Shown: positions 1 through 64,000 of the stretch, one piece after another
Layout: the number at the start of each line of letters is the position of its first letter
Position numbering within the stretch: position 1 is the first letter of the stretch
Source: Actinomycetota bacterium
GTDB taxonomy: Bacteria; Actinomycetota; Acidimicrobiia; Spongiisociales; UBA5794
Assembly: GCA_013151445.1 (NCBI GenBank)
Contig: JAADIG010000022.1
Span: 1,347 to 65,346 of the forward strand
Direction: 5' to 3'
Length of the DNA: 64,000 nucleotides
The notes under the pieces: model-generated
What the model saw: the letters and a program-made list of their open reading frames with translations, nothing else
Databases searched by the model: none
What the model was told of the DNA's origin: nothing
Program-made: the position numbers and the translations under genes

Positions 1-846
1 CGAGCAACGTGGATGCGATTCATCGACCACCACCAACCGTCCGGTTTTCTCCACCGATTGAAGAATCGTCTCACTGTCGAGCGGCGAGTACGTGCGCGGA
101 TCGATCACCTCAGCTTCGATGCCATCTCGCGATAGGAGGGTTGCCGCCTCGACCGCGGTGTGCACCATCTTTTGGACACCGACGATCGTGACATCGCGAC
201 CCGATCGGACGATACGGGCGACCCCGAACGGTATTGCATACGGTTCCTCGGGGACCTCGTCATCTTCCATGTACAGACGCTTGTGCTCAATGAAGATTAC
301 GGGGTCGGGGTCGCGGATCGCACTGATGAGCAAACCCTTGGCGTCTGCGGCGGTTGCCGGCGCTACAACCTTGAGGCCCGGGACGTGGGTGTACAACGAG
401 TACAGGGTCTGGGAGTGCTCGGCCGCCGCCCGAAAGCCTGCGCCCGCAACGGTGCGCACGACGATCGGCACCGACACCTTGCCGCCGTACACGTACCGCA
501 ACTTCGCCGCGTGGTTGAGGAGCTGGTCGAACGAGGTTCCGATGAAGTCGACGTACATGATCTCGACGACGGGGCGAAGCCCCGCAATGGCCGCACCGAT
601 TGCCGCACCGACAAAGCCCGTCTCCGCAATGGCCGTGTCGATGACGCGCTCGCGGCCGAAGAGGGGTAACAACCCCTGGGTCACGCCAAACGGTCCGCCC
701 CAGGCGTCGGCCGCCGGTGGATAGTCGGCGTCACGTCCGGCACCTCCCGCAATGTCCTCACCCATGAGGATCACCCGGTTGTCGGCAGCCATCTCCTGAC
801 GGAGGGCCTCATTGATAGCGTCCTTGACATTGAGCGTTCGTGTCAT
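1..846 (-). CDS. 2-oxoacid (pyruvate/acetoin) dehydrogenase E1 component beta subunit, C-terminally truncated by window edge
   Basis: Manual minus-strand translation from ATG at 846 reads MTRTLNVKDAINEALRQEMAADNRVILMGEDIAGGAGRDADYPPAADAWGGPFGVTQGLLPLFGRERVIDTAIAETGFVGAAIGAAIAGLRPVVEIMYVDF..., the N-terminal signature of the transketolase-like E1 beta. The frame stays open to position 1. The ORF track does not list it because there is no stop within the window. Confidence 0.8.
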   Translation of the reverse strand, partial: MTRTLNVKDAINEALRQEMAADNRVILMGEDIAGGAGRDADYPPAADAWGGPFGVTQGLLPLFGRERVIDTAIAETGFVGAAIGAAIAGLRPVVEIMYVDFIGTSFDQLLNHAAKLRYVYGGKVSVPIVVRTVAGAGFRAAAEHSQTLYSLYTHVPGLKVVAPATAADAKGLLISAIRDPDPVIFIEHKRLYMEDDEVPEEPYAIPFGVARIVRSGRDVTIVGVQKMVHTAVEAATLLSRDGIEAEVIDPRTYSPLDSETILQSVEKTGRLVVVDESHPRCS

Positions 847-856
847 TGCAGGCACC

Positions 857-1825
857 TCAGGCGATCGGTGTGTAGACATCGGTTGTGACCTCAGAAATAT
901 CGGGCCAGGGCGCTGCCTCCGCGGCAGTGAAGGCGGCGTCAACCTCGACTTGTACCGACTGTTCGATCGCGTCGAGGGTCGCCATGCCTAGTCGCGTGGC
1001 TGTGTCGGAGCGGAATCTGAGCAGGGGGTCTTGCCCGCGCCAATACGCCACCTCGGTCGGAGGTTTGTACGTTTGTGTATCACCCTCGTATTGGCCCCCA
1101 TACCGATAGGTCATCGCCTCAATGAGGCTCGGTCCGTTCCCGGTGCGTGCCCGCTCGAACGCGGCTGCTGTCGCCGCACGCACTGCGAAGACGTCCATCC
1201 CGTCAATCTGGACCGAAGGGATCTGGTAGGGACCCGTCATGGCGCTCACCGAACCGGCGAGCAGGTGATAGTCCACGGCGGTGGTTTCGGCGTACAGATT
1301 GTTCTCGCAGACGAACACGACCGGGCATTGAAAAAGGCTTGCGAACTCGAGGGCCTCGTGCCACGCCCCCTGGTGAACGGCTCCGTCACCAAAGAAGGCA
1401 ACAGCGACCGAGTCGCGACCCAGGTATTTGGATGCGAGCGCTGCGCCCGTGGCGATGGGGAGACCGCCCGCAACGATTCCCATTCCGCCGATCATGCCCC
1501 GTGATTGGTCGGCGACATGCATGGAACCGCCCTTGCCGCCACACACACCGGTGACCTTTCCGTAGATCTCTCCGGCAATCTCGTCGAGCGGTATGTCACG
1601 CGCAATGGCGTGCCCGTGGTTGCGATAGGTGGATGTGAACCAATCATCGTCGCGTAACAGTGGGATCACTCCGCACGCCACCGCCTCCTGACCCGAGTAC
1701 GTGTGGAGGTATCCGGCAACCTCCTTCGCCGCGGCGATCTCACCCACGCGGGTCTCGAACGCCCGAATACGGGCCATGCGTTCCCACAGACCAAGGAGCG
1801 TGTCGTTGTCGAGCGATCGGATCAT
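857..1825 (-). CDS. 2-oxoacid (pyruvate/acetoin) dehydrogenase E1 component alpha subunit (TPP-dependent)
   Basis: 322-aa ORF with TYRNHGH motif and GDGA...NN TPP-binding region typical of E1 alpha. Sits immediately upstream of E1 beta on the same strand with an 11-nt gap. Confidence 0.85.
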   Translation of the reverse strand: MIRSLDNDTLLGLWERMARIRAFETRVGEIAAAKEVAGYLHTYSGQEAVACGVIPLLRDDDWFTSTYRNHGHAIARDIPLDEIAGEIYGKVTGVCGGKGGSMHVADQSRGMIGGMGIVAGGLPIATGAALASKYLGRDSVAVAFFGDGAVHQGAWHEALEFASLFQCPVVFVCENNLYAETTAVDYHLLAGSVSAMTGPYQIPSVQIDGMDVFAVRAATAAAFERARTGNGPSLIEAMTYRYGGQYEGDTQTYKPPTEVAYWRGQDPLLRFRSDTATRLGMATLDAIEQSVQVEVDAAFTAAEAAPWPDISEVTTDVYTPIA

Positions 1826-1864
1826 GGGGTCTCCTTGGTGGGCAGGTCGAGGTTCGAGAATGGG

Positions 1865-2632
1865 TTAGAGGGCATCAACGAGTTCCAGGGCAACCTCGAA
1901 AACCGCCGCATTCGCTGCATCGAGGCTGGCTTGCTCATCTGGGTCGAGCGGATCAAGAAAGCTGCGGCCGGCAAGGAGTTCGTCCCACACAGCGAGCATC
2001 GAAACTGCCGACATGCCGAAATGGTTGGCCACGGCGAGTGTCGTCGCGGTTTCCATGTCGACGGAGAGGTGGCCAGCATCGCTCCACTTCGTCACCATTT
2101 CTCCGCTTTGGGCGAAAATTGAATGCCAGGTGAGGTGGACACCGTTGTGGACACGAAAGCCCCGATTCTCCAGGGACCCGCGTGCGGTGGCACTCCGGAC
2201 CTTGTCGGCAGTCGTGGTCTCGGTTGCTCCGTAGACCCGTGCGATTCCTTCTTCGCAGGCCACGACATCGGGCACGACGATGTCGCCGGGACGGAGGCCC
2301 CTCTGTAACCCGCCACAGGTCCCGATCTGGACCGCAAGACGTGTGCCGAGGCTGCCGAACAGATGGGCAACCTCTACCGCTCGAGGGGCTCCGTACGCAC
2401 AGGCGTACACAACCGGTCGGTCGTGCCAACGACCCAGGAACATGTCGGGGAATGTGAGCTCCCGGACGTCTTCGAGCTCGCTGAGCCGCCACTGCGTACG
2501 CTGCTCGCGCCACCATGAGCCCTCGCTGATGATGGCTACCGGGATGTCGTCGTCGGCGATCCCCAGCGCCCGTTGCCATTCGCCGGGGGTGAGGTCCATG
2601 ATCGAGCGAGCACCCGAGCCGGTACGAGTCAT
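1865..2632 (-). CDS. PNP_UDP_1 family nucleoside phosphorylase / MTA-type nucleosidase-like protein
   Basis: 255-aa ORF with TCGGL and VDMETA motifs of the purine/uridine phosphorylase - MTA/SAH nucleosidase fold. Stop-start overlap with the upstream hydrolase gene. Confidence 0.65.
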   Translation of the reverse strand: MTRTGSGARSIMDLTPGEWQRALGIADDDIPVAIISEGSWWREQRTQWRLSELEDVRELTFPDMFLGRWHDRPVVYACAYGAPRAVEVAHLFGSLGTRLAVQIGTCGGLQRGLRPGDIVVPDVVACEEGIARVYGATETTTADKVRSATARGSLENRGFRVHNGVHLTWHSIFAQSGEMVTKWSDAGHLSVDMETATTLAVANHFGMSAVSMLAVWDELLAGRSFLDPLDPDEQASLDAANAAVFEVALELVDAL

Positions 2633-3747
2633 CGAGCCGACTCCTCAAGCTTGCGGAAAAAGTCTCGGAAGATGGCATCCCGGTCGATGTCGTGTGCTTC
2701 GCGCATGAGTCGTTCTGTACTGAGCCGCGGCGTCCAGCGAAGATCATCATCAAGCGTCGGCGTAGGTACCAGGGATGTCGGAACCCACGACGGCTCTAGC
2801 AGCCAGGCAATCGTGATCATGTCCCACATGACCCACGTCCGTCCAAAATGATCGGGGATGGCCCGTTGTTCGTGGAGCGGGTTGTTGGTGTAGAGCTCAT
2901 GCAGGAAGTCTCCGGCCGGTCCGCGGCCACGTACCCAGCGTTCGATTTCCGGGAGCGAAACGCGTAGCTGAGCTCCGATGTAGTAACCAGGGAAATAGAC
3001 CAACGGCACGCCGCTCTCGAAAAGAATTCGCGCTGCCGCCACGTCCTGGACCAGGTTCAACGAGTCGGCGTTGGAACGCGGTGACCATGTCGGGTATCCC
3101 GACGTCCACAGCACAACAATCCGATCGATGATGGCGGGCTCCAAGACGATTGCTGACGCCACGTTGGTCACGCATCCTATGGCGACGACGTAGAGAGGAT
3201 CATCCGCCGGTTCGAGTGCGAGCTCGATGAGCCTTCTGACGGCAGGGCTGTCGACGGGTTCGTTTGAAGATGCCATGTATCTCGGTGCACCACGAAAGAC
3301 GAGTCCCTCCGGATCGGCACCGACGTGCCCGTAGACGCGGAGGATTTCGTCGTAACTTCGTTCCATACCTTCTGGGGGGAGTACAAACTCGACGTCTTGT
3401 ACGTCGCGCCCCGCCTCGGCAAGCCGCGCCGCCCAACCCGTGAATGCGTCGATCGTTGCGTTCTCAGGCTCTGTGGTGTCCTGGGATTTGAGGCGTTGCG
3501 CCGCGGCGAGCAAATCGGCCCGGTGGTGTGCAAACGAATACGGTTCGGCAAGGACTGCCTGAATGTTCAGACGACCGGGGGACTGCAGCGCCCAGACCAG
3601 GGCGAACTGGTCGTCGATTTCGTTCGCCGCGTCCGTATCGATGACGACACGTACTGGACCGGTAGGCGGTTCCAGAAGAGCCGAACGGCGCTCTGAGGAA
3701 ATCGACGGGGATGCAGATCGATCGTTCACGAGGGACCCTCGAACCAT
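2629..3747 (-). CDS. inosine-uridine preferring nucleoside hydrolase (IUNH) family protein
   Basis: VVIDTDAANEIDDQFAL matches the DXDXXXDD nucleoside hydrolase fingerprint. Start is ambiguous: GTG at 3756 or ATG at 3747. Overlaps the aldolase stop. Confidence 0.8.
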   Translation of the reverse strand: MVRGSLVNDRSASPSISSERRSALLEPPTGPVRVVIDTDAANEIDDQFALVWALQSPGRLNIQAVLAEPYSFAHHRADLLAAAQRLKSQDTTEPENATIDAFTGWAARLAEAGRDVQDVEFVLPPEGMERSYDEILRVYGHVGADPEGLVFRGAPRYMASSNEPVDSPAVRRLIELALEPADDPLYVVAIGCVTNVASAIVLEPAIIDRIVVLWTSGYPTWSPRSNADSLNLVQDVAAARILFESGVPLVYFPGYYIGAQLRVSLPEIERWVRGRGPAGDFLHELYTNNPLHEQRAIPDHFGRTWVMWDMITIAWLLEPSWVPTSLVPTPTLDDDLRWTPRLSTERLMREAHDIDRDAIFRDFFRKLEESAR

Positions 3748-4664
3748 GTAGTCCACGGTGTTGCATGCGCCGCGGCGATGTCCGTGAGGTCCTGCAATCG
3801 CTGTTTAGCCTCGGCTGTGGCGGCGATCCGGTCGGCAGTGTCGGTGGCGACAAGATCCTGCCAGATCGCCCTTCCTGCGACGTAGCCGGATGCCCCGGCG
3901 TCGCACGCAATTGTGAGCTGTCGGCTGAATGTTGCCAGGTCTGCACCGCCCGATAACAGGGTCCACGGACAGGGACTTGCGGCGGTCAGCTCGGCGCACG
4001 CGTCGTGCCATTCGGATTCGTTGTCGTTGTCCCGGTTCGACGGGAATTCAAGCTTGAGGATATCGACGCCCAGGTCGCCGATTCGGTGTGCGGTCTCGAT
4101 GACGACCTTTCTGCGATCGTTCTGCTTTGTAAGCGGGACCAGGGGCTCGGCGAACAGGGGGAGTTCGTGGCGTTCACACGCATCAACGAGGCTCGACACA
4201 AATTCATGAGCCCCATTTGTCGACGAGAACGGGTCGTACACGAAGGACACTTTGACACCCGTTGCTCCGGATCGAGCCGCTCGTGCCACATCCCAGTCCG
4301 CAAAGAGGCGGGGCGGCCTGTCGGGTGAGGCATAGTCACCGTCTTCGAGTCCTATCAAGAGGCCGGTTGTTCCCGCAAGGGCGTCTTGCTCCACGATCGG
4401 CGCCAGTCCGAGGACAGGATCGATAAGGATGCCCGATGCGGGTTGGGAGACCGTCGAAACGAGGTGGAGTTTGAGAGCGATGAGCTCGGCGTCCGTCACT
4501 GTCTCGGGTTTATCCGGCCGAGCAACCATGGTCATGGCGGCAATATGATCGACCGCAAGTATTGCGAACACTTGCTCCGGGGTAGAGAGGGCTTGGAGGG
4601 CCCGCCGTTTCCCGAGAGAGAGCGTACCGTCGAGCCTCGATGTGGGATTGTCAATTGTGGTCAT
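3726..4664 (-). CDS. class I aldolase of the DeoC/LacD family (tagatose-bisphosphate / sulfofructose-phosphate aldolase-like)
   Basis: Blocks FAILAVDH, ILIDPVLGL, VDILKLEFPSN, LLSGGAD and GYVAGRAIW align with LacD motifs (ISALAFDQ, ILLDPEYGL, VDVLKVEVPVN, YLSAGVS, GVLCGRATW). ATGA overlap with the ABC ATPase stop. Confidence 0.75.
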   Translation of the reverse strand: MTTIDNPTSRLDGTLSLGKRRALQALSTPEQVFAILAVDHIAAMTMVARPDKPETVTDAELIALKLHLVSTVSQPASGILIDPVLGLAPIVEQDALAGTTGLLIGLEDGDYASPDRPPRLFADWDVARAARSGATGVKVSFVYDPFSSTNGAHEFVSSLVDACERHELPLFAEPLVPLTKQNDRRKVVIETAHRIGDLGVDILKLEFPSNRDNDNESEWHDACAELTAASPCPWTLLSGGADLATFSRQLTIACDAGASGYVAGRAIWQDLVATDTADRIAATAEAKQRLQDLTDIAAAHATPWTTWFEGPS

Positions 4665-5764
4665 AGGACTGCCGATCCCTCGGCCAATGTTGCCTCTGCC
4701 GACCCCGTTGTCGCGGTGTCATCGTCGGCGACGATCGACACGTGACCACGTGGCAGGAGGAGCCGTACGGTATCCCCGTTGCGAGCCTGGAACGCTGCCG
4801 GGGCTTGGATCTGCCATGGCGTATCCCCAATCGTTACCGTCAGCTGTGTGTGGGACCCCATGTAGATGAGCGACGTAACCACTGCCGGTACGACGTTCTC
4901 CTGGTCAGTTTCCTCGTTCACCAACCGCACTTCCTCGGGCCGGACGGTGAGTACGGAGGGGCCGTCCTCGACGGTTTCGGAAGTCGATACGATCTCGATT
5001 GGGCCAACGTCGGTGTGAATCGTCGAGCCTCTGCGATGGCCGCGGAGAAAGTTTCCGTTCCGAAAGAATCGTGCAACACCGGTGGTGCGAGGTGTGCGAA
5101 AGAACTCGTCCGGAGCGCCCACCTGCTGGAGGACGCCGTCGAACATCAGGGCCACCCGGTCGGCCAACATCACGGCCTCCTCCTGGTCGTGGGTCACAAA
5201 GATCGCGGTGATCCCCATTTCCTTCTGGATTGAGCGGATCAAGTGGCGCATGGTGATCCGGAGATTGGCGTCAAGGTTCGCCAGGGGTTCGTCGAGCAAC
5301 AACACCTTGGGGCGGACGATGAGCGCTCTCGCCAGGGCGACCCGTTGCTGCTGGCCACCGGAGAGTTCGTGTGCCTTGCGGTCTTCGAGTCCTGGAAGGT
5401 CGACGAGTTCCAGAATCTCCTTGACCCGTTCTGCGGTCTCCTCGCGCGAGACCCTTGCCATTTTGAGCCCAAACCCGACGTTCTGAGCAACGTTCATGGT
5501 CGGGAACAGCAGATGTTTCTGGAAAACCATCACGGCACCCCGGCGTTCCGTAGGGGTGGAGAGCACTGACTCCCCATCAAACAGAATGTCGCCCGAGCTC
5601 GGCTCGATGAGTCCCGTAATCATCCGCAGTGTGGTTGTTTTTCCGCACCCCGAAGGGCCCAGGAAGGCAACCATTTCTCCCGATTCGATATCAAGGTTGA
5701 GATCGCGGACTGCGACGTGGTCGCCGAAACGGCGTGAGATATGACGGAGCGATACAGCGGTCAT
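4661..5764 (-). CDS. ABC transporter ATP-binding protein (PotA/MalK-like with C-terminal TOBE domain)
   Basis: Walker A GPSGCGKTT, signature LSGGQQQRVALARAL, Walker B LLLDEP, and a C-terminal TOBE-like beta domain. 4-nt overlaps on both sides. Confidence 0.9.
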   Translation of the reverse strand: MTAVSLRHISRRFGDHVAVRDLNLDIESGEMVAFLGPSGCGKTTTLRMITGLIEPSSGDILFDGESVLSTPTERRGAVMVFQKHLLFPTMNVAQNVGFGLKMARVSREETAERVKEILELVDLPGLEDRKAHELSGGQQQRVALARALIVRPKVLLLDEPLANLDANLRITMRHLIRSIQKEMGITAIFVTHDQEEAVMLADRVALMFDGVLQQVGAPDEFFRTPRTTGVARFFRNGNFLRGHRRGSTIHTDVGPIEIVSTSETVEDGPSVLTVRPEEVRLVNEETDQENVVPAVVTSLIYMGSHTQLTVTIGDTPWQIQAPAAFQARNGDTVRLLLPRGHVSIVADDDTATTGSAEATLAEGSAVL

Positions 5765-6597
5765 AGTTTGCCAAAGCCTCCCATTAGAGCCGAATCTCGA
5801 CTGAGCTGCCGAGATGTCAAAACCAGTACGACGATCGCGGGTGCGACAAACACAAGGCTGATCGCAGCCGCCGTGGAGTTATTTCCTCCGCTCAGGAAGG
5901 GGAAGAGCACGAGGGGGAGCGTCACGAAGGTACCTCCACCAATGAGGAGAGTCGTCACGTATTGACCCCACGAAATCAGGAATGTGAACATTGACGCGAC
6001 GAGCAGACCCGACGAAATGGCTGGCAGGGTGACGTAGCGAAATACCCGATACCGGTTTGCGCCGAGGGTACGGGCGGTCTCCTCAAGTGCGGTGCCATAG
6101 TTCGCAAAGACGCTTGCCATGACGAGCACGAAGTATGGAATTGCCGGGATCAGATGGACAAGAGCGACACCAAACAAGGTCTCCGTCAGACGTAGCCGGA
6201 TGAAGATCTGATGTATTCCCATGGTTGCGACCAGCGCAGGAACGATAATGGGCATCATCAGGAGCCATTCGACGGTGCTCTTGCCGCGGAACTCGTGTTG
6301 ACCCAACGCCCGCGAGGCTGGCAGTCCCACGACGATCGCCATGCCGGTCACGAGCAGTGCCAGTCTTGTGCTATTCCACAGGCCCTCGAGCACCCGCGAT
6401 GAATCACTGGCCGTGTACGACCACGCACGCAACCCCCACTCGGTGGGGAGGATGTTTGGAAAGTTCCAGCGGAACGCAAACGACCAGACAACCAGCGTGC
6501 TGATGGGAACCACGACAAACACCACGATGGAGGTGACTGCTGTCCAGCGCGCCCATCGCGGCACGAGGCCGGTTCGTTTCTCCGGTTCTGTCGTCAT
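5761..6597 (-). CDS. ABC transporter permease (PotC-like)
   Basis: 278-aa polytopic membrane protein with the binding-protein-dependent transport inner-membrane signature. Adjacent to the ATPase. Confidence 0.85.
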   Translation of the reverse strand: MTTEPEKRTGLVPRWARWTAVTSIVVFVVVPISTLVVWSFAFRWNFPNILPTEWGLRAWSYTASDSSRVLEGLWNSTRLALLVTGMAIVVGLPASRALGQHEFRGKSTVEWLLMMPIIVPALVATMGIHQIFIRLRLTETLFGVALVHLIPAIPYFVLVMASVFANYGTALEETARTLGANRYRVFRYVTLPAISSGLLVASMFTFLISWGQYVTTLLIGGGTFVTLPLVLFPFLSGGNNSTAAAISLVFVAPAIVVLVLTSRQLSRDSALMGGFGKL

Positions 6598-6598
6598 G

Positions 6599-7483
6599 TC
6601 ACTTCACCGCCGATCGGGCAAGGCGTCGATACGCGATCAGCAACAGTATCGCTACGACGGCGAGCACGATGCTGATTGCCATTGCTTGTGGACGCAGCGC
6701 GAGGTCGGGGTCTTGATATTCTCGGAACGCAACCACCGGGAGCGTCGACGGGAATCGGACCCCAAGAAGAAGAGGGATTTCGTAGTTGGCAAAGGTGAAA
6801 GCGAAGATGATGATCGACGTTGACATGACACCGGGCATGATGAGGGGCAAGAGGACGTGCCGGAATCGTTGCCGTGCGTTCGCCCCGAGGGTACGCGCCT
6901 GCTCCTCGTATTGGGGGCCGACGCTCTGCAGGATCGCGAGTATGACGAGTCCGACGAACGGGACTTCCTTCCATAGAAACGTCAGGATGATGGCAACGCC
7001 ACCCTTGTCGAATACGAGTGCGGGGAAGTCGGCGGGTGTGTCCATCAATCCGACTGCCGTTGCGATGCGGGCAATCAGCCCGGACTGGGTAATGAGCAAG
7101 ATGATGCCGCTGGCAGCGACGAGATGAGGTACGGGCAGTGGCACCTGGAACAGAAACGTGGTGATTTTTGATCCGGCGAATTTCTCACGCAGTACAAGTG
7201 TGAATGCGATCGCAAGCACGCTCGATAAGACGGTAGTAACAGCGGCGATGCGGAACGTGAGCCACAGGGAAATGAGAAAGTTACGGTCCGTGAGCACTGT
7301 GGTGTAGTTCGAGAATGTGAATTCGTTGAGGCCGATCGCGGGGAAGTACCCCAGACTCTGGCCGAGACCGACGAGGATTCCACCACCGAACAGCACAACC
7401 ACGAGTCCCAATGCGGGTGCCAGCATGAGTGGAATCTTGAGGCCGTTTCTGATTCGGCGTGCGGTCATCGGGGTACTGGTCAC
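6599..7483 (-). CDS. ABC transporter permease (PotB-like)
   Basis: 294-aa polytopic membrane protein. GTG start at 7483 is preceded by AAGGAGA at 6-nt spacing. Stop is adjacent to the next permease start. Confidence 0.85.
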   Translation of the reverse strand: MTSTPMTARRIRNGLKIPLMLAPALGLVVVLFGGGILVGLGQSLGYFPAIGLNEFTFSNYTTVLTDRNFLISLWLTFRIAAVTTVLSSVLAIAFTLVLREKFAGSKITTFLFQVPLPVPHLVAASGIILLITQSGLIARIATAVGLMDTPADFPALVFDKGGVAIILTFLWKEVPFVGLVILAILQSVGPQYEEQARTLGANARQRFRHVLLPLIMPGVMSTSIIIFAFTFANYEIPLLLGVRFPSTLPVVAFREYQDPDLALRPQAMAISIVLAVVAILLLIAYRRLARSAVK

Positions 7484-7579
7484 GGGCTGTCTCCTTTCGA
7501 AGGTGCTGGTTGGCTGGTTAGTTGGTGCTGGTGGGGGTATCTCCAGTCGGAGACACCCCCACCAGGTAGGTTGCGGGTT

Positions 7580-8938
7580 CTAGTTCTCGAGTACGTTCTT
7601 AATCCAACCGGCTTCCATTGCTGTCACCCAGTCGCCAGCTGGCTCCGGAAGGGCGTTCGCATTGAGGACTGCGGCCGGGAGTGTCGCTACACCGGTACCG
7701 TACGAGTCGAGTGTCGCCTGGTCCTCGGCTGGCCAGGTTGTCGGGTCGGTCGGGATCAACCAGCCCCACTGGTCAGGGTCGGCCATGATCAGCGAGAACT
7801 CCGGCGAGACCATGTAATTGGCCACGACCATCGCCCCAGCCGGGTTGGCGGAGTTGAACGGGATCGTCACGTAGTTGTTGTTCGACAGGGTTCCGGTGTC
7901 AAACACGAACGTACGAATCGTCTCGGGGTACGTTCCCTCAGCGATGTTGGATGACGCCCGCGAAGGGTTGTAACCCATGTTGAACTGGATCTCCTGGTTC
8001 GCCAAGAGGTCTGTCATCGCCGCAGCTTCAGGGTACGTCGATCCGCCGCGCCAGAGATCCGGCTCGAGGTCGTTCAGGTACGCCCACACGGTCGGTGCGT
8101 ACTTGTCGAACACTGCTTGATCGAACTCGCCAAGGAACTCATCGGGTCCTCCGGCTGCCCAATAGAAGAGCGTGCGCACGAATACGCTGCCGGTGAAGTC
8201 TGGAATAGCCGGATAGGTGAACTGTCCGGGATTCGCCTTCACCCAGTCACTAAGCGCCTCGAAGGTGGTTGGTGGCTCGGGCACGAATGCCGTGTTGTAT
8301 TCCATGACGAACTGTGCGTGGCCCCATGGCGACTCAAGCCCATCCACGGGTTCACCGAAGTCGTTGGCAATTGCCGGGTCATCCCAGGCCACATATTTGG
8401 CATTGGGAATCGACTCGGACCACGGTCCGTACAACAAGTCCGCAGACTTGAGTGTCCGGAAGTTCTCTCCGTTGATCCAGATGAGGTCGACAGACCCTCC
8501 CGAATCCACGCCTGCGGCGGCTTCATCGAGGACCTTGTTGACGACGTCGGCAGTGTCAGTGATCGGAACGCGGTTCAACGTAATGTTGTATCGCTCCTTC
8601 ATGACCTTGCCGATATCGTTGTCGACATTGGAGTTGATGGTGTCCGAGCCGCCCCACATGAACCAGTTCACTGTGGTTCCATCAGCAGCCGCAAGGACGT
8701 CCTCCCAGGTGCTGTATCCCGGCACGTCGACCGGGGTAGTTGGTGCGGGGGCCGCTGTCGTTGTCGTTGTCGCTGCAGGGGCCGCGGGGGCCGCTGTCGT
8801 TGTCGTTGTGGCTGCCGGTGCGGCCGGGGCCTTGGTTGTTGTGGCACTTTCGGTGCCACCGCCACAGGCAGCAACGATGAGGGCAAAGGCGAACAGGACC
8901 ACAAGGGTCTTCGTTCGGGAGTGCTTTCGTTGTATCAT
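7580..8938 (-). CDS. ABC transporter substrate-binding lipoprotein (family 1 extracellular solute-binding protein)
   Basis: Start refined to ATG at 8938 (MIQRKHSRTKTLVVLFAFALIVAACGG, lipobox LVAAC), preceded by AGGAGG. Mature protein begins with a Thr/Ala/Pro-rich linker followed by a ~400-aa periplasmic-binding fold. The upstream 84 codons of the listed ORF are rejected. Confidence 0.8.
   Translation of the reverse strand: MIQRKHSRTKTLVVLFAFALIVAACGGGTESATTTKAPAAPAATTTTTAAPAAPAATTTTTAAPAPTTPVDVPGYSTWEDVLAAADGTTVNWFMWGGSDTINSNVDNDIGKVMKERYNITLNRVPITDTADVVNKVLDEAAAGVDSGGSVDLIWINGENFRTLKSADLLYGPWSESIPNAKYVAWDDPAIANDFGEPVDGLESPWGHAQFVMEYNTAFVPEPPTTFEALSDWVKANPGQFTYPAIPDFTGSVFVRTLFYWAAGGPDEFLGEFDQAVFDKYAPTVWAYLNDLEPDLWRGGSTYPEAAAMTDLLANQEIQFNMGYNPSRASSNIAEGTYPETIRTFVFDTGTLSNNNYVTIPFNSANPAGAMVVANYMVSPEFSLIMADPDQWGWLIPTDPTTWPAEDQATLDSYGTGVATLPAAVLNANALPEPAGDWVTAMEAGWIKNVLEN
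8747..8824 (-). repeat. 2 x 39-bp tandem direct repeat encoding the Thr/Ala/Pro-rich lipoprotein linker
   Basis: gggggccgctgtcgttgtcgttgtcgctgcagg and gggggccgctgtcgttgtcgttgtggctgccgg are adjacent on the plus strand. On the minus strand they translate to TTTTTAAPAAPAA twice. Confidence 0.7.
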
Positions 8939-9062
8939 TCGGTTCTCCTCCTTGTCACGGGGCTGGAGTAGTCCCAATCCCTTTGTGCTATCACTGCTTG
9001 GGTTGGGGCTATGTTGTTTCGGACGCAAGCTATTTCGGTGCTGCACACCGGAATGCTTCGAT

Positions 9063-10517
9063 TCATCGCAAGGACACCACCTCCAGTCGCTGCAGGTAGT
9101 TCTTGCGCGGGATGCGGTTGATCGTTTCCATGTTGAGCCAGGCGGCGATCTCGAGTAGCTCGTCGGTGAGGTCACCCTGTGCCACGGCATAGTGGTGTTC
9201 GTGGCCGCTCGTGATCAGGGTGTTGACGAGATCACCCAGTTCGATGGGTTCGCCGTTGAGCTCAAAAGCGGTAAACCAGCCACGAGTGCCGTCGAATCCT
9301 GTGACGGTCCGTTCCTCGATGCGGGCGCGCACCACGAGAAGTTTGCTGGCATTGCTCCCGACGTAAGCGATCGTTACATCCTGGGCCGCAAAGACGTGGT
9401 CGCCAGCGACACCAAATGTTTGTGGTGATTTCCTACCAAGCGTCGTATGGTCGACCCATCGGATCCCATCACTGTTGGCAAAATGTCGGGGCGTCACCCC
9501 GCAGTGCCACATCAATAGCGAACCGGTACTTACATCCAGGGCAGTCATGTCAAGCAGTGTTGATGACCCGGGTCGGTCGCTCAGTTCGTTCAGCAGTAGC
9601 ATCGAGAGGGCACCCGGGACGTCGCCCTCGCACGAGACGGCGAACCCGTCTTCGGATCCAAGCCAGCTGTACGCCATGCATGGTGCGATCCCCATGATCT
9701 CTTGGAATTTTGGCCAACACTGAACAGCGAGTGCGGCATGGCCGTCGTCCTCAGCCAGGCCCTTCAGCGCCAAATAGAGCCGTGCACCTTGTTCCATGAA
9801 CGTGTCGCTCGTCAGGACCTCGCTGGCCGCAGCCGTCAGATCTGCCACAACGGCTCGAGCGGCGGACTCGTCGACGGCGTGTGCACGATCGACGATCTCC
9901 GTGAAGTCATGGGCGACAACTCGTGTCCCGAGACGTTCCCGGACGGCCTCGGCATCGAACTCCATGTTGTAGAAGCCGGGGGAGTTGCCACCGAGCCATC
10001 CGACGGTGGCAGTCGACATTGCCTTGATTGCCTGGAGCGCCCGGACGGTGATGACAAACGGCAGTATGAAGTCGTCGTCATCAACGTGACCGAAGAACCA
10101 TTTGAACATCGGCCCATCCTGTCCCAGGTAGCGCTTGACAATGGATGCGTAGTGGTTCACAGCAACGAGGGAATGGATTTTGATCGGCCCGTCCCGATCG
10201 GGGTCCGGAGTTCCCCATATCCCGATACGGGGTGCGACCGCGCCAAGCGGTGGAAGTAGTTCGCCGGAGGCCACGCTGGCGCATTGGATCATGAGATAGT
10301 CAACCTCGGCTGCCCTCAGCTCATTTGCGGCCTTCTCAGCAAGGGCGACGTCGGTGACCGGGTAGGCGATGCTCACAAGGTCGAAGTCCATCTGTTCGGA
10401 AAGGACCCGCAGGCCGTCGATCGCACGGCCGTATTGGTTGTACTCCTCGGCGAAGTACGACGTGAATGCAACCCCCACATATCCGATTTTGAGGCGTTGG
10501 CGGTCGCGTTGTTTCAT
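9063..10517 (-). CDS. L-arabinose/L-fucose isomerase family protein (short FucI-like aldose-ketose isomerase)
   Basis: 484-aa ORF. CEGDVPGALSMLLLNEL...TLLDMTALD...MWHCG...EHHYAVAQGD blocks resemble the AraA/FucI metal-site blocks (EGDWKTAAL..FMEDYTYHF..HMLE). ATG at 10517 shares 1 nt with the dhaL stop. Confidence 0.55.
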   Translation of the reverse strand: MKQRDRQRLKIGYVGVAFTSYFAEEYNQYGRAIDGLRVLSEQMDFDLVSIAYPVTDVALAEKAANELRAAEVDYLMIQCASVASGELLPPLGAVAPRIGIWGTPDPDRDGPIKIHSLVAVNHYASIVKRYLGQDGPMFKWFFGHVDDDDFILPFVITVRALQAIKAMSTATVGWLGGNSPGFYNMEFDAEAVRERLGTRVVAHDFTEIVDRAHAVDESAARAVVADLTAAASEVLTSDTFMEQGARLYLALKGLAEDDGHAALAVQCWPKFQEIMGIAPCMAYSWLGSEDGFAVSCEGDVPGALSMLLLNELSDRPGSSTLLDMTALDVSTGSLLMWHCGVTPRHFANSDGIRWVDHTTLGRKSPQTFGVAGDHVFAAQDVTIAYVGSNASKLLVVRARIEERTVTGFDGTRGWFTAFELNGEPIELGDLVNTLITSGHEHHYAVAQGDLTDELLEIAAWLNMETINRIPRKNYLQRLEVVSLR

Positions 10518-11179
10518 CAGCGATCAGCCTCGGGTCTGCGGGCGGCCTCTGCCCACGACTCGAAGATCAGCGCGACACTGGTGGCTCCCGGATCTTGGAT
10601 GCCGACAGATTTATCGCCCGTATACCGGGCTCGGCCAACGGACGCCCGCATGCGGGTTGTGGCCGTTGCGCCGTCGCGGGCGGCCTGTGCCGTGAGCTGG
10701 AGCATTTCGTCGACCGAGACTCCCTGGTCAGCGGCCCGTCGCGATGCCACGACCGCCGGGATGAGTGCGTCGATCATGGTCTTGTCGCCAGCACTTGCTT
10801 TCCCTCGTTTTGTGACGACTGCGGTACCAATCGCAATGGCGTCTGCGAACTGTCGGACGTCGACGGCGTCGGTATCGCCGAGACTCGCTGCGGCGGCTGC
10901 GAAGAAGCTCCCGAAGAGCGCCCCCGCTGCTCCGCCCATATGGTCGAGGAACGAGTCGGCCGTCATAGCCAATACTGTTCCTGGGCTGGCGTCATCGTGG
11001 TGGGCAATCTGGCTGCGGGCATGGCCGAGGGCTGTGGCGACGTTCGCTCCGTGATCACCGTCGCCGGTGAGGGAGTCGAGATGAGAGAGCTCATCGGAGT
11101 GGGCGTCGATAGCGTCCGCAGCCGCAACGATGAATCGACACCAGTCGGCACCAGTAAGCACCTCGGTGGAGACGTTCAC
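10517..11179 (-). CDS. dhaL: dihydroxyacetone kinase family, ADP-binding subunit DhaL (Dak2 domain)
   Basis: GDGDHG nucleotide/Mg-binding motif and the helical Dak2 fold. GTGA overlap with dhaK. Confidence 0.85.
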   Translation of the reverse strand: MNVSTEVLTGADWCRFIVAAADAIDAHSDELSHLDSLTGDGDHGANVATALGHARSQIAHHDDASPGTVLAMTADSFLDHMGGAAGALFGSFFAAAAASLGDTDAVDVRQFADAIAIGTAVVTKRGKASAGDKTMIDALIPAVVASRRAADQGVSVDEMLQLTAQAARDGATATTRMRASVGRARYTGDKSVGIQDPGATSVALIFESWAEAARRPEADR

Positions 11180-12210
11180 GATGCCTCCCCGTCCGATGCC
11201 GGGCCGGCGAACTGGATACCAGCGCCGTGGGCTGGTGCGTCATAGAGCCGTTTCATCTCGGCATCGACGCGACAGATCGCCACGGTGAAACCCGCGGTGT
11301 CCTGGGTAGTCGCGTACGGTCCCAGCCACGCCCGATGGACCTGTATGTTGCGCTCCGCAAGGATTTGGGCTGCGCGTCGATACAGAATCGATAATTCCAT
11401 GACGGTGAGTGAGCCGGCGTTGTTGATGAGCAGGCACACCTCATCTCCGGATCGACAGCCGAGGTCGTCCACCACCTGGGGAACCATGATGTCCATGATG
11501 GAGTCGGCGGTGGTCACCGAGTTGGTGTTCCCATGGCTCTCTCCGTGCACCCCGACGCCGATGACAACTTCTCCCTCGGGGATGTCGGCGAGTGGCAGGC
11601 CGGTCACTGGGTGGGTACAACTGCGCAGCGTTGCAGATAGGGATCTGGTCGCGTCGCGAACGCGTTCCGCCATAGCTTTGCTGGCCAGAAGCGAAGCTCC
11701 CTCTTCGGCGTAGGCACCGACGATCTTCCACACGAAGAACAAACCGGCGGCCCCTCTCCTGTCGGGTTCCTGGCCCTTGGGTGCCGAGGCGATATCGTCG
11801 TAGAGGATGACCATCTCGACATCGTCGCGACCTGCCTGCCGAACGCGCTCAAGAGCCATCTCGGCGTTGAGAACGTCGCCAGCATGGTTTGACACGCACA
11901 GCAGGACGCCGGCGCCGCGGTCGCCGGCCGTGATGCCTGCCACCAGTCGCGATGGACCCGGGGCAGTGAAAACAGGACCGGGGACGTTCACGTCGAAGAG
12001 CCCGGGACCGACCCAGCCGATCATGGCGGGTTCGTGCCCAGATCCGTTGCCGATAACAAGACCGACCTTCCCCGGCCGTTTCGATGTTGCGCGAACGACG
12101 AGGCCGTCGTGGAGCCGGATGATGTCCTCGTGGGCGGCGCAGTATCCGTCGAGCATGTCGGCAACGATGGTTTGCGGATCGTTGATAAACCTCGTGGTTC
12201 GTACGCTCAT
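11176..12210 (-). CDS. dhaK: dihydroxyacetone kinase family, substrate-binding subunit DhaK (Dak1 domain)
   Basis: GNGSGHEP motif with the substrate-binding His, and typical Dak1 length (344 aa). ATGA overlap with the upstream isomerase. Confidence 0.85.
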   Translation of the reverse strand: MSVRTTRFINDPQTIVADMLDGYCAAHEDIIRLHDGLVVRATSKRPGKVGLVIGNGSGHEPAMIGWVGPGLFDVNVPGPVFTAPGPSRLVAGITAGDRGAGVLLCVSNHAGDVLNAEMALERVRQAGRDDVEMVILYDDIASAPKGQEPDRRGAAGLFFVWKIVGAYAEEGASLLASKAMAERVRDATRSLSATLRSCTHPVTGLPLADIPEGEVVIGVGVHGESHGNTNSVTTADSIMDIMVPQVVDDLGCRSGDEVCLLINNAGSLTVMELSILYRRAAQILAERNIQVHRAWLGPYATTQDTAGFTVAICRVDAEMKRLYDAPAHGAGIQFAGPASDGEAS

Positions 12211-13127
12211 GCCGGGAGCTCCGGGGTTCTGGCGAGGTGGTCACGGACAAATCGGGCTGCTGCTGATGCTTCCGCCATGGCATCGTCCACCAGCGGGCGC
12301 CATGCGTGCGTGGACCGGCCGGTTTCGACCTTGGGATTGGGGAACGTCTCGACGACGAGCCAACCCGAGTAGGAGATGTCGTCGAGAGCATCGGCGATGC
12401 CATCCCAGTCGAGGTGACCGTTCCCGGGCATGGCGCGGGTGTTGGCGGCGCACTGGAAATGAGCCAGGCGCTCACCGGCGGTCCGGATCGCGGCACCGAG
12501 GTCGGCTTCTTCCATATTCATGTGGAAGGTGTCGAGTTCGATCTTGACCGAGGGATGATCCACGAGGTCTATGAAGGCGTTCGCCTGATCGACCGTGTTC
12601 AGCATGAACGTCTCGAAGCGGTTGAGCAGTTCGACACAGAGGTCGACCCCGACTGCGTCGGCGGTGGCGGCCACCTCTCGGAGGGACTCCGCCGATCGCT
12701 GGCGGTAAGGCTCGAGGTCGGTCTCGGACGGAAAGGAGAACCACGGGGCGTAGGTCACGCCACCGAGGATGGGGCTCCCAAGCTGTGCGGCGATCTCAAG
12801 GCAGCGCTTCAAATACTCGATTCCCGAGCGTCGTATGCCGGGATCGGGGCTTGAGACGTCGGTGCGTTCGGTGAGTCCGGTGCTGCACGCCACGGAGAGA
12901 TCATGCATCCTCAGGCCGGCTCGCACAGCGTCATAGTCAGCAACGTTGTCGGACATGAGAGAAATCTCGACGCCGTCGTAGCCGGTTGCGCGGACACGGT
13001 CGAAGTACGCCGCCTGGTCGTCTGCCCACCGGTCCATGAAATAGAAGATCTCGATGCCGACAGTTCGGTGCGTACCGGCGTGCAAAGACGCCGAGTCCGG
13101 GGCAGGCGGATTCGAGATGGTGCTCAC
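12207..13127 (-). CDS. sugar phosphate isomerase/epimerase (xylose isomerase-like TIM barrel, EryC-like)
   Basis: TIM-barrel blocks GIEIFYF, GYDGVEISL, ELLNRFETFMLNT and WLVVETF. Start refined to GTG at 13127, which overlaps the SorC regulator stop (GTGA). The listed ORF extends to 13265 through the regulator 3' end. Confidence 0.7.
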   Translation of the reverse strand: MSTISNPPAPDSASLHAGTHRTVGIEIFYFMDRWADDQAAYFDRVRATGYDGVEISLMSDNVADYDAVRAGLRMHDLSVACSTGLTERTDVSSPDPGIRRSGIEYLKRCLEIAAQLGSPILGGVTYAPWFSFPSETDLEPYRQRSAESLREVAATADAVGVDLCVELLNRFETFMLNTVDQANAFIDLVDHPSVKIELDTFHMNMEEADLGAAIRTAGERLAHFQCAANTRAMPGNGHLDWDGIADALDDISYSGWLVVETFPNPKVETGRSTHAWRPLVDDAMAEASAAARFVRDHLARTPELPA

Positions 13128-14164
13128 TGTTGTCCAGCGCGATCGTGCTCTAGTAGGGCGGCGGCGGTTGTGTCGTCGGTGATGAGGACGTTGAAATAAC
13201 CGCCGCGCAGACCACCAATGATTGGCTCTACCTTTTGGGTGCCACCAGCGACCAGCACACTCCAAGGTACGCTGCGGAGGTCGTCAAGGTCGATACCGAT
13301 GAGGTTCGAATCGGTGCGCGATTGCACTCGTTCACCGTCGATGTCGTAGTAGTAACCGAGGGCATCACCAACGGCCCCGCGAGAACGGAGATCGGCGAGG
13401 TCGTCTGCATTAATGATTCCGGATTGGTAGAGGATTGCGCTGGTATCGACGGGTCCAACGCTTTGCATCATGATGTCCGACTCGCGCGCCCGGTTGAGCG
13501 CGTCGGCGACGGAGGGCTCCTTGGCGAGCAGCATGCCGAGATCCGGGTTTGTTACGAATCCCGGTGCCTGGAGGATCTCACGAGTTCCGCCCGCAAGTTC
13601 GGCCATCTTTGAGGTCACGTCGAGTGTCGCCCAGTCCTGGGTGTAGACGGTACCGAGCACTTCGATGAACGTGCATTCGATCGGCTGATCCAAACGGAAC
13701 GTTTCAGGCATGTGGGAAAGGGTTCGTCCGATTCCGAGGCCGACCCGCATGTTCGGCTGGAGGTGGTGGGTGAGCCACGTGGCAGCTCCCTCGGCGAGGG
13801 TCGATGCGGCCACATTCTCGGTGTTGTCTGAGCTCACGACCACCGCCCCGCGGAGGCCGTACGCCGCGGCGAGGTCGGACTCTAGATCGATGTGCCACCC
13901 GACGGGCACCTTGACCCGTATCTCCAGGATTCCAAGTGTGCGTGCCATACCGAGAACTCGGTTGATTTTGATGCGAGAGTATCCGAGTTGATCCCCGATC
14001 TCGCCTTGGCTCAACCCGTCGCGGTAGTAGAGCATCGCGGCCTGTACGCATAGGCGATAGTCGGACTCAGATATCCCCGGAGGGGAGGTTGTCCACTCCA
14101 TCTGAACATTTGTACGCAAGGAGTTCATCTGTTCAACCCTATTGGTCGCGCGGCCACACGTCAA
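13124..14164 (-). CDS. SorC/DeoR-family transcriptional regulator (N-terminal HTH plus sugar-phosphate-binding domain; EryD/CggR-like)
   Basis: HTH DYRLCVQAAMLYYRDGLSQGEIGDQLGYSRIKINRVL followed by a SorC sugar-binding domain. Start is TTG at 14164 or ATG at 14128/14101. Confidence 0.75.
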   Translation of the reverse strand: MTCGRATNRVEQMNSLRTNVQMEWTTSPPGISESDYRLCVQAAMLYYRDGLSQGEIGDQLGYSRIKINRVLGMARTLGILEIRVKVPVGWHIDLESDLAAAYGLRGAVVVSSDNTENVAASTLAEGAATWLTHHLQPNMRVGLGIGRTLSHMPETFRLDQPIECTFIEVLGTVYTQDWATLDVTSKMAELAGGTREILQAPGFVTNPDLGMLLAKEPSVADALNRARESDIMMQSVGPVDTSAILYQSGIINADDLADLRSRGAVGDALGYYYDIDGERVQSRTDSNLIGIDLDDLRSVPWSVLVAGGTQKVEPIIGGLRGGYFNVLITDDTTAAALLEHDRAGQQ

Positions 14165-14223
14165 GTGATGGGTTCGTAATGGGAGGCCCAGGCCCGGGAG
14201 TGATGCCCGGGGGAGCGGGCACT

Positions 14224-15933
14224 TCAGTGCTCGCCGAGCATCCTTACATCTGGGGCGCCGAGCCGGGCGGCGTCGGCAGTGAGATCGTCGGGCATGGTTT
14301 GTGATTCACGCTCGGCGGCGACCCTGGCTTCATAGTGCTCGAGCTCACGTTTGACGATGGTGGTATCCCAACCGAGCACCTCCGCCATGATCGCGGCAAC
14401 AACGGGGGCCGCTTCAACACCACGATCTGGCGACTCGATCGAAAGTCGTGTGCGCCGTGCCAACACATCATCGAGGTGGAGTGCCCCTTCGTGCTCGACC
14501 GCAAACTTGATTTCGGCACCCAGGTAGGCGCCCGAAGGTACTGGTTCGGCGAGCTTCGAGTCCGTTCTGAACAGATCGAGCACGTCGGTTACTTCATCCC
14601 CGTAACGTCGCAGAAGGCGATCGATCTGGTGCTCCGGGATGCCGTATTCCGATGCGAGGTGTGAGCTCTTGGCGGCAGTATCCGCATAGTTTGTCGCACC
14701 GACTAGCTGCAGTTCCGCCGTGAGGGTGCCCGGTATTGACACCCCAGCTTCTTCGAAGGCCCGATCGACTGTGTCCTCTGCCATCAGCCGATACGTCGTG
14801 AATTTGCCGCCGGCGATCGTCGTTAGTCCAGGTGCGGGGTGTGTGATGCTGTGCTCGCGAGATGCCTTGGCTGTCGACTTTGCCGTTCCGGCGACGAGCG
14901 GGCGCAGCCCGGCGAACACACCAACGATGTCGTCCTCGGTGAGCGGAACATCGACGACCTTGTTCGCCTGCTCGAGCACATAGAGCACGTCCGACCTGCT
15001 CGCGGCGGGATGATCCAGGTCGAGGTCCCACTTGGTATCTGTTGTCCCGATGAGCCAGAAGTCGCCGTGGGGTATGAGGAAAAGGACACTGGTCTTGGTT
15101 TTGGTGATGAAACCGATCGAGGATTTGATCCGATCCTTGGGCACGACGATATGAATGCCCTTGGATGCGGTGACGTCCGTTTCTTCATCACCGACGAGGC
15201 ACTCGACCGAATCGGTCCACACGCCGGTTGCGTTGATGATGACGGACGCCGTTGCATTAACGGCACGGCCCGTTTCGAGGCATGTCGCGGTGATACCGTG
15301 CACACGGCCGTCCTTGCGCGTGAATCCGGTGACACGGGTACTCGTGAGGATGTGGGCGCCTTCCCGGGCCGCGGTTCGGGCGACTGCGGTCACATACCGG
15401 GCATCGTCTGTGCCAGCGTCGTAGTAGAGGATGCCGCCGACGAAGGCCGACCTCTTGATTCCGGGGAAGGCCTCGATCAGCTTCTTATGGCTGAGGTGAC
15501 GATGCATCGGCATGGTGCTCTTGCCTAGTTTCGCAAGCCCGTCGTACAACATGATGCCCGCACCGACGTAGGCACGTTCCCACACACGATGTTGCAGCGG
15601 GTACACAAACGGTACCGGCCAGACGAGATGAGGGGCTATCTTTGACACCAGGAGTTCCCGTTCCCGGAGCGCCTCTCGTACGAGGCCGAAATCCATTTGC
15701 TCAAGGTAGCGCAGGCCTCCATGGATGAGCTTGGATGATCGACTGGATGTACCCGAGGCGAGGTCACGCTGCTCGACAACCGCAACGGTGAGGCCGCGCG
15801 AGGCCGCATCAAGTGCACAGCCGATTCCGGTGATGCCCCCACCAACCACGATCACGTCGAAGGTTCCGCCATCCACGGTATCGAGGGTTCTGCGTCGATA
15901 CTCGGGTCCAAGAGATGTCTTTGGATCAATCAC
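14224..15933 (-). CDS. glpD: FAD-dependent glycerol-3-phosphate dehydrogenase family protein (GlpD/EryB-like)
   Basis: DVIVVGGGITGIGCALDAASRGLTVAVVEQRD dinucleotide-binding motif, and a C-terminal alpha-glycerophosphate oxidase-type domain. Start refined to GTG at 15933, which has AAGGGAG upstream and leaves 25 aa before the GGG motif. The 124-codon N-terminal extension in the track, to 16305, is rejected because it runs through the queG start region. Confidence 0.75.
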   Translation of the reverse strand: MIDPKTSLGPEYRRRTLDTVDGGTFDVIVVGGGITGIGCALDAASRGLTVAVVEQRDLASGTSSRSSKLIHGGLRYLEQMDFGLVREALRERELLVSKIAPHLVWPVPFVYPLQHRVWERAYVGAGIMLYDGLAKLGKSTMPMHRHLSHKKLIEAFPGIKRSAFVGGILYYDAGTDDARYVTAVARTAAREGAHILTSTRVTGFTRKDGRVHGITATCLETGRAVNATASVIINATGVWTDSVECLVGDEETDVTASKGIHIVVPKDRIKSSIGFITKTKTSVLFLIPHGDFWLIGTTDTKWDLDLDHPAASRSDVLYVLEQANKVVDVPLTEDDIVGVFAGLRPLVAGTAKSTAKASREHSITHPAPGLTTIAGGKFTTYRLMAEDTVDRAFEEAGVSIPGTLTAELQLVGATNYADTAAKSSHLASEYGIPEHQIDRLLRRYGDEVTDVLDLFRTDSKLAEPVPSGAYLGAEIKFAVEHEGALHLDDVLARRTRLSIESPDRGVEAAPVVAAIMAEVLGWDTTIVKRELEHYEARVAAERESQTMPDDLTADAARLGAPDVRMLGEH

Positions 15934-16030
15934 CCAGCCAGGATACTCCCTTGCGAATTCGCCGAATCCGAGGGAAGGGTGGTTACGTCGACCGCTACGC
16001 TTATCCGCTATGGAAGGTGGAGGCAGCCGA

Positions 16031-17122
16031 ATGCGGGATGTGGCGATGGCAGCAGGAGCCGTCGGATATGGGGTCACGTCCGTCGCACCCTTCGACGATG
16101 TGCGTGTCACGATGGAGCAGCGCAAGTCGTCTGGAATGTCGGGTCTGTTGGGGTTCACGTTTCGAGACCCGGAGTCCGCGACAAACGTTGGCGAGACCTT
16201 TCCGTGGGCACGGCGCCTGGTGGTGGTGGCAACGACGTATCTTCCCGAGGCGGGATCCCCGGCCGATACAGTGCCGGGAACCGGTCGCATCGCCCGTTTT
16301 GCCACTGACCTTCACTATCGACAGCTCGCCGAGGTGCTCGACGCCGTCGTGCTCGATCTCGTGGCTCGGGGCTTCCTAGCCGAGGCCGTTCATGATGACG
16401 CACGGCTCGTGGATCGCGCCGCGGCCGTGCGGGCGGGTGTCGGCTGGTGGGGGAAGAACACGATGGTACTGACACCCGGGTATGGTCCTTGGATCCTGCT
16501 CGGGTCGGTCGTGACGGATGCTGAGCTTCCGCTCGATTCTCCAATGTCCCGCACGTGTGGCACCTGTGCGGCCTGTCTGCCGGCCTGTCCGACAGGGGCG
16601 CTGGTGGAACCGGGGGTGCTCGATGCCCGCCTGTGTATAGCGTATTGGTTGCAAACGCCGGGTGTGATTCCCCTGGAAATCCGCACCGCTGTTGGTGATC
16701 GTGTGTACGGGTGCGATGAATGTCTTGACGCGTGTCCACCGGGGCAGATGCTGCTGTCGCGTGCGACGGTCGAGCGCGGCCGGGTCGACCTTGTTGCGCT
16801 GCTCACCGCAGCCGACCGAGAGCTCGAGGGTGACACGGAGCACTGGTACGTGCCAAAGCGGGACATGGACTATGTGCGGCGCAATGCCCTCATCGCGATT
16901 GGAAATGGCGCCGACCGGTCCCATGTGGGCATCGTGGCGGGTTGGTTGGGCAATGGTTCGTCGATGCTTCGAAGCCATGCGGCGTGGGCACTGGGAGAGA
17001 TCGGAGGCGATCAAGCCCGTGACGCACTCGACGCCGCAGCTCGCATCGAGACCGATGATGACGTTGCGGCTGAGATAACGTACGCATTCGCACGATGTGG
17101 GCAGCGCCCTGAGGTACGCTAA
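16031..17122 (+). CDS. queG: tRNA epoxyqueuosine(34) reductase QueG
   Basis: Two 4Fe-4S ferredoxin motifs (CGTCAACLPACPTGAL, CDECLDACPP) plus the cobalamin-binding region typical of QueG. ATG at 16031 is preceded by GGAGG. The upstream 102 codons of the listed ORF are rejected. Confidence 0.85.
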   Translation: MRDVAMAAGAVGYGVTSVAPFDDVRVTMEQRKSSGMSGLLGFTFRDPESATNVGETFPWARRLVVVATTYLPEAGSPADTVPGTGRIARFATDLHYRQLAEVLDAVVLDLVARGFLAEAVHDDARLVDRAAAVRAGVGWWGKNTMVLTPGYGPWILLGSVVTDAELPLDSPMSRTCGTCAACLPACPTGALVEPGVLDARLCIAYWLQTPGVIPLEIRTAVGDRVYGCDECLDACPPGQMLLSRATVERGRVDLVALLTAADRELEGDTEHWYVPKRDMDYVRRNALIAIGNGADRSHVGIVAGWLGNGSSMLRSHAAWALGEIGGDQARDALDAAARIETDDDVAAEITYAFARCGQRPEVR

Positions 17123-17127
17123 CTCCG

Positions 17128-17763
17128 ATGAATGACGACGACTTGATCTGCGGCGCTTGTGGCGCCCGCAACTCTCATTCCGCAAGCTGGTGCAGCCAGT
17201 GTTATGCGACGCTGGGCCCGGCCGGTGAGCCCGAGGAGGGAGGCATCGAGGTCGATGTTGCGGAGGCACCATCCGACACAGCCGACTCCGGTACCTGGGT
17301 GTGCTCGGTGTGCAGCGAAGAGCAGTCGATCGACCTCTCCGTGTGCTCGGTCTGCGGTGCAGAGATTTTTGAAACGTTCGGGTCGAATCGATGGGCTGTT
17401 ACGTCTGCGCAGGTGACACGCTCGGGTTTGGTCCCGGGTGGTGGGCTGATGAAGGTTGATCGTTCGGTTGAGGGAATCATGGTGCTGATCGTGACCCTGT
17501 TCGGTTTGGGTTTCGGTGCGTCCATCATTTCCGTCGGAGGGGCGGGAGGATGGTTGCTCATCATGGTTGCGATTGTCCTGTGGGTGGCAGCTGCAAGAGA
17601 CGCGCTGTTGACGATCGTCGCACCGAGGTCTGTGGTGCTGTCACCAAAGGTCATCATGGCAGTCGCAACCGTGATCATCATTGTGGGCATGTTGCTGGTA
17701 TTTCGCGGGTTTCCAACCTCGGCAGTCGGCAATGGGGAAGCTCTCGGCGGTGCGGTGCTGTGA
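17128..17763 (+). CDS. double zinc-ribbon domain membrane protein
   Basis: Two CxxC-x10-11-CxxC ribbons (CGACGARNSHSASWCSQC; CSVCSEEQSIDLSVCSVC) followed by 3 predicted TM helices. Starts 6 nt after the queG stop. Confidence 0.6.
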   Translation: MNDDDLICGACGARNSHSASWCSQCYATLGPAGEPEEGGIEVDVAEAPSDTADSGTWVCSVCSEEQSIDLSVCSVCGAEIFETFGSNRWAVTSAQVTRSGLVPGGGLMKVDRSVEGIMVLIVTLFGLGFGASIISVGGAGGWLLIMVAIVLWVAAARDALLTIVAPRSVVLSPKVIMAVATVIIIVGMLLVFRGFPTSAVGNGEALGGAVL

Positions 17764-18026
17764 CGGCGATCTACGCATCTTCGTTGGTTCTCGGGGTAGT
17801 TAGTTTGCTTGTATGGGTCGTGAGGATGGTTGTTGCGGATACCGTCGGCCGGGCAACACCGAACTCGTTGGCGGGCGAGGTTGGCGGTGCGCTCACAGGG
17901 TTCGGCATGGCCGGGATGTCGGCATCTTTTGGCGGTCTTGGTGTCGTCGTTTCATTTGGGGCCGCCTTGGCGGGTGCCGGGATTCTCTTTGTGCTTGCGC
18001 GCATGTTTGGAGCACCGTCCACGTGA
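17760..18026 (+). CDS. small (88-aa) two-TM membrane protein, hypothetical
   Basis: GTG at 17760 overlaps the previous stop (GTGA). Gly/Ala-rich TM helices. Its own stop overlaps the next GTG start. Not listed separately in the track, where it lies inside ORF 17550..18026. Confidence 0.4.
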   Translation: MTAIYASSLVLGVVSLLVWVVRMVVADTVGRATPNSLAGEVGGALTGFGMAGMSASFGGLGVVVSFGAALAGAGILFVLARMFGAPST

Positions 18027-18781
18027 GGTTGTTCTCCGACGTGCATGGTGGCATCGAACCCTTGCGGAAACTGTCGCGAGCAGGCGGTCCGGTCCTGATT
18101 CTCGGTGACCTCATCAACCTCATCGACTACCGATCGTGGTCGGGAATTCTTCCCGATGTGTGTGGTGTGGAGTTCGTCAGGGAAATGAGCGACCTACGAA
18201 TCGCCGGGCGCATGGCGGAACTCAAGAATCGTTGGGACGATCTGCGCTCCGGTCGCGAGGAAGAACTTGATGCGGCGTTTGGTGCCGCGTACCAGGATGC
18301 TTACACCGCCATAGGTAGTGCGTTGAAGGGGTTGGAGGGTTACGTCACGTTCGGAAACGTCGATCGTGTCGATCTGTTGCGGGAATGCCTCCCCGACGGT
18401 CTCGTCTTTGTCTCGGCTGGCACGGTAGAGGTCGATGGATACAAGGTCGGTATCGTTGGTGGTGGCACTCGGCGCACCGGTGCGCCGGGCGAGCTTGTGG
18501 AGGGCGAGATGAAACAACGCCTCGCCGTGCTCGGGCCCGTCGACATTCTGTGCACTCATGTGCCACCGCTTGTTCCCGCGCTTGCCACGGACGTTGTTGC
18601 CGGCTCCGGGAAGGGATCCGCGGCTGTCCTCGACTACATCGAGGAGCATCAGCCCGGCTACCACTACTTCGGTGACGTTCATCAGCCGCGAGCTACAACG
18701 TGGGACGTTGGACGCACCCGCTGCCACAACGTCGGGTTCTTCCGGGCGACGGGGCGAACCGTGGACCATGAGCCGCGTTAA
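18023..18781 (+). CDS. metallophosphoesterase (calcineurin-like phosphoesterase)
   Basis: Motifs LFSDVHGG (D-x-H), ILGDLINLID (GD), FGNVD (GN[HD]) and CTHVPP. GTG at 18023 overlaps the upstream stop. The listed ORF from 17813 has an Arg/Cys-rich junk N-terminus. Confidence 0.7.
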   Translation: MRLFSDVHGGIEPLRKLSRAGGPVLILGDLINLIDYRSWSGILPDVCGVEFVREMSDLRIAGRMAELKNRWDDLRSGREEELDAAFGAAYQDAYTAIGSALKGLEGYVTFGNVDRVDLLRECLPDGLVFVSAGTVEVDGYKVGIVGGGTRRTGAPGELVEGEMKQRLAVLGPVDILCTHVPPLVPALATDVVAGSGKGSAAVLDYIEEHQPGYHYFGDVHQPRATTWDVGRTRCHNVGFFRATGRTVDHEPR

Positions 18782-19517
18782 TCTTTCTTCCCTGGCCCGA
18801 GGTTATGACCATCGGCCCATGAGCAAGTCGGCGATTCTTCGCGCCCAGGAGGCCATATCGTCACAGACTCGTCCGGTCCGTGTTGCTCTCGACATTGGTG
18901 GGGGCCGCGGTAACCACGCTGCCATTTGGGCAGACGCCGATATTCTTTCTGTCGTGCTCGACCCCTCGTTGGCGATGCTCGCTTACGTTCCGGGCAACGT
19001 TCATCGTGTGTGCGGAGTAGCCCAGGTGATCCCTCTCGCCACTGCGGCCGTCGACCTGGCTTATTTCCACTTGTCGATCCACTACGGCGATTGGCGAGCA
19101 TCGCTTTGCGAGGCATGTCGAGCGCTGGCACCGCGTGGCCAAGGACGCATCTACACGCTCGGCCAGCGGCATCATCGCCGGTCGTTCCTCAATCGTTGGT
19201 TTCCCTCGGTTCAGGCCTTGGACGCAGGCCGTTTCCCGGACCCAGCAGACATTGCGTCATATTTGGAGCGCCGGGGATGTGATGTCGATCATTGCGAGGT
19301 CGATGAAGTTGTTCGAACAACACCCGTCGAGTTCGAGCGTTCCGTACGCGCCGGGTACGTCTCGACCTTGCAGTTCGTGAATGCCGAGGAACTAGACCGA
19401 GGGCTTGCGGCGTTCGGTCGAGAGTATGCCGACCGTGACATCGTTGAGTATGTTCTGGCGCTTGACCGAATCGCTTGGACCATGCCCGGCGGTACTTCCG
19501 ATCCAGACATCAGGTGA
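18768..19517 (+). CDS. class I SAM-dependent methyltransferase
   Basis: Motif I VALDIGGGRGNHA with a Rossmann-like continuation. Start at ATG 18768 (14-nt overlap with the phosphoesterase), or alternatively ATG 18819. Confidence 0.65.
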   Translation: MSRVNLSSLARGYDHRPMSKSAILRAQEAISSQTRPVRVALDIGGGRGNHAAIWADADILSVVLDPSLAMLAYVPGNVHRVCGVAQVIPLATAAVDLAYFHLSIHYGDWRASLCEACRALAPRGQGRIYTLGQRHHRRSFLNRWFPSVQALDAGRFPDPADIASYLERRGCDVDHCEVDEVVRTTPVEFERSVRAGYVSTLQFVNAEELDRGLAAFGREYADRDIVEYVLALDRIAWTMPGGTSDPDIR

Positions 19518-19583
19518 GACCAACCCGTGCGGGTACACACAGGCTACGCTACGGCGCAAGACGTGTGACGTGGAGGTGAGTTT

Positions 19584-20024
19584 ATGGCCGTTGAGGGTAC
19601 CGTGCAGAGTATTGAGATCTCTGCTCCCCCGGACCGGGTGTTCGAGGTGGCGACCGATGTTGGCTCATATCCGGACTGGGTATCTGGTGTGAAGTCGGTT
19701 GATATCCTCGAAGAATTCGAAGATGGGCTGCCGTCGCGGGTCGAGTTTGTTGCGGACGCGATGATCAAGGAGATCTCGTACACCCTCCAATACTCATTCG
19801 AGTCCGATCGTAAATTCTCCTGGGTTGCCGAGCCCGGAGTCGACATCCGTCTTCTTGAGGGGAGCTACGCATTCACGGAGCTTGAGGACGGATCCACCGA
19901 GGTGCTCTATGCCCTGCGGGTCGATCCTGCCTTCACGGTTCCGGGATTCCTGCGTCGTCAGGCGGAAAAACAGATCGTTTCGAGTGCGCTACGGGGTCTC
20001 AAGAAACGCGCCGAGATAGCCTGA
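19584..20024 (+). CDS. SRPBCC family protein (polyketide cyclase/dehydrase-like, START/Bet v1 fold)
   Basis: 146-aa ORF with GGAGGTGAG Shine-Dalgarno. Typical length and beta-rich pattern of the SRPBCC superfamily. Confidence 0.6.
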   Translation: MAVEGTVQSIEISAPPDRVFEVATDVGSYPDWVSGVKSVDILEEFEDGLPSRVEFVADAMIKEISYTLQYSFESDRKFSWVAEPGVDIRLLEGSYAFTELEDGSTEVLYALRVDPAFTVPGFLRRQAEKQIVSSALRGLKKRAEIA

Positions 20025-20050
20025 GAGAGCACGCCAACGAGGAGGATCCA

Positions 20051-20986
20051 ATGGCATCCATTGGAGTTGATATCGGGGGAACGAAGGTGCTCGGCGTACT
20101 TCTTGAAGAGAGTACGGTCGTCCGGCGCGTGAAACTCGCGACACCGTCCCAACCAGCTGACCTCGCCAAATCGGTCGAGAACGTTGTGGGAGAGCTCGGT
20201 GGAGCGGACTCCGTTGGGGTCGGTATTGCTGGGCTGGTGCAGTTCCCCGAGGGTGTGTTCGCCTGGGGACCTCACGTTGCTGGCACGCGCCTACCGCTGC
20301 GTGATCAGCTTGAGGAGCTGCTGGATGTTCCGATCGTTGTCGACTCTGACGCCAACACCGCGGCGTACGCCGAGATGACCATTGGGAATGGCCGTGGGTA
20401 CTCGAACATGCTGCTCGTAACACTCGGTACCGGCATTGGTGGTGCGATTGTGATCGGTGGGAGGCTGTACCGGGGCGACTCGTTTGCGGGGGAGTGGGGT
20501 CACATGTTGTACCAGCCGAACGGGCGTCAATGCGCATGCGGCAAACAAGGTTGTTGGGAGACCGTGGCGTCCGGGCCCGCACTCGCCGCGTTGGCGACGG
20601 CTTTTGTCTCGGAGAACCCGTCGGGCTCGCTGAGTCATCTTCTTTCGGACACAGCCATCACTGGAAAGGCGGTTACCCAGGCCGCAGATGCGGGGGACGA
20701 GGTAGCACGTGGGTTGGTCACCCAGGTTGGTGCCGACTTCGGGCGTGGACTGTGCAACTTGATAGCGATCTTCGATCCGGAGGTCGTCGTTGTCGGTGGC
20801 GGCCTTGGATCAATAGGTGAGTCGATTCTTGGTCCGGCCCGACGGGTTGCCGCCGATGCTTTGCATGGGGCCGCGCATCGTATGCTGCCCCCGATACTCG
20901 TCGCCGGGTTGGGTCCGGACGCAGGTGCGATCGGTGCCGGTCTCATGGCACAGGAAGTCGCCGAGAACGGAATCGAGAGCGTATGA
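20051..20986 (+). CDS. ROK family glucokinase
   Basis: IGVDIGGTK N-terminal ATP motif and the CACGKQGCWE zinc motif of ROK kinases. GGAGGA Shine-Dalgarno. Confidence 0.85.
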   Translation: MASIGVDIGGTKVLGVLLEESTVVRRVKLATPSQPADLAKSVENVVGELGGADSVGVGIAGLVQFPEGVFAWGPHVAGTRLPLRDQLEELLDVPIVVDSDANTAAYAEMTIGNGRGYSNMLLVTLGTGIGGAIVIGGRLYRGDSFAGEWGHMLYQPNGRQCACGKQGCWETVASGPALAALATAFVSENPSGSLSHLLSDTAITGKAVTQAADAGDEVARGLVTQVGADFGRGLCNLIAIFDPEVVVVGGGLGSIGESILGPARRVAADALHGAAHRMLPPILVAGLGPDAGAIGAGLMAQEVAENGIESV

Positions 20987-21432
20987 CCGACCACAATCTC
21001 GTCGACGGTGTTGCCGAACCCGTGGTTCCGCGCCGTTCGACCGGCGCAGTGGTGAGCGAAGCCCTCCGGGTTGCTCCGAACCTCATCAAACTTATCTGGC
21101 GATGCATGACCGACCGGCGCGTCCCGATCCGCGCCAAGGTTGTCGCGGCGGCCGCCACTGGATACTTCATTTCGCCGGTGGACCTTGTTCCGGACTTCAT
21201 TCCCGTTGTTGGTCAACTCGATGACCTCCTCATGCTATTCCTCGGTATTCATCACCTCATCAGGGCGACCCCGCCCGAGGTGATAGCTGAACTCTGGGAC
21301 GGCGAGGAGGATGCTCTCGAACTCGTGACAGGGTTTCTTGCCTGGATGGCCGAGCTGGTCCCGGGACCGCTGCACCGTATCGCCAGTGGCGGTACCGGCA
21401 GCGTGGAATCTCCCGCATCGGCGTCTTCGTAG
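20983..21432 (+). CDS. DUF1232 (YkvA-like) domain membrane protein
   Basis: [21 protein letters not shown] signature. ATGA overlap with the glucokinase stop. Confidence 0.7.
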
Positions 21433-21460
21433 CATCTCGCTGAGCAGCTACGCTCCTCCC

Positions 21461-22657
21461 ATGGAGTTTCGACGCATCAACAACCTACCTCCGTACGTTT
21501 TCGCGGAGATCAATCAACTCAAGTTGGAAGCCCGCAGAGCTGGCGAGGACGTCGTGGATCTCGCCTTCGGGAATCCGGACATCCCGTCGTCGCCGGCCGT
21601 CGTCGACAAACTGGTTGAAGCAGCCCAGAACGACCGCAACCACCGGTACAGCGCAAGCCGCGGTATACCGAATCTCCGTAGGGCGCTCGCCGATCGATAT
21701 ATGAGAAGATTCGGCGTCGAGTTGGATCCGGACACCGAAGTGATCACGACGATAGGGGCCAAGGAAGGCCTCTCACACCTGATGTGGGCACTCGTTCAAC
21801 CGGGTGACGTCGCTCTCGTTCCCGAACCTTCGTACCCGATCCACATGTATGCGCCAGCCCTTGCAGGTGCCGAGGTACGCAGAGTCCCGATCAGTCAAGG
21901 AAGTGACTTCTTTGCGGGCGTGGAACGGGCCTTTGCGGACACGTGGCCGAGACCGCGGGTCATCGTTATTTCCTTCCCGCACAATCCGACGACCACTACT
22001 GTTGACCTGGAGTTCTTTGAACGTCTCGTCGGTTTCGCACGCACCAACGATGTCATGCTGGTTCACGACTTCGCCTACGCCGACATTTCCTTCGACGGGT
22101 ACACACCACCGAGTCTCCTCCAAGTGCCGGGTGCAAAAGAGGTTGGTGTGGAGTTGTACACCCTCACCAAGGGTCATTCGATGGCCGGATGGCGGGTCGG
22201 TTTTGTTGCGGGCAACAGCGACATGGTGGCGGCACTCGCAAAGCTCAAGTCCTACCTCGACTACGGAACGTTTCAGCCCATCCAGATAGCGTCGATCATC
22301 GCGCTCAACGACGGTGATGAGTTCGTCGGTGAAGTGAACGCCATCTACGACAAGCGGATGAATATTCTCATCGACGGCCTGAACCGCGCCGGATGGCGCA
22401 TCGAGAAGCCGCGAGGCACGATGTTCGTGTGGGCTTGTATCCCGGAGCCGTTCCAGGCAGCCGGCTCGATGGAATTCGCACGTACCCTGCTTCGTGAAGC
22501 CAAGGTTGCGGTTTCGCCTGGCATCGGCTTCGGACCGAGCGGCGAGGGGTTTGTTCGTTTCGCACTGGTCGAGAACGAACACCGGATTCAGCAGGCGGTG
22601 CGGGGAATCCGTCGCGTCCTAGAAGGCACAACCATTGGAGCTCACCATGGCGTTTAG
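21461..22657 (+). CDS. pyridoxal phosphate-dependent aminotransferase, class I/II fold
   Basis: [37 protein letters not shown]-terminal pattern and the [10 protein letters not shown] region of fold-type I aminotransferases. Start is the first Met after the upstream stop. Confidence 0.75.
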
Positions 22658-23702
22658 CGATGGGCAAGCAGATTTTCGCAGCGACACGGTCACACGACCG
22701 ACGGCGGCTATGAGGGCGGCGATGGCTTCCGCTGATGTCGGTGATGATGTCTACGGCGAGGACCCGACAGTGAACGCCCTGGAAGAACGCGTCGCTGGAC
22801 TTCTGGGAGTCGAAGCGGCGCTGTATGTGACGTCGGGAATGATGGGCAACCAGATAGCGATCAACCTTCTCACCCGCCCAGGTGACGAAATCTTGTGTGT
22901 TGAGACGGCCCACGTGCGCAACCACGAAAACGGCGCTGCGTCGGCGAATTCGGGTGTCGCGTTTCGGACCGTGACGACCAGCGGAGGGCAGATTTCGCCG
23001 GAGACCATCGCCCGTCTCACCGCCGAGTCCGGCTACCACCTACCGTCGATCACGTTGCTGTCCTGGGAGAACACCCACAACTACTCGGGTGGGACCGTGG
23101 TCCCCTTTGACGTACTCGTGGCGGGTTCCGAGGCAGCCCGGTCACACGGGATGCGGGTACACCTTGACGGTGCGCGCCTGTGGAATGCCGCGATCGCTTC
23201 TGGTGTCGACCTTGCCCAATGGACGGGGATCACCGATTCGGTACAAGTGTGTTTCTCCAAGGGGTTGGGAGCACCCGTGGGATCCGCGGTATGCGGTTCC
23301 AAGGATTTCGTGGAGGCGGCTCGAGCAGTTCGTCACCGACTGGGTGGTGCGATGCGTCAGGTGGGGGTGCTTGCGGCGGCGGTTGACGTTGCCCTTGACG
23401 AATGGGAGCGAATTGACGGAGACCACACACTGGCCCGTGAGCTTGCGGTTGGGTTGGCGGAGCGGTTCCCCCTGAGCGTGAATCCGAGCCCCGAAACGAA
23501 CATGGTGTTGCTCCACGAGCAGGGATGTTCGGTACCGCTCAAGACGATCGAGACGGCGCTTGGCGAGGCTGGTGTCAGAGTTGGATTCATATCGCCGACG
23601 ATGTTGCGCTTTTGTACACATCGCGACGTCAATTCGGACGACGTCCGCAGGGTGCTTGGTGTTGTCGACATGCTGGTGGCCGATCTTCCGACAAACCGGT
23701 AA
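22647..23702 (+). CDS. ltaE: low-specificity L-threonine aldolase
   Basis: [10 protein letters not shown]...[17 protein letters not shown]...SGMMGNQ motifs of the threonine aldolase (beta-eliminating lyase) family. GGAG precedes ATG 22647. Confidence 0.8.
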
Positions 23703-23734
23703 CCCAACATGTTCCACCGGAGTCGTAACCCCGT

Positions 23735-24661
23735 ATGAACTATGCAGTGCTTTTCCCCGGCCAAGGTAGCCAGACAATTGGCATGGGGGCCGACGTGTTT
23801 GCCCAACGTCCCGACCTTCTCGGTGCGGCCGCGGAGCAGACCCTCGGCTGGTCTCTCGAACGGCTTGTTGCCAGCGGCTCCGAAGAGGAGCTGACACGGA
23901 CCGACCGGGCACAGCCAGCGCTCTACGGCGTTGCCTACGCGCTGTGGGAAGCCTTCTCGGCCGCCGTCTCGACCCCACCGATCGCGGCTGCGGGGCATTC
24001 GCTCGGTGAGTACACCGCGCTCGCCGCTGCCGGTGCGATGGACTTTCAGACCGGTCTTGGACTTGTGGCCGCCCGAGGTACCGCCATGCAGCGATGCGCC
24101 GAGCAGGCAGACTCGGGTATGGCGGCCCTTCTCGGAGCCGACCTCGCCACCGCCGAGGCGTTGTGTGACGCCCGCAGAGAGAGCGGCGGAGAACTATGGG
24201 TTGCCAATATCAACGCACCGGGTCAGGTGGTGGTCGCCGGTGGTGCCGAGGATATCCACTGGGCGGTGGAACATGGGCGCGATCACGGCGTGCGCCGAGT
24301 CATTCCCCTCAAGGTTGCCGGTGCGTTCCACTCTCCGTTCATGGCTGCGGCATCACAGGAACTCGGCGCCGCCCTTGCGGGCGTGACGTTTGCGACACCG
24401 GCGTTTGACGTGTTCGCCAACGTAACCGCCGCACCGGTGAACGATATCCGAAGCAATCTCGCCGATCAGCTCGTGAACCAGGTGCGCTTCTCTGAAACTC
24501 TCCTGGCGATGGCCGATGCCGGCGTCGGGACGTTTGTGCATATTGGTCCGGGAGATGTGACAGCAACGATGGCCAGGCGGACCGTGAAACAAGCATCCGT
24601 CCTCGTTGTTTCCGAGATCGATGACATCGCCGCAGTCGCAGAGGAGCTGACCGTACAATGA
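23735..24661 (+). CDS. fabD: malonyl CoA-ACP transacylase
   Basis: GQGSQ and GHSLGEY active-site motifs. Confidence 0.9.
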   Translation: MNYAVLFPGQGSQTIGMGADVFAQRPDLLGAAAEQTLGWSLERLVASGSEEELTRTDRAQPALYGVAYALWEAFSAAVSTPPIAAAGHSLGEYTALAAAGAMDFQTGLGLVAARGTAMQRCAEQADSGMAALLGADLATAEALCDARRESGGELWVANINAPGQVVVAGGAEDIHWAVEHGRDHGVRRVIPLKVAGAFHSPFMAAASQELGAALAGVTFATPAFDVFANVTAAPVNDIRSNLADQLVNQVRFSETLLAMADAGVGTFVHIGPGDVTATMARRTVKQASVLVVSEIDDIAAVAEELTVQ

Positions 24662-24689
24662 CTACCGATTTCGACCCCGGAGGCGTTGC

Positions 24690-25739
24690 GTGAAAGCGAC
24701 TATCACCGGCTGGGGCAAGTATTTGCCGCCAGCCGTGCTGACAAACGATGATCTTGCATCGGTTGTCGATACGAACGACGAGTGGATAACGTCGCGCAGC
24801 GGCATCCGGAAGCGTCGCATCTCTCACATCGATACGTCGGAGATGTCGACTCACGCCGCACGCGAAGCGCTCGCTACTTCCGGTGTCGATCCCAAGGACA
24901 TCGATTTCATCATCGTATGTACCTGTTCACCGAATCGGCTGATCCCGTCCACTGCATCGTTCGTGCAGCATCAAATCGGTGCGGTGAATGCGGGAGCTAT
25001 CGACGCAAACGCTGCTTGCAGCGGGTATGTCTACGGGTTGTCCATCGTGTCAGCAATGATCGAGGCGGGTCATATCAAGACGGCATTGATTATCGGTGCC
25101 GAACGGCTGTCGTCGTATATGAGCCTCGATGACCGGTCGACCGTTGTGCTCTTTGGTGATGGTGCCGGCGCTTCGATCGTGCAGGCGACCGAGGGCATCG
25201 GTGGTGTCGAGTCGACGGTCATTGGCAATGATGGCGAGTTTGCGGAGGCGCTGACGATTCCTGGATCGGGAACCGAGGCGAACCCGCGCGCCGACGGTGT
25301 GGTGGCTGTCACAATGGATGGTGCAGAAATTTTCCGCGGAGCGGTGACGAAGATGGCCGAATCGGCGAACGCCGCGATTGCGAAAGCGGGATGGGAGATT
25401 GACGACGTTGATCTACTTGTGCCACATCAAGCAAACGTGCGCATCATCGATTCGGTTGCGCGGCGCATCAAGCTTGGCGAGGGGAAGGCGTTCGTGAACA
25501 TCGCCGAGTACGGGAACACGAGTGCCGCGACCGTTCCGATTGCCATTGCTGAGGCGGTTGAGCAGGGTCGTATTAACACAGGTGACAAGGTTGTATTCGT
25601 GGCGTTTGGCGGGGGAGTGAGCTGGGGTGCCGTGGCACTCGAATGGGGTGGCTCGACCGAGCCCAAGGGCAGCTACGTTGCGGATGTTGAACCACCGACC
25701 AAGACTGCCCTGGAGCTACTACAGGACCTTCAGCAATGA
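24690..25739 (+). CDS. fabH: 3-oxoacyl-ACP synthase III
   Basis: KAS III Cys-His-Asn architecture (AACSGYVYGL, VPHQANVRI, GNTSAATVP). GTG start preceded by GGAGG. Confidence 0.9.
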   Translation: MKATITGWGKYLPPAVLTNDDLASVVDTNDEWITSRSGIRKRRISHIDTSEMSTHAAREALATSGVDPKDIDFIIVCTCSPNRLIPSTASFVQHQIGAVNAGAIDANAACSGYVYGLSIVSAMIEAGHIKTALIIGAERLSSYMSLDDRSTVVLFGDGAGASIVQATEGIGGVESTVIGNDGEFAEALTIPGSGTEANPRADGVVAVTMDGAEIFRGAVTKMAESANAAIAKAGWEIDDVDLLVPHQANVRIIDSVARRIKLGEGKAFVNIAEYGNTSAATVPIAIAEAVEQGRINTGDKVVFVAFGGGVSWGAVALEWGGSTEPKGSYVADVEPPTKTALELLQDLQQ

Positions 25740-26473
25740 ATGGCCGTGTCGCTCTTGTGACCGGTGCATCCCGCGGTATCGGCCGCGAGATAGCTCTAGA
25801 ACTAGCCAGCAGTGGTCACATTGTTGCGGTGAACTATTCGCGTAGCGCCGACGCTGCCGCCGCGGTTGTCAACGAGATCGAGGCCGCCGGCGGTAGTGCA
25901 CTCGCGGTCCAGGCGGACGTCGGTGACGCTGAGGCGGTCGATTCCATGGTGAGCCGAATCACCGAGGAGCTTGGTCCAATCGCCGTGTTGGTGAACAACG
26001 CTGGCATCACGCGTGACGGACTCTTGCTCCGCATGTCGGCGGAAGACTTCGATGCCGTCATCGAGACCAACCTGCGCTCCGTGTTCCTTTGCTCGAAGGC
26101 CGTGCTGCGCGCGATGATGCGCGCCAAGTGGGGCAGAATCATCACTATTGGGTCCGTGTCCGGGGTGTACGGAAATGCGGGCCAGGCCAACTACTCGGCA
26201 GCCAAGGCGGGACTCATGGGGTTCAGCCGTTCGCTTGCCAAAGAAATTGGCTCGCGCGGTATTACGGTGAACGTCGTGGCTCCCGGTTTCATCGTCTCAG
26301 ATATGACCGCAGAACTCGGAGACGATGCGATGGAGAGTGTCGCAAAGCAGATCAGCCTTGGGCGTCTTGGGCGCCCGGAAGAAGTGGCGTCGGCGGTAGG
26401 CTATCTTGCCTCCGACGACGCCGGATATATCACGGGTCATACGCTTGTCATCGACGGCGGCATGGCCCTCTAG
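25736..26473 (+). CDS. fabG: 3-oxoacyl-ACP reductase (SDR)
   Basis: TGASRGIG cofactor motif and YSAAK catalytic motif. ATGA overlap with fabH. Confidence 0.85.
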   Translation: MNGRVALVTGASRGIGREIALELASSGHIVAVNYSRSADAAAAVVNEIEAAGGSALAVQADVGDAEAVDSMVSRITEELGPIAVLVNNAGITRDGLLLRMSAEDFDAVIETNLRSVFLCSKAVLRAMMRAKWGRIITIGSVSGVYGNAGQANYSAAKAGLMGFSRSLAKEIGSRGITVNVVAPGFIVSDMTAELGDDAMESVAKQISLGRLGRPEEVASAVGYLASDDAGYITGHTLVIDGGMAL

Positions 26474-26492
26474 GGATCAGGAGAACCCGCAC

Positions 26493-26738
26493 ATGGACCG
26501 AGCAGGAATTGAATCGAAACTCACGGACATCCTCGTGGATGAACTCGGTATCGACCGTGACGCTGTCACGATGAAAGCCAAGTTTGAGGAAGACCTGGAA
26601 GTAGATTCGCTGGGAGTTGTCGAGTTGCTGATGGCGCTTGAGGACAACTTCGATGTCAAGATCCCCGACGATGAGGCGCAGGCTCTCGTAACGGTTGGGG
26701 ACGCAGTGGACATCGTCGAGCAAAAGATGAATGGCTGA
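26493..26738 (+). CDS. acpP: acyl carrier protein
   Basis: 81 aa with the DSLGVVEL phosphopantetheine attachment motif. AGGAG Shine-Dalgarno. The listed ORF start at 26406 overlaps the fabG 3' end and is rejected. Confidence 0.85.
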   Translation: MDRAGIESKLTDILVDELGIDRDAVTMKAKFEEDLEVDSLGVVELLMALEDNFDVKIPDDEAQALVTVGDAVDIVEQKMNG

Positions 26739-26746
26739 TCAGCACT

Positions 26747-28000
26747 ATGTCTGAACGACGACGGGTAGTCGTGACGGGTCTTGGGACCATCAATCCGATT
26801 GGTGCGACCGTGGATGAGTTTTGGTCGAATGCGCTAGCCGGGGTTTCTGGCATCGGCCCGATCACGCTCTTTGATGCGTCGGATGTCACGACCCGGATCG
26901 CTGGCGAGGTTTCGGGTTTCGACCCGGATGAGTATATGCCGAGACGGGAGTCTCGTCGTCTGGACCGTTCAACACAGTTCTTCCAGATTGCCGCCGGTCA
27001 GGCACTTGAAGATGCCGGCATTGCCTACGAGGAGGATGAGCCCGCTGCCCTGCGTGCCGGCGTGCTTGTCGGTTCGGGCATTGGTGGGATTAGCACGACC
27101 CAGGCCGAGATCGACATTATGCGCGAGCGGGGCGCCGGACGAGTGTCACCGTTGGCGATCACCAAGGTTATTTCCAACATGCCTGGCGGTGTGGTGTCGA
27201 TAGCATTCCACCTGTACGGACCTAACTCCACCACAGTGACCGCGTGTGCCGCTTCAGCGAACGCCATTGGTGATGCGGCAGAAATTATTCGACGGGGAGC
27301 GGCGGATGTCATGGTTGCCGGGGGCACCGAGGCCGCGATTTGTGAGTTTGCGGTGGCGGGATTCTGCGCTTCGCGGGCAATGTCGACGCGCAACGATGAT
27401 CCAACATCGGCGTCGCGGCCGTTTGATGCTGACCGTGACGGTTTTGTGATGGGGGAGGGGTCAGCGGCGCTGGTCCTCGAGTCGCTGGAGAACGCCCAGC
27501 AGCGCGGCGCACACATCTATGGAGAGATTTTGGGATACGGCATGTCCGCTGATGCCTATCACATCACCCTGCCGAGACCCGGCGGTGATGGAGCCCGTCG
27601 TGCCATGGTTGCATCGCTTGAGGATGCTGGCCTCGCACCCGAGGACATCGACTACATCAATGCCCACGGGACTTCGACGGCTGCGAACGATGCCACCGAG
27701 ACGATCGCGATCAAGAACGCGTTTGGTGACGCTGCCAACACGGTGGCGATCTCGTCGACGAAATCAATGACCGGGCATCTCCTTGGGGGAGCGGGTGCCG
27801 TTGAAGCCCTCGTTTGTCTCTTGGCGATGCGTGATGCCATGGTGCCGCCGACGATTAACTACGAGACCCCGGACCCCGACTGCGACCTCGACTACGTGCC
27901 GAACGTTGCTCGGGAGATGCCGGTGAGATACGCCATGTCTAACTCCTTCGGTTTCGGCGGGCATAACGTGGCGCTGACCATCGGTGCGTTCACCGACTGA
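26747..28000 (+). CDS. fabF: 3-oxoacyl-ACP synthase II
   Basis: KAS II with active-site Cys (TACAASANA), HGTST and GHLLGGAG motifs. Confidence 0.9.
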   Translation: MSERRRVVVTGLGTINPIGATVDEFWSNALAGVSGIGPITLFDASDVTTRIAGEVSGFDPDEYMPRRESRRLDRSTQFFQIAAGQALEDAGIAYEEDEPAALRAGVLVGSGIGGISTTQAEIDIMRERGAGRVSPLAITKVISNMPGGVVSIAFHLYGPNSTTVTACAASANAIGDAAEIIRRGAADVMVAGGTEAAICEFAVAGFCASRAMSTRNDDPTSASRPFDADRDGFVMGEGSAALVLESLENAQQRGAHIYGEILGYGMSADAYHITLPRPGGDGARRAMVASLEDAGLAPEDIDYINAHGTSTAANDATETIAIKNAFGDAANTVAISSTKSMTGHLLGGAGAVEALVCLLAMRDAMVPPTINYETPDPDCDLDYVPNVAREMPVRYAMSNSFGFGGHNVALTIGAFTD

Positions 28001-28119
28001 CTCATTGGCTGTCCTGTCAACAGTGGGAATGGTTCGTCCGAGTAACCACCCCAACGACTTGTCCGCATCCGCCGGTCCCGGCGTGGTGTGGCGACACCCG
28101 TGAGACAGGGTGGATTCGG

Positions 28120-28527
28120 TTAGGGACGTTCGTCGGTTTCGCATCCGACAGTGGGCGGTGGTTTCCCTGTGGCAATCGCGGTTCGGTACTCGTCGAACGA
28201 ACGCACTGTGAGTGCCACGACAAGGCCCACTCCGACGATTCCGCCGATGCCGGTAACGATGCCGGCAGTGTTTGCGATGGTCGCGCAGGTTCCCGGAAGA
28301 CACATCGCCTGCACAGTTGCGGTGCCAGCAAGCGCTCCGACGAACCCGCCTGCCAGTACCGGAACTGCAACGACGGCGCGCATTTTTGTCTGCACCATCA
28401 CGATCGCCATGGCGGCAAAAAGTAGCGCAGCAAGCAGCCAGGCGACGGGGGAACCACCGAACACGCTACCGACTCCAAAGGCGGCAAGCAGCGCAGCGAG
28501 AGAGATAGCGATGTCCGATGGGGTCAC
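28120..28527 (-). CDS. hypothetical Gly/Ala-rich membrane protein
   Basis: Three or four predicted TM helices. ATGA overlap with the upstream membrane gene. Preferred over the antisense PT-rich ORF 28151..28564. Confidence 0.45.
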   Translation of the reverse strand: MTPSDIAISLAALLAAFGVGSVFGGSPVAWLLAALLFAAMAIVMVQTKMRAVVAVPVLAGGFVGALAGTATVQAMCLPGTCATIANTAGIVTGIGGIVGVGLVVALTVRSFDEYRTAIATGKPPPTVGCETDERP

Positions 28528-29246
28528 GATGAAGTCTCCGGTGTGGGTGGGTCAAGGGGAATGAAGCGTTTGGCGGGAATCACATCAACGAGGGGCTGCA
28601 CCATCACAAGGGGTTCACGTCTCCACGCAATGATCGACAGCGCTAGACCATAGACGGAGACTGCAACGACGCTAACCACGGCCGTCGCCGCGATGATCGT
28701 TACGAAGGTCGCAACGGGGATACCGATGCGCAGCATCCATAGTCCCCATACGTGGGCCTGCGAGTACGCCCATACACCGACGATGGCGACGATGGCGAGA
28801 GTTTGGTAGACGACCGGAACTGCTGCGGGTTGGACGGCGGCAGTGAGGAGCGGGGCAAACAGACCGGCGAGCATCATGATGGAGGGCACTCTTCCGGGAC
28901 CGAGGGCTGAGGGTCGTTTTCGCATCCAGTTTCTTAACCACGGTCCGTACGCCATGACGACCGAAACGGCGGAGAACCCGAGCGCGGAATACCCGAATCC
29001 GTTCGGTGTGTCGAGGAATACGTATGCAACGGCGTACGTCGCACCCAGGATCGCCGTCACATGGAGTGACCAGCGTGCTCTTGCGAGGAGAAGCCCAACA
29101 ATCGCAGCGATCGCCACGATGGTTGTGCCAAGGACAAATGATACTGGGTTCGCACCGGTCCAAGGCTCAGCGGCGGTGATCATCTGAGCCGCCCAGAAAA
29201 GGTTACCGAGGGCAACCAGAAGTGCGATGGCGATCGGTGCAGTCAT
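28524..29246 (-). CDS. hypothetical polytopic membrane protein (about 6 TM)
   Basis: 240-aa hydrophobic ORF with regular TM-loop periodicity. Confidence 0.55.
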   Translation of the reverse strand: MTAPIAIALLVALGNLFWAAQMITAAEPWTGANPVSFVLGTTIVAIAAIVGLLLARARWSLHVTAILGATYAVAYVFLDTPNGFGYSALGFSAVSVVMAYGPWLRNWMRKRPSALGPGRVPSIMMLAGLFAPLLTAAVQPAAVPVVYQTLAIVAIVGVWAYSQAHVWGLWMLRIGIPVATFVTIIAATAVVSVVAVSVYGLALSIIAWRREPLVMVQPLVDVIPAKRFIPLDPPTPETSS

Positions 29247-29296
29247 GGTGCCAGTATCGTCGATATGGTGCGATGTCGGAAGTCGGGAGTCGCTTG

Positions 29297-29725
29297 TCAG
29301 CCGCGGGTGTTGATTGTTCCGGGAAGCCCCGAAGTCAACGACCCCTCAAGGAGCACACGGTATCGCACGATCTTGCGTTCGGTTAGGTCACGGAGGTCGA
29401 TTTCGTAGATGTCCCCGGTGTTCATAACCGGGGAATTCGGGAACTCACCCTTCTTGAAAAGTATCTCATAGGCTCGCTCCGGATCATCCTTGTGGACGAA
29501 CTGAACGATCCAGAACTCGTCGGGGTCGATTCTGAGGATCGACGGGCTGATCCGGCCATCTTCGATCTTGACGACTACAACTCCCTCGGCGGCGGCCTGG
29601 GTGGTGGTCGTGGTTGACGGCGGCCTGGCAGATTCCAGTGCCGAAGCGGATGGTCCGCTAGCGCAGGCGGCCGTCACAAGAACAACCGCCATGAACGAAA
29701 CGATCAGCTTGAAACGCATGGACAC
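29297..29725 (-). CDS. hypothetical lipoprotein
   Basis: Signal peptide with lipobox LVTAAC, a Thr-rich linker and a ~100-aa beta-rich domain. Confidence 0.55.
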   Translation of the reverse strand: MSMRFKLIVSFMAVVLVTAACASGPSASALESARPPSTTTTTQAAAEGVVVVKIEDGRISPSILRIDPDEFWIVQFVHKDDPERAYEILFKKGEFPNSPVMNTGDIYEIDLRDLTERKIVRYRVLLEGSLTSGLPGTINTRG

Positions 29726-29789
29726 TGGGTTCCCTCTCCTTGGCCTCCGACAGGAATGCAGCGCAGTGTAGTGGAGCGGTGTTCAATAG

Positions 29790-30401
29790 TCACGGTGTGG
29801 GGACACCGATCGGCGGAGGTGTTTCTTCCATTGCGCGGCGCTGCCAGCCGGTGGCTGTCCGCACGAGAGTTCTGATTTCGCCGTGCTCGGGTTTCTCCAG
29901 ATGGAAACCGTCCAGGGTGGAGCGCGTGAGTACCCGTGTCGAAGCCTCGACGGGATCCTGATGAAACACGAATACCGTATCGCCGATATCAACGGCGTGG
30001 CGTTGGATGGCATCGGTGCAGCGTCGGGCCATTGCGTCAAGCGACTCCTCGGCGAACGGTAGGACTCGCGGATCGCCAAGATAGGCTTCGACCTCGGTCG
30101 GGAACGACTCGTGGAGAGAGTCCCAGGAGTGGCCCGCCCACCTATCAAGGAGCCTCCATTCCGACAGGTCATGGTCGATGATGATCGGTAGGTTCAGGGC
30201 GCTTGCAAGCGGTGTAGCCGTTTGGATGGCGCGTTCGAGCGGTGAGCTTACGATACGAGCTATCGCCATTCCCGAGAGGCGGAGGGCGAGGGTGGCGGCT
30301 TGTTTGTTTCCCTCGTCGGAGAGACCGAAACCGGGCAGGGAGGCATAGACGAGATGTCGCGGGTTGTGAACATGTCCATGGCGGACGAGGTGGATACGCA
30401 T
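29790..30401 (-). CDS. histidine phosphatase family protein (phosphoglycerate mutase-like)
   Basis: MRIHLVRHGH (RHG catalytic motif) and SPLERAIQTA. Start refined to ATG at 30401. The Arg-rich upstream 88 codons are rejected. Confidence 0.7.
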   Translation of the reverse strand: MRIHLVRHGHVHNPRHLVYASLPGFGLSDEGNKQAATLALRLSGMAIARIVSSPLERAIQTATPLASALNLPIIIDHDLSEWRLLDRWAGHSWDSLHESFPTEVEAYLGDPRVLPFAEESLDAMARRCTDAIQRHAVDIGDTVFVFHQDPVEASTRVLTRSTLDGFHLEKPEHGEIRTLVRTATGWQRRAMEETPPPIGVPTP

Positions 30402-30448
30402 GACGGAATCGTACCGTTCCTGTCGGGGGTTGTCGGTAGGCTGGAGGG

Positions 30449-31630
30449 GTGAACAGTTTTGCAGAGCACTTCCTCCACGTCGACATGGATGCGTTTTTCG
30501 TCGAGGTGGAACGCCTCTACGATCCGTCGTTGCGCGGCCAGGCTGTGGTTGTCGGTGGACTTGGCAACCGTGGTGTCGTTTCAAGCGCATCGTATGAGGC
30601 CCGGGCGCATGGTGTGCGATCTGCCATGCCGATCGTTGAGGCCCGCCGGAGGGCGCCGCATGCACGGTTCGTTGCTTCGTCCATGGGACGATACGGCGAA
30701 GTGTCAGAGCAGGTGTTCGAGACGCTGCGCGGGGTCACCCCGACGATGGAACGGCTTTCGGTCGATGAGGCGTTCCTCGACATCTCGGGCCTGCGTAGAC
30801 ACTTCGACACCGCACTCGATGTTGCACGTGAGATACGAGCACGGATACGCTCGGAGGTCGGCATCCCGGCATCCGTGGGTTTGGCAACCCGCAAGTTCAT
30901 TTCCAAACTCGCCTCCGAAGACGCCAAGCCGGACGGCATTCACCTGGTTCGTGCCGGCGAAGAGTTGGCGTATCTCCACCCGATGCCGTTGCGCAAGCTG
31001 TGGGGTGTTGGCCAGGCAACGTTTGCGGCGCTCGAAGCACTTGGAGCGACGACTATCGGCCACGTTGCGCAAATCGACGTTGAGATACTCCGGGCACGCC
31101 TCGGACCCTCGCTTGGTCAACACCTCTGGCAATTGTCGCGTGGGATCGACGAACGGTCGGTGACACCCGGGGGTGGCGCGAAATCGGTGAGTGTGGAATC
31201 GACGTTCGCAACCGATGTCGTCGGTGTCGAGAGTCTCGAGCGGGAACTGTTGCGGCTCTCGGACCGTCTCGCGGGGAGACTGCGCCGAGCCGGGGTACGC
31301 GGTCGGACGGTCGAAATCAAGGTTCGTTATGCCACGTTCGAGACGGTATCGCGCTCGGTGACTCCTCCGAACGCAGTGCGGCGTACCCACGAGATCTGGC
31401 AGCACGGCAAGGAGTTGCTTGCCAAGCTCGACATCGGAAACCAGCCGATTCGTCTCCTGGGCATTGGGGTGGCACAGGTCGGTGATGCCGCGGCCGCAGA
31501 ACAACTCACACTCGATACACCAGTTGTCAGGGCTGCCGACGACGCCGCCGAGTTAGTACGGGAAAGGTTCGGGGACACCAGCATCATGCCAGCGAGTATT
31601 TTGGGATCTGAGGATCGCGACCGCTCATGA
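30449..31630 (+). CDS. dinB: DNA polymerase IV
   Basis: FLHVDMDAFFVEVE catalytic Asp motif, plus the Y-family palm, fingers and little-finger layout. Confidence 0.85.
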   Translation: MNSFAEHFLHVDMDAFFVEVERLYDPSLRGQAVVVGGLGNRGVVSSASYEARAHGVRSAMPIVEARRRAPHARFVASSMGRYGEVSEQVFETLRGVTPTMERLSVDEAFLDISGLRRHFDTALDVAREIRARIRSEVGIPASVGLATRKFISKLASEDAKPDGIHLVRAGEELAYLHPMPLRKLWGVGQATFAALEALGATTIGHVAQIDVEILRARLGPSLGQHLWQLSRGIDERSVTPGGGAKSVSVESTFATDVVGVESLERELLRLSDRLAGRLRRAGVRGRTVEIKVRYATFETVSRSVTPPNAVRRTHEIWQHGKELLAKLDIGNQPIRLLGIGVAQVGDAAAAEQLTLDTPVVRAADDAAELVRERFGDTSIMPASILGSEDRDRS

Positions 31631-31703
31631 CTTCGCCCCAAGTTTGCAACCATCCTGTTGTATAGTGAGAAGGTAGTTGCTGTCGGGAGCCGGAGTAGCC
31701 CGC

Positions 31704-32039
31704 ATGCCCTTAAATGATCACGAAAAGCAGATCCTCGAGGAGATCGAGCGCCAGTTCTACGAACAGGATCCCGAGCTCGCCCGAGCCGTCGCGACGCGTA
31801 AACCGCGACCCGAAGGAACCTGGCCCGTACGTCTTGCGACAGTTGGCCTTTTTGTCGGACTGGCAGTCATGTTGGTGAGTTTTTCTCGGAGCACCCTGGT
31901 CGGATTACTCGGTTTTCTGACGATGGTTGGGTCCGCTGGATTCCTTGCCGAGCGTTTTGCGGCCCGGTATCGACTGCTCGATACGCGCCTGGCGACACGT
32001 GTCGAGCGCGCCAAGCAACGGATGCGCAGAGAGCGCTAG
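31704..32039 (+). CDS. DUF3040 family small membrane protein
   Basis: MPLNDHEKQILEEIERQFYEQDPELA signature followed by two TM helices. Confidence 0.65.
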   Translation: MPLNDHEKQILEEIERQFYEQDPELARAVATRKPRPEGTWPVRLATVGLFVGLAVMLVSFSRSTLVGLLGFLTMVGSAGFLAERFAARYRLLDTRLATRVERAKQRMRRER

Positions 32040-32152
32040 AGTATGTGTCCCCTCCTAGGGGCGGGGGTTGCGAAAAGTTGGCAAGACAGCGGACATTCCA
32101 TGGGTTTGGACGCTGGCCGAAATGTGGGAAGAGTTACGGGAGGTACGCGCTG

Positions 32153-32647
32153 GTGGACGGGTTTACTGCACAACAGGCGTCGAAACTGACGGGGTGCACA
32201 GCGCATCAGTTGCGTTATTGGGATCGAGTCAAGTTGGTAATCCCATCCGTTCAATCCACCGGTGGCCGTCCTGGTAAACGACGTCTGTATTCGTTCCGTG
32301 ACCTGGTGTCCCTCCGCGTTGTCCGATCGCTACTCGACAATGGAATGTCCGTGCAACGTGTCCGCCGGGCATGGGACTACTTGCGCAGATCAGCGGACAT
32401 GGATCTTCATCTCTCGAACGTCCAACTCGTCGCGGAGGGTGAAGCGATCTACGCCATTGCCCAAGACGATCAGATTCTCGATGCCCTGCGCCAGGGCCAA
32501 CTAGCTTTCTTTGGGACGATCAACGAAATCACTCTTGAGGTGGAAGAGGATGTCACTCGTTTCGAACTCGACCGTGAGCGTTTCCTCGACATGCTGCAAC
32601 GCGTCGAGGACGACGTCGTTGCCGAAGGTGAAGCCGCCGCTCAGTAG
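32153..32647 (+). CDS. MerR family transcriptional regulator
   Basis: HTH FTAQQASKLTGCTAHQLRYWDRVKLV with a YSFRDLVSLRVV wing. GTG at 32153 is preceded by GGGAGG at 9 nt. Alternative GTG at 32045. Confidence 0.65.
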   Translation: MDGFTAQQASKLTGCTAHQLRYWDRVKLVIPSVQSTGGRPGKRRLYSFRDLVSLRVVRSLLDNGMSVQRVRRAWDYLRRSADMDLHLSNVQLVAEGEAIYAIAQDDQILDALRQGQLAFFGTINEITLEVEEDVTRFELDRERFLDMLQRVEDDVVAEGEAAAQ

Positions 32648-32692
32648 TTCGGGTCCCTCGGTAGTCTGGATCCGCTGCTCGAAGTCACTCGT

Positions 32693-35074
32693 CTAGCGAC
32701 GACGGAGACTGGCAAGCCGATACAAAGCCCGCAGGTGACGCCGCCACCCGTGCCGGGTTTTCAGTATCTCGGATGCCTGCTGGAGGGATTCACGGGCAGT
32801 GTCGATATCCGCCCGGTCCAAGGTCGCGGTACTGCCGTAAACGGACCGAGCGTAAACCGTTGCAAGCGGTGTCATTGCGGGATCCACATCAGCGGCCGCC
32901 TCGGTCGGGGTGGCACCCACCCGGGGAGGTTCTCCGAGATCGTCGAGTCGGGCGACAATTTCTTCCCAGGCCGCCGAGATATCGCCGAGGGCGAGTCGCT
33001 GCGACCGGCTCCGGCGCCGACGCCACTTGAGTAGCGGAACGGCTCCAATGAGTGTCAGCAGGGCAAAGAGACCGAGACCGGCGTTGCGGGCCCATGAGGG
33101 GAGCTCGAATCCGCTGGTCTCGTCGACACCGCCTCCGCCAATGAATGGGATGGCGTCGTTGGCCTGTTCATCTCGTGCAATCTGAGGAGAGATTCCACCG
33201 CTGGCCTCCACCTCGGGGGCCTCGACATCGAAGTACTCGCTGATATCGAACCCAAGTTCAGCAGACACTGCTTCGGCCGTTGGAAGTACCCCGGTGCGGG
33301 GTGTTGGGTCGAAGCGGGTCCACCCGTTCGGCTCCAACCAGACCTCAACCCAGGCGTGTGCCTGGGCGTCGGTCACGATGACCGTGTTCGTGGAACCCGG
33401 GATGAGTTCGCCGGGGGCGAACCCGAGCACGACCCGAGTTGGGATCCCAAGCGAGCGTGCCATGACGGCCATACCGGTGGCGAACTGTTCACAGTACCCC
33501 GTGCGGTAGTTCGGGCTGTTCGGGTCGGTGAGCCAATCACCAAGATTATTTGCGCCGCCACCGAGCGGAATATCGGTGGAGTAGGGGAGCTGGCGCAGCC
33601 ATGTCTCAAGCGCCAACGATTTCTCGAAATCGTTCGTCATGTTTGCGGTGATTTCCCGAGCGAGCGTGGCTACTCGGGCATCCGGTTCATCGCCCAGGTC
33701 GAGAAACGGTTCGAGATCGGGAGCCTCGATGCGCTCGGTTAGAAGCGTCGGCTGTCCAACATCGCGACCATCCTCCTGTGCCTGTTTGAACACCGGAGAA
33801 AACTCACCGTTCGCCTGAGTGGCGAGCGCGGCGTAGTCGACCTGAGGGACATCCGCCGTGAACTGGTATTCGAGACCTCCGTAGGTTGTTTGACCGCCGG
33901 GAATCACGATCGAGCCGTCAATTGCACGCGCTCGGAGACTGCGTCCGATAACGTCCGTTGTCGAGAGTGAAGTCACCGAGTACGGCGCGGGGAACCACTC
34001 GTTGCGGAGGGCGCCGATGGTTACGGTACCGGAGATGGCCGTGGTGTCACCCGTGAAACGAAGCGACGGGCGTTCCTGCCAGGGCTGATCGAATGTGCGC
34101 AGGTCAGGGTCGAACGCAGAGAACGAGGAGCCGTCCCAGTTCTCCATGGTCGTGAGACGGAAGTACACCTGGTCAGCGGGGATGCCTTCAATGGTCGCCT
34201 GCAGGATGGGGACGCCGGTAGGGGCGACGAGCTGTTGACGGATGCCGATATACGGGTTGTACGACACCCCGCCGTAAACGTCACCGGGTAGACCGCTGGC
34301 GGCTCGCCACGTCACGACACCGCTGTTGGGTACCGCAGCGTCGAGCCTGTCCGTGGCGGCGACGGCGAAGACCATGACCACGACCAGTGACAGAACGCCC
34401 ATCGGTCCCACGCGAACTGGTCCGGCGGCGTAGGAGCCACGGGGCGCCATGCGACCAACAGACGCGGAGCGCTCGTCGATATTGACCGCGAGCAGTGCGA
34501 GCACCAGGATGGCGAGGAAGATCGCGGTGCCGACCGGACCGGTGTGTGACCTGTTCATTACCGCAAACTGCACCGCGATGGCGAGTGGTGGCACCAGTGC
34601 GAGCATCGGTCGACGGGTCTTCAGGCCGGCAACAGTGAGCGCGCCAAGAACCCAAGCCAGTATCGCCACAAGAGCGACGAGACCGGGGACCGGGGTGACG
34701 GGTTCAACACCGCTACGGATTATTCGGAAGGCCTCAGAAAACTGCGACTGCAGTGCGACAAATGTGGCGGGGGTAGGAAGCAGCGTGGAGACGTTCTCCG
34801 GAGCGGTCGTCTGGATGACTGTCCAGGTCAGGGCAATGCCATGGGCTGCCAGGGTGAGCACCGTGGTGATTCGGTAGCGGAGTGTCACTGCGGCGACGAG
34901 CGCTCCAAGACCGAGGGAGACGAGAACCACACCTTGCCACGGAGCACCCTCGGGGGTGGGTCGTAGCAGTTCGTTCAATTGCCACAGTAGATAGGTGAGT
35001 GCCGCGAGTGCCGCTATCGCGCTGTTGCGGTAGACCATGTTCTCTCCATGCCTTGACGCCATGGAACTGTCCAC
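32693..35074 (-). CDS. transglutaminase-like domain membrane protein (TgpA-like), third gene of the MoxR triad
   Basis: N-terminal multi-TM region. Transglutaminase core GYCEQFATGMAVMARSLGIPTRVVLGF (Cys), HAWVEVW (His), downstream Asp. C-terminal TM and cytoplasmic tail. Alternative starts at ATG 35062 or 35038. Confidence 0.8.
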   Translation of the reverse strand: MDSSMASRHGENMVYRNSAIAALAALTYLLWQLNELLRPTPEGAPWQGVVLVSLGLGALVAAVTLRYRITTVLTLAAHGIALTWTVIQTTAPENVSTLLPTPATFVALQSQFSEAFRIIRSGVEPVTPVPGLVALVAILAWVLGALTVAGLKTRRPMLALVPPLAIAVQFAVMNRSHTGPVGTAIFLAILVLALLAVNIDERSASVGRMAPRGSYAAGPVRVGPMGVLSLVVVMVFAVAATDRLDAAVPNSGVVTWRAASGLPGDVYGGVSYNPYIGIRQQLVAPTGVPILQATIEGIPADQVYFRLTTMENWDGSSFSAFDPDLRTFDQPWQERPSLRFTGDTTAISGTVTIGALRNEWFPAPYSVTSLSTTDVIGRSLRARAIDGSIVIPGGQTTYGGLEYQFTADVPQVDYAALATQANGEFSPVFKQAQEDGRDVGQPTLLTERIEAPDLEPFLDLGDEPDARVATLAREITANMTNDFEKSLALETWLRQLPYSTDIPLGGGANNLGDWLTDPNSPNYRTGYCEQFATGMAVMARSLGIPTRVVLGFAPGELIPGSTNTVIVTDAQAHAWVEVWLEPNGWTRFDPTPRTGVLPTAEAVSAELGFDISEYFDVEAPEVEASGGISPQIARDEQANDAIPFIGGGGVDETSGFELPSWARNAGLGLFALLTLIGAVPLLKWRRRRSRSQRLALGDISAAWEEIVARLDDLGEPPRVGATPTEAAADVDPAMTPLATVYARSVYGSTATLDRADIDTARESLQQASEILKTRHGWRRHLRALYRLASLRRR

Positions 35075-36198
35075 GACTCGCCCTCGTGTGACTGCATGTA
35101 CACCGCACCGGCGTTGCCGAGCAGTTCCACTGCATCGGTCGTCTGTGTTGTTGAGGCCATCACCACTGCCGATCGGTAGTCCCTGCGCAGGAGTCTGTAG
35201 ACACCCAGCAGGTCTTTATCCGGGGTACCGGTCACCAAAACCAGAACACCTCCGCGGACACCAGTATTCCGGACTTTCGAGAATGCGGCCTGGAGGTTGA
35301 TGGATCGGTTCATCGCGACCCCAGCTAGTTCTTCGAGAACCTTCGAGTAGGCGCCGTGTCCGTTGAGGTGGGTTGCCCGTGTGCCTCCGAGCCACACGGT
35401 TGGGGCAAAACCCGACTTGTGGAGATGCGCCACCGCAGAGGCGGCGCCGCGTACCGCGTATTCGAAGGCGGCGGGAGATGCGTACGACGAACTGCGTGGG
35501 TCGAGGGCGATGAACGCACGGCTTTGCCACGGCATCTCTAGCTGCTTGATCATGAGCTCATCGCGTCGCGCCGACGACGGCCAGTGCACCCTCCGTAGGT
35601 CATCACCCTGTTGGTAGTGGCGAAGCGTGAAGAAGTCGTCACCACCGACCGGCGAGTGGTTCGAGCGTGCAACGTTTTGGTTTGGGTCCTGGCCCCGGAT
35701 GATGGGCAGCCCCGCCAGGGGATCAATCACTGGGTACACAACAAGCCTGCTGGTCGATCCCATCGTCCGTCCGCGTTCGGCCAATCCCAACAGGTCCTGC
35801 ACCTTGATGTGCGCCGGGCCGACGGTATAGATTCCTCGAGGACGGCAATCGACTTCGTAACGAGCGGCCATTGGCTCGCCAGCCGAGAGTTGGTCAGCGA
35901 GGAAAACTGCCGACCCGAGCGATCCGACTGAGTCCGTCACGAGGACATTCGAGGACCGACGGAACGATCGCAGTTCAAGTTCAACGATTGCCGAGTCGCC
36001 ATCGTGGATCTGGAGGGGAGTAATCGTGCGATCAACCTCGACGCTTGGGGCACTGCGCCGAACCGAAACTGCTCCGATCACCGTCCCGAGGATCAAGAGG
36101 GCGGCAGTTGCCAACAACAGCTGTTCCCCGAACGCAATCCATAGGATGAGCAGCGCCAACCCAGCGCCAAGTGCGGCCCATCCCCGAGTGGTCGGCAT
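35014..36198 (-). CDS. DUF58 (vWA-like) domain protein
   Basis: RHYQQGDDLRRVHWPSSARRDELMIKQLE DUF58 signature, with two N-terminal TM helices. Confidence 0.8.
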   Translation of the reverse strand: MPTTRGWAALGAGLALLILWIAFGEQLLLATAALLILGTVIGAVSVRRSAPSVEVDRTITPLQIHDGDSAIVELELRSFRRSSNVLVTDSVGSLGSAVFLADQLSAGEPMAARYEVDCRPRGIYTVGPAHIKVQDLLGLAERGRTMGSTSRLVVYPVIDPLAGLPIIRGQDPNQNVARSNHSPVGGDDFFTLRHYQQGDDLRRVHWPSSARRDELMIKQLEMPWQSRAFIALDPRSSSYASPAAFEYAVRGAASAVAHLHKSGFAPTVWLGGTRATHLNGHGAYSKVLEELAGVAMNRSINLQAAFSKVRNTGVRGGVLVLVTGTPDKDLLGVYRLLRRDYRSAVVMASTTQTTDAVELLGNAGAVYMQSHEGESWTVPWRQGMERTWSTATAR

Positions 36199-37175
36199 TA
36201 GACCCTGGCTCGCATTCCCGGAACTGGGGTGGAATTCAAGATCGAGTCCACCACCGCCTCCACGGCGACGCCCCGCATGTGAGCTTCCGGTTGCAGGATG
36301 AGTCGGTGGTTGAGTACCGCGGGTGCGACGCTCTTGATGTCGTCCGGTGCCACAAAGTCGCGCCCGGCAACGACTGCTCGCGTACGTGCCGCTCGTTGCA
36401 GGTTGAGACCTGCTCGGGGCGATGCACCGAGCAGTAACTCGTGGTGACCGCGGGTGGCGTCGGCGATGTCAAGAATGTAAGAGCGAACCTCGTCCGACAC
36501 ATGGATGCGACGGACTACCTGGGACATGGCGACAACGTCTTGGGCGTGGAGCACGGGTTTGATCTCATCGTAGGTGGAGCCATCCGAATGGGTGTCGAGC
36601 ATCTGGAGTTCCTTTTCTCTCGACGGGTAGCCCATCGAGAGTCGCATCATGAAACGATCCAGCTGCGCCTCGGGAAGCGGATAGGTTCCCTCGTGCTCGA
36701 TGGGGTTCTGGGTTGCCACGACGATGAACGGTTCGGCGAGAGTGTGTGTCGTCGCATCCACCGTCACGTGATGCTCCTCCATGGCCTCCAGAAGGGCCGC
36801 CTGGGTTTTCGGGCTTGCACGGTTTATCTCGTCGCCGAGTACCACGTTGGCGAACACCGGACCCGGGCGAAAAGTGAAAGTCGATGCATCCCGATCCCAC
36901 ACAGACACGCCTGTGATGTCTGAAGGCAATAGATCGGGAGTGAACTGGATGCGTTGAAATGTGCAGTCAATCGATCGTGCCATCGACTTAGCAAGCAACG
37001 TTTTTCCCACGCCCGGAACATCTTCGATCAGGGCGTGACCGCCCGATAGTAAGCACATCACCAGACGTTCTACCGTTGCGCGTTTGCCTTGTATCACTCG
37101 CTCAATATTGGCGGTGATGGTCTCGAAGTTCCGTCCGAACGCCTCTAGTTCAGCAGCTGATACCGTCACACACAC
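36198..37175 (-). CDS. moxR: MoxR-family AAA+ ATPase
   Basis: Walker A DVPGVGKT, Walker B VVLGDEINR, and MoxR-type sensor regions. Confidence 0.85.
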   Translation of the reverse strand: MCVTVSAAELEAFGRNFETITANIERVIQGKRATVERLVMCLLSGGHALIEDVPGVGKTLLAKSMARSIDCTFQRIQFTPDLLPSDITGVSVWDRDASTFTFRPGPVFANVVLGDEINRASPKTQAALLEAMEEHHVTVDATTHTLAEPFIVVATQNPIEHEGTYPLPEAQLDRFMMRLSMGYPSREKELQMLDTHSDGSTYDEIKPVLHAQDVVAMSQVVRRIHVSDEVRSYILDIADATRGHHELLLGASPRAGLNLQRAARTRAVVAGRDFVAPDDIKSVAPAVLNHRLILQPEAHMRGVAVEAVVDSILNSTPVPGMRARV

Positions 37176-37499
37176 TCCTTCCGCTAGCAGAGAATGACCT
37201 GAGACTATCAGGGGTGGAACCCTTGTGCCCTCGATACTGCAACGCAGCGGTAGCTACGATGGTTCCATGCGAATGCGACAAGCACTCCGAGGCCTCTGGG
37301 CCAGACCGCGGCTGTGGCCAGAGGCTCTGGCCTACCTGGTCGCGATCCGTTCGCGACGAAGCGTCGATCCGCGCCCCGACGCTGCGTACCTCCAGTGGCG
37401 GTCGGCAACCGCCTACGGAGACCCCGACCGCGCTCCAACGGCGCAAGACGTGCGGGCCGTCGTTGCGTGGCGGAGACGGTGGCGCAGGAGTGTTGGCCA

Positions 37500-38219
37500 A
37501 TGATGGTCTCGGAGTCGTTGCGTTCAGCGATACTCGCAATCCCCGGCATCGTCGGGGCCGACTTCGACGGCGAGGCTGACGTTCCCGCGGGAGTACGTGT
37601 ACAGCTCGCAACGGGCGCTGACGCAGCATCGGTGAGCGAGCATGTCAGACGGGTCCTGGCCGATCATGGGATGCGTCCGCAACTAGGGGAGCTCGAGTCC
37701 ACACCTGCCGAACACGATTCGGTACCTCCGCCCCCACCTGGTTACGAACAGCCGGAGCGACGCGAAGAGGGTCCCCGCCCTGCTGAGTCTGCCGCCGCTC
37801 CGGTGGCACCACCAATCGCAGTCTCGGCACCGACAGGACCGACCCCACACACCGTGCCGCCCCCGGGACCACCGCGGCCGCATCTGCGCATTCTCGATTT
37901 GGTCGGTGTGCAGGAGACAGCCCTTTCCACGTCCACAGTCGCGACGGTGGATGGCCGGACCGCGGTACGCGTCGTTGATGCTCGCGGTCTCGACATTGCC
38001 ATCGCCGAAGCCGTACTCGAAGCAGCGGGTTTTGAGGATCTGCTGATCTTGAGCGTGCAACGTCATACCGAAGCCGGGTCGACGGTTGTCACCGTCCTGG
38101 TGGAGGACAGTGATGGACACCGGGCCGTGGGATCCGAAGTTGGAGGACCTGGGAGCGTTTATGCGGTTGGGCGGGCGGCGCTGCGGGCGAGTGAGGCAGC
38201 TACGGGCGTCCCGGGGTGA
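37500..38219 (+). CDS. hypothetical protein with central proline-rich linker
   Basis: ATGATG at 37500 preceded by AGGAG. Two structured halves are separated by a PPPPPGYEQPERREEGPRPAESAAAPVAPPIAVSAPTGPTPHTVPPPGPPRP linker. GC3-rich codon usage. No recognisable domain. Confidence 0.4.
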   Translation: MMVSESLRSAILAIPGIVGADFDGEADVPAGVRVQLATGADAASVSEHVRRVLADHGMRPQLGELESTPAEHDSVPPPPPGYEQPERREEGPRPAESAAAPVAPPIAVSAPTGPTPHTVPPPGPPRPHLRILDLVGVQETALSTSTVATVDGRTAVRVVDARGLDIAIAEAVLEAAGFEDLLILSVQRHTEAGSTVVTVLVEDSDGHRAVGSEVGGPGSVYAVGRAALRASEAATGVPG

Positions 38220-38754
38220 TCTTGTGTGGGCCGAGAGGTTCCGAGGCTGGCGAAATAAGCTCGATGATCATGTTGTCTGGTGACTCGAGTGGGTATTCCG
38301 GCTTCGCATTGGGTAGGGCGGCGACGGTTCCCTCGCGACCTGCGATTATTTGCTGATGGGATTCAACACCGGCAAGAACCAGTCGAACGACCTTGCGAAG
38401 TTCTTCGCTTGATGGTTCGTGGAGAGCGGCGGCGTCGTCCTCCAATGTCGAAATGATCGTCACGCCACGTTTGCGAAGGTCCCAAATCAGGATCTCCTGA
38501 GCGATCTTGTCTCCGGCGAAAACCGCAAGGTTGGAAACAACGACAGCATCGGGTTCGCCGGTTTCGATGATGCCGAGCATGGCACGCAACCCATCGCGGC
38601 CAAGTTCGTGGCCAGCGGTTCGGATGTCCTGGCATATTGCCACGACATGATGCCCGTGTTTGTTGGCCCACAAACGAATCGCTTCGTTTTGGGCATAGGC
38701 AATCTCACTTACGGTTGCGTCCGCGATCTCACGAACGTACCCCACGACGCGCAT
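38200..38754 (-). CDS. resolvase/invertase N-terminal catalytic-domain-only protein (no DNA-binding domain)
   Basis: MRVVGYVREIADATVSEIAYAQ, and later DAVVVSNLAVFAGDKIAQEILIWDLRKRGVTIISTLE, follow the serine-recombinase catalytic-domain pattern (YxRVSTxxQ ... lvv..ldRl.R). The nucleophile region is altered. No HTH C-terminal domain is present. Confidence 0.55.
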   Translation of the reverse strand: MRVVGYVREIADATVSEIAYAQNEAIRLWANKHGHHVVAICQDIRTAGHELGRDGLRAMLGIIETGEPDAVVVSNLAVFAGDKIAQEILIWDLRKRGVTIISTLEDDAAALHEPSSEELRKVVRLVLAGVESHQQIIAGREGTVAALPNAKPEYPLESPDNMIIELISPASEPLGPHKITPGRP

Positions 38755-38853
38755 TGTGGGCTCCGATCTCTTTCTTGTTGCAGTCTTGCATTGTTACGCA
38801 GCGTGGTCAATCACCACGGTCCGCAGCCACCCGATCCTGGTACGCTCCTCGCC

Positions 38854-39357
38854 ATGGCAAGGGCGCTGGTTCTCAACGCCACCTATGAGCCGCTTGCCGT
38901 TGTCTCGACTCGAAGGGCGATCGTTCTCGTGCTTCGGAGCCGGGCCGACGTCGTTGCGTCTCACACGGCGGTATGGCGGAGCGAACGGACTTCACTGGTC
39001 GCTCCCGCTGTCGTTCGCCTACGCAACTACGTCTATGTGTCGCGTCAGCGCACGATTACACCGTCACGGCGTTCGGTGTTCTTTCGCGATGACCACGAGT
39101 GCCAGTACTGCGCACGACCGGCCGAGAACCTCGACCATGTAACACCGAAGTCTCAAGGTGGGGCACACACCTGGGGCAACGTCGTCGCGGCTTGCCGGCG
39201 ATGCAATTCCCGCAAAGGGGGGCGCACCCCCGAACAGGCGGGGTTGATGCTGCGCCGGCCGCCGCGAGAACCGATGTACTCACTTGCCCTGGCTCTCGGT
39301 CTTACCAGCGTGCCCCATCCGCAGTGGGAACCGTACCTCGATCTTCAGAGGGTGTGA
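38854..39357 (+). CDS. HNH endonuclease family protein
   Basis: DDHECQYCARPAENLDHVTPKSQGGAHTWGNVVAACRRCNSRKG has the HNH motif with zinc-binding Cys pairs. Conserved N-terminus MARALVLNATYEPLAVVS. The listed ORF from 38419 is trimmed to the first ATG after the divergent gene. Confidence 0.75.
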   Translation: MARALVLNATYEPLAVVSTRRAIVLVLRSRADVVASHTAVWRSERTSLVAPAVVRLRNYVYVSRQRTITPSRRSVFFRDDHECQYCARPAENLDHVTPKSQGGAHTWGNVVAACRRCNSRKGGRTPEQAGLMLRRPPREPMYSLALALGLTSVPHPQWEPYLDLQRV

Positions 39358-39370
39358 CGACGCTCGGGTC

Positions 39371-40867
39371 CTAGGACCCTGTCGTTGGGGTTGCCGGGTA
39401 ACACGTTGGAGTGATGTCGGCGGGATCCAGTGCCGATGCGGTGATGGGCGCATTGAAGGCTTCGACCGACGAACAGATGTAGCGGTTGCTCGCCGATTGA
39501 GTGATGAAGTATATGAAACCGTCGATATCGGGATGGGTATCCCAATACACGGTCCCGATGCCGGCACCGTCCGCCGGTGGGGTGGTGTTGTCACGAGCCT
39601 CAAACGTGATATTTGGAGCAAAGGCCTTGAGGTCAGCGCTCGTGATCCCCTTGAAGTCTCCGCGAGCATCGAAGAGAAGGCCTGCGCCCGCCAATGCCTC
39701 GTCGAGCAAGCCGGTCGCGGCACTATCGAGTGTTGCCTTGGAAACAACGGGTGTCTCCCCACGCACGAGGAACTTTGATGCCGGAGCGAATGAATATGGC
39801 GTTGGTGCTCCCTGGAATCCAAGATCGCAAAAGCGTGGGGATACGTTCACCGTGCTGGGAACGTTCGTGAGATCGACCCAGACTGTCTCGCCAAGCGGTG
39901 TCTCGATATAGACACCGGACGGCAAGGCATTGATGTCAACCATGCGGGCGTCGCGCGGGGCTGCAAAGACGAGGGCCCTGTCCTCGTCAAAGGCCGGCGG
40001 TATGAAGGAACCAAATCCAGAGGCGCGGGGGAGTGTTTCGCTTTCACCACGGAATGTTTCGACACTCGCTGCGGCGGCAGAACCATCGGCCCACTGGACG
40101 ATGATGGATGGATCGGGATACATGGATGCGGGCCAGCGATAGTCCGTGTGAGTGGTGTTGTCGACTGCGAACGTGACCGTCATGATGTGCGATACGGTTT
40201 CGATCTGCGGGTCGCCACAGATAAATGAACCGATGCCCGTGGCGGTGAGGTTGACACCATCGTCGTAGGCAAACGACTCACCGATTTGAACGGTAGACGC
40301 TGTAGGCGCATCCCATGCGACCGCGGTTTCTACCGAAAGCAGATCCCAGCTTGCGGCCACAGTGTCGCCGTTCAGAGCCTCGATACTCAATTCGGAAATA
40401 GAATCCGTAGGGACCTGGAACCCAATGGTCCAGCGAGCAGATAAGCCAGGTTTGATCGAGATAATGTCGGCGCCGGGTGCGGACCCGTACTGGGGCCGCC
40501 AGATGTCGAGGATGTGGGTGTCGCCGTTCGCGTCACGAAGCGCGAGGTCCGGGTAGCCGTTGCCATCGAGAAAGATTGCATCGGAAAAGATAATCGGTGT
40601 CTCGCCGGTGTTCTGTAAGGAAAGTGAGGCGCGCACCTCGGTGTAACCGAGGCGGGTGGGAGAGGGGTCGGTGAAAGCACGAGTAATGCTCATTGAGTAT
40701 TCCGACCCAGCGAATACCTGGCCGAGGGTGAGCTCGGCTGTCGGTGCCGTGATCGTCTCGGCATCATCTGTTTGAAGTGAGTACGCGGGAGCTGTGCGCG
40801 GTGTGATTCCGGTCGACGCGGCTACGACAAGCAACGCGCCAAGAGCGATAAACCCCTTCTTCAGCAT
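39371..40867 (-). CDS. secreted protein of unknown function (499 aa)
   Basis: Signal peptide MLKKGFIALGALLVVAASTGITP, preceded by AAGGA. Five Cys, beta-rich composition. No motif I can recognise. Confidence 0.6.
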   Translation of the reverse strand: MLKKGFIALGALLVVAASTGITPRTAPAYSLQTDDAETITAPTAELTLGQVFAGSEYSMSITRAFTDPSPTRLGYTEVRASLSLQNTGETPIIFSDAIFLDGNGYPDLALRDANGDTHILDIWRPQYGSAPGADIISIKPGLSARWTIGFQVPTDSISELSIEALNGDTVAASWDLLSVETAVAWDAPTASTVQIGESFAYDDGVNLTATGIGSFICGDPQIETVSHIMTVTFAVDNTTHTDYRWPASMYPDPSIIVQWADGSAAAASVETFRGESETLPRASGFGSFIPPAFDEDRALVFAAPRDARMVDINALPSGVYIETPLGETVWVDLTNVPSTVNVSPRFCDLGFQGAPTPYSFAPASKFLVRGETPVVSKATLDSAATGLLDEALAGAGLLFDARGDFKGITSADLKAFAPNITFEARDNTTPPADGAGIGTVYWDTHPDIDGFIYFITQSASNRYICSSVEAFNAPITASALDPADITPTCYPATPTTGS

Positions 40868-40960
40868 GTTCGGTTCCTTCGGTAGATGTGAGCGATCCAC
40901 ACAATCGCTGCTGCCTCATCAATCTTGGCGAGGCGCGGTCACTCTACCTACGAAGAACGC

Positions 40961-40982
40961 GAAAACCGGGGATATCCCGGCC
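40961..40982 (-). terminator. putative intrinsic terminator downstream of usp
   Basis: On the minus strand GGCCGGG-atatc-CCCGG is followed by TTTTC (plus coordinates: stem 40966-40970 / 40976-40980, T-run complement 40961-40965). The stem is short. Confidence 0.3.
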
Positions 40983-40999
40983 GATGGCAAATCGAGAAA

Positions 41000-41518
41000 C
41001 TAGTGCCCTGTCCGAATAAGAATCACGGCGCACTTGGCGTGTCGGGCAACCCGGGTGCTCGTCGACCCCAGGAGACCTTCGAAGAGGCCCTGTCCATGCG
41101 TGCCCGTAATGACCGCCCCGGGGTTATCCGTGTCGATGTACTCCAGGATGACTTTCGCCGCGTTGGTGCCTTCGATTGCCAACGACGACGCCTCGATACC
41201 CTGAGCCTTGAGGGCGTCGGTGATCGGTTTGCAGCGTTCGATACGTTTGTCTCCGAGGTAGCGCTCGATGATGGCATCATCACCGGGCCAGCCAGTCGGA
41301 CCAGAACCCACGCTCGAATCCGACCCGACGTACTCGGCATCTGCGTCGATCTGTATCGGCGCTTGTTCACCGAAAATGGTGCGCAGGTCGGTGAGTAAGT
41401 TGCGGGGGATGACGACTGCGGTGAGAACGGTCACCGCGTCTTCCCCAGCCAGCGGTGCGGCGAACGCCACAACATCGTCGACTGCGAGTTGACCATCAGT
41501 TGCTACGACGACGTGCAC
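41000..41518 (-). CDS. universal stress protein (UspA family)
   Basis: C-terminal ATP-binding motif GTHGQGLFEGLLGSTSTRVARHAKCAVILIR. Confidence 0.8.
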   Translation of the reverse strand: MHVVVATDGQLAVDDVVAFAAPLAGEDAVTVLTAVVIPRNLLTDLRTIFGEQAPIQIDADAEYVGSDSSVGSGPTGWPGDDAIIERYLGDKRIERCKPITDALKAQGIEASSLAIEGTNAAKVILEYIDTDNPGAVITGTHGQGLFEGLLGSTSTRVARHAKCAVILIRTGH

Positions 41519-41553
41519 ATCGGCTCCTTCACTAGCGCGTTGATCGCCGCATC

Positions 41554-42337
41554 CTAGGCGTTTCGCCCGAAGGTTTCCTGGAGTCGATCGAGCGTCGGCG
41601 TGGCGAGGCCTGCCTCGCGAGCGTGGCGAATGACCCGTTCCAGCCTGGCCGGTGCCGAACGACCGGTCGTTCCGTGTCCGGGATCGGCATTGAATGCTTC
41701 GACCATGCCATCGTAGAGGCGGTCCTCGGCGAGCGATTCACCGACAAGCCACGACTGGACCGCCAGGACTTCGTCGCCCACAGCCCGGGCAAGGGTGTTG
41801 TGAGCGGTCCATAGGTCACCCACGCTGCCGCCGACCTCGAGGCCGGCGATATTGGCGACCAGGATGTATAGGTTCTTGCGGACCATCTCCGCGACCTGTT
41901 CATGTGCCGACACGGTGCGGGCCGGAATGCCGACATTCCGAAGCCCCGCGACGAGGAGCTCTGCCGCCGGTCCAGCGATCGGAGTTGGAATGATCGGGTT
42001 CACCGGTGTGCCGGGTTTCTTCTCAAACCAGACGACGGCGACCGTCGGGTCCACGAGGTTGTACTCCTCCCACGAACGCGGAAGGAGTTCATTCTGCACC
42101 AGGCACGCGCGTGTCCGCCACTGCGTGGGAAGCGAGGCGAGTGCGGCGCCAAGGTCGTTCTCACCGACAGCGATCACCACGACATCGGGATCGGGAACCC
42201 GATTAGCGACATCGTGCACGGGTGTGGTGCGCAACACCGGAACTACGGTGTGGCCCAGTGAAAGCAACGCTTTCGCAAACACCCCTCCGAGTTCCCCGAT
42301 GCCAACAACTACTGATGTGTGGGGGGTGGAGTTCATG
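41554..42337 (-). CDS. ketopantoate reductase (ApbA/PanE) family-like NAD(P)-dependent oxidoreductase
   Basis: N-terminal Rossmann VVVGIGELGGVFAKAL, a K-N block VRKNLYILVANIAGL resembling PanE catalytic Lys/Asn, and a C-terminal helical domain. Start at ATG 42337. The long listed N-terminus into the mraZ promoter region is rejected. Confidence 0.5.
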
Positions 42338-42613
42338 GCAAGATCGTACACCCGGGGTCGGACTCCGATCTCGGACGGCGAGTCCCGATCCGCGGTTGAT
42401 CTCGTTCCGGCCGCTGCTGACGGCATCGTGATTGTCCGGGTATGTGACCGGGCCGCTCTTGGATGGTGTCGACATGGACGAGCCTCGATGTTGATACCCC
42501 CGCTTGCAACACCGATTCGCTCGCGTTGGTTACGCCGACGGTGTCTGGATGGCCGGTGTGATGGTTCGGGGTATGGGGCTGCGGGGGTGGTCGGGGGCAA
42601 GGATTGGGGGACC

Positions 42614-42670
42614 GTGGGGAGAAAGGGTTGACAAGTGGCGCGAAGTGGGGCAAAGTGGGGACCCGTGGAA
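42614..42670 (+). promoter_or_regulatory. MraZ-type operator: direct repeats GTGG[GC]G at 10-bp periodicity overlapping a TTGACA -35 element
   Basis: GTGGGG at 42614, GTGGCG at 42635, GTGGGG at 42645 and 42655, and GTGGAA at 42665, with the last four at exact 10-bp phase. TTGACA at 42628-42633. These lie 26-80 nt upstream of the mraZ GTG start. Confidence 0.5.
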
Positions 42671-42695
42671 ATGAAGACATTGGAGACCCCTACCC

Positions 42696-43130
42696 GTGTT
42701 TCTTGGCGAGTACGAACATGCATTGGACGACAAGGGTCGTTTGGTCATGCCGCGCAAGTACCGGGATCTGCTCGATGGTGGTTGTGTGATCACCAAGGGG
42801 CAGGACAACTGTCTCGTTGTCTTCACCATGGAACGATGGACCGAAGAAGCCGCTCGTGTGTCTGCACTTCCGCGGACCGATCGGAAAGCTCGAAGCTTTC
42901 GCCGTTCGTTCTTCGCCAATGCGACGGACCAGACGCTCGACAAACAGGGACGCATGCAGCTTCCCGAGAAACTCCGCGAGTATGCGGGACTCGGCAAGGA
43001 CGTCACGATCGTGGGTAACGCCGATTACATCGAACTGTGGTCTTCGACTGCCTGGGATGATGCCCTCGCGGAGGCCGACGATTTCTACGCAGACATTGAT
43101 GATGCTCTCAACGTTGGTGAGGGCATCTGA
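42696..43130 (+). CDS. mraZ: transcriptional regulator MraZ
   Basis: Duplicated SpoVT/AbrB-like halves with DDKGRLVMP and DKQGRMQLP motifs. Confidence 0.9.
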   Translation: MFLGEYEHALDDKGRLVMPRKYRDLLDGGCVITKGQDNCLVVFTMERWTEEAARVSALPRTDRKARSFRRSFFANATDQTLDKQGRMQLPEKLREYAGLGKDVTIVGNADYIELWSSTAWDDALAEADDFYADIDDALNVGEGI

Positions 43131-43271
43131 TGTGGATACCCAACCGACACAACGAACACTTACAGACGTCTCGCCGGAGTTCAGGCCCATGGTCAGCTCC
43201 TCGGATGCCAATTGGAAGGCCCCTTACTCCGCCCGCTTTCATATTGGCGCCAGCGCTCCGAGGAGCTGACC

Positions 43272-44216
43272 ATGGATCGAGAACACCACGAGACGTCCTA
43301 TCACCAGCCGGTAATGCTCGAAGAGGTCATCGATCTCTTCAGGCCAGTTCCGCCGGGCTGGATCGTCGACGCGACACACGGTGGGGGAGGACACACCCGG
43401 GCATTGCTGGCGGCACTTCCCGAGATCAACGTCCTGGGGGTCGACCGCGACCCCGACGCGGCGGCACAGGTCCGGGTCGACCCGCGACTTCGATTTATAC
43501 AGGGGAATTTCGGGGCTCTGCAAAGTTTGCTCAGCCAGGCTCTTCCAGAAAGGCAAGCTCAGCATGACATCAGTGGTTTTCTCTTCGACCTCGGCGTCTC
43601 CTCGCATCAACTCGACGTTCCCGAACGCGGGTTCTCCTACCATCGGAAAGGTCCACTCGACATGCGAATGGGTCCGGACGCTGCCGTCGCGGCACGTGAC
43701 GTCGTCAACGGATATGGAGTGGACGATCTTGCGAGGATCTTTCGTCGCTTCGGTGAAGAACGATTCGCTCGCAGAATTGCTGCTGCGATCGTCGCGCAAC
43801 GTCCGATCGGCGATACCGCGACGCTCGCCACGGTGGTTGCCGAGGCCGTCCCCGCTGCTGCCCGTCGACGGAGGCACCCAGCTCGGAGGGTCTTCCAGGC
43901 GCTCAGGATCGAAGTCAACCAAGAACTCCAAGCCGTCGAAGCGGCGCTGGATGTCGCGCTCGAGTCAGTCTGCGTAGGGGGTCGCATCGTGGTCATGGCC
44001 TACCACTCTCTTGAGGATCGAATCGTGAAACGACGTTTTGCCGCGGCATTGGAGGGTTGCACGTGTCCACCCGAGATTGCGGTGTGTGTCTGCGGCAAGG
44101 TTGCGCAATTCAAGAAGGTGACTCGCAAGCCGATTCGTCCCTCGGAGGGCGAGATTGAAGAGAACCCTCGGGCGCGTAGCGCGGTGTTGCGTGCCGTTGA
44201 ACGGATATCGATATGA
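43272..44216 (+). CDS. rsmH: 16S rRNA (cytosine1402-N4)-methyltransferase RsmH
   Basis: HQPVMLEEV...DATHGGGGH motif. GAGGAG Shine-Dalgarno before ATG 43272. Confidence 0.9.
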   Translation: MDREHHETSYHQPVMLEEVIDLFRPVPPGWIVDATHGGGGHTRALLAALPEINVLGVDRDPDAAAQVRVDPRLRFIQGNFGALQSLLSQALPERQAQHDISGFLFDLGVSSHQLDVPERGFSYHRKGPLDMRMGPDAAVAARDVVNGYGVDDLARIFRRFGEERFARRIAAAIVAQRPIGDTATLATVVAEAVPAAARRRRHPARRVFQALRIEVNQELQAVEAALDVALESVCVGGRIVVMAYHSLEDRIVKRRFAAALEGCTCPPEIAVCVCGKVAQFKKVTRKPIRPSEGEIEENPRARSAVLRAVERISI

Positions 44217-44626
44217 CCGCTCGACCGGCACAACGTGGTTTTCCGGTTCCTGGTGCGAGGACGGCATCGGGCCTCGGGCAGATGCGCAAAACCGTACGCG
44301 ACGTACAGCCATTTGTCATCTTTTCGCTCCTCGTCGTCATTGCATTTTTTGCGTCGATTTCTTCTCGCGTCTCACTTGACTCGAAGGCCTTTGAACTCGA
44401 GGAGCTCGAGTCGTCTATCAGCACCGAACAGGCACGGTACTTCGACTTGCAGTTGGAGCTCGCCCGTCTGCAGGCACCGGATCAAATACTCGATCGTGCT
44501 CTCACGATGGGGATGGTCTACCCGACAGATCGCACGGTTGTTGAGGTGCGGTTGTCCTCGGATCTTGTCGAGGGAGATGAATACCGATGGGCGGAGCTGA
44601 AAGCTCTCCTTAGCGCCCAGCCATGA
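44213..44626 (+). CDS. ftsL: cell division protein FtsL-like (single TM plus coiled coil)
   Basis: Position between rsmH and ftsI, a TM helix FVIFSLLVVIAFFASI followed by a coiled coil. ATGA overlap with rsmH. Confidence 0.7.
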   Translation: MTARPAQRGFPVPGARTASGLGQMRKTVRDVQPFVIFSLLVVIAFFASISSRVSLDSKAFELEELESSISTEQARYFDLQLELARLQAPDQILDRALTMGMVYPTDRTVVEVRLSSDLVEGDEYRWAELKALLSAQP

Positions 44627-44736
44627 CCGTGAGCGCGGCCTGTGCTGGGCCGAGCGCCGACGAGAACCAAGACCGAGCGGAGAAGACGTGAGCAATATGA
44701 TTTCACAGGTGCGCACCCCCATGGTGGTGGTACACA

Positions 44737-46473
44737 ATGGCTGATCCGCAGTGGAGAGTACCCGACGTACGCGTGGCTCTGGTGGGTGTCGCGATCGTTT
44801 TCGCCTGGCTCTGGGTTGGGGTCTCCCTGTACCGCGTACAGGTTGTCGAGTCCGGCCAATGGGCCGAGTATGGTGCCGAACAGAGGGTGCGTTCGCGCGA
44901 GATCCCCGCTCCACGGGGAACGATCTACGACCGTAGTGGTCAGGCGATCGCGATGTCCGTCGCCGCGACCGATGTCATCGCGAACCCCTCCGAAATCTCT
45001 GATCCAGCTGGTGTCGCACAGGTGCTCGCACCACTGCTTGCAATGGACGTCCAGGACCTCGAGACCAAACTAACTGGCAACGCCCAGTACGCCATGTTGA
45101 CGCGTCGGCTTGACCGCGTGGATGCACTAGAGATCGAAAAACTCATGGACGACCTCGATATTCGAGGCGTGTACTTCCGTGACCAACCGGCTCGGGTCTA
45201 CCCGTCGGAGGACTTCGCATCTCAGGTCGTGGGGTTCGTCCAGGCCGACACGCTGGAGGGACTTGAGGGACTCGAGCGTTTGTACGATGCGGAACTCGCC
45301 GGAACCCCCGGGTACCAAACCGACGAAAGAGACCCGTACGGGAACCCGATATTGCAGGGTGACTCGGAGATCATTCCCGCAGTCCCCGGCGTCGACATAC
45401 GCACAACACTCGACCCGGGAATCCAGATCGCCGCACAGGAGGCGCTTGCTCTTGCTGTTGAAGAGTCATCGGCGACTGCCGGATGGGCGGTGGTACTCGA
45501 TGTCGCGACGGGTGATGTTCTCGCCATGGCCACCGCACCGACCTTCAACCTCAACGACCGCACCAACGTGGACCGCGAGACGTTCCGCAACCGGGTCGTC
45601 ACCGACCAGTTCGAACCCGGTTCGACACTCAAGGTTCTGACCATTGCAGCGGCGATCGAGGAAGGAATTGTCACCCCCGACACCGAGTTCACGCTTCCTG
45701 CGACCTTGGAGATCGCCAGGAAGAAGTACTCGGATGTTGGGCGGAAGGACGAGCGGGTGATGTCGGTTCGTGACATCGTCGCCAAGTCGTCCAACGTGGG
45801 AACGATCACGGTGCAGCAACTGCTTGGTAACGAGAAACATTGGGAGTATCTCAACCGGATCGGACTGGGGCGTCGGACAACGTCACATATCCCGGGAGAG
45901 GTCTCCGGGCTCCTTCATCCGGTGAAGGACTGGTGTGACTCGGTCTGTGGTCCATCCACCGGTATCGGGTATCGCGTCAATGTCACCCTGCTGCAAATGG
46001 CAGCGGTATTTGCGACCGTGGCCAACGACGGTGTCTGGATTGAGCCGCATGTTATCGACGAGGAAATCTTCCCGGACGGGACCCGGACGACGTTCCAGCC
46101 GATCGAGCGACCCGTCTTCTCCGAGGAAACCGCTCGGACGATGCGGGAACTGCTCGCTGGTGTTGTGGAAGGGGGCACGGGTCGCCGTGCAGCCGTCGAG
46201 GGATATCGAGTCGGCGGAAAAACCGGTACGACCCAGAAGTATCTCGAAGCCGAAGGCGGCTATTCCGACACAGCCGTCGTTGCAAGTTTCATTGGCATTG
46301 CCCCCATCGACAACCCGAGGATCGTTGTCGCCGTTGTGCTCGACTCGCCGACCGGTGAGCGTATCGAAGGGGACCGTGCGGTGAGCCTGAGTTATGGGGG
46401 CGTTTCGGCAGCCCCCGTATTCGCAGCCATCGTCAAGGCCGCAATGCACGGGCTCGGGGTTCCACCGGAATGA
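44737..46473 (+). CDS. ftsI: peptidoglycan D,D-transpeptidase FtsI (class B PBP)
   Basis: N-terminal TM, PBP dimerisation domain, then transpeptidase motifs STLK, SSN and KTGT. Confidence 0.9.
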   Translation: MADPQWRVPDVRVALVGVAIVFAWLWVGVSLYRVQVVESGQWAEYGAEQRVRSREIPAPRGTIYDRSGQAIAMSVAATDVIANPSEISDPAGVAQVLAPLLAMDVQDLETKLTGNAQYAMLTRRLDRVDALEIEKLMDDLDIRGVYFRDQPARVYPSEDFASQVVGFVQADTLEGLEGLERLYDAELAGTPGYQTDERDPYGNPILQGDSEIIPAVPGVDIRTTLDPGIQIAAQEALALAVEESSATAGWAVVLDVATGDVLAMATAPTFNLNDRTNVDRETFRNRVVTDQFEPGSTLKVLTIAAAIEEGIVTPDTEFTLPATLEIARKKYSDVGRKDERVMSVRDIVAKSSNVGTITVQQLLGNEKHWEYLNRIGLGRRTTSHIPGEVSGLLHPVKDWCDSVCGPSTGIGYRVNVTLLQMAAVFATVANDGVWIEPHVIDEEIFPDGTRTTFQPIERPVFSEETARTMRELLAGVVEGGTGRRAAVEGYRVGGKTGTTQKYLEAEGGYSDTAVVASFIGIAPIDNPRIVVAVVLDSPTGERIEGDRAVSLSYGGVSAAPVFAAIVKAAMHGLGVPPE

Positions 46474-47942
46474 AGACACAGACGACGATCGCGGACCTGG
46501 CAAGGCTTGTGCAGCCAGCCGAGGTCGTCGGGGGCGATCCCGATGTCGTTCTGACGGATGTGACCCATGACTCTCGCCAGGTCAAACCTGGCACATTGTT
46601 TGTTGCTATCCGAGGCGAGCACACCGACGGGCATCGGTTTGTCGAGAGTGCTGTCATCTCGGGTGCACCAGCGATCCTTGTTGAGGAACGAATCTCGACG
46701 GATGTGCCTCAGATCATCGTGGGCGATACGCGCCGCGTCTTGGGGCCGGTCGCCGCCGCCGTCCACGGCTTCCCGGCCACGGACATGGTGATGATCGGGG
46801 TAACCGGGACCAACGGCAAGACGACTGTCACACACATGCTCGAAAGCATGTGCAGGGCCGACGGGCAGATCACGGGACTCATTGGGACGATCGGCGCGGT
46901 GAGTGCCGGCGAACCGATAAGGAGTGTGCGTACTACCCCCGAAGCTCCAGACCTGCACAGGCTTCTTGCCCGCATGCGCGACGACCATGTCCAGGTTGTG
47001 GGTGTTGAGGTCTCGTCGCATGCGCTCGCCCTCGGGCGGGTGGACGGTGTGCTCTTCGATGTGGCGGTCTTTACAAACCTCACCCAAGACCATCTCGACT
47101 ATCACCTGACCATGGAGGACTATTTCCTTGCGAAGGCCGAGCTATTCGACGTGGGCCGGTCGCGCCGTGGCGTTGTTTGGGTCTCGTCGTCCGAAGGAAT
47201 GCGAATGGCCGAGGTGAGTACGACCCCCGTGACAACGATCGGGTGGCTGGGCTCGGGGGCCCACGTTGAGGTATCTGTTGTCGAAGCAACGATCGAAGGT
47301 TCCACATTTGTGGTCCGGTCGCCCACTGAGTCTTTCACCCTTGCGGTTCCTCTGCCCGGTATGTTCAATGTTGAGAACGCCGCCATCGCGGCGTACGTCG
47401 CACGATCGATCGGTGTCTCCGTTGATGCCGTAACAAAAGGTCTCGTCGACCTCGGGTCGATACCGGGGCGGTACGAGGTTGTTGCAACCGAGCCAGCGGT
47501 GGTGGTGGACTACGCCCACACTCCTGAGGCGATCGCCGCCGTCATAGCGGCCTCACGACCGCTCACCGGTGGCCGGATCATTGTCGTGTTTGGAGCCGGC
47601 GGCGACCGTGACGCTGCCAAGCGACCCTTGATGGGAGCTGCCGCGGCAACCGCCGACCACATCGTGATCACCACGGACAACCCACGGTCCGAGGATCCCG
47701 GAGCGCTCATTGCTGCCATCCAAGGGGGAATGGTGGGAACCAATTCGGCTGTCGAGGTCGTTGAGGATAGGGCTGACGCGATCGACCGGGCTCTTGAGGT
47801 GGCGCAACCGAATGACATTGTCTTGATTCTTGGCAAGGGTCACGAAACGGGGATCGACCGTCATGGCGTCGTCGAACCGTTTGACGACCGTGACGTGGCC
47901 CGAGCGCTCGTCCATCGACGGTCGCGACCTTCGCCATGTTGA
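46470..47942 (+). CDS. murE: UDP-N-acetylmuramoyl-L-alanyl-D-glutamate--2,6-diaminopimelate ligase
   Basis: Mur ligase GTNGKTT P-loop and the DNPR motif associated with mDAP specificity. Confidence 0.9.
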   Translation: MKTQTTIADLARLVQPAEVVGGDPDVVLTDVTHDSRQVKPGTLFVAIRGEHTDGHRFVESAVISGAPAILVEERISTDVPQIIVGDTRRVLGPVAAAVHGFPATDMVMIGVTGTNGKTTVTHMLESMCRADGQITGLIGTIGAVSAGEPIRSVRTTPEAPDLHRLLARMRDDHVQVVGVEVSSHALALGRVDGVLFDVAVFTNLTQDHLDYHLTMEDYFLAKAELFDVGRSRRGVVWVSSSEGMRMAEVSTTPVTTIGWLGSGAHVEVSVVEATIEGSTFVVRSPTESFTLAVPLPGMFNVENAAIAAYVARSIGVSVDAVTKGLVDLGSIPGRYEVVATEPAVVVDYAHTPEAIAAVIAASRPLTGGRIIVVFGAGGDRDAAKRPLMGAAAATADHIVITTDNPRSEDPGALIAAIQGGMVGTNSAVEVVEDRADAIDRALEVAQPNDIVLILGKGHETGIDRHGVVEPFDDRDVARALVHRRSRPSPC

Positions 47943-49264
47943 CACTGCACTGGACCCTTAAAGACGTTGCCCGGATCACCGGTGGTGTGATTGTTGGGGA
48001 TCCGCAATTGGTCGTGACGTCAATCGGCACGGACTCGCGTGCCGTGGCACCGGGGAGTTTGTTCGTTGCAATTGTCGGTGAGATCTACGATGGTCATCGT
48101 TTCGCCGCGCAAGCCCTGCAGGCTGGCGCCCACGCGGCACTCGTCTCCGAAGTTCCAACGGACCTATCTGCGGCGGTAGTGGTCGACGATACCCTTGCTG
48201 CACTTCTTGTTTTGGCCACCGCACATCGCCAGAGGTTCACCGGCACCGTCATTGCCGTCACAGGCTCGACAGGTAAGACGTCGACGAAGGACTTGCTTGC
48301 GGGTGCGCTCAACGGTTCTCACGCCAGTCCTCGCTCCTACAACAACGAGATCGGTGTACCGCTGACAATCTTGTCGGCGCCGGTCGATGCCCCGTATGTG
48401 ATCGTCGAAGTCGGGTCCCGTGGTGTTGGTCACATCGAGTTGCTCATGCCCGCAGTGCGCCCGGATATCGCAGTGATTACCAACCTGGGGGTCGTTCATC
48501 TGGAGACATTCGGAACCGAGGAGCGGCTGGCGGACGCCAAGTGGGAGCTTGCGGCAGCGGTCGGTCCGACCGGCACTGTTGTCATTCCTGAGGAAGAAAA
48601 GCGGTTGCAACGCCCGACGTCGGCAACGGTGCTTACGTTTGGCCCCTTAGGTAACGTGTCGGTCGCCGGCTTGCGGTGTGACGAGCGGGGGCGACCGTCA
48701 TTCGTCCTGTCCTACCGGGGAACGAGTTATCCGGTAACTCTGGCAATGTCCGGACGCCACCAGGCAACAAATGCTGCGGCTGCGTTTGCCGCGGCAGTCG
48801 CTGCGGGGGCGTCACCAGTGGACGTGGTCGAAGGTCTGTCGACGGCTTCTGGATCCGCGTGGCGGATGGAAATCCACCGCGGGACGTTCACTGTCGTCAA
48901 TGATGCATACAACGCGAATCCCGATTCCATGCGGAGTGCGATCGAAAGTGTCGCCGACATGCCCGGTCGACACCTGGCGATCGTCGGTGCAATGGCCGAA
49001 CTGGGGCCAGTTGCGGTGGCCGAACACGAAGCGGTCGGGCAGTTGTTGGCCGATTCTGACTATGAAGGAGTAATTGTTGTGGGTGAGGAACCTGGGATAG
49101 CGCGGGCATACGGTGATGCCGCCGTGTGTGTGCCCGACGTAACGAGCGCGCTGGAGACGGCAGAGGCTTTGATTCGTCCCGGCGACGTCGTGTTAGTGAA
49201 GGCCTCGCGCTCCGGTGGCCTCGAACATATCGCCCTCGCCTTGATCGAAATTGCTGCGCCGTGA
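47936..49264 (+). CDS. murF: UDP-N-acetylmuramoyl-tripeptide--D-alanyl-D-alanine ligase
   Basis: Mur ligase GSTGKTSTK P-loop and MurF domain layout. Confidence 0.9.
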   Translation: MLTLHWTLKDVARITGGVIVGDPQLVVTSIGTDSRAVAPGSLFVAIVGEIYDGHRFAAQALQAGAHAALVSEVPTDLSAAVVVDDTLAALLVLATAHRQRFTGTVIAVTGSTGKTSTKDLLAGALNGSHASPRSYNNEIGVPLTILSAPVDAPYVIVEVGSRGVGHIELLMPAVRPDIAVITNLGVVHLETFGTEERLADAKWELAAAVGPTGTVVIPEEEKRLQRPTSATVLTFGPLGNVSVAGLRCDERGRPSFVLSYRGTSYPVTLAMSGRHQATNAAAAFAAAVAAGASPVDVVEGLSTASGSAWRMEIHRGTFTVVNDAYNANPDSMRSAIESVADMPGRHLAIVGAMAELGPVAVAEHEAVGQLLADSDYEGVIVVGEEPGIARAYGDAAVCVPDVTSALETAEALIRPGDVVLVKASRSGGLEHIALALIEIAAP

Positions 49265-50322
49265 TTTCTCTTCTGATCTCGGGCACCATTTCGTTCCTCA
49301 TCACAATTCTTGTTACCCCAATCGCGATTCGGGAGTTACGCAAGCGTTCGATGGGGCAGTTCATTCAAGAAGAAGTATCGATGCACTCCCACAAAAAGGG
49401 CACCCCGACGATGGGTGGTGTCGTCATGTGGGTAGCGGTGACCGTCGGGTACGTCGTCGCCCACTTCCGATTCTGGTCATTCTCGGACGGTTGGACACCC
49501 AGCATCATCCCGTTTTCCGTCGAGGGTGTTCTCGTCCTCATGGCATTCCTCGGTATGGGGTTGATTGGCTTTCTCGACGACTATGCGAAATTCGCCCAGA
49601 AACGCAACCTTGGACTTTCGAAACGATGGAAATTTCTTGGGCAGGTCGTCATCGCCTCACTGTTTGTGCTCGGCGCAAACGCGGCAGGTGTATCCACCAA
49701 GATTTCCGTTACGCGCTCCGTTGGTGCCGATTTGGGGCCGTGGGTGTACGGCCTTTTTGTGCTGTTCATGCTCATCGCAATGGCGAATGCCGTGAACTTC
49801 ACCGACGGTCTCGACGGACTCGTTGCCGGCTCGGGTTCGATGGTGTTTGGCGCCTACGTGCTGATTACCTTCTGGCAGTTCCGCAACCCCGATTACTACG
49901 GGATCTCGGGCGCTCTCGAACTCGGGATGGTGGCAGCGGCAATTGTTGGTGCGCTTGCAGGGTTCTTATGGTGGAACGCCGCCCCGGCGAAGATCATTAT
50001 GGGAGACTCGGGGTCGCAAGCCCTAGGAGGTGCTCTCGCCAGCCTCGCATTGCTCACCCAGACCCACTTCCTCGTTGTCATCCTGGGGGGACTCTATGTG
50101 ATGGAGGCCGCTTCGGTTGTGCTTCAGATCTTCACGTTTCGTACGTGGGGTAAGCGTATTTTCCGCATGGCTCCGATCCATCACCACTTCGAACTCATGG
50201 GGTGGCCCGAGACGGTTGTCATCATCCGTTTCTGGATTCTGTCGGGCATGACCGTGGCTATTGGCGTTGGTCTGTTCTATGCCGAGTTCCTGTCGGTCAC
50301 CGACCGGGGCCTGGCACCATGA
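49261..50322 (+). CDS. mraY: phospho-N-acetylmuramoyl-pentapeptide transferase
   Basis: Ten-TM protein with DDxxD-like DDYAKF and NAVNFTDGLDGL motifs. GTG at 49261 overlaps the murF stop (GTGA). Confidence 0.9.
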   Translation: MISLLISGTISFLITILVTPIAIRELRKRSMGQFIQEEVSMHSHKKGTPTMGGVVMWVAVTVGYVVAHFRFWSFSDGWTPSIIPFSVEGVLVLMAFLGMGLIGFLDDYAKFAQKRNLGLSKRWKFLGQVVIASLFVLGANAAGVSTKISVTRSVGADLGPWVYGLFVLFMLIAMANAVNFTDGLDGLVAGSGSMVFGAYVLITFWQFRNPDYYGISGALELGMVAAAIVGALAGFLWWNAAPAKIIMGDSGSQALGGALASLALLTQTHFLVVILGGLYVMEAASVVLQIFTFRTWGKRIFRMAPIHHHFELMGWPETVVIIRFWILSGMTVAIGVGLFYAEFLSVTDRGLAP

Positions 50323-51602
50323 CCGTACTCATCGTCGGTGCGGCGGTGAGTGGTCGTGCGGCGATGGAGCTCGCAATTGGCGATGGCCGTGATGTGGTGG
50401 TCTACGACGACAATCCGGAGGCGCTCCGGCAGCTACCCGAGGGCGTTCGTGCCGTCGACGCCGCTACCTACCGATCCGTGCTGCCCCATGTTTCCCTAGT
50501 CGTATTGAGTCCGGGTTTGCCCCGTGACCTTGAGATTGTTCGTTTCGCTCGCAGCAGCGGGAAGCGCGTTCTGGGTGAAACTGAGTTCGCTCTTGAGCAC
50601 ACGGAGACACCCTATTGCGCTGTGACCGGTACGAATGGGAAGACGACAGTCACTGGCGCGGCGGCTGACATGTTGGTTGCTTCGGGTCAACGTGCTCGGG
50701 CGGTGGGAAACATCGGTGTTCCACTAAGCGCCGTGACCGGGGACCCCGTCGACACGTTTGTGATCGAGATGTCAAGCTTTCAGCTAGAAACGACGACATC
50801 GTTCCATCCTCGGGCTGCGGCAATAACGAACATCGCCGCAGATCATCTCGACGCCCACGGGTCGTTCGCAGCGTACGCCGCGGCGAAGGCGAAGATTTTC
50901 GAGAATCAGACCACCGAGGATCTGCTCACCTGGGATGCCGATGACACCGGCGCATCCGCCGTGGTGGCCAGCGCTTCAGGCCGGCAGGTACCGGTGAGCG
51001 CGACGCGAGTACCCGAGGGTGGCAATGGAGTGAGGGACGGCGAGATGATCGTCGGCGACTGGAAGTTCAAGGCTCCCGATGTTGGTCCGGCGTTTACGGT
51101 GGACCTGCTCGTGGCGGCGACTGTGGCGCGCCACATGGGTGCGTCGGAGGCCGGTGTTTCGTCAGCGATAGCGAACTTCCGCCCAGGTGCACATCGGCGC
51201 GAGCGAATCGCGTTCATCGACGGAGTCACGTGGGTGAACGACTCGAAGGCGACCAACCCGCACGCGGCGTTGGCATCGATCCGGTCCTTTGGACGGGTGG
51301 TGCTCATCGCTGGCGGGCGCAACAAGGGACTCGATCTCGCACCGCTGCCAAACGAGGAGAACGTCGTCATGACGATCGCCATTGGAGAATCCTCTTCAGA
51401 ACTTGTTGCGTCAGCGGCCCCCGGATCGATTGTCGAAGCCGACTCTCTGGCCACGGCTATCTCGATTGCCAGTACGAAAGCGGTCCCAGGCGATACAGTT
51501 CTCCTCGCCCCAGGATGCGCAAGCTTCGACATGTTTGTCTCCTATGTGGAACGGGGAGATCTGTTCAGAGAATTGGTGACTTCCATGGCGGACGAAAGAT
51601 AG
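50319..51602 (+). CDS. murD: UDP-N-acetylmuramoylalanine--D-glutamate ligase
   Basis: GTNGKTT P-loop and the N-terminal Rossmann VLIVGAAVSG. ATGA overlap with mraY. Confidence 0.9.
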   Translation: MTVLIVGAAVSGRAAMELAIGDGRDVVVYDDNPEALRQLPEGVRAVDAATYRSVLPHVSLVVLSPGLPRDLEIVRFARSSGKRVLGETEFALEHTETPYCAVTGTNGKTTVTGAAADMLVASGQRARAVGNIGVPLSAVTGDPVDTFVIEMSSFQLETTTSFHPRAAAITNIAADHLDAHGSFAAYAAAKAKIFENQTTEDLLTWDADDTGASAVVASASGRQVPVSATRVPEGGNGVRDGEMIVGDWKFKAPDVGPAFTVDLLVAATVARHMGASEAGVSSAIANFRPGAHRRERIAFIDGVTWVNDSKATNPHAALASIRSFGRVVLIAGGRNKGLDLAPLPNEENVVMTIAIGESSSELVASAAPGSIVEADSLATAISIASTKAVPGDTVLLAPGCASFDMFVSYVERGDLFRELVTSMADER

Positions 51603-51604
51603 AC

Positions 51605-52774
51605 ATGGCTTCCCGAACTTCTACATCCGCAGAGTCCAGTCGTCTGGTGGCTCGGCGCACCAGGGCTGACACGGCGGTCGTGACCGGCCACTCCCGTGCG
51701 GTCCTCGCGCTCATCCCCGTGGCACTGCTGCTCGTTATTGGTGCTGGAGCGTTGATGTCGGCTTCCTCGGTGATTGCACTGCATGAAAACGGCGACCGGA
51801 TGTACCTCTTCAACCGACATCTGATGTTCATCGGCATCGGGGTGTTTGCACTACTCATTACAGCGCGGGTTCCGTACCGGCTGTATGAACGCTGGGCGAT
51901 CCCTATTTTCTTGCTGAGTCTCGTCGCACTTGTGACGACCCTGGCGATCGGTAAGAGCATTGATGGAGCGACCCGTTGGGTCACCATCGGTGGTGTCAGT
52001 CTGCAACTCTCCGAGTTCTCGAAATTCGCAACGATTGTGATGTTGGCCGCAATATTTTCGCGGGAGAACAAACGATTCCTTCGTTTTCGCGGGGTGTTTA
52101 TCCCCGTTGCGTTCGTGTTCGGCTCGTCAGGTGTGCTGCTGCTGGCTCAGCCCGACTTTGGGACGGTCCTCATCGTTGCGGGTGCCGGTTTTGCAGTGCT
52201 GATCGCATCGAAGGCACCGTTGCGCTGGGTGGGCGCGATGATGGCGCTCGGTGGAGTTGCCGGGGCTTTTCTTGCCCAGTCTGCACCGTATCGGATGCAG
52301 CGAATCCTGTCGTTTCGCGATCCGCTCGCAGACCCGCTCGGCAACGGTCTACAGGCAGTACAGAGCCTTGTCGCGCTTGGAACAGGAGGCCTGTTCGGTG
52401 TCGGTCTCGGTGCCAGCCGGGCGCGCTGGCGTTTTCTACCCAACGCTCACAACGACTTTATCTTTGCAATCATCGGTGAAGAAATGGGGCTTGTGGGGTC
52501 GCTCGCTGTCGTTTCCCTGTTCCTCTTGTTCTCGCTCGTCGGCGTGCAGCTTGCGCTGCGGATCGATGACATGTTCGGGCGGTTACTCGCCATCGGCCTG
52601 GTCGCATGGATTTCAACACAGGCCCTCGTCAACATCGGAGGGGTAGCCGCTATTCTTCCTATCTCGGGCGTGCCGCTACCGTTCGTATCAGCCGGTGGAT
52701 CGGCGATGATTGCCAACCTTGCCGCCGTCGGAGTACTGATCAACCTCTCCCGTACGCAAAGGACAGAGTCGTGA
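51605..52774 (+). CDS. ftsW: peptidoglycan glycosyltransferase FtsW (SEDS family)
   Basis: Ten-TM SEDS protein. Conserved PISGVPLPFVSAGGS C-terminal block. Confidence 0.9.
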   Translation: MASRTSTSAESSRLVARRTRADTAVVTGHSRAVLALIPVALLLVIGAGALMSASSVIALHENGDRMYLFNRHLMFIGIGVFALLITARVPYRLYERWAIPIFLLSLVALVTTLAIGKSIDGATRWVTIGGVSLQLSEFSKFATIVMLAAIFSRENKRFLRFRGVFIPVAFVFGSSGVLLLAQPDFGTVLIVAGAGFAVLIASKAPLRWVGAMMALGGVAGAFLAQSAPYRMQRILSFRDPLADPLGNGLQAVQSLVALGTGGLFGVGLGASRARWRFLPNAHNDFIFAIIGEEMGLVGSLAVVSLFLLFSLVGVQLALRIDDMFGRLLAIGLVAWISTQALVNIGGVAAILPISGVPLPFVSAGGSAMIANLAAVGVLINLSRTQRTES

Positions 52775-53853
52775 AATTTGCTCTGGCAGCCGCTGGAACC
52801 GGAGGCCATGTTTTCCCCGCTCTCGCTGTCGGGCATGCACTCATCGAACGAGGGATCGCCCGCGACGATATTGTGTTCTTCGGTGGTGATCGAATGGAGC
52901 GGGTGACGGTCCCGGCCGCCGGGTTTCGGTTTGTGGAACTCGAAATCCAGGGACTCAAGAGGTCTCTTTCGCCCGACAACTTGAAACTGATTTCGATGGT
53001 TCGCAAGGCCCGGGCGACCGTCCGCGATGTCTGTCGTGACGAGGGCGTGGGGGCTCTCACTACCTTTGGTGGGTACGTTGCCGGCCCCGTCGCGATGGCC
53101 GCTCACTCGGCCAACGTACCGCTCTTCGTCCATGAACAAAACGCCATGCCTGGTCTCGCCAATCGTCTGATTGCACGCTGGGCGACCGAGGTGTTTGTTG
53201 CTTTCGACCAGGCACAGTCCACCCTTGGTGGTCGAGTGGTCGGAAACCCGTTGCGCAGCGAACTCGTTGCGTTCGACAGGGCATCTCTCCGATCGGAGGC
53301 GAGAAGTCGATACGGTGTCGATGATGACACGACCGTCCTCGGGATCCTCGGCGGTAGCCTCGGGGCACGATCCCTCAACGAGATCGCAAATCAGGTCGCA
53401 CTGACACTCGATCGTGACAAATTTGCCATCGTCCACATTGCGGGACGCGACCACGCTGATGCGGTTCAGCAACGTGCTGACCGTGCGGGTATTCGGTGGA
53501 CCGTCCGCGGTTTCGAGGATGAGATGGAGTATTTTTACGCGGCCTCCGACGTTGTGCTGTCGCGCGCTGGTGCTCTCACCGTGAGCGAGCTAGCAGCGAC
53601 AAGAACCCCCGCGGTTGTTGTGCCACTCGCCATCGGGACGGCCGACCATCAGGCAGCGAACGCCGCTGGTCCGGTCCGCGACGGTGCGATGGTGATGGTG
53701 CGTGAGGACATGATTGACCAGGTACCTGCGGCCTTGGAGCAACTCTTGTCGGACGTGGGTAAACGTGCGGCGATGGCTGAGGCGTATGGCCAGCATGCAA
53801 GAACGGATGCGGCGGCGGTCGTTGCGGATGCCATGATCGGTGCGGCCACGTGA
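52771..53853 (+). CDS. murG: UDP-N-acetylglucosamine--N-acetylmuramyl-(pentapeptide) pyrophosphoryl-undecaprenol N-acetylglucosamine transferase
   Basis: AAGTGGHVFPALAV N-terminal motif. GTGA overlap with ftsW. Confidence 0.9.
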   Translation: MKFALAAAGTGGHVFPALAVGHALIERGIARDDIVFFGGDRMERVTVPAAGFRFVELEIQGLKRSLSPDNLKLISMVRKARATVRDVCRDEGVGALTTFGGYVAGPVAMAAHSANVPLFVHEQNAMPGLANRLIARWATEVFVAFDQAQSTLGGRVVGNPLRSELVAFDRASLRSEARSRYGVDDDTTVLGILGGSLGARSLNEIANQVALTLDRDKFAIVHIAGRDHADAVQQRADRAGIRWTVRGFEDEMEYFYAASDVVLSRAGALTVSELAATRTPAVVVPLAIGTADHQAANAAGPVRDGAMVMVREDMIDQVPAALEQLLSDVGKRAAMAEAYGQHARTDAAAVVADAMIGAAT

Positions 53854-55229
53854 TCGATCGCGGGTTTCTCAACGACGATCGGTCTACCAGCGTCCATCTT
53901 GTCGGGGTTGGTGGTGCCGGCATGAGCGGCCTCGCCAAACTACTAAGGCAGGATGGTTACACGGTCAGCGGATCGGATCTAAAACCGGGGCGCGTCCTGA
54001 ACCGGCTCCGCGATCTTGGAGTTGCCGCATGGACGGGCAGCGACCCTGCCAAGGCTCTCACCGCAGATATTCTTGTGAAGTCATCGGCGGTTCCCCCATC
54101 CGATCCCGAGGTGCGTGCTTTCGCCCAGGCGGGACGGCCGGTGTTGGGAAGACCCGAACTCCTCGAGCGGATGACTGCGGCAGTCCCGGCGATCGGCTGT
54201 GCGGGAACCCATGGCAAGACAACATCGACGGCCCTCATGATTCATGCACTGCGTAACTCGGGGCACGATCCAAGTTTCATGGTTGGTGGCCAGCTCAGCG
54301 ACCTTCATACGAACGCCCACCTCGGCGCCGACGAGACATTTCTCCTGGAGGCCGATGAGGCGTTCGGCACGTTCCGCAGCCTGCATCTTCGTGGTGTGCT
54401 GGTCACGAACATCGATGCAGATCATCTTGACTACTACGGCAACGTTGCGGCACTCGAAGAGGCGTTTGCGCTTGTTGCAACTCGCACAGAAGGGCCGGTC
54501 GTCGGATGTATCGATGATGGCGGTGTGAGCCGGTTGGCTCAGCGTACGGCTTTGGTTTCCTACGGCATGCGAGAGGAAGCGACCTACCGTATCACTGACG
54601 TGTCGCACGGCAACTGGGAAGTGAGTTTCATGCTGTCGGGTCCGCACGGGGCGACCCCGGTGAGCATCCCGAAACCCGGAGACCACATCGCCCGTAACGC
54701 GGCTGGTGTGCTGGTTCTGCTCCACGAGATGGGTTTTGATGTCGAGCAGGCAGCCGCCTCGCTTGCGAGCTTCGAAGGTGTCCGGCGTCGTTTCGAAACA
54801 CGGGCAAACATTGCTGGTGTCACTGTTGTTGATGACTATGCCCATCATCCGACCGAGATCGCAGCAACTGTGCAGGCGGCCCGTCGCGGTTCGTGGCGCA
54901 AGGTCTGGGCCGTCTTTCAACCCCACCGATACACCAGGACTGCCGAGCTTGGGCACCTCTTCGGCCCACCGCTCGCATGCGCCGATGAAGTGATTGTCAC
55001 CGATGTGTTCGCCGCTTCGGAGACACCGATTCCGGGTGTCTCCGGACGATTAGTGAGCCAGGCGGTCGAGGCGGCCGGTGGCTCCGTACGCTTCGTCGAG
55101 CGTGTCAGTGATGCCGTCACGGTATTGAGCGACGAGGTCGTTGAGGGGGACCTGGTTCTGTTGCTCGGTGCCGGCGATATCAGTGCCGCGGCCGAAGAGC
55201 TAGCTCGAAGGTTAGAAAGCCGACCATGA
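53850..55229 (+). CDS. murC: UDP-N-acetylmuramate--L-alanine ligase
   Basis: VHLVGVGGAGMSGLA and GTHGKTTST motifs. GTGA overlap with murG. Confidence 0.9.
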   Translation: MIDRGFLNDDRSTSVHLVGVGGAGMSGLAKLLRQDGYTVSGSDLKPGRVLNRLRDLGVAAWTGSDPAKALTADILVKSSAVPPSDPEVRAFAQAGRPVLGRPELLERMTAAVPAIGCAGTHGKTTSTALMIHALRNSGHDPSFMVGGQLSDLHTNAHLGADETFLLEADEAFGTFRSLHLRGVLVTNIDADHLDYYGNVAALEEAFALVATRTEGPVVGCIDDGGVSRLAQRTALVSYGMREEATYRITDVSHGNWEVSFMLSGPHGATPVSIPKPGDHIARNAAGVLVLLHEMGFDVEQAAASLASFEGVRRRFETRANIAGVTVVDDYAHHPTEIAATVQAARRGSWRKVWAVFQPHRYTRTAELGHLFGPPLACADEVIVTDVFAASETPIPGVSGRLVSQAVEAAGGSVRFVERVSDAVTVLSDEVVEGDLVLLLGAGDISAAAEELARRLESRP

Positions 55230-56131
55230 ATAGCATCCCCGACCTTGTGTCGGGTGGTCTCGTCCATCCGCAGGTCGCGCTCGGCCCGATGACGACGTAC
55301 AAGATCGGCGGCAACGCCGAGTACTTTGCGCGGGTTGACACTCGAACCGAACTGGATGAGGTACTCGCCGCGGCGACGGGCGAGAATCTCGGTGTCACGA
55401 TGATTGGAAGAGGTTCGAATCTTCTCGTCGCGACGCGCGGCGTCTCCGGGATCGTGGTGCGTCTGGCAGGGACCTTTTCGGAAGTAGAAGTTCGCACCGA
55501 CTCCGTTCATGCCGGCGCCGGTGCGGCACTTCCCGTGCTGGCCCGCACAGCAACGAGGGTTGGCCAGCGGGGTCTCGAGTTCTTTGTCGGAGTGCCCGGC
55601 ACCGTCGGTGGGGCCGTTCTTATGAACGCCGGGTGCCACGGCACCGAAACTCGGGATGTCCTGAGGTCGGCTCTCGTGTTAGACCTCGACTCCGGAGTCG
55701 CAGTCGAAAGGACCCCGGCCGAGCTGAAACTGTCATATCGCCACTCAAATTTACGACCGTCCGATGTCGTACTGTCGGCGGTGTTCGAAACAACGAATGG
55801 TGATGTGGCCGATGGCGAACGCCTCATGCGAGAGGTGACGGCGTGGCGACGTGATCACCAGCCGGGGGGGACCCACAACGCTGGGTCGGTGTTCAAGAAC
55901 CCTCCCGGCGACTCCGCGGGGCGTCTCATCGACTCGATTGGTCTCAAGGGGTTTCGTATCGGAGGTGCAGCGGTCTCGACACGGCACGCAAACTTCATCG
56001 AAGCCTCGGAGGAGGCGACACCCGAAGATGTGTACGCAGTCATTGAAGCCGTTCGGACTCGTGTCGCAAGAGAGATTGGCATCGAGCTGGTCCGCGAGGT
56101 TGTCTGTCTCGGTTTCGAGGACGACGCGTGA
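55226..56131 (+). CDS. murB: UDP-N-acetylenolpyruvoylglucosamine reductase
   Basis: FAD-binding PCMH domain TTYKIGGNAEYFA...GRGSNLL. ATGA overlap with murC. Confidence 0.85.
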   Translation: MNSIPDLVSGGLVHPQVALGPMTTYKIGGNAEYFARVDTRTELDEVLAAATGENLGVTMIGRGSNLLVATRGVSGIVVRLAGTFSEVEVRTDSVHAGAGAALPVLARTATRVGQRGLEFFVGVPGTVGGAVLMNAGCHGTETRDVLRSALVLDLDSGVAVERTPAELKLSYRHSNLRPSDVVLSAVFETTNGDVADGERLMREVTAWRRDHQPGGTHNAGSVFKNPPGDSAGRLIDSIGLKGFRIGGAAVSTRHANFIEASEEATPEDVYAVIEAVRTRVAREIGIELVREVVCLGFEDDA

Positions 56132-56898
56132 CGGCACCGCAAATCAATCAACGAATTGAGGAGCGTCGAAGAGGCGTGTCAGAGGACAACGCCCGGCGCC
56201 GCCTCCGACGCCTCCTGCTCGTGGCGACTCTCGTTGGGGTCGTGGCGCTCGTCGCGTGGCTGCTGCAAAGTCCTGTGTTCGCAGTGCGCGACGTCGTGGT
56301 GCGTGGTGTCGAGAATTCTTCGGCGTTGGAACGCCTGGAAGCAATCGATGTTGTGACTGGTGTTGCGACATTGTCGGTGAAGGCCGACGCTGTGCAGGCC
56401 GAGCTGGAGCTTGACCCATGGATCAAGGACAGCAGGGTTGTCGTCCAGTGGCCGGGTCATGTTGAGATCGACGTCGTCGAGTACGTCCCCGTGGCCGCCG
56501 TCCAGACGGGCACGACCTGGGTCCTCGTGGGGGAGGAAGGCAGCGTGCTCGAATCATTGCCGACATCGCCACCGGGCCTGGGCACAGTAACAATCGCCAC
56601 TGAGCGGATCCTCCCGGGGCAAAAAATAAGCGATGTCGAAGTGGTTGCGGCCGTACTGTTCATAGCGCGAGTCGGAGATAGTGTTTCGGTGCCAACGACT
56701 GTCTGGAACGAGGGCAACGAACTCGTTGCTACCGTGAATGGGTATCGTGTTCGCATCGGACCGGCCGTTGATGTCGAGGCGAAAGCAGCGGCAGTGGTGG
56801 CGATTCTCGCCGATGGAATACCCCTAGGCTCGGTCATTGATGTTGTGTCACCGACCCGCCCAGCGGTGGCAATCCCTCAACCAGAGGTTGAGGAGTAG
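56128..56898 (+). CDS. ftsQ: cell division protein FtsQ (POTRA domain)
   Basis: Basic N-terminus, a single TM LLLVATLVGVVALVAWLL, then POTRA and FtsQ beta domains. GTGA overlap with murB. Confidence 0.8.
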   Translation: MTAPQINQRIEERRRGVSEDNARRRLRRLLLVATLVGVVALVAWLLQSPVFAVRDVVVRGVENSSALERLEAIDVVTGVATLSVKADAVQAELELDPWIKDSRVVVQWPGHVEIDVVEYVPVAAVQTGTTWVLVGEEGSVLESLPTSPPGLGTVTIATERILPGQKISDVEVVAAVLFIARVGDSVSVPTTVWNEGNELVATVNGYRVRIGPAVDVEAKAAAVVAILADGIPLGSVIDVVSPTRPAVAIPQPEVEE

Positions 56899-56968
56899 AA
56901 AGAAGTCCCTACGAAACTAGGAAACAGGGCTAACCTAGGTATTGAGCCTTAGTGGATTGTTGGAGAAC

Positions 56969-58054
56969 ATGGATCTAAATTCCCCTCAGAATTACCTCGC
57001 GGTCATAAAAGTGGTTGGTGTCGGTGGTGGCGGTGTCAATGCCGTCAACCGGATGATTGACGCCGGTGTTGGCGGTGTTGAGTTCATCGCGATCAACACC
57101 GACGCCCAGGCGTTGTTGATGTCGGACGCCGATGTCAAGCTCGACATCGGGCGCGACTCGACACGCGGTCTTGGTGCCGGTGCCAACCCTGAAGTAGGAC
57201 GCGAGGCCGCCGAGGCGCATCGCGACGAGCTTGAAGATGCGCTTCAGGGTGCGGACATGGTGTTTATCACCGCTGGCGAAGGCGGTGGCACCGGTACCGG
57301 TGCGGCACCGGTCGTCGCCGACATCTCACGCAGCCTGGCCGCGTTGACCGTTGGTGTGGTGACGAGACCGTTCGGCTTCGAAGGCCGGCGTCGGTCGGTG
57401 CAGGCGGAGCAGGGCATCCAGGAACTCCGCGCCGCAGTGGACACACTCATCATCATTCCCAACCAGCGGCTGCTCGAAGTTGCCGACCCGAAGACGTCGG
57501 TCCTCGACGCCTTCCGAATGGCGGACGATGTTCTGACAAACGGTGTGCGAGGCATCACCGACCTCATCACCACACCGGGGTTGATCAACGTCGACTTTGC
57601 TGACGTGAAGACCGTCATGAGTGACGCCGGGTCTGCGGTTATGGGCATTGGAAACTCCACCGGGGAGAATCGCGCCGAGCAAGCCGCAAACAAGGCCATC
57701 TCATCACCGTTGCTCGAAACGTCGATGGAGGGTGCCCGTGGTGTGTTGCTCTCCGTATCTGGCCCGTCTGATATGTCCCTCTACGAGGTGAGCGTCGCGG
57801 CGAGTCTTATTGCTGATCACACCGAGGCCGATGCCAACATCATCTTCGGTGCGGTCATCGACGACACGCTGGGCGACGAGATGAGAGTTACGGTGATCGC
57901 CGCAGGTTTCGATCGCGACGGCCGACCCCGTAGCGGGGCGAGTTATACGGCCACTTCCTCGCGTACCGATTCTCAAACATCACCAGCGTCAGAATCTACT
58001 CCTGCACCAGGGAATGACGATGACCTTGACATCCCTGGATTCCTCCAGGGATGA
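56969..58054 (+). CDS. ftsZ: cell division GTPase FtsZ
   Basis: [13 protein letters not shown] tubulin signature, a disordered C-terminal linker and conserved DIPGFLQ tail. ATG 56969 is preceded by GGAG. The TTG at 56942 is less likely. Confidence 0.9.
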
Positions 58055-58680
58055 GCGAAGGTGTCAGCGTTGCGGACGCGGCGTTTGGCGATGCGACATA
58101 CGGCGATGCTCGTTTTGACAGTCGCGCAAGGGCAAGGCTTTCCGCAGACCTCGGCATATCAGATGAGTGGGCGTACATCTTTCAGGTTCACGGCACCGCC
58201 TTCGTGGCTGCGACCGGCCCCGGGAATTGTGGTGAGGCCGACATCATTCTGACGACGGTACCGGGGCTCCCGGTCGCGATCGCAACTGCGGACTGCGTTC
58301 CGATCGTCTTGTGGTCCGAAACTACCGTGGCGGTGGTTCACGCCGGGTGGCGCGGCGCATCCGCAGGCGTTGTGCGGACGGCTATTCACGCGATGGAATC
58401 CGATGGTGTACCCGTCAACCGTGCAGCGATCGGCCCGGCCATTTGTCGGAGCTCCTTCGAGGTTGGTGAGGACGTCCTTGCGCTGTTTCCCGGGTTCGGT
58501 TCGACGACCGATTGGGGCACTCCCGCGGTGGACTTGGTCGGCGCGATCCGGGACCAGCTTGGAGCGATTCCGCATGTGGTTGAGGAGATCTGCACGTTCG
58601 AGGATGCGGCGTATTATTCGTATCGGCGAGACGCGACAAAGGGACGGCAGGTAACGGTGGCATGGTTGCCGAACGGTTAA
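58051..58680 (+). CDS. pgeF: peptidoglycan editing factor PgeF (YfiH/DUF152 purine nucleoside phosphorylase-like laccase domain)
   Basis: HGTAF...ADCVPIVLW...HAGWRG Cys-His-His triad pattern. Follows ftsZ as in other actinobacteria. ATGA overlap with ftsZ. Confidence 0.8.
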
Positions 58681-59324
58681 CAACGGTCCATCGACGTGTG
58701 GACGACGCGGCCCGTCGCGCGGGCCGCAGCGACCGACCGGTCGTTGTTGCTGTTTCCAAGACACATCCGGCCGCGCTGGTACTCGAGGCGTATGCAGCGG
58801 GTCACAGAGTGTTCGGGGAGAACCGTCTCCAGGAACTACAGACCAAGGCGCCATTGCTTCCGGACGACATTGAGTGGCATCTGGTCGGTGCATTGCAATC
58901 CCGCAAGGCTCGGGTTGCTTCCCAGATCGCATCGATGCTGCACGGTGTCGACCGGCTCAAGCTCGTGGACCGCCTTGACCCGTGTGGTGCGAGCGTGCTC
59001 GTGCAGGTGAATCTCGCCGGGGAGCAGCAGAAGGCGGGTGCGTCGGTGGACGCCGTCGCACCGCTCGTCGAGGCGTTGGTTGCGGCCTCGGTGCCAGTCG
59101 TTGGTCTGATGCAGATACCCCCGCAGCCAAAAGCCGGGGAAGATTCCCGAAAGTGGTTCTCGAAGTTGCGCGACTTACGCGACCTGTTGGTCCGAGATTG
59201 GCCTACAGTGAGAGAGCTTTCCATGGGGATGACCGACGACTACGAGGTGGCAATCGAGGAAGGTGCCACCATTATCCGTGTCGGACGGGCTATCTTTGGG
59301 GCAAGGTCAACGCAGCAACCGTAG
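58662..59324 (+). CDS. yggS: YggS family pyridoxal phosphate homeostasis protein
   Basis: Alanine-racemase N-terminal-like TIM barrel with the PLP Lys in VAVSKTHP. Conserved post-ftsZ position. Confidence 0.85.
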   Translation: MVAERLTTVHRRVDDAARRAGRSDRPVVVAVSKTHPAALVLEAYAAGHRVFGENRLQELQTKAPLLPDDIEWHLVGALQSRKARVASQIASMLHGVDRLKLVDRLDPCGASVLVQVNLAGEQQKAGASVDAVAPLVEALVAASVPVVGLMQIPPQPKAGEDSRKWFSKLRDLRDLLVRDWPTVRELSMGMTDDYEVAIEEGATIIRVGRAIFGARSTQQP

Positions 59325-59349
59325 AACGAAAAGGCAAGGCCCACCAACA

Positions 59350-59961
59350 ATGGCATCACTTTGGAACAAGGCGCTCTTTCAGCTGGGGCTCGTCGACGAC
59401 GACCAGGTTGTTGCCGCCGAGGAACAGCACGCTGTCGACGCACAGGGCGATTCGACCGGGGTCCGTCGTGTGGAGACGCCACAACAGCAGGCAGTTCGAC
59501 CGCTTGCGCCTCCGGTACAGTCGACCTCCTCGTACGGTGTCACGGGACGTCGTGTCGAACCACCGTCGATGGCGCGACGCCGCGTGTCGGCGAACCCATC
59601 GCATGCCGAGGCTGGCATGATCGTCCAAGGTCGGGCCGGAGCGCCTCTTGAGGCAGAAAGTATGTCGCCCCAAATGCACAATGAATCTGAACTCGTTGTC
59701 GCCCGATCCTTTGACGACGCCAAGGCTTTAGCCGATCATATCCGGGCTAGTCGGCCGGTCGTAATGGATCTGCGCGGGACGGAGCCCGAGATGGTGCGGC
59801 GTCTAGTCGACTTCGCCAGCGGCCTTACCTATGCGCTTGCGGGCAACATGTCGAAGATTGCTCAGGGTGTCATTCTCGTCACACCTCCCAATACGGGCAT
59901 CTCGGTCAACGAGCGCCAGCGTCTCGCCGACCTCGGTCTGTACGCCGGCCCGATTCGATAA
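59350..59961 (+). CDS. sepF: cell division protein SepF
   Basis: N-terminal amphipathic MASLWNKALFQLGL and C-terminal DUF552 domain VVARSFDDAKALADHIRASRPVVMDL. Confidence 0.8.
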   Translation: MASLWNKALFQLGLVDDDQVVAAEEQHAVDAQGDSTGVRRVETPQQQAVRPLAPPVQSTSSYGVTGRRVEPPSMARRRVSANPSHAEAGMIVQGRAGAPLEAESMSPQMHNESELVVARSFDDAKALADHIRASRPVVMDLRGTEPEMVRRLVDFASGLTYALAGNMSKIAQGVILVTPPNTGISVNERQRLADLGLYAGPIR

Positions 59962-59970
59962 CGACATCGT

Positions 59971-60231
59971 ATGAATGGTTTGCGCACGCTTATTGATATT
60001 GCCATTTGGACGATCATCATCTGGATCGTCCTGGGGTACATCGTGGTGCTCGGTCGGGTTCCCTGGGGCCATCCTGTCCGTAAGGTCTACGATGCGCTAC
60101 AAGATGTGATGCAGCGCGTTCTGCGACCGCTACGAAATGTGCTCCCACCGGTACGCATTGGCGGGGCTGCACTCGACCTTGCACCCCTGGTTCTGATTCT
60201 CGGACTATCGCTTCTGCGCGGGTTCCTCTAA
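59971..60231 (+). CDS. yggT: YggT family membrane protein
   Basis: 86-aa two-TM protein in the conserved position after sepF. Confidence 0.75.
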   Translation: MNGLRTLIDIAIWTIIIWIVLGYIVVLGRVPWGHPVRKVYDALQDVMQRVLRPLRNVLPPVRIGGAALDLAPLVLILGLSLLRGFL

Positions 60232-60281
60232 GGGATATCGATACTGATGCGGTGGCTCATCGCCTCGGGTAGGCTTTCCGG

Positions 60282-61121
60282 ATGGACATGACGGCATCCA
60301 CGGCGAGTAGCGTGAAATTCTCCCGTGACGGGCGTGGTTACGAGGTAGACGCAGTCGAGGCGTTCCGCAGTGCCGTGGTGGATGTGTTGGCGCGCTACGA
60401 GGCCGATCTGCGAGCGGCGGTGAGTCGCATCGAAGAGCTCGAAGCCGAACTTCCCGACTCCACCGATCGGCGAATCCGCCGGACACGGGACTTGGTGGAG
60501 TCGTACGAGTTGCTGTTTGCGGGTGCGGAGTCTGTTGCTGCGGCACGGGAAGAGCGGCGAATGCAGGCTGCTCTCCAGAGCATGGTGTCGGCCGACTTGG
60601 CCGCAGAGCTCGAAGCCTCCCGTTCAACGGTGCAAGCTGCCCGCGAGGACGAGGCCGTGGACATCGTCGACCATGCTCGACGGGTTGCTACCCGTACCCG
60701 CGAGATGGCGGACGAGGAAGGCAAAACGAAGGCTGCTGCGGCACGTACCGTCCTTGCAGAGGCTCAACGCATTGCTGATGAGCAGACCCGGGTTACGACC
60801 GAGTTACGCAATGCAAGCGTCATTGCTGAGCAGCGTCTCGATTCGTTGGTCCGCCACATTGCTCGGGAGATGAACGCATTGCAGAGCATCCTGTCAGTCG
60901 ACCACGGCGAGGTTGTCGCGACTCCATATGATGTTGGGCCCCCCGCCTCGACGCACCCCCAGGACAGTGGGACGTCCGGTGATGCCGAAGCATTGGCGGA
61001 CCCCTTCAGTATCACGGTCGATCTCACCGAGGCACCCGATCCCGAGCGCGATGGGTTCTACGAACGCCGCCTCAGTGGCCTGCGTCGCCGTATCGAGGCC
61101 GCCGAAGCCACGGAGTCCTAG
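60282..61121 (+). CDS. divIVA: DivIVA domain protein (Wag31-like)
   Basis: N-terminal FSRDGRGYEVDAVEAF DivIVA lipid-binding motif followed by coiled coils. Confidence 0.85.
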   Translation: MDMTASTASSVKFSRDGRGYEVDAVEAFRSAVVDVLARYEADLRAAVSRIEELEAELPDSTDRRIRRTRDLVESYELLFAGAESVAAAREERRMQAALQSMVSADLAAELEASRSTVQAAREDEAVDIVDHARRVATRTREMADEEGKTKAAAARTVLAEAQRIADEQTRVTTELRNASVIAEQRLDSLVRHIAREMNALQSILSVDHGEVVATPYDVGPPASTHPQDSGTSGDAEALADPFSITVDLTEAPDPERDGFYERRLSGLRRRIEAAEATES

Positions 61122-61136
61122 GCGCCGGGTCGGTGA

Positions 61137-64000
61137 CTAGGACTCGTGCACCGATACAGACACTGCAATCGTTCGACCATCGAGTTCGAGTCGGTGCTCA
61201 AGTGGGCCGTCCGTTTGGCGGATCACCACAGCAAGACACTCCCCTCGAATCAACGCATCGTGTGACTTGATAGCCGCGGCCACGATTGGGTCGTCAGTCG
61301 CCCAATCGATGGCGACCCGATCGCTGACATCGAGATCCGCCGCACGCCTCAGACCCTGGATCCGGTTGATGAACTCGCGGGCAATTCCTTCGGAGCGGAG
61401 GTCGTCGGTTACGGTCGTGTCAAGCGCAACGGTGATGTCGAATGCGGTCGTCACAACGAGGTTTACGCGAGGTTCGCGCTGGACGGCGATGTCTTCGAGC
61501 GAAATCCCATGACCCGCAACTTCGACTCGTTCGCCACCAAGCAGCATGCAGAGGCTGTCGTGGTCCAGATCTGCGATCGCCGTCGCGATTGACCGCATGT
61601 CCTTGCCGAATCGTGGGCCAAGTTTCTTGAAGTTCGCCTTCGCTGAGAGAGTGACGAGATCAGTCTCGTCGGCCTCGACAACGACGTTGTGTACATTGAG
61701 TTCATCCTTGACGAGCGCTGCGTGGTTCTTGATCGCCGCCCGTTCAGCAGGGTCACGAGAGACAACTGTGAGAGTCGCCAGCGGCTGCCGGACCCGCAGG
61801 TCGTGCTGACGCCTCAGTCGACGACCGAGGTTCACAACGGTGCGAACCGCAGTCATCGACCGCTCAAGGGATTCATCGATCGCCGTTTCGTCCGCTTCCG
61901 GGTAGTCCGTGAGGTGGATGCTTGGCGCCGCGACCGGGTCCTGGTTGCGCTCGAGCACCTGGTAGATGTCCTCTGTGATGAACGGAAGGATCGGTGCAGC
62001 GACTCGGCCGAAGATGGTGAGTACCTCGTGAAGCGTTGCGAACGCGGCGAGTTTGTCGGCGTCACTATCGGTGCGTTGCCTCCAGAAGCGACGCCGCGAT
62101 CTACGGATGTACCAGTTCGTGAGGTCATCGATGAAGTCAAGGATCGGAGGGATGACCGCAAACAGGCGATACTGCTCCATTTCCTGGTTGACGTCGCGCA
62201 GCAGCGATTGGAGAACCGAGACGATCCAGCGGTCGATTTCCGGACGGTCCGCAAGCGGTGGGGCCGCGAGCAGGTCTTCGCCGGTGAGCCCATCGGCATC
62301 TGCATACAGCGAAAAGAACGAGAAGGCGTTCCAATAGGGCAGCAATACGGTACGCACCACATCGCGAACGCCCTGTTCCTGAAAGCGCAACGGTTCGCCG
62401 CGCACCACGGGCGAATTGATCAAGTAGGCGCGCAGCGCATCACCGCCGAATTCGTCGATGACACCCGTCGGGTCGGGGTAGTTCTTGAGGCTCTTGGACA
62501 TCTTCCGTCCATCTTCGGCGAGGATCAGGCCAGTCACGATGCAGTTCTGGAACGGTGCCTTGTCGAAGATTGCGGTTCCCAACACGAGCAGTGTGTAAAA
62601 CCAACCGCGGGTCTGGTCGAGGCCTTCAGCGATGAAGTCGGCCGGATATCGGGTAGCGAATTGCTCTTGATTCTCGAAGGGGTAATGCATCTGGGCGTAT
62701 GGCATCGATCCCGACTCGAACCAGCAGTCCAGAACTTCTGGGACTCGCTGCATTGTTCCCGCGCCACACTCACAGGGGAATGTGACGGGGTCGACGATGT
62801 GTTTGTGGAGGTCGTCGACCATAACGCCGGAACGTTCGAAGAGGTCCTGGCGAGAGCCGATACAAACCGACTCTCCACAACTTTCGCACTCCCACACCGG
62901 GATGCAGGAACCCCAATACCGATTCCGGCTGATCGCCCAGTCGCGGGCGTTCTCCAGCCAGTTCCCGAACCGTTTTGCGCCAACGGCTTCGGGCACCCAA
63001 CGGATGTCTCGGTTTCTCTCCACCATTCGGTCTCGGAAGGATTCAACCTTCACGAACCATGTGGGGATGGCGCGATAGATAAGAGGGGTGCCAGTTCTCC
63101 AACAAAACGGGTAGCTGTGGTTGATCTGCTCGCGGCGCACAAGCTTCCCGGCCGCCTTGAGAAGGTCGATGATGATGGCATCGGCTTCCTTCACCGGCAC
63201 GCCAACAAGTTCGGGGCCTACCTCATCGGTGAATCTTGCTCTCGCGTCGAGGGGTTCGACGAGGGCGTCGATACCGGCTGCCTGGAACGCGTTGAAGTCG
63301 GTCTCACCGTAGGCGGGCGCCATGTGGACGAGTCCGGTGCCTTCATCGGTTGTGACCTCCGGGTTGACGATCACACGGAACGCGCCGGCAGCAGCCTTGT
63401 CTGCGAAGTAGTCAAAGATCGGCTCATACGGGGCGCCAACCATGTCTCGCCCCACGGCTGTGGCGACCGGCTCCGCATCCGGTGCGTAGTACTCGACACG
63501 TTCCGGAGCAAGCCAATGACGTCCCTCGAAACCACCGGGAAGACCGTCGACAGCGACGTATGTCACATCCTCACCGACTGCTGCTGCGAGGTTGGAGGGG
63601 AGTGTCCAGGGTGTCGTCGTCCACACCAGCAGGAAATCCCCCTCCTTCAGAGGGCCATGGTTTTCGGTGACCCGCAGACGCACCGTGATCGACGGATCAT
63701 CAACGTCGCGGTAGTCCAGGTTCGCTTCAAAGTTCGACAGCGGCGTCGTTGCACCAAAGGAATAGGGGAGCACCTTGTATGCCTGGTAGATCAGGTCACG
63801 GTCCCACAGTTCCTTGAACACCCACCACACGGTTTCCATGAAGTCGACGTCCATCGTCTTGTAGTCGTCCTCGAAATCAACCCACCGGCCGACCCGGTCC
63901 ATGATGTCTTCCCACTCCTGGGTGGTGGTGTTCACCATGGCGCGGCATGCTTCGTTGAACGTGTCGACGCCGATCGCCTGGATCTCCTGGGGACCCGACA
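61137..64000 (-). CDS. ileS: isoleucine--tRNA ligase, N-terminally truncated by the window edge
   Basis: KMSKS motif (RKMSKSLKNY), editing and anticodon-binding domains, and a C-terminal zinc-finger-less tail. The reading frame continues open beyond 63938 to the window end. Confidence 0.9.
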   Translation of the reverse strand, partial: SGPQEIQAIGVDTFNEACRAMVNTTTQEWEDIMDRVGRWVDFEDDYKTMDVDFMETVWWVFKELWDRDLIYQAYKVLPYSFGATTPLSNFEANLDYRDVDDPSITVRLRVTENHGPLKEGDFLLVWTTTPWTLPSNLAAAVGEDVTYVAVDGLPGGFEGRHWLAPERVEYYAPDAEPVATAVGRDMVGAPYEPIFDYFADKAAAGAFRVIVNPEVTTDEGTGLVHMAPAYGETDFNAFQAAGIDALVEPLDARARFTDEVGPELVGVPVKEADAIIIDLLKAAGKLVRREQINHSYPFCWRTGTPLIYRAIPTWFVKVESFRDRMVERNRDIRWVPEAVGAKRFGNWLENARDWAISRNRYWGSCIPVWECESCGESVCIGSRQDLFERSGVMVDDLHKHIVDPVTFPCECGAGTMQRVPEVLDCWFESGSMPYAQMHYPFENQEQFATRYPADFIAEGLDQTRGWFYTLLVLGTAIFDKAPFQNCIVTGLILAEDGRKMSKSLKNYPDPTGVIDEFGGDALRAYLINSPVVRGEPLRFQEQGVRDVVRTVLLPYWNAFSFFSLYADADGLTGEDLLAAPPLADRPEIDRWIVSVLQSLLRDVNQEMEQYRLFAVIPPILDFIDDLTNWYIRRSRRRFWRQRTDSDADKLAAFATLHEVLTIFGRVAAPILPFITEDIYQVLERNQDPVAAPSIHLTDYPEADETAIDESLERSMTAVRTVVNLGRRLRRQHDLRVRQPLATLTVVSRDPAERAAIKNHAALVKDELNVHNVVVEADETDLVTLSAKANFKKLGPRFGKDMRSIATAIADLDHDSLCMLLGGERVEVAGHGISLEDIAVQREPRVNLVVTTAFDITVALDTTVTDDLRSEGIAREFINRIQGLRRAADLDVSDRVAIDWATDDPIVAAAIKSHDALIRGECLAVVIRQTDGPLEHRLELDGRTIAVSVSVHES

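Follow-up and report, generated by a model that had tools for sequence, protein, structure and literature searches.

Operon organization

The window analysed here, a stretch of 64,000 nucleotides from an uncultured marine actinobacterium, carries 15 co-directional genes on the minus strand, which occupy positions 1-15933 and extend over 16 kb. Read 5' to 3', they encode a GlpD-like protein, a SorC-type repressor, an epimerase-like protein, DhaK, DhaL, an isomerase, a substrate-binding protein (SBP), permease 1, permease 2, a PotA-type ATPase, an aldolase, a nucleoside-hydrolase (NH)-like protein, a PNP-like protein, E1 alpha and E1 beta. The co-directional operon of fifteen genes and 16 kb described in the initial annotation was confirmed, except for its span of 1865-15933, which holds 13 genes and leaves E1 alpha and E1 beta outside. 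The genes had also been described as packed with 4-nt stop/start overlaps, and seven such ATGA/GTGA junctions are present, i.e. SorC/epimerase, epimerase/DhaK, DhaK/DhaL, permease 2/ATPase, ATPase/aldolase, aldolase/NH-like and NH-like/PNP-like. DhaL and the isomerase overlap by 1 nt, and larger gaps are confined to GlpD-SorC (~95 nt), isomerase-SBP (124 nt), SBP-permease 1 (96 nt) and PNP-E1 alpha (39 nt). No match above chance was found in a scan for consensus promoters and terminators.

In the gap between SBP and permease 1, just 3' of the SBP stop codon, a perfect 17-bp hairpin without a T-run is located (7528..7565, minus strand). Its folding energy is -40.3 kcal/mol (z -5.8), and none of 200 shuffled sequences was equally stable. 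Hairpins occur at the same site in three relatives (L001, L081 and L084), and the element probably acts inside the operon to stabilise or attenuate the mRNA.

Predicted functions of the encoded proteins

All enzyme families assigned in the initial annotation were borne out by profile searches against Pfam and NCBIfam, for the isomerase by fold and metal ligands. Matches above the Pfam gathering score were obtained for PF02733, PF02734, PF01791, PF01156, PF01048, PF04198, PF01261 and the ABC families. No Pfam family was matched by the isomerase or by the SBP, and these two were placed via NCBIfam and structure prediction.

The predicted metal-dependent aldose-ketose isomerase of 484 amino acids (9063..10517, minus strand) belongs to a clade without Pfam coverage. 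The sole curated family that it matches is SftI/SqvD, a sulfoquinovose isomerase of the FucI family, with 148 bits against an NCBIfam cut-off of 700. Its AlphaFold2 model (pLDDT 91.7) has the AraA/FucI fold with confidence: Foldseek retrieved L-arabinose isomerases at TM 0.78 and both FucI and D-arabinose isomerase at TM 0.73. The metal ligands of AraA are kept at four positions, with E297, D323 and H338 aligned with E306, E333 and H350 of the E. coli enzyme, and H441/H442 matching H449/H450. These metal-site residues are invariant in 54 sequences. The earlier assignment as an aldose-ketose isomerase of the AraA/FucI superfamily can therefore be kept; it is the fold and the metal ligands, rather than a Pfam match, that support it.

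DhaK (11176..12210, minus strand), the substrate-binding half of a kinase of the dihydroxyacetone-kinase (DAK) family, scores 319 bits with PF02733 and 191 bits with PDB 3CT4, and its motifs GSGH59EP, GD112VLN and GVH222GE align with the known DhaK His, Asp and hemiaminal-His motifs. The nucleotide-binding half, DhaL (10517..11179, minus strand; PF02734, 153 bits), exceeds the cut-off of TIGR02365 (164 against 138 bits), and the Mg-nucleotide motif DxxxGDGDHG is present in the window copy and in 75 of 77 orthologues. Since no DhaM or PTS gene is found in any locus, the kinase is presumably ATP-dependent. No DAK kinase that acts on a pentulose or hexulose is known to us, which counts against the scheme proposed below. 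The erythrulose kinase EYK1 of Yarrowia is a DAK homologue that phosphorylates a ketose larger than dihydroxyacetone (PMC5992420).

The putative ketose-1-phosphate aldolase (3726..4664, minus strand; PF01791, 83.5 bits) had been called a LacD-family class I enzyme; the family holds, and the protein falls into the YihT/LacD/DUF2090 group. It scores 183.4 bits with PRK12858 (cut-off 184) and 51 bits with the LacD equivalog (cut-off 432). Its closest solved relatives are a DUF2090 protein (8TNF, 101 bits) and YihT (90-93 bits), the closest characterised one, with LacD at 78 bits or less. K204 (LKLEFP) aligns with the Schiff-base Lys193 of YihT, and R265 (GRAIW) with Arg253 of its C1-phosphate site. 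Retention of both residues argues that the substrate must be a 1-phosphorylated ketose.

A TIM-barrel protein similar to the ketose 3-epimerases that act on free ketoses (12207..13127, minus strand; PF01261, 144 bits) scores 221 bits with D-psicose 3-epimerase NF051856 (cut-off 300). Its gene, missing from the list of the initial annotation, overlaps the SorC stop by GTGA and the DhaK start by ATGA. Membership in the free-ketose group favours a free ketose between isomerase and kinase.

The supposed IUNH hydrolase (2629..3729, minus strand) is a cytoplasmic NH-fold enzyme of the PF01156 family (68.5 bits; PF07632, 26.3 bits), although of an atypical subfamily rather than an ordinary IUNH, as judged from its fingerprint and from a score of 44 bits with RihB/YeiK that covers the C-terminal half alone. 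The fingerprint DTD[AT]xNE[IV]DD is found in 48 of 50 orthologues (DTDxxNExDD in the window) and exceeds the canonical DxDxxxDD by two residues (PMC8910321). This counts against the scheme, as does the inactivity on nucleosides of the NH-like domain of Sde_0182 (PMC8910321). The enzyme is presumed to be a (ribo)furanosidase. The PNP/UDP-fold protein (1865..2632, minus strand; PF01048, 85.5 bits) scores 52 bits with DeoD-type PNPs and retains the ribose-binding M-E pair and the catalytic Asp. Where E. coli PNP has its phosphate-binding Arg87, the 19 orthologues in which the motif was found all carry Q, M or I (one of 20 was unreadable). Loss of this Arg also counts against the scheme, and the protein may function as a ribosyl hydrolase instead of a phosphorylase. 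The PNP/MTAN fold proposed earlier stands; cleavage of nucleosides by the NH-like and PNP-like proteins is a plausible, putative activity.

The importer comprises a lipoprotein SBP of the YnjB/PotD type (7580..8938), PotB-like permease 1 (6599..7483; PF00528), PotC-like permease 2 (5761..6597; PF00528), whose end overlaps the ATPase start by ATGA, and a PotA-type ATPase with a TOBE_2 domain (4661..5764; PF00005 and PF08402), all on the minus strand. The SBP matches NF008633 (YnjB-type PRK11622; 456 bits, cut-off 203) and has the lipobox IVAAC followed by a Thr/Pro/Ala linker. Its AlphaFold2 model (pLDDT 75) retrieved generic PotD/PotF-type folds alone (TM ~0.5), and this structure-based search gave no clue to the ligand. 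The SBP falls outside the nucleoside (Bmp) and sugar (CUT1/CUT2) types, a further point against the scheme.

The SorC/DeoR(Bacillus)-type repressor (13124..14164, minus strand; PF04198, 206 bits), which likely starts at ATG 14128, scores below the NCBIfam cut-offs of both Bacillus DeoR (172 bits) and LsrR (151 bits). Upstream of it lies a GlpD-like FAD glycerol-3-phosphate dehydrogenase (14224..15933, minus strand; PF01266 and PF16901), with 351 bits against the NF008899 cut-off of 360. At the other end, the TPP-dependent PDH-type E1 alpha (857..1825, minus strand) scores 251 bits with PF00676 and 325 bits with TIGR03182 (cut-off 394), and no E2 gene is located nearby. E1 beta (1..846, minus strand) is incomplete at the window edge; its translation from ATG 846 gave 314 bits with PRK09212.

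Conservation in other genomes

Related loci (80 in total, 55 with full flanks) were compared within 10 kb of the isomerase. They span Acidimicrobiia, Chloroflexota, Gammaproteobacteria, Spongiisociaceae and Nanopelagicales, and plasmids of cultured Rhodobacterales hold the same gene set at an isomerase identity of just ~28-30%. DhaK adjoins the isomerase in 54 of the 55 full-flank loci and DhaL in 52, while the aldolase is found in 41 and the NH-like gene in 40. Forty loci carry DhaK, DhaL and aldolase together, 37 of them with the NH-like gene as well. The SBP (43/55), the ATPase (46/55), permease 1 (28/55), the epimerase-like gene (24/55, and the Rhodobacterales clusters) and the PNP-like gene (14/55) recur to different degrees. 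SorC is present in 8-9 related loci and is replaced by GntR in other lineages.

Gene order is shuffled among phyla while the combination is kept, and the aldolase and NH-like genes co-vary in presence and absence. Recurrence in 80 loci of several phyla places the arrangement far beyond chance. A co-occurrence search for a FucI-like protein with DhaKL and a LacD-like aldolase, proposed with the initial annotation, accordingly showed a linkage that recurs across phyla. The comparison supports the view, from sequence data, that isomerase, DhaK/DhaL, aldolase, importer and NH-like hydrolase form one functional unit. Two observations count against the scheme: about ten Chloroflexota loci have neither aldolase nor NH-like gene within 10 kb, and the aldolases of the window and of the Rhodobacterales clusters share only 25% identity, which assigns them to different subfamilies.

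The flanking genes behave differently. In none of the 80 related loci does a GlpD homologue occur at 10 kb or less from the isomerase, so that GlpD, included in the operon span of the initial annotation, is a neighbour and probably lies outside the conserved unit. E1 alpha is conserved in the window's own clade only, following the PNP-like gene in L002, L004, L006, L081 and L082.

Enzymes handling aldehydes or alcohols (ALDH, Zn-ADH, AKR) occur in 27 of the 55 full-flank loci, which fits an aldehyde co-product. A thiolase-like protein without its Cys, paired with a DUF35 protein, is present in 43 of the 55 and absent from the window; most relatives also have CoA-activating enzymes (CoA-transferase, CoA-ligase) and an MFS transporter. 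The thiolase-like/DUF35 pair and the CoA-transferase/CoA-ligase partners are left unexplained by the scheme.

Proposed pathway and alternative explanations

We consider it somewhat probable (about 55%) that the locus forms a single operon for the catabolism of a glycoside or sugar that is imported and then processed via isomerase, DhaKL and aldolase. Gene order with translational coupling, membership in families and folds, kept catalytic residues and co-occurrence across phyla are shown directly, whereas the reactions, their order, the ATP dependence and the substrate are what we infer. The PotABC-type importer with its YnjB-type lipoprotein would take up the compound, and the cytoplasmic NH-fold hydrolase, aided or substituted by the PNP-fold protein, would free an aldose, most likely a ribofuranose-type sugar. 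The AraA/FucI-fold metalloenzyme would convert the open-chain aldose to a free 2-ketose, which the 3-epimerase could invert at C3. DhaK/DhaL would form a hemiaminal with the free keto group and phosphorylate the adjacent C1 hydroxymethyl, after which the YihT/LacD-type class I aldolase would cleave the ketose-1-phosphate to DHAP and an aldehyde. The SorC repressor may sense a phosphosugar intermediate. This route, with optional epimerisation, is well supported as logic, though unproven.

As the substrate class we would tentatively propose a pentose, or a ribose with an omega substituent (5-deoxy-5-X), derived from a riboside. The free-keto fraction of such pentuloses is large, in keeping with the DAK mechanism, and those FucI-family enzymes that have been characterised are active on terminally deoxy sugars. 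The literature searched contained no description of this gene combination, in line with the initial annotation, which knew of no characterised example. With the same gene set in several phyla, the genes probably mark an undescribed breakdown route whose substrate is probably a ribose-like sugar compound.

The same genes could be read as one pathway in another order, with DhaKL as a triose kinase for downstream dihydroxyacetone or D-glyceraldehyde, and with the aldolase substrate phosphorylated by an enzyme encoded elsewhere, or C-C cleavage by the thiolase-like/DUF35 pair. The catalytic motifs of DhaK cannot be told apart from those of true dihydroxyacetone kinases, DhaL passes the TIGR02365 cut-off, and GlpD adjoins the cluster, although it is not conserved. 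In most relatives the thiolase-like pair immediately precedes DhaK and, its Cys being lost, resembles Ltp2-type retro-aldolases; the window clade, however, does without it. The near-invariant DhaK-DhaL-isomerase adjacency and the 1-nt DhaL/isomerase overlap argue for consecutive steps, no further sugar kinase is encoded in the window cluster or most relatives, and the aldolase retains its C1-phosphate site. This order is therefore unlikely. That the array is merely a mosaic, in which modules for nucleoside salvage and for glycerol/dihydroxyacetone metabolism stand next to an importer of the polyamine type and an aldolase of the tagatose type without any functional relation, is very improbable. 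A separate housekeeping role is plausible for each component, GlpD and E1 alpha/beta are lineage-specific neighbours and the promoter/terminator scan was negative, but translational coupling crosses the module borders, the combination persists across phyla despite shuffled order, and aldolase and NH-like gene co-vary.

Slightly less likely than the other step order, though likelier than a mosaic, is a variant of sulfoglycolysis or of other anionic-sugar catabolism, in which an SftI/SqvD-like isomerase, DhaKL in place of YihV/SqiK and a YihT-like aldolase would yield DHAP and a sulfonated aldehyde. Oxidation or reduction of this aldehyde would follow, and the MFS protein of many relatives would export the product. 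SftI as the only curated match of the isomerase, the YihT-like aldolase with Lys193 and Arg253 equivalents, and the MFS, ALDH and ADH partners are consistent with it. More distant FucI-like relatives stand in isomerase-kinase-aldolase clusters, and one from Chlorohelix, at 343 bits to SftI, adjoins a sulfite reductase. Hybrid sulfo-EMP clusters mixing SqvD with other parts are documented (PMC9594981). The SftI score of the window isomerase is nevertheless far from the cut-off, and Arg253 of YihT contacts the phosphate too and is not discriminating. No locus has a GH31/GH188 sulfoquinovosidase, a YihU-type reductase or a TauE exporter, and the NH-like hydrolase is left unaccounted for. The associated enzymes are sulfatases (sulfate esters) and not sulfonate enzymes, and the GH31 protein of a Deinococcus relative is best assigned as an alpha-xylosidase, not YihQ.

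Comparison with known systems

The FucI-FucK-FucA pathway of E. coli for L-fucose/D-arabinose follows the same logic from aldose via 2-ketose and ketose-1-phosphate to DHAP and an aldehyde. The window isomerase has the fold and metal site of FucI/AraA, but is only ~14% identical to FucI and fails the Pfam models. DhaK/DhaL stands in place of an FGGY kinase and a class I (Schiff-base) in place of a class II aldolase, and the present cluster further has a 3-epimerase, an NH-like hydrolase and a PotD-type importer.

The DHAP shunt for 5-deoxyribose/methylthioribose uses the kinase MtnK/DrdK, the isomerase MtnA/DrdI and the class II aldolase Ald2/DrdA. The same kind of products, DHAP and a C2 aldehyde, would be expected from a nucleosidase-released ribose-derived sugar, for which the PNP/MTAN-fold protein and the NH-fold hydrolase are candidate cleavers. 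The three enzyme families that define the shunt are all absent here, and isomerisation would precede phosphorylation, so that a free ketose would be formed. The presence of an ABC importer suggests a nutrient taken up from outside, unlike the internal salvage of the shunt.

Bacterial erythrulose kinases are DAK-family ketose kinases with a range beyond dihydroxyacetone. EYK1 of Yarrowia likewise is a Dak1/Dak2 kinase acting on a small free ketose in a sugar/polyol pathway (PMC5992420). In these pathways the product, instead of meeting an aldolase, is passed on to isomerases and erythrose-4-phosphate, and an AraA/FucI-fold isomerase partner is absent. With LacD of the tagatose-6-phosphate pathway, the window aldolase shares the PF01791 TIM barrel and Schiff-base Lys, the Rhodobacterales cluster aldolase being closer to LacD. 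Tagatose-6-phosphate kinase and galactose-6-phosphate isomerase are lacking here.

The three-step logic is also common to sulfo-EMP and hybrid sulfoglycolysis (YihS or SqvD/SftI, YihV or SqiK, YihT or SqiA), which provides the nearest characterised relatives for two of the three core enzymes, SftI/SqvD and YihT (PMC9594981, PMC8006165). The earlier interpretation as an isomerase-DAK kinase-aldolase route thus holds for the enzyme families and their cross-phylum linkage, and fails for the non-orthology of every step, the inclusion of GlpD and a plain nucleosidase. The claimed substitution of a class I for a class II aldolase was wrong with respect to sulfoglycolysis, as YihT itself is a class I aldolase (PMC9594981, PMC8006165). 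The operon differs from these pathways in scores far under orthologue level, in the absence of a sulfoquinovosidase, an SLA reductase and a sulfonate exporter, in its kinase family and in the NH-fold hydrolase that replaces the GH31 enzyme.

Gene organization

The ORF map, in which gene starts were corrected against homologues and junction sequences, showed that minus-strand genes follow one another without a break between the left window edge and position 15933. The initial annotation had described a 16-kb operon of fifteen genes; this count and length were confirmed, but the span assigned to it contains only 13 of the 15. All genes lie on the minus strand. They encode a GlpD-like protein (14224-15933), a SorC protein (13124-14164, likely start 14128), a ketose-3-epimerase-like protein with a xylose-isomerase-like TIM barrel (12207-13127), the kinase subunits DhaK (11176-12210) and DhaL (10517-11179), the 484-aa predicted isomerase (9063-10517), a lipoprotein substrate-binding protein (SBP, 7580-8938), two ABC permeases (6599-7483 and 5761-6597), an ABC ATPase (4661-5764), an aldolase (3726-4664), a nucleoside-hydrolase-fold (NH-like) enzyme (2629-3729), a PNP-like protein (1865-2632), E1 alpha (857-1825) and E1 beta (846 to the window edge). 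ATGA/GTGA overlaps occur at seven junctions, while DhaL and the isomerase overlap by one base.

The proposed family assignments were supported by Pfam and NCBIfam for Dak1, Dak2, DeoC/LacD, IU_nuc_hydro, PNP_UDP_1, the SorC sugar-binding domain and the ABC parts, as well as for the xylose-isomerase-like TIM barrel, GlpD and E1 alpha/beta. Two cluster proteins, the SBP and the 484-aa protein, had no Pfam match; the former is 100% identical to a protein of an "Actinobacteria bacterium" MAG and the latter 99% identical to a hydrothermal-vent metagenome protein. Since the remaining genes of the window are housekeeping genes (ROK kinase, fab genes, dinB, moxR, mraW and a division cluster), the gene array is chromosomal and not an island.

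A scan for consensus promoters and terminators gave no more matches than shuffled sequences and is therefore uninformative for this high-GC actinobacterium. As a clue to the ligand, riboswitches were searched with Rfam in window positions 1-17500 (E <= 1) and in six related loci, with no relevant match. Directly after the stop codon of the SBP gene, a perfect 17-bp GC-rich hairpin is found (7528-7565, minus strand; dG -40 kcal/mol, z -5.8), which lacks a T-run. Two related loci (L001 and L081) have hairpins at the equivalent junction whose stems differ in part in sequence, and Parasedimentitalea marina has one there that is followed by a U-run. The element likely serves to adjust how much SBP is made relative to the membrane components.

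At the upstream end, the longest GlpD ORF comprises 693 aa from position 16305 (14224-16305, minus strand) and overlaps a divergent QueG-like 4Fe-4S/HEAT ORF (15725-17122, plus strand). As GlpD homology begins at about residue 135-148, the actual start should lie at about 15933-15849, and both genes are probably transcribed divergently from a short common promoter region. At the other end, the PDH-type E1 alpha/beta genes (1-1825, minus strand) come after the PNP-like gene across a gap of 39 nt, with no E2 or E3 accompanying them. This arrangement is kept only in the closest relatives (L002, L004, L006, L081 and L082); E1 alpha/beta may process the aldehyde product or may be mere neighbours. 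Synteny led us to reject both GlpD (0 of 80 related loci) and E1 alpha/beta (3-4 of 80) as core members of the cluster.

Isomerase, kinase and aldolase

For the 484-aa protein, no Pfam family was found at E <= 0.01, AraA/FucI models such as PF02952 included, and the precomputed Pfam field was empty in all 120 homologues listed. Its AF2 model, based on an alignment of 54 homologues, reached a pLDDT of 91.7 and a pTM of 0.92. A Foldseek search of the PDB with this model matched 33 chains of L-arabinose isomerases along the entire length (TM 0.72-0.79) as well as FucI/D-arabinose isomerase (TM 0.73-0.75), with E-values down to 1e-24 and no other matches. By hhalign, E297, D323 and H338 correspond to the metal ligands E306, E333 and H350 of E. 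coli AraA, and H441/H442 (EHHYAV) to H449/H450 (AHHTV), of which H450 is a further ligand; the hhalign probability is only 25%, so this mapping leans also on the fold match. The metal-ligand positions are invariant in the 54 homologues. Placement of the protein in the AraA/FucI superfamily, as originally proposed, thus holds: it is supported by the predicted fold (TM 0.78) and the conserved metal site, even though it escapes the Pfam models. Among curated families, the protein had a meaningful match only to the sulfoquinovose isomerase SftI/SqvD (NF048012, 148 bits, E 2.7e-43), itself a FucI-family enzyme (PMC9594981). Given an equivalog cut-off of 700, the protein is a homologue of SftI and not an orthologue. 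Among 1.84 billion representatives searched, 169 belong to the family at E <= 1e-30.

DhaK (PF02733, 319 bits) and DhaL (PF02734, 153 bits) both score above the gathering thresholds. DhaL also exceeds the cut-off of TIGR02365 (164 versus 138), while DhaK stays below its equivalog TIGR02363 (290 versus 406). DhaK matches solved DhaK subunits with 191 bits, and its motifs GVH222GE, GSGH59EP and GD112VLN align with those of 3CT4 and 1UOE. The DhaL motif DSLTGDGDHG (DxxxGDGDHG) is present as well, also in 75 of 77 orthologues. By analogy with E. coli DhaK/DhaL, we take H222 to be the hemiaminal-forming His, the H59 and D112 motifs to carry the His/Asp pair, and the DhaL motif to be the Asp triad for Mg-nucleotide. 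As neither the window cluster nor any related locus contains a DhaM or PTS gene, ATP is the likely phosphoryl donor of the predicted kinase.

The aldolase falls in DeoC/LacD, as had been expected, with 83.5 bits to PF01791 (gathering score 23.8). It remains below the LacD equivalog TIGR01232 (51 versus 432) and is borderline for PRK12858, with 183.4 just under the cut-off of 184. Among solved structures, it is closest to a DUF2090 protein (8TNF) and to YihT, the sulfofructose-phosphate aldolase, with LacD ranking behind them. In YihT, Lys193 forms the Schiff base and the Ser/Arg253 site binds phosphate (PMC8006165). K204 of the window aldolase aligns with Lys193, and its LSGG and GR265AIW motifs align with Ser226-Ser227 and Arg253 of the C1-phosphate site. 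With these counterparts, the enzyme should need a 1-phosphorylated ketose.

Nucleoside-cleaving-type enzymes, epimerase and binding protein

The NH-like protein scored 68.5 bits against PF01156 (gathering score 34.2) and the PNP-like protein 85.5 bits against PF01048 (25.1). Similarity of the NH-like protein to RihB (44 bits) covers the C-terminal half alone, and all Rih equivalogs scored below 45 bits with cut-offs of at least 380. Its N-terminal fingerprint, DTDAANEIDD (DxDxxxxxDD), is two residues longer than the canonical Ca2+/ribose fingerprint DxDxxxDD of nucleoside hydrolases (PMC8910321). The variant DTD[AT]xNE[IV]DD is found in 48 of 50 NH-like orthologues and in P. marina. The protein also shows a slight match to the model of the Sde182 NH-like domain, whose prototype is inactive on nucleosides and thought to bind furanoses (PMC8910321).

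The PNP-like protein retains the Met-Glu pair and the Asp of E. coli PNP, while the position of Arg87 is occupied by Q (Q, M or I in all 19 readable of 20 orthologues). In the E. coli enzyme, we presume these residues to be ribose-binding, catalytic and phosphate-binding, respectively. As to family, the view of both proteins as nucleoside-cleaving enzymes stands; in view of the atypical NH fingerprint and the replaced Arg87, a nucleoside as substrate is no more than plausible. As neither protein has a signal peptide, cleavage of an imported ribosyl (furanosyl) conjugate would be reasonable.

The epimerase-like protein scored 144 bits against PF01261 and 221 against D-psicose 3-epimerase NF051856 (cut-off 300); on these scores it is classed as a relative of the ketose 3-epimerase family. 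The SBP is a clear YnjB-type binding protein (PRK11622, 456 bits). Its structural model is only moderately confident (pLDDT 75), and Foldseek gave no indication of the ligand, returning only generic PotD/PotF, YdcS and dinucleotide-binding proteins at TM ~0.5. A sequence search of the SBP against the PDB gave no match.

Conservation among related loci

A scan of one genome per species yielded 80 related loci with isomerases 53-83% identical to that of the window. All 80 are from MAGs, many of them sponge symbionts, and they belong to Acidimicrobiia, Chloroflexota (Anaerolineae, Caldilineaceae, Phototrophicaceae), Spongiisociaceae, Nanopelagicales, Cellvibrionaceae and Trueperaceae. Neighbours were scored by tblastn and all-against-all ORF clustering, and partners were counted in the 55 loci whose flanks reach 8 kb or more on either side. 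DhaK was present in 54 and DhaL in 52 of these 55 loci, followed by the ATPase (46), SBP (43), aldolase (41), NH-like protein (40), epimerase (24), PNP-like protein (14), SorC (6) and GlpD (0). DhaKL, aldolase and NH-like protein occurred jointly in 37/55, and the aldolase and NH-like genes were gained and lost jointly across the loci.

A thiolase-like gene (43/55) and a DUF35 gene (40/55) are located, where present, directly upstream of (epimerase-)DhaK; examples, with positions within the respective locus, are L035:4014-5228, L043:6957-7493, L084:2491-4040 and L088:3160-4703, the last two being on Rhodobacterales plasmids. In comparison with archaeal acetoacetyl-CoA thiolases, the nucleophile Cys is replaced by Gly (EGGGA[ST]G) and the catalytic His by Ala or Ser in each of the 56 MAG and three Rhodobacterales copies; this indicates a repurposed or inactive thiolase. 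The gene often occurs alongside a family III CoA-transferase, or an AMP-binding CoA ligase and an ALDH. The clade of the window lacks the pair and carries the PNP-like gene and E1 alpha/beta instead. The pair and the aldolase are not distributed in a complementary way, as a functional replacement of one by the other would lead one to expect: both are present in 32/55 loci.

Other recurrent neighbours encode an MFS transporter (28/55), a family III CoA-transferase (18/55), a polyol-dehydrogenase-like Zn-ADH (17/55), a sulfatase (16/55), an ALDH (5/55) and an AKR (5/55). In relatives from sponge Acidimicrobiia and Spongiisociaceae (for example L083:2093-4321, L018, L019, L021 and L038), the sulfatase gene is found immediately upstream of the cluster, often beside an enolase-superfamily (MR_MLE) gene. 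The same arrangement occurs independently in Marinovum algicola (L088:463-1824) with a KDG-kinase-like gene adjoining. This arrangement may point to a precursor that is sulfated, or to no more than the proximity of genes for sulfated-glycan catabolism. In sponge Acidimicrobiia, the NH-like gene and the permease genes are separated by that of the Zn-dependent dehydrogenase (L083:13503-14534, with 16 further loci). The protein resembles polyol/sugar dehydrogenases (IolM with 232 bits, idonate 5-dehydrogenase, Tdh) and not aldehyde reductases, and may supply the ketose pool from a polyol.

A search of plasmid proteins revealed the whole gene set in three cultured marine Rhodobacterales, with isomerases only 28-30% identical: Parasedimentitalea marina W43 (L084, NZ_CP033221.1, ~98.9-114.4 kb), Paracoccus seriniphilus DSM 14827 (L085, NZ_CP067130.1, ~118.4-135.4 kb) and M. 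algicola DG898 (L088, CP010863.1, ~25-42 kb). In one direction, the order is MFS, thiolase-like, DUF35, AMP-binding CoA ligase, epimerase, DhaL, DhaK, "tagatose-bisphosphate aldolase", ALDH, GntR, isomerase, PotA-type ABC system and nucleoside hydrolase; P. marina has no ALDH in its cluster, and in M. algicola an arylsulfatase gene is situated just upstream. As in the MAG copies, the thiolase-like proteins show the Cys-to-Gly and His-to-Ala changes, and the nucleoside hydrolase carries the motif DTDTANEIDD. The isomerase is annotated in RefSeq merely as 'hypothetical protein'. The aldolase of these plasmids shares only 25% identity with the window aldolase and comes from another LacD subfamily; by sequence, this is a within-family displacement that keeps the predicted chemistry.

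Two more distant FucI-like genes (~25% identity) belong to isomerase-kinase-aldolase clusters of other composition. On Deinococcus peraridilitoris pDEIPE01 (L091:5895-15322), the neighbours are a CUT1 ABC system, a PfkB kinase, GH31, an AEC exporter and a LacD-like aldolase 34% identical to that of the window. A Ca. Chlorohelix plasmid (L092:2434-10350) encodes an SftI-like isomerase (343 bits), PPi-PFK, a succinate-semialdehyde-type ALDH, sulfite reductase and siroheme genes. Both look like uncharacterised or hybrid sulfoglycolysis-type clusters.

Proposed route and substrate

In the best-supported model, to which we assign a probability of about 0.55, a glycoside would be imported and hydrolysed in the cytoplasm to an aldose, which a metal-dependent isomerase would convert to a free 2-ketose. 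After optional C3 epimerisation by the free-ketose-type epimerase, DhaKL would phosphorylate C1, Schiff-base cleavage would yield DHAP and an aldehyde, and disposal of the aldehyde would be lineage-specific. The observations on this route concern structure, catalytic residues and co-occurrence; every reaction is one that we infer. A different order of steps, with DhaKL acting as a triose kinase, seems quite unlikely, since the adjacency of DhaK, DhaL and isomerase is nearly invariant and no other sugar kinase is present in the window cluster or in most relatives. The synteny rules out a chance mosaic of modules to the extent that we consider it scarcely credible.

Within the import-to-aldolase model, a pentose or 5-substituted ribose is the favoured substrate, as a lead and not a result. 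Both hydrolases are of ribosyl type; (5-deoxy-)pentuloses are largely acyclic, the 5-deoxy forms especially, which suits covalent keto-binding by DhaK; and characterised FucI-family enzymes act on terminally deoxy sugars, namely L-fucose and sulfoquinovose. This choice does not account for the PotD/YnjB type of the SBP, for the association with sulfatases or for the CoA-dependent module. A more specific and rather doubtful proposal is a widespread, undescribed route for external 5'-modified ribosides (methylthioadenosine, 5'-deoxyadenosine or arsenosugar-type). Here, the divergent NH-fold ribosidase would release the sugar, the FucI-fold isomerase would form an acyclic 5-deoxy-pentulose, the DAK-type kinase its 1-phosphate, and the YihT-like aldolase DHAP and a substituted acetaldehyde, which most lineages would process via ALDH, CoA ligase/transferase and the Cys-less thiolase/DUF35 module. 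If this is true, the kinase would be the first of the DAK family with a pentulose as substrate. A sulfosugar (sulfoglycolysis) variant could account for the relatedness of the isomerase to SftI and of the aldolase to YihT, and is in line with the contexts of the more distant FucI-like genes (PPi-PFK and sulfite reductase in Chlorohelix; PfkB, LacD-like aldolase and GH31 in Deinococcus). We regard it as improbable, as the scores are far below orthologue level and no sulfoquinovosidase, SLA reductase or sulfonate exporter lies alongside the cluster. The sulfonate pocket of YihT was also considered as a test, but Arg253, although conserved, binds phosphate as well and does not discriminate.

Comparison with known systems

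Acidimicrobiia and Chloroflexota of sponge-symbiont, marine, vent and groundwater origin commonly carry the cluster, so that its substrate is probably a dissolved metabolite of ecological relevance. The cluster is widespread, contains several protein families without assigned function and can be tested in cultured strains: the Rhodobacterales plasmid carriers are ready-made experimental systems in which the question is directly accessible. If the model holds, the dihydroxyacetone-kinase family would be extended to a larger ketose, and a function would be obtained for the Pfam-uncovered isomerase clade, the atypical nucleoside-hydrolase subfamily, the YnjB-type binding proteins and the Cys-less thiolase/DUF35 pair of the relatives. 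No description of the combination was found in a body of full-text literature that includes only a minority of subscription-journal papers, so that the combination may have been characterised before.

The logic of the cluster is common to the fucose, rhamnose, sulfo-EMP and DHAP-shunt pathways. The initial annotation was incorrect in calling all steps non-orthologous to the sulfoquinovose pathway, as the isomerase is related to SftI and the aldolase to YihT. The cluster may work like the DHAP shunt but is not a member of it: none of the three families of that pathway (MtnK/DrdK, MtnA/DrdI and the class II aldolase) is among the Pfam/NCBIfam matches of the 15 genes. The parts of the cluster form a new combination, in which a DAK kinase and a YihT/LacD-type aldolase are joined by an isomerase of AraA/FucI fold whose clade Pfam does not cover; if the model holds, this combination would be the fourth enzymatic solution to the isomerase-kinase-aldolase scheme, after those of fucose, rhamnose and sulfo-EMP.
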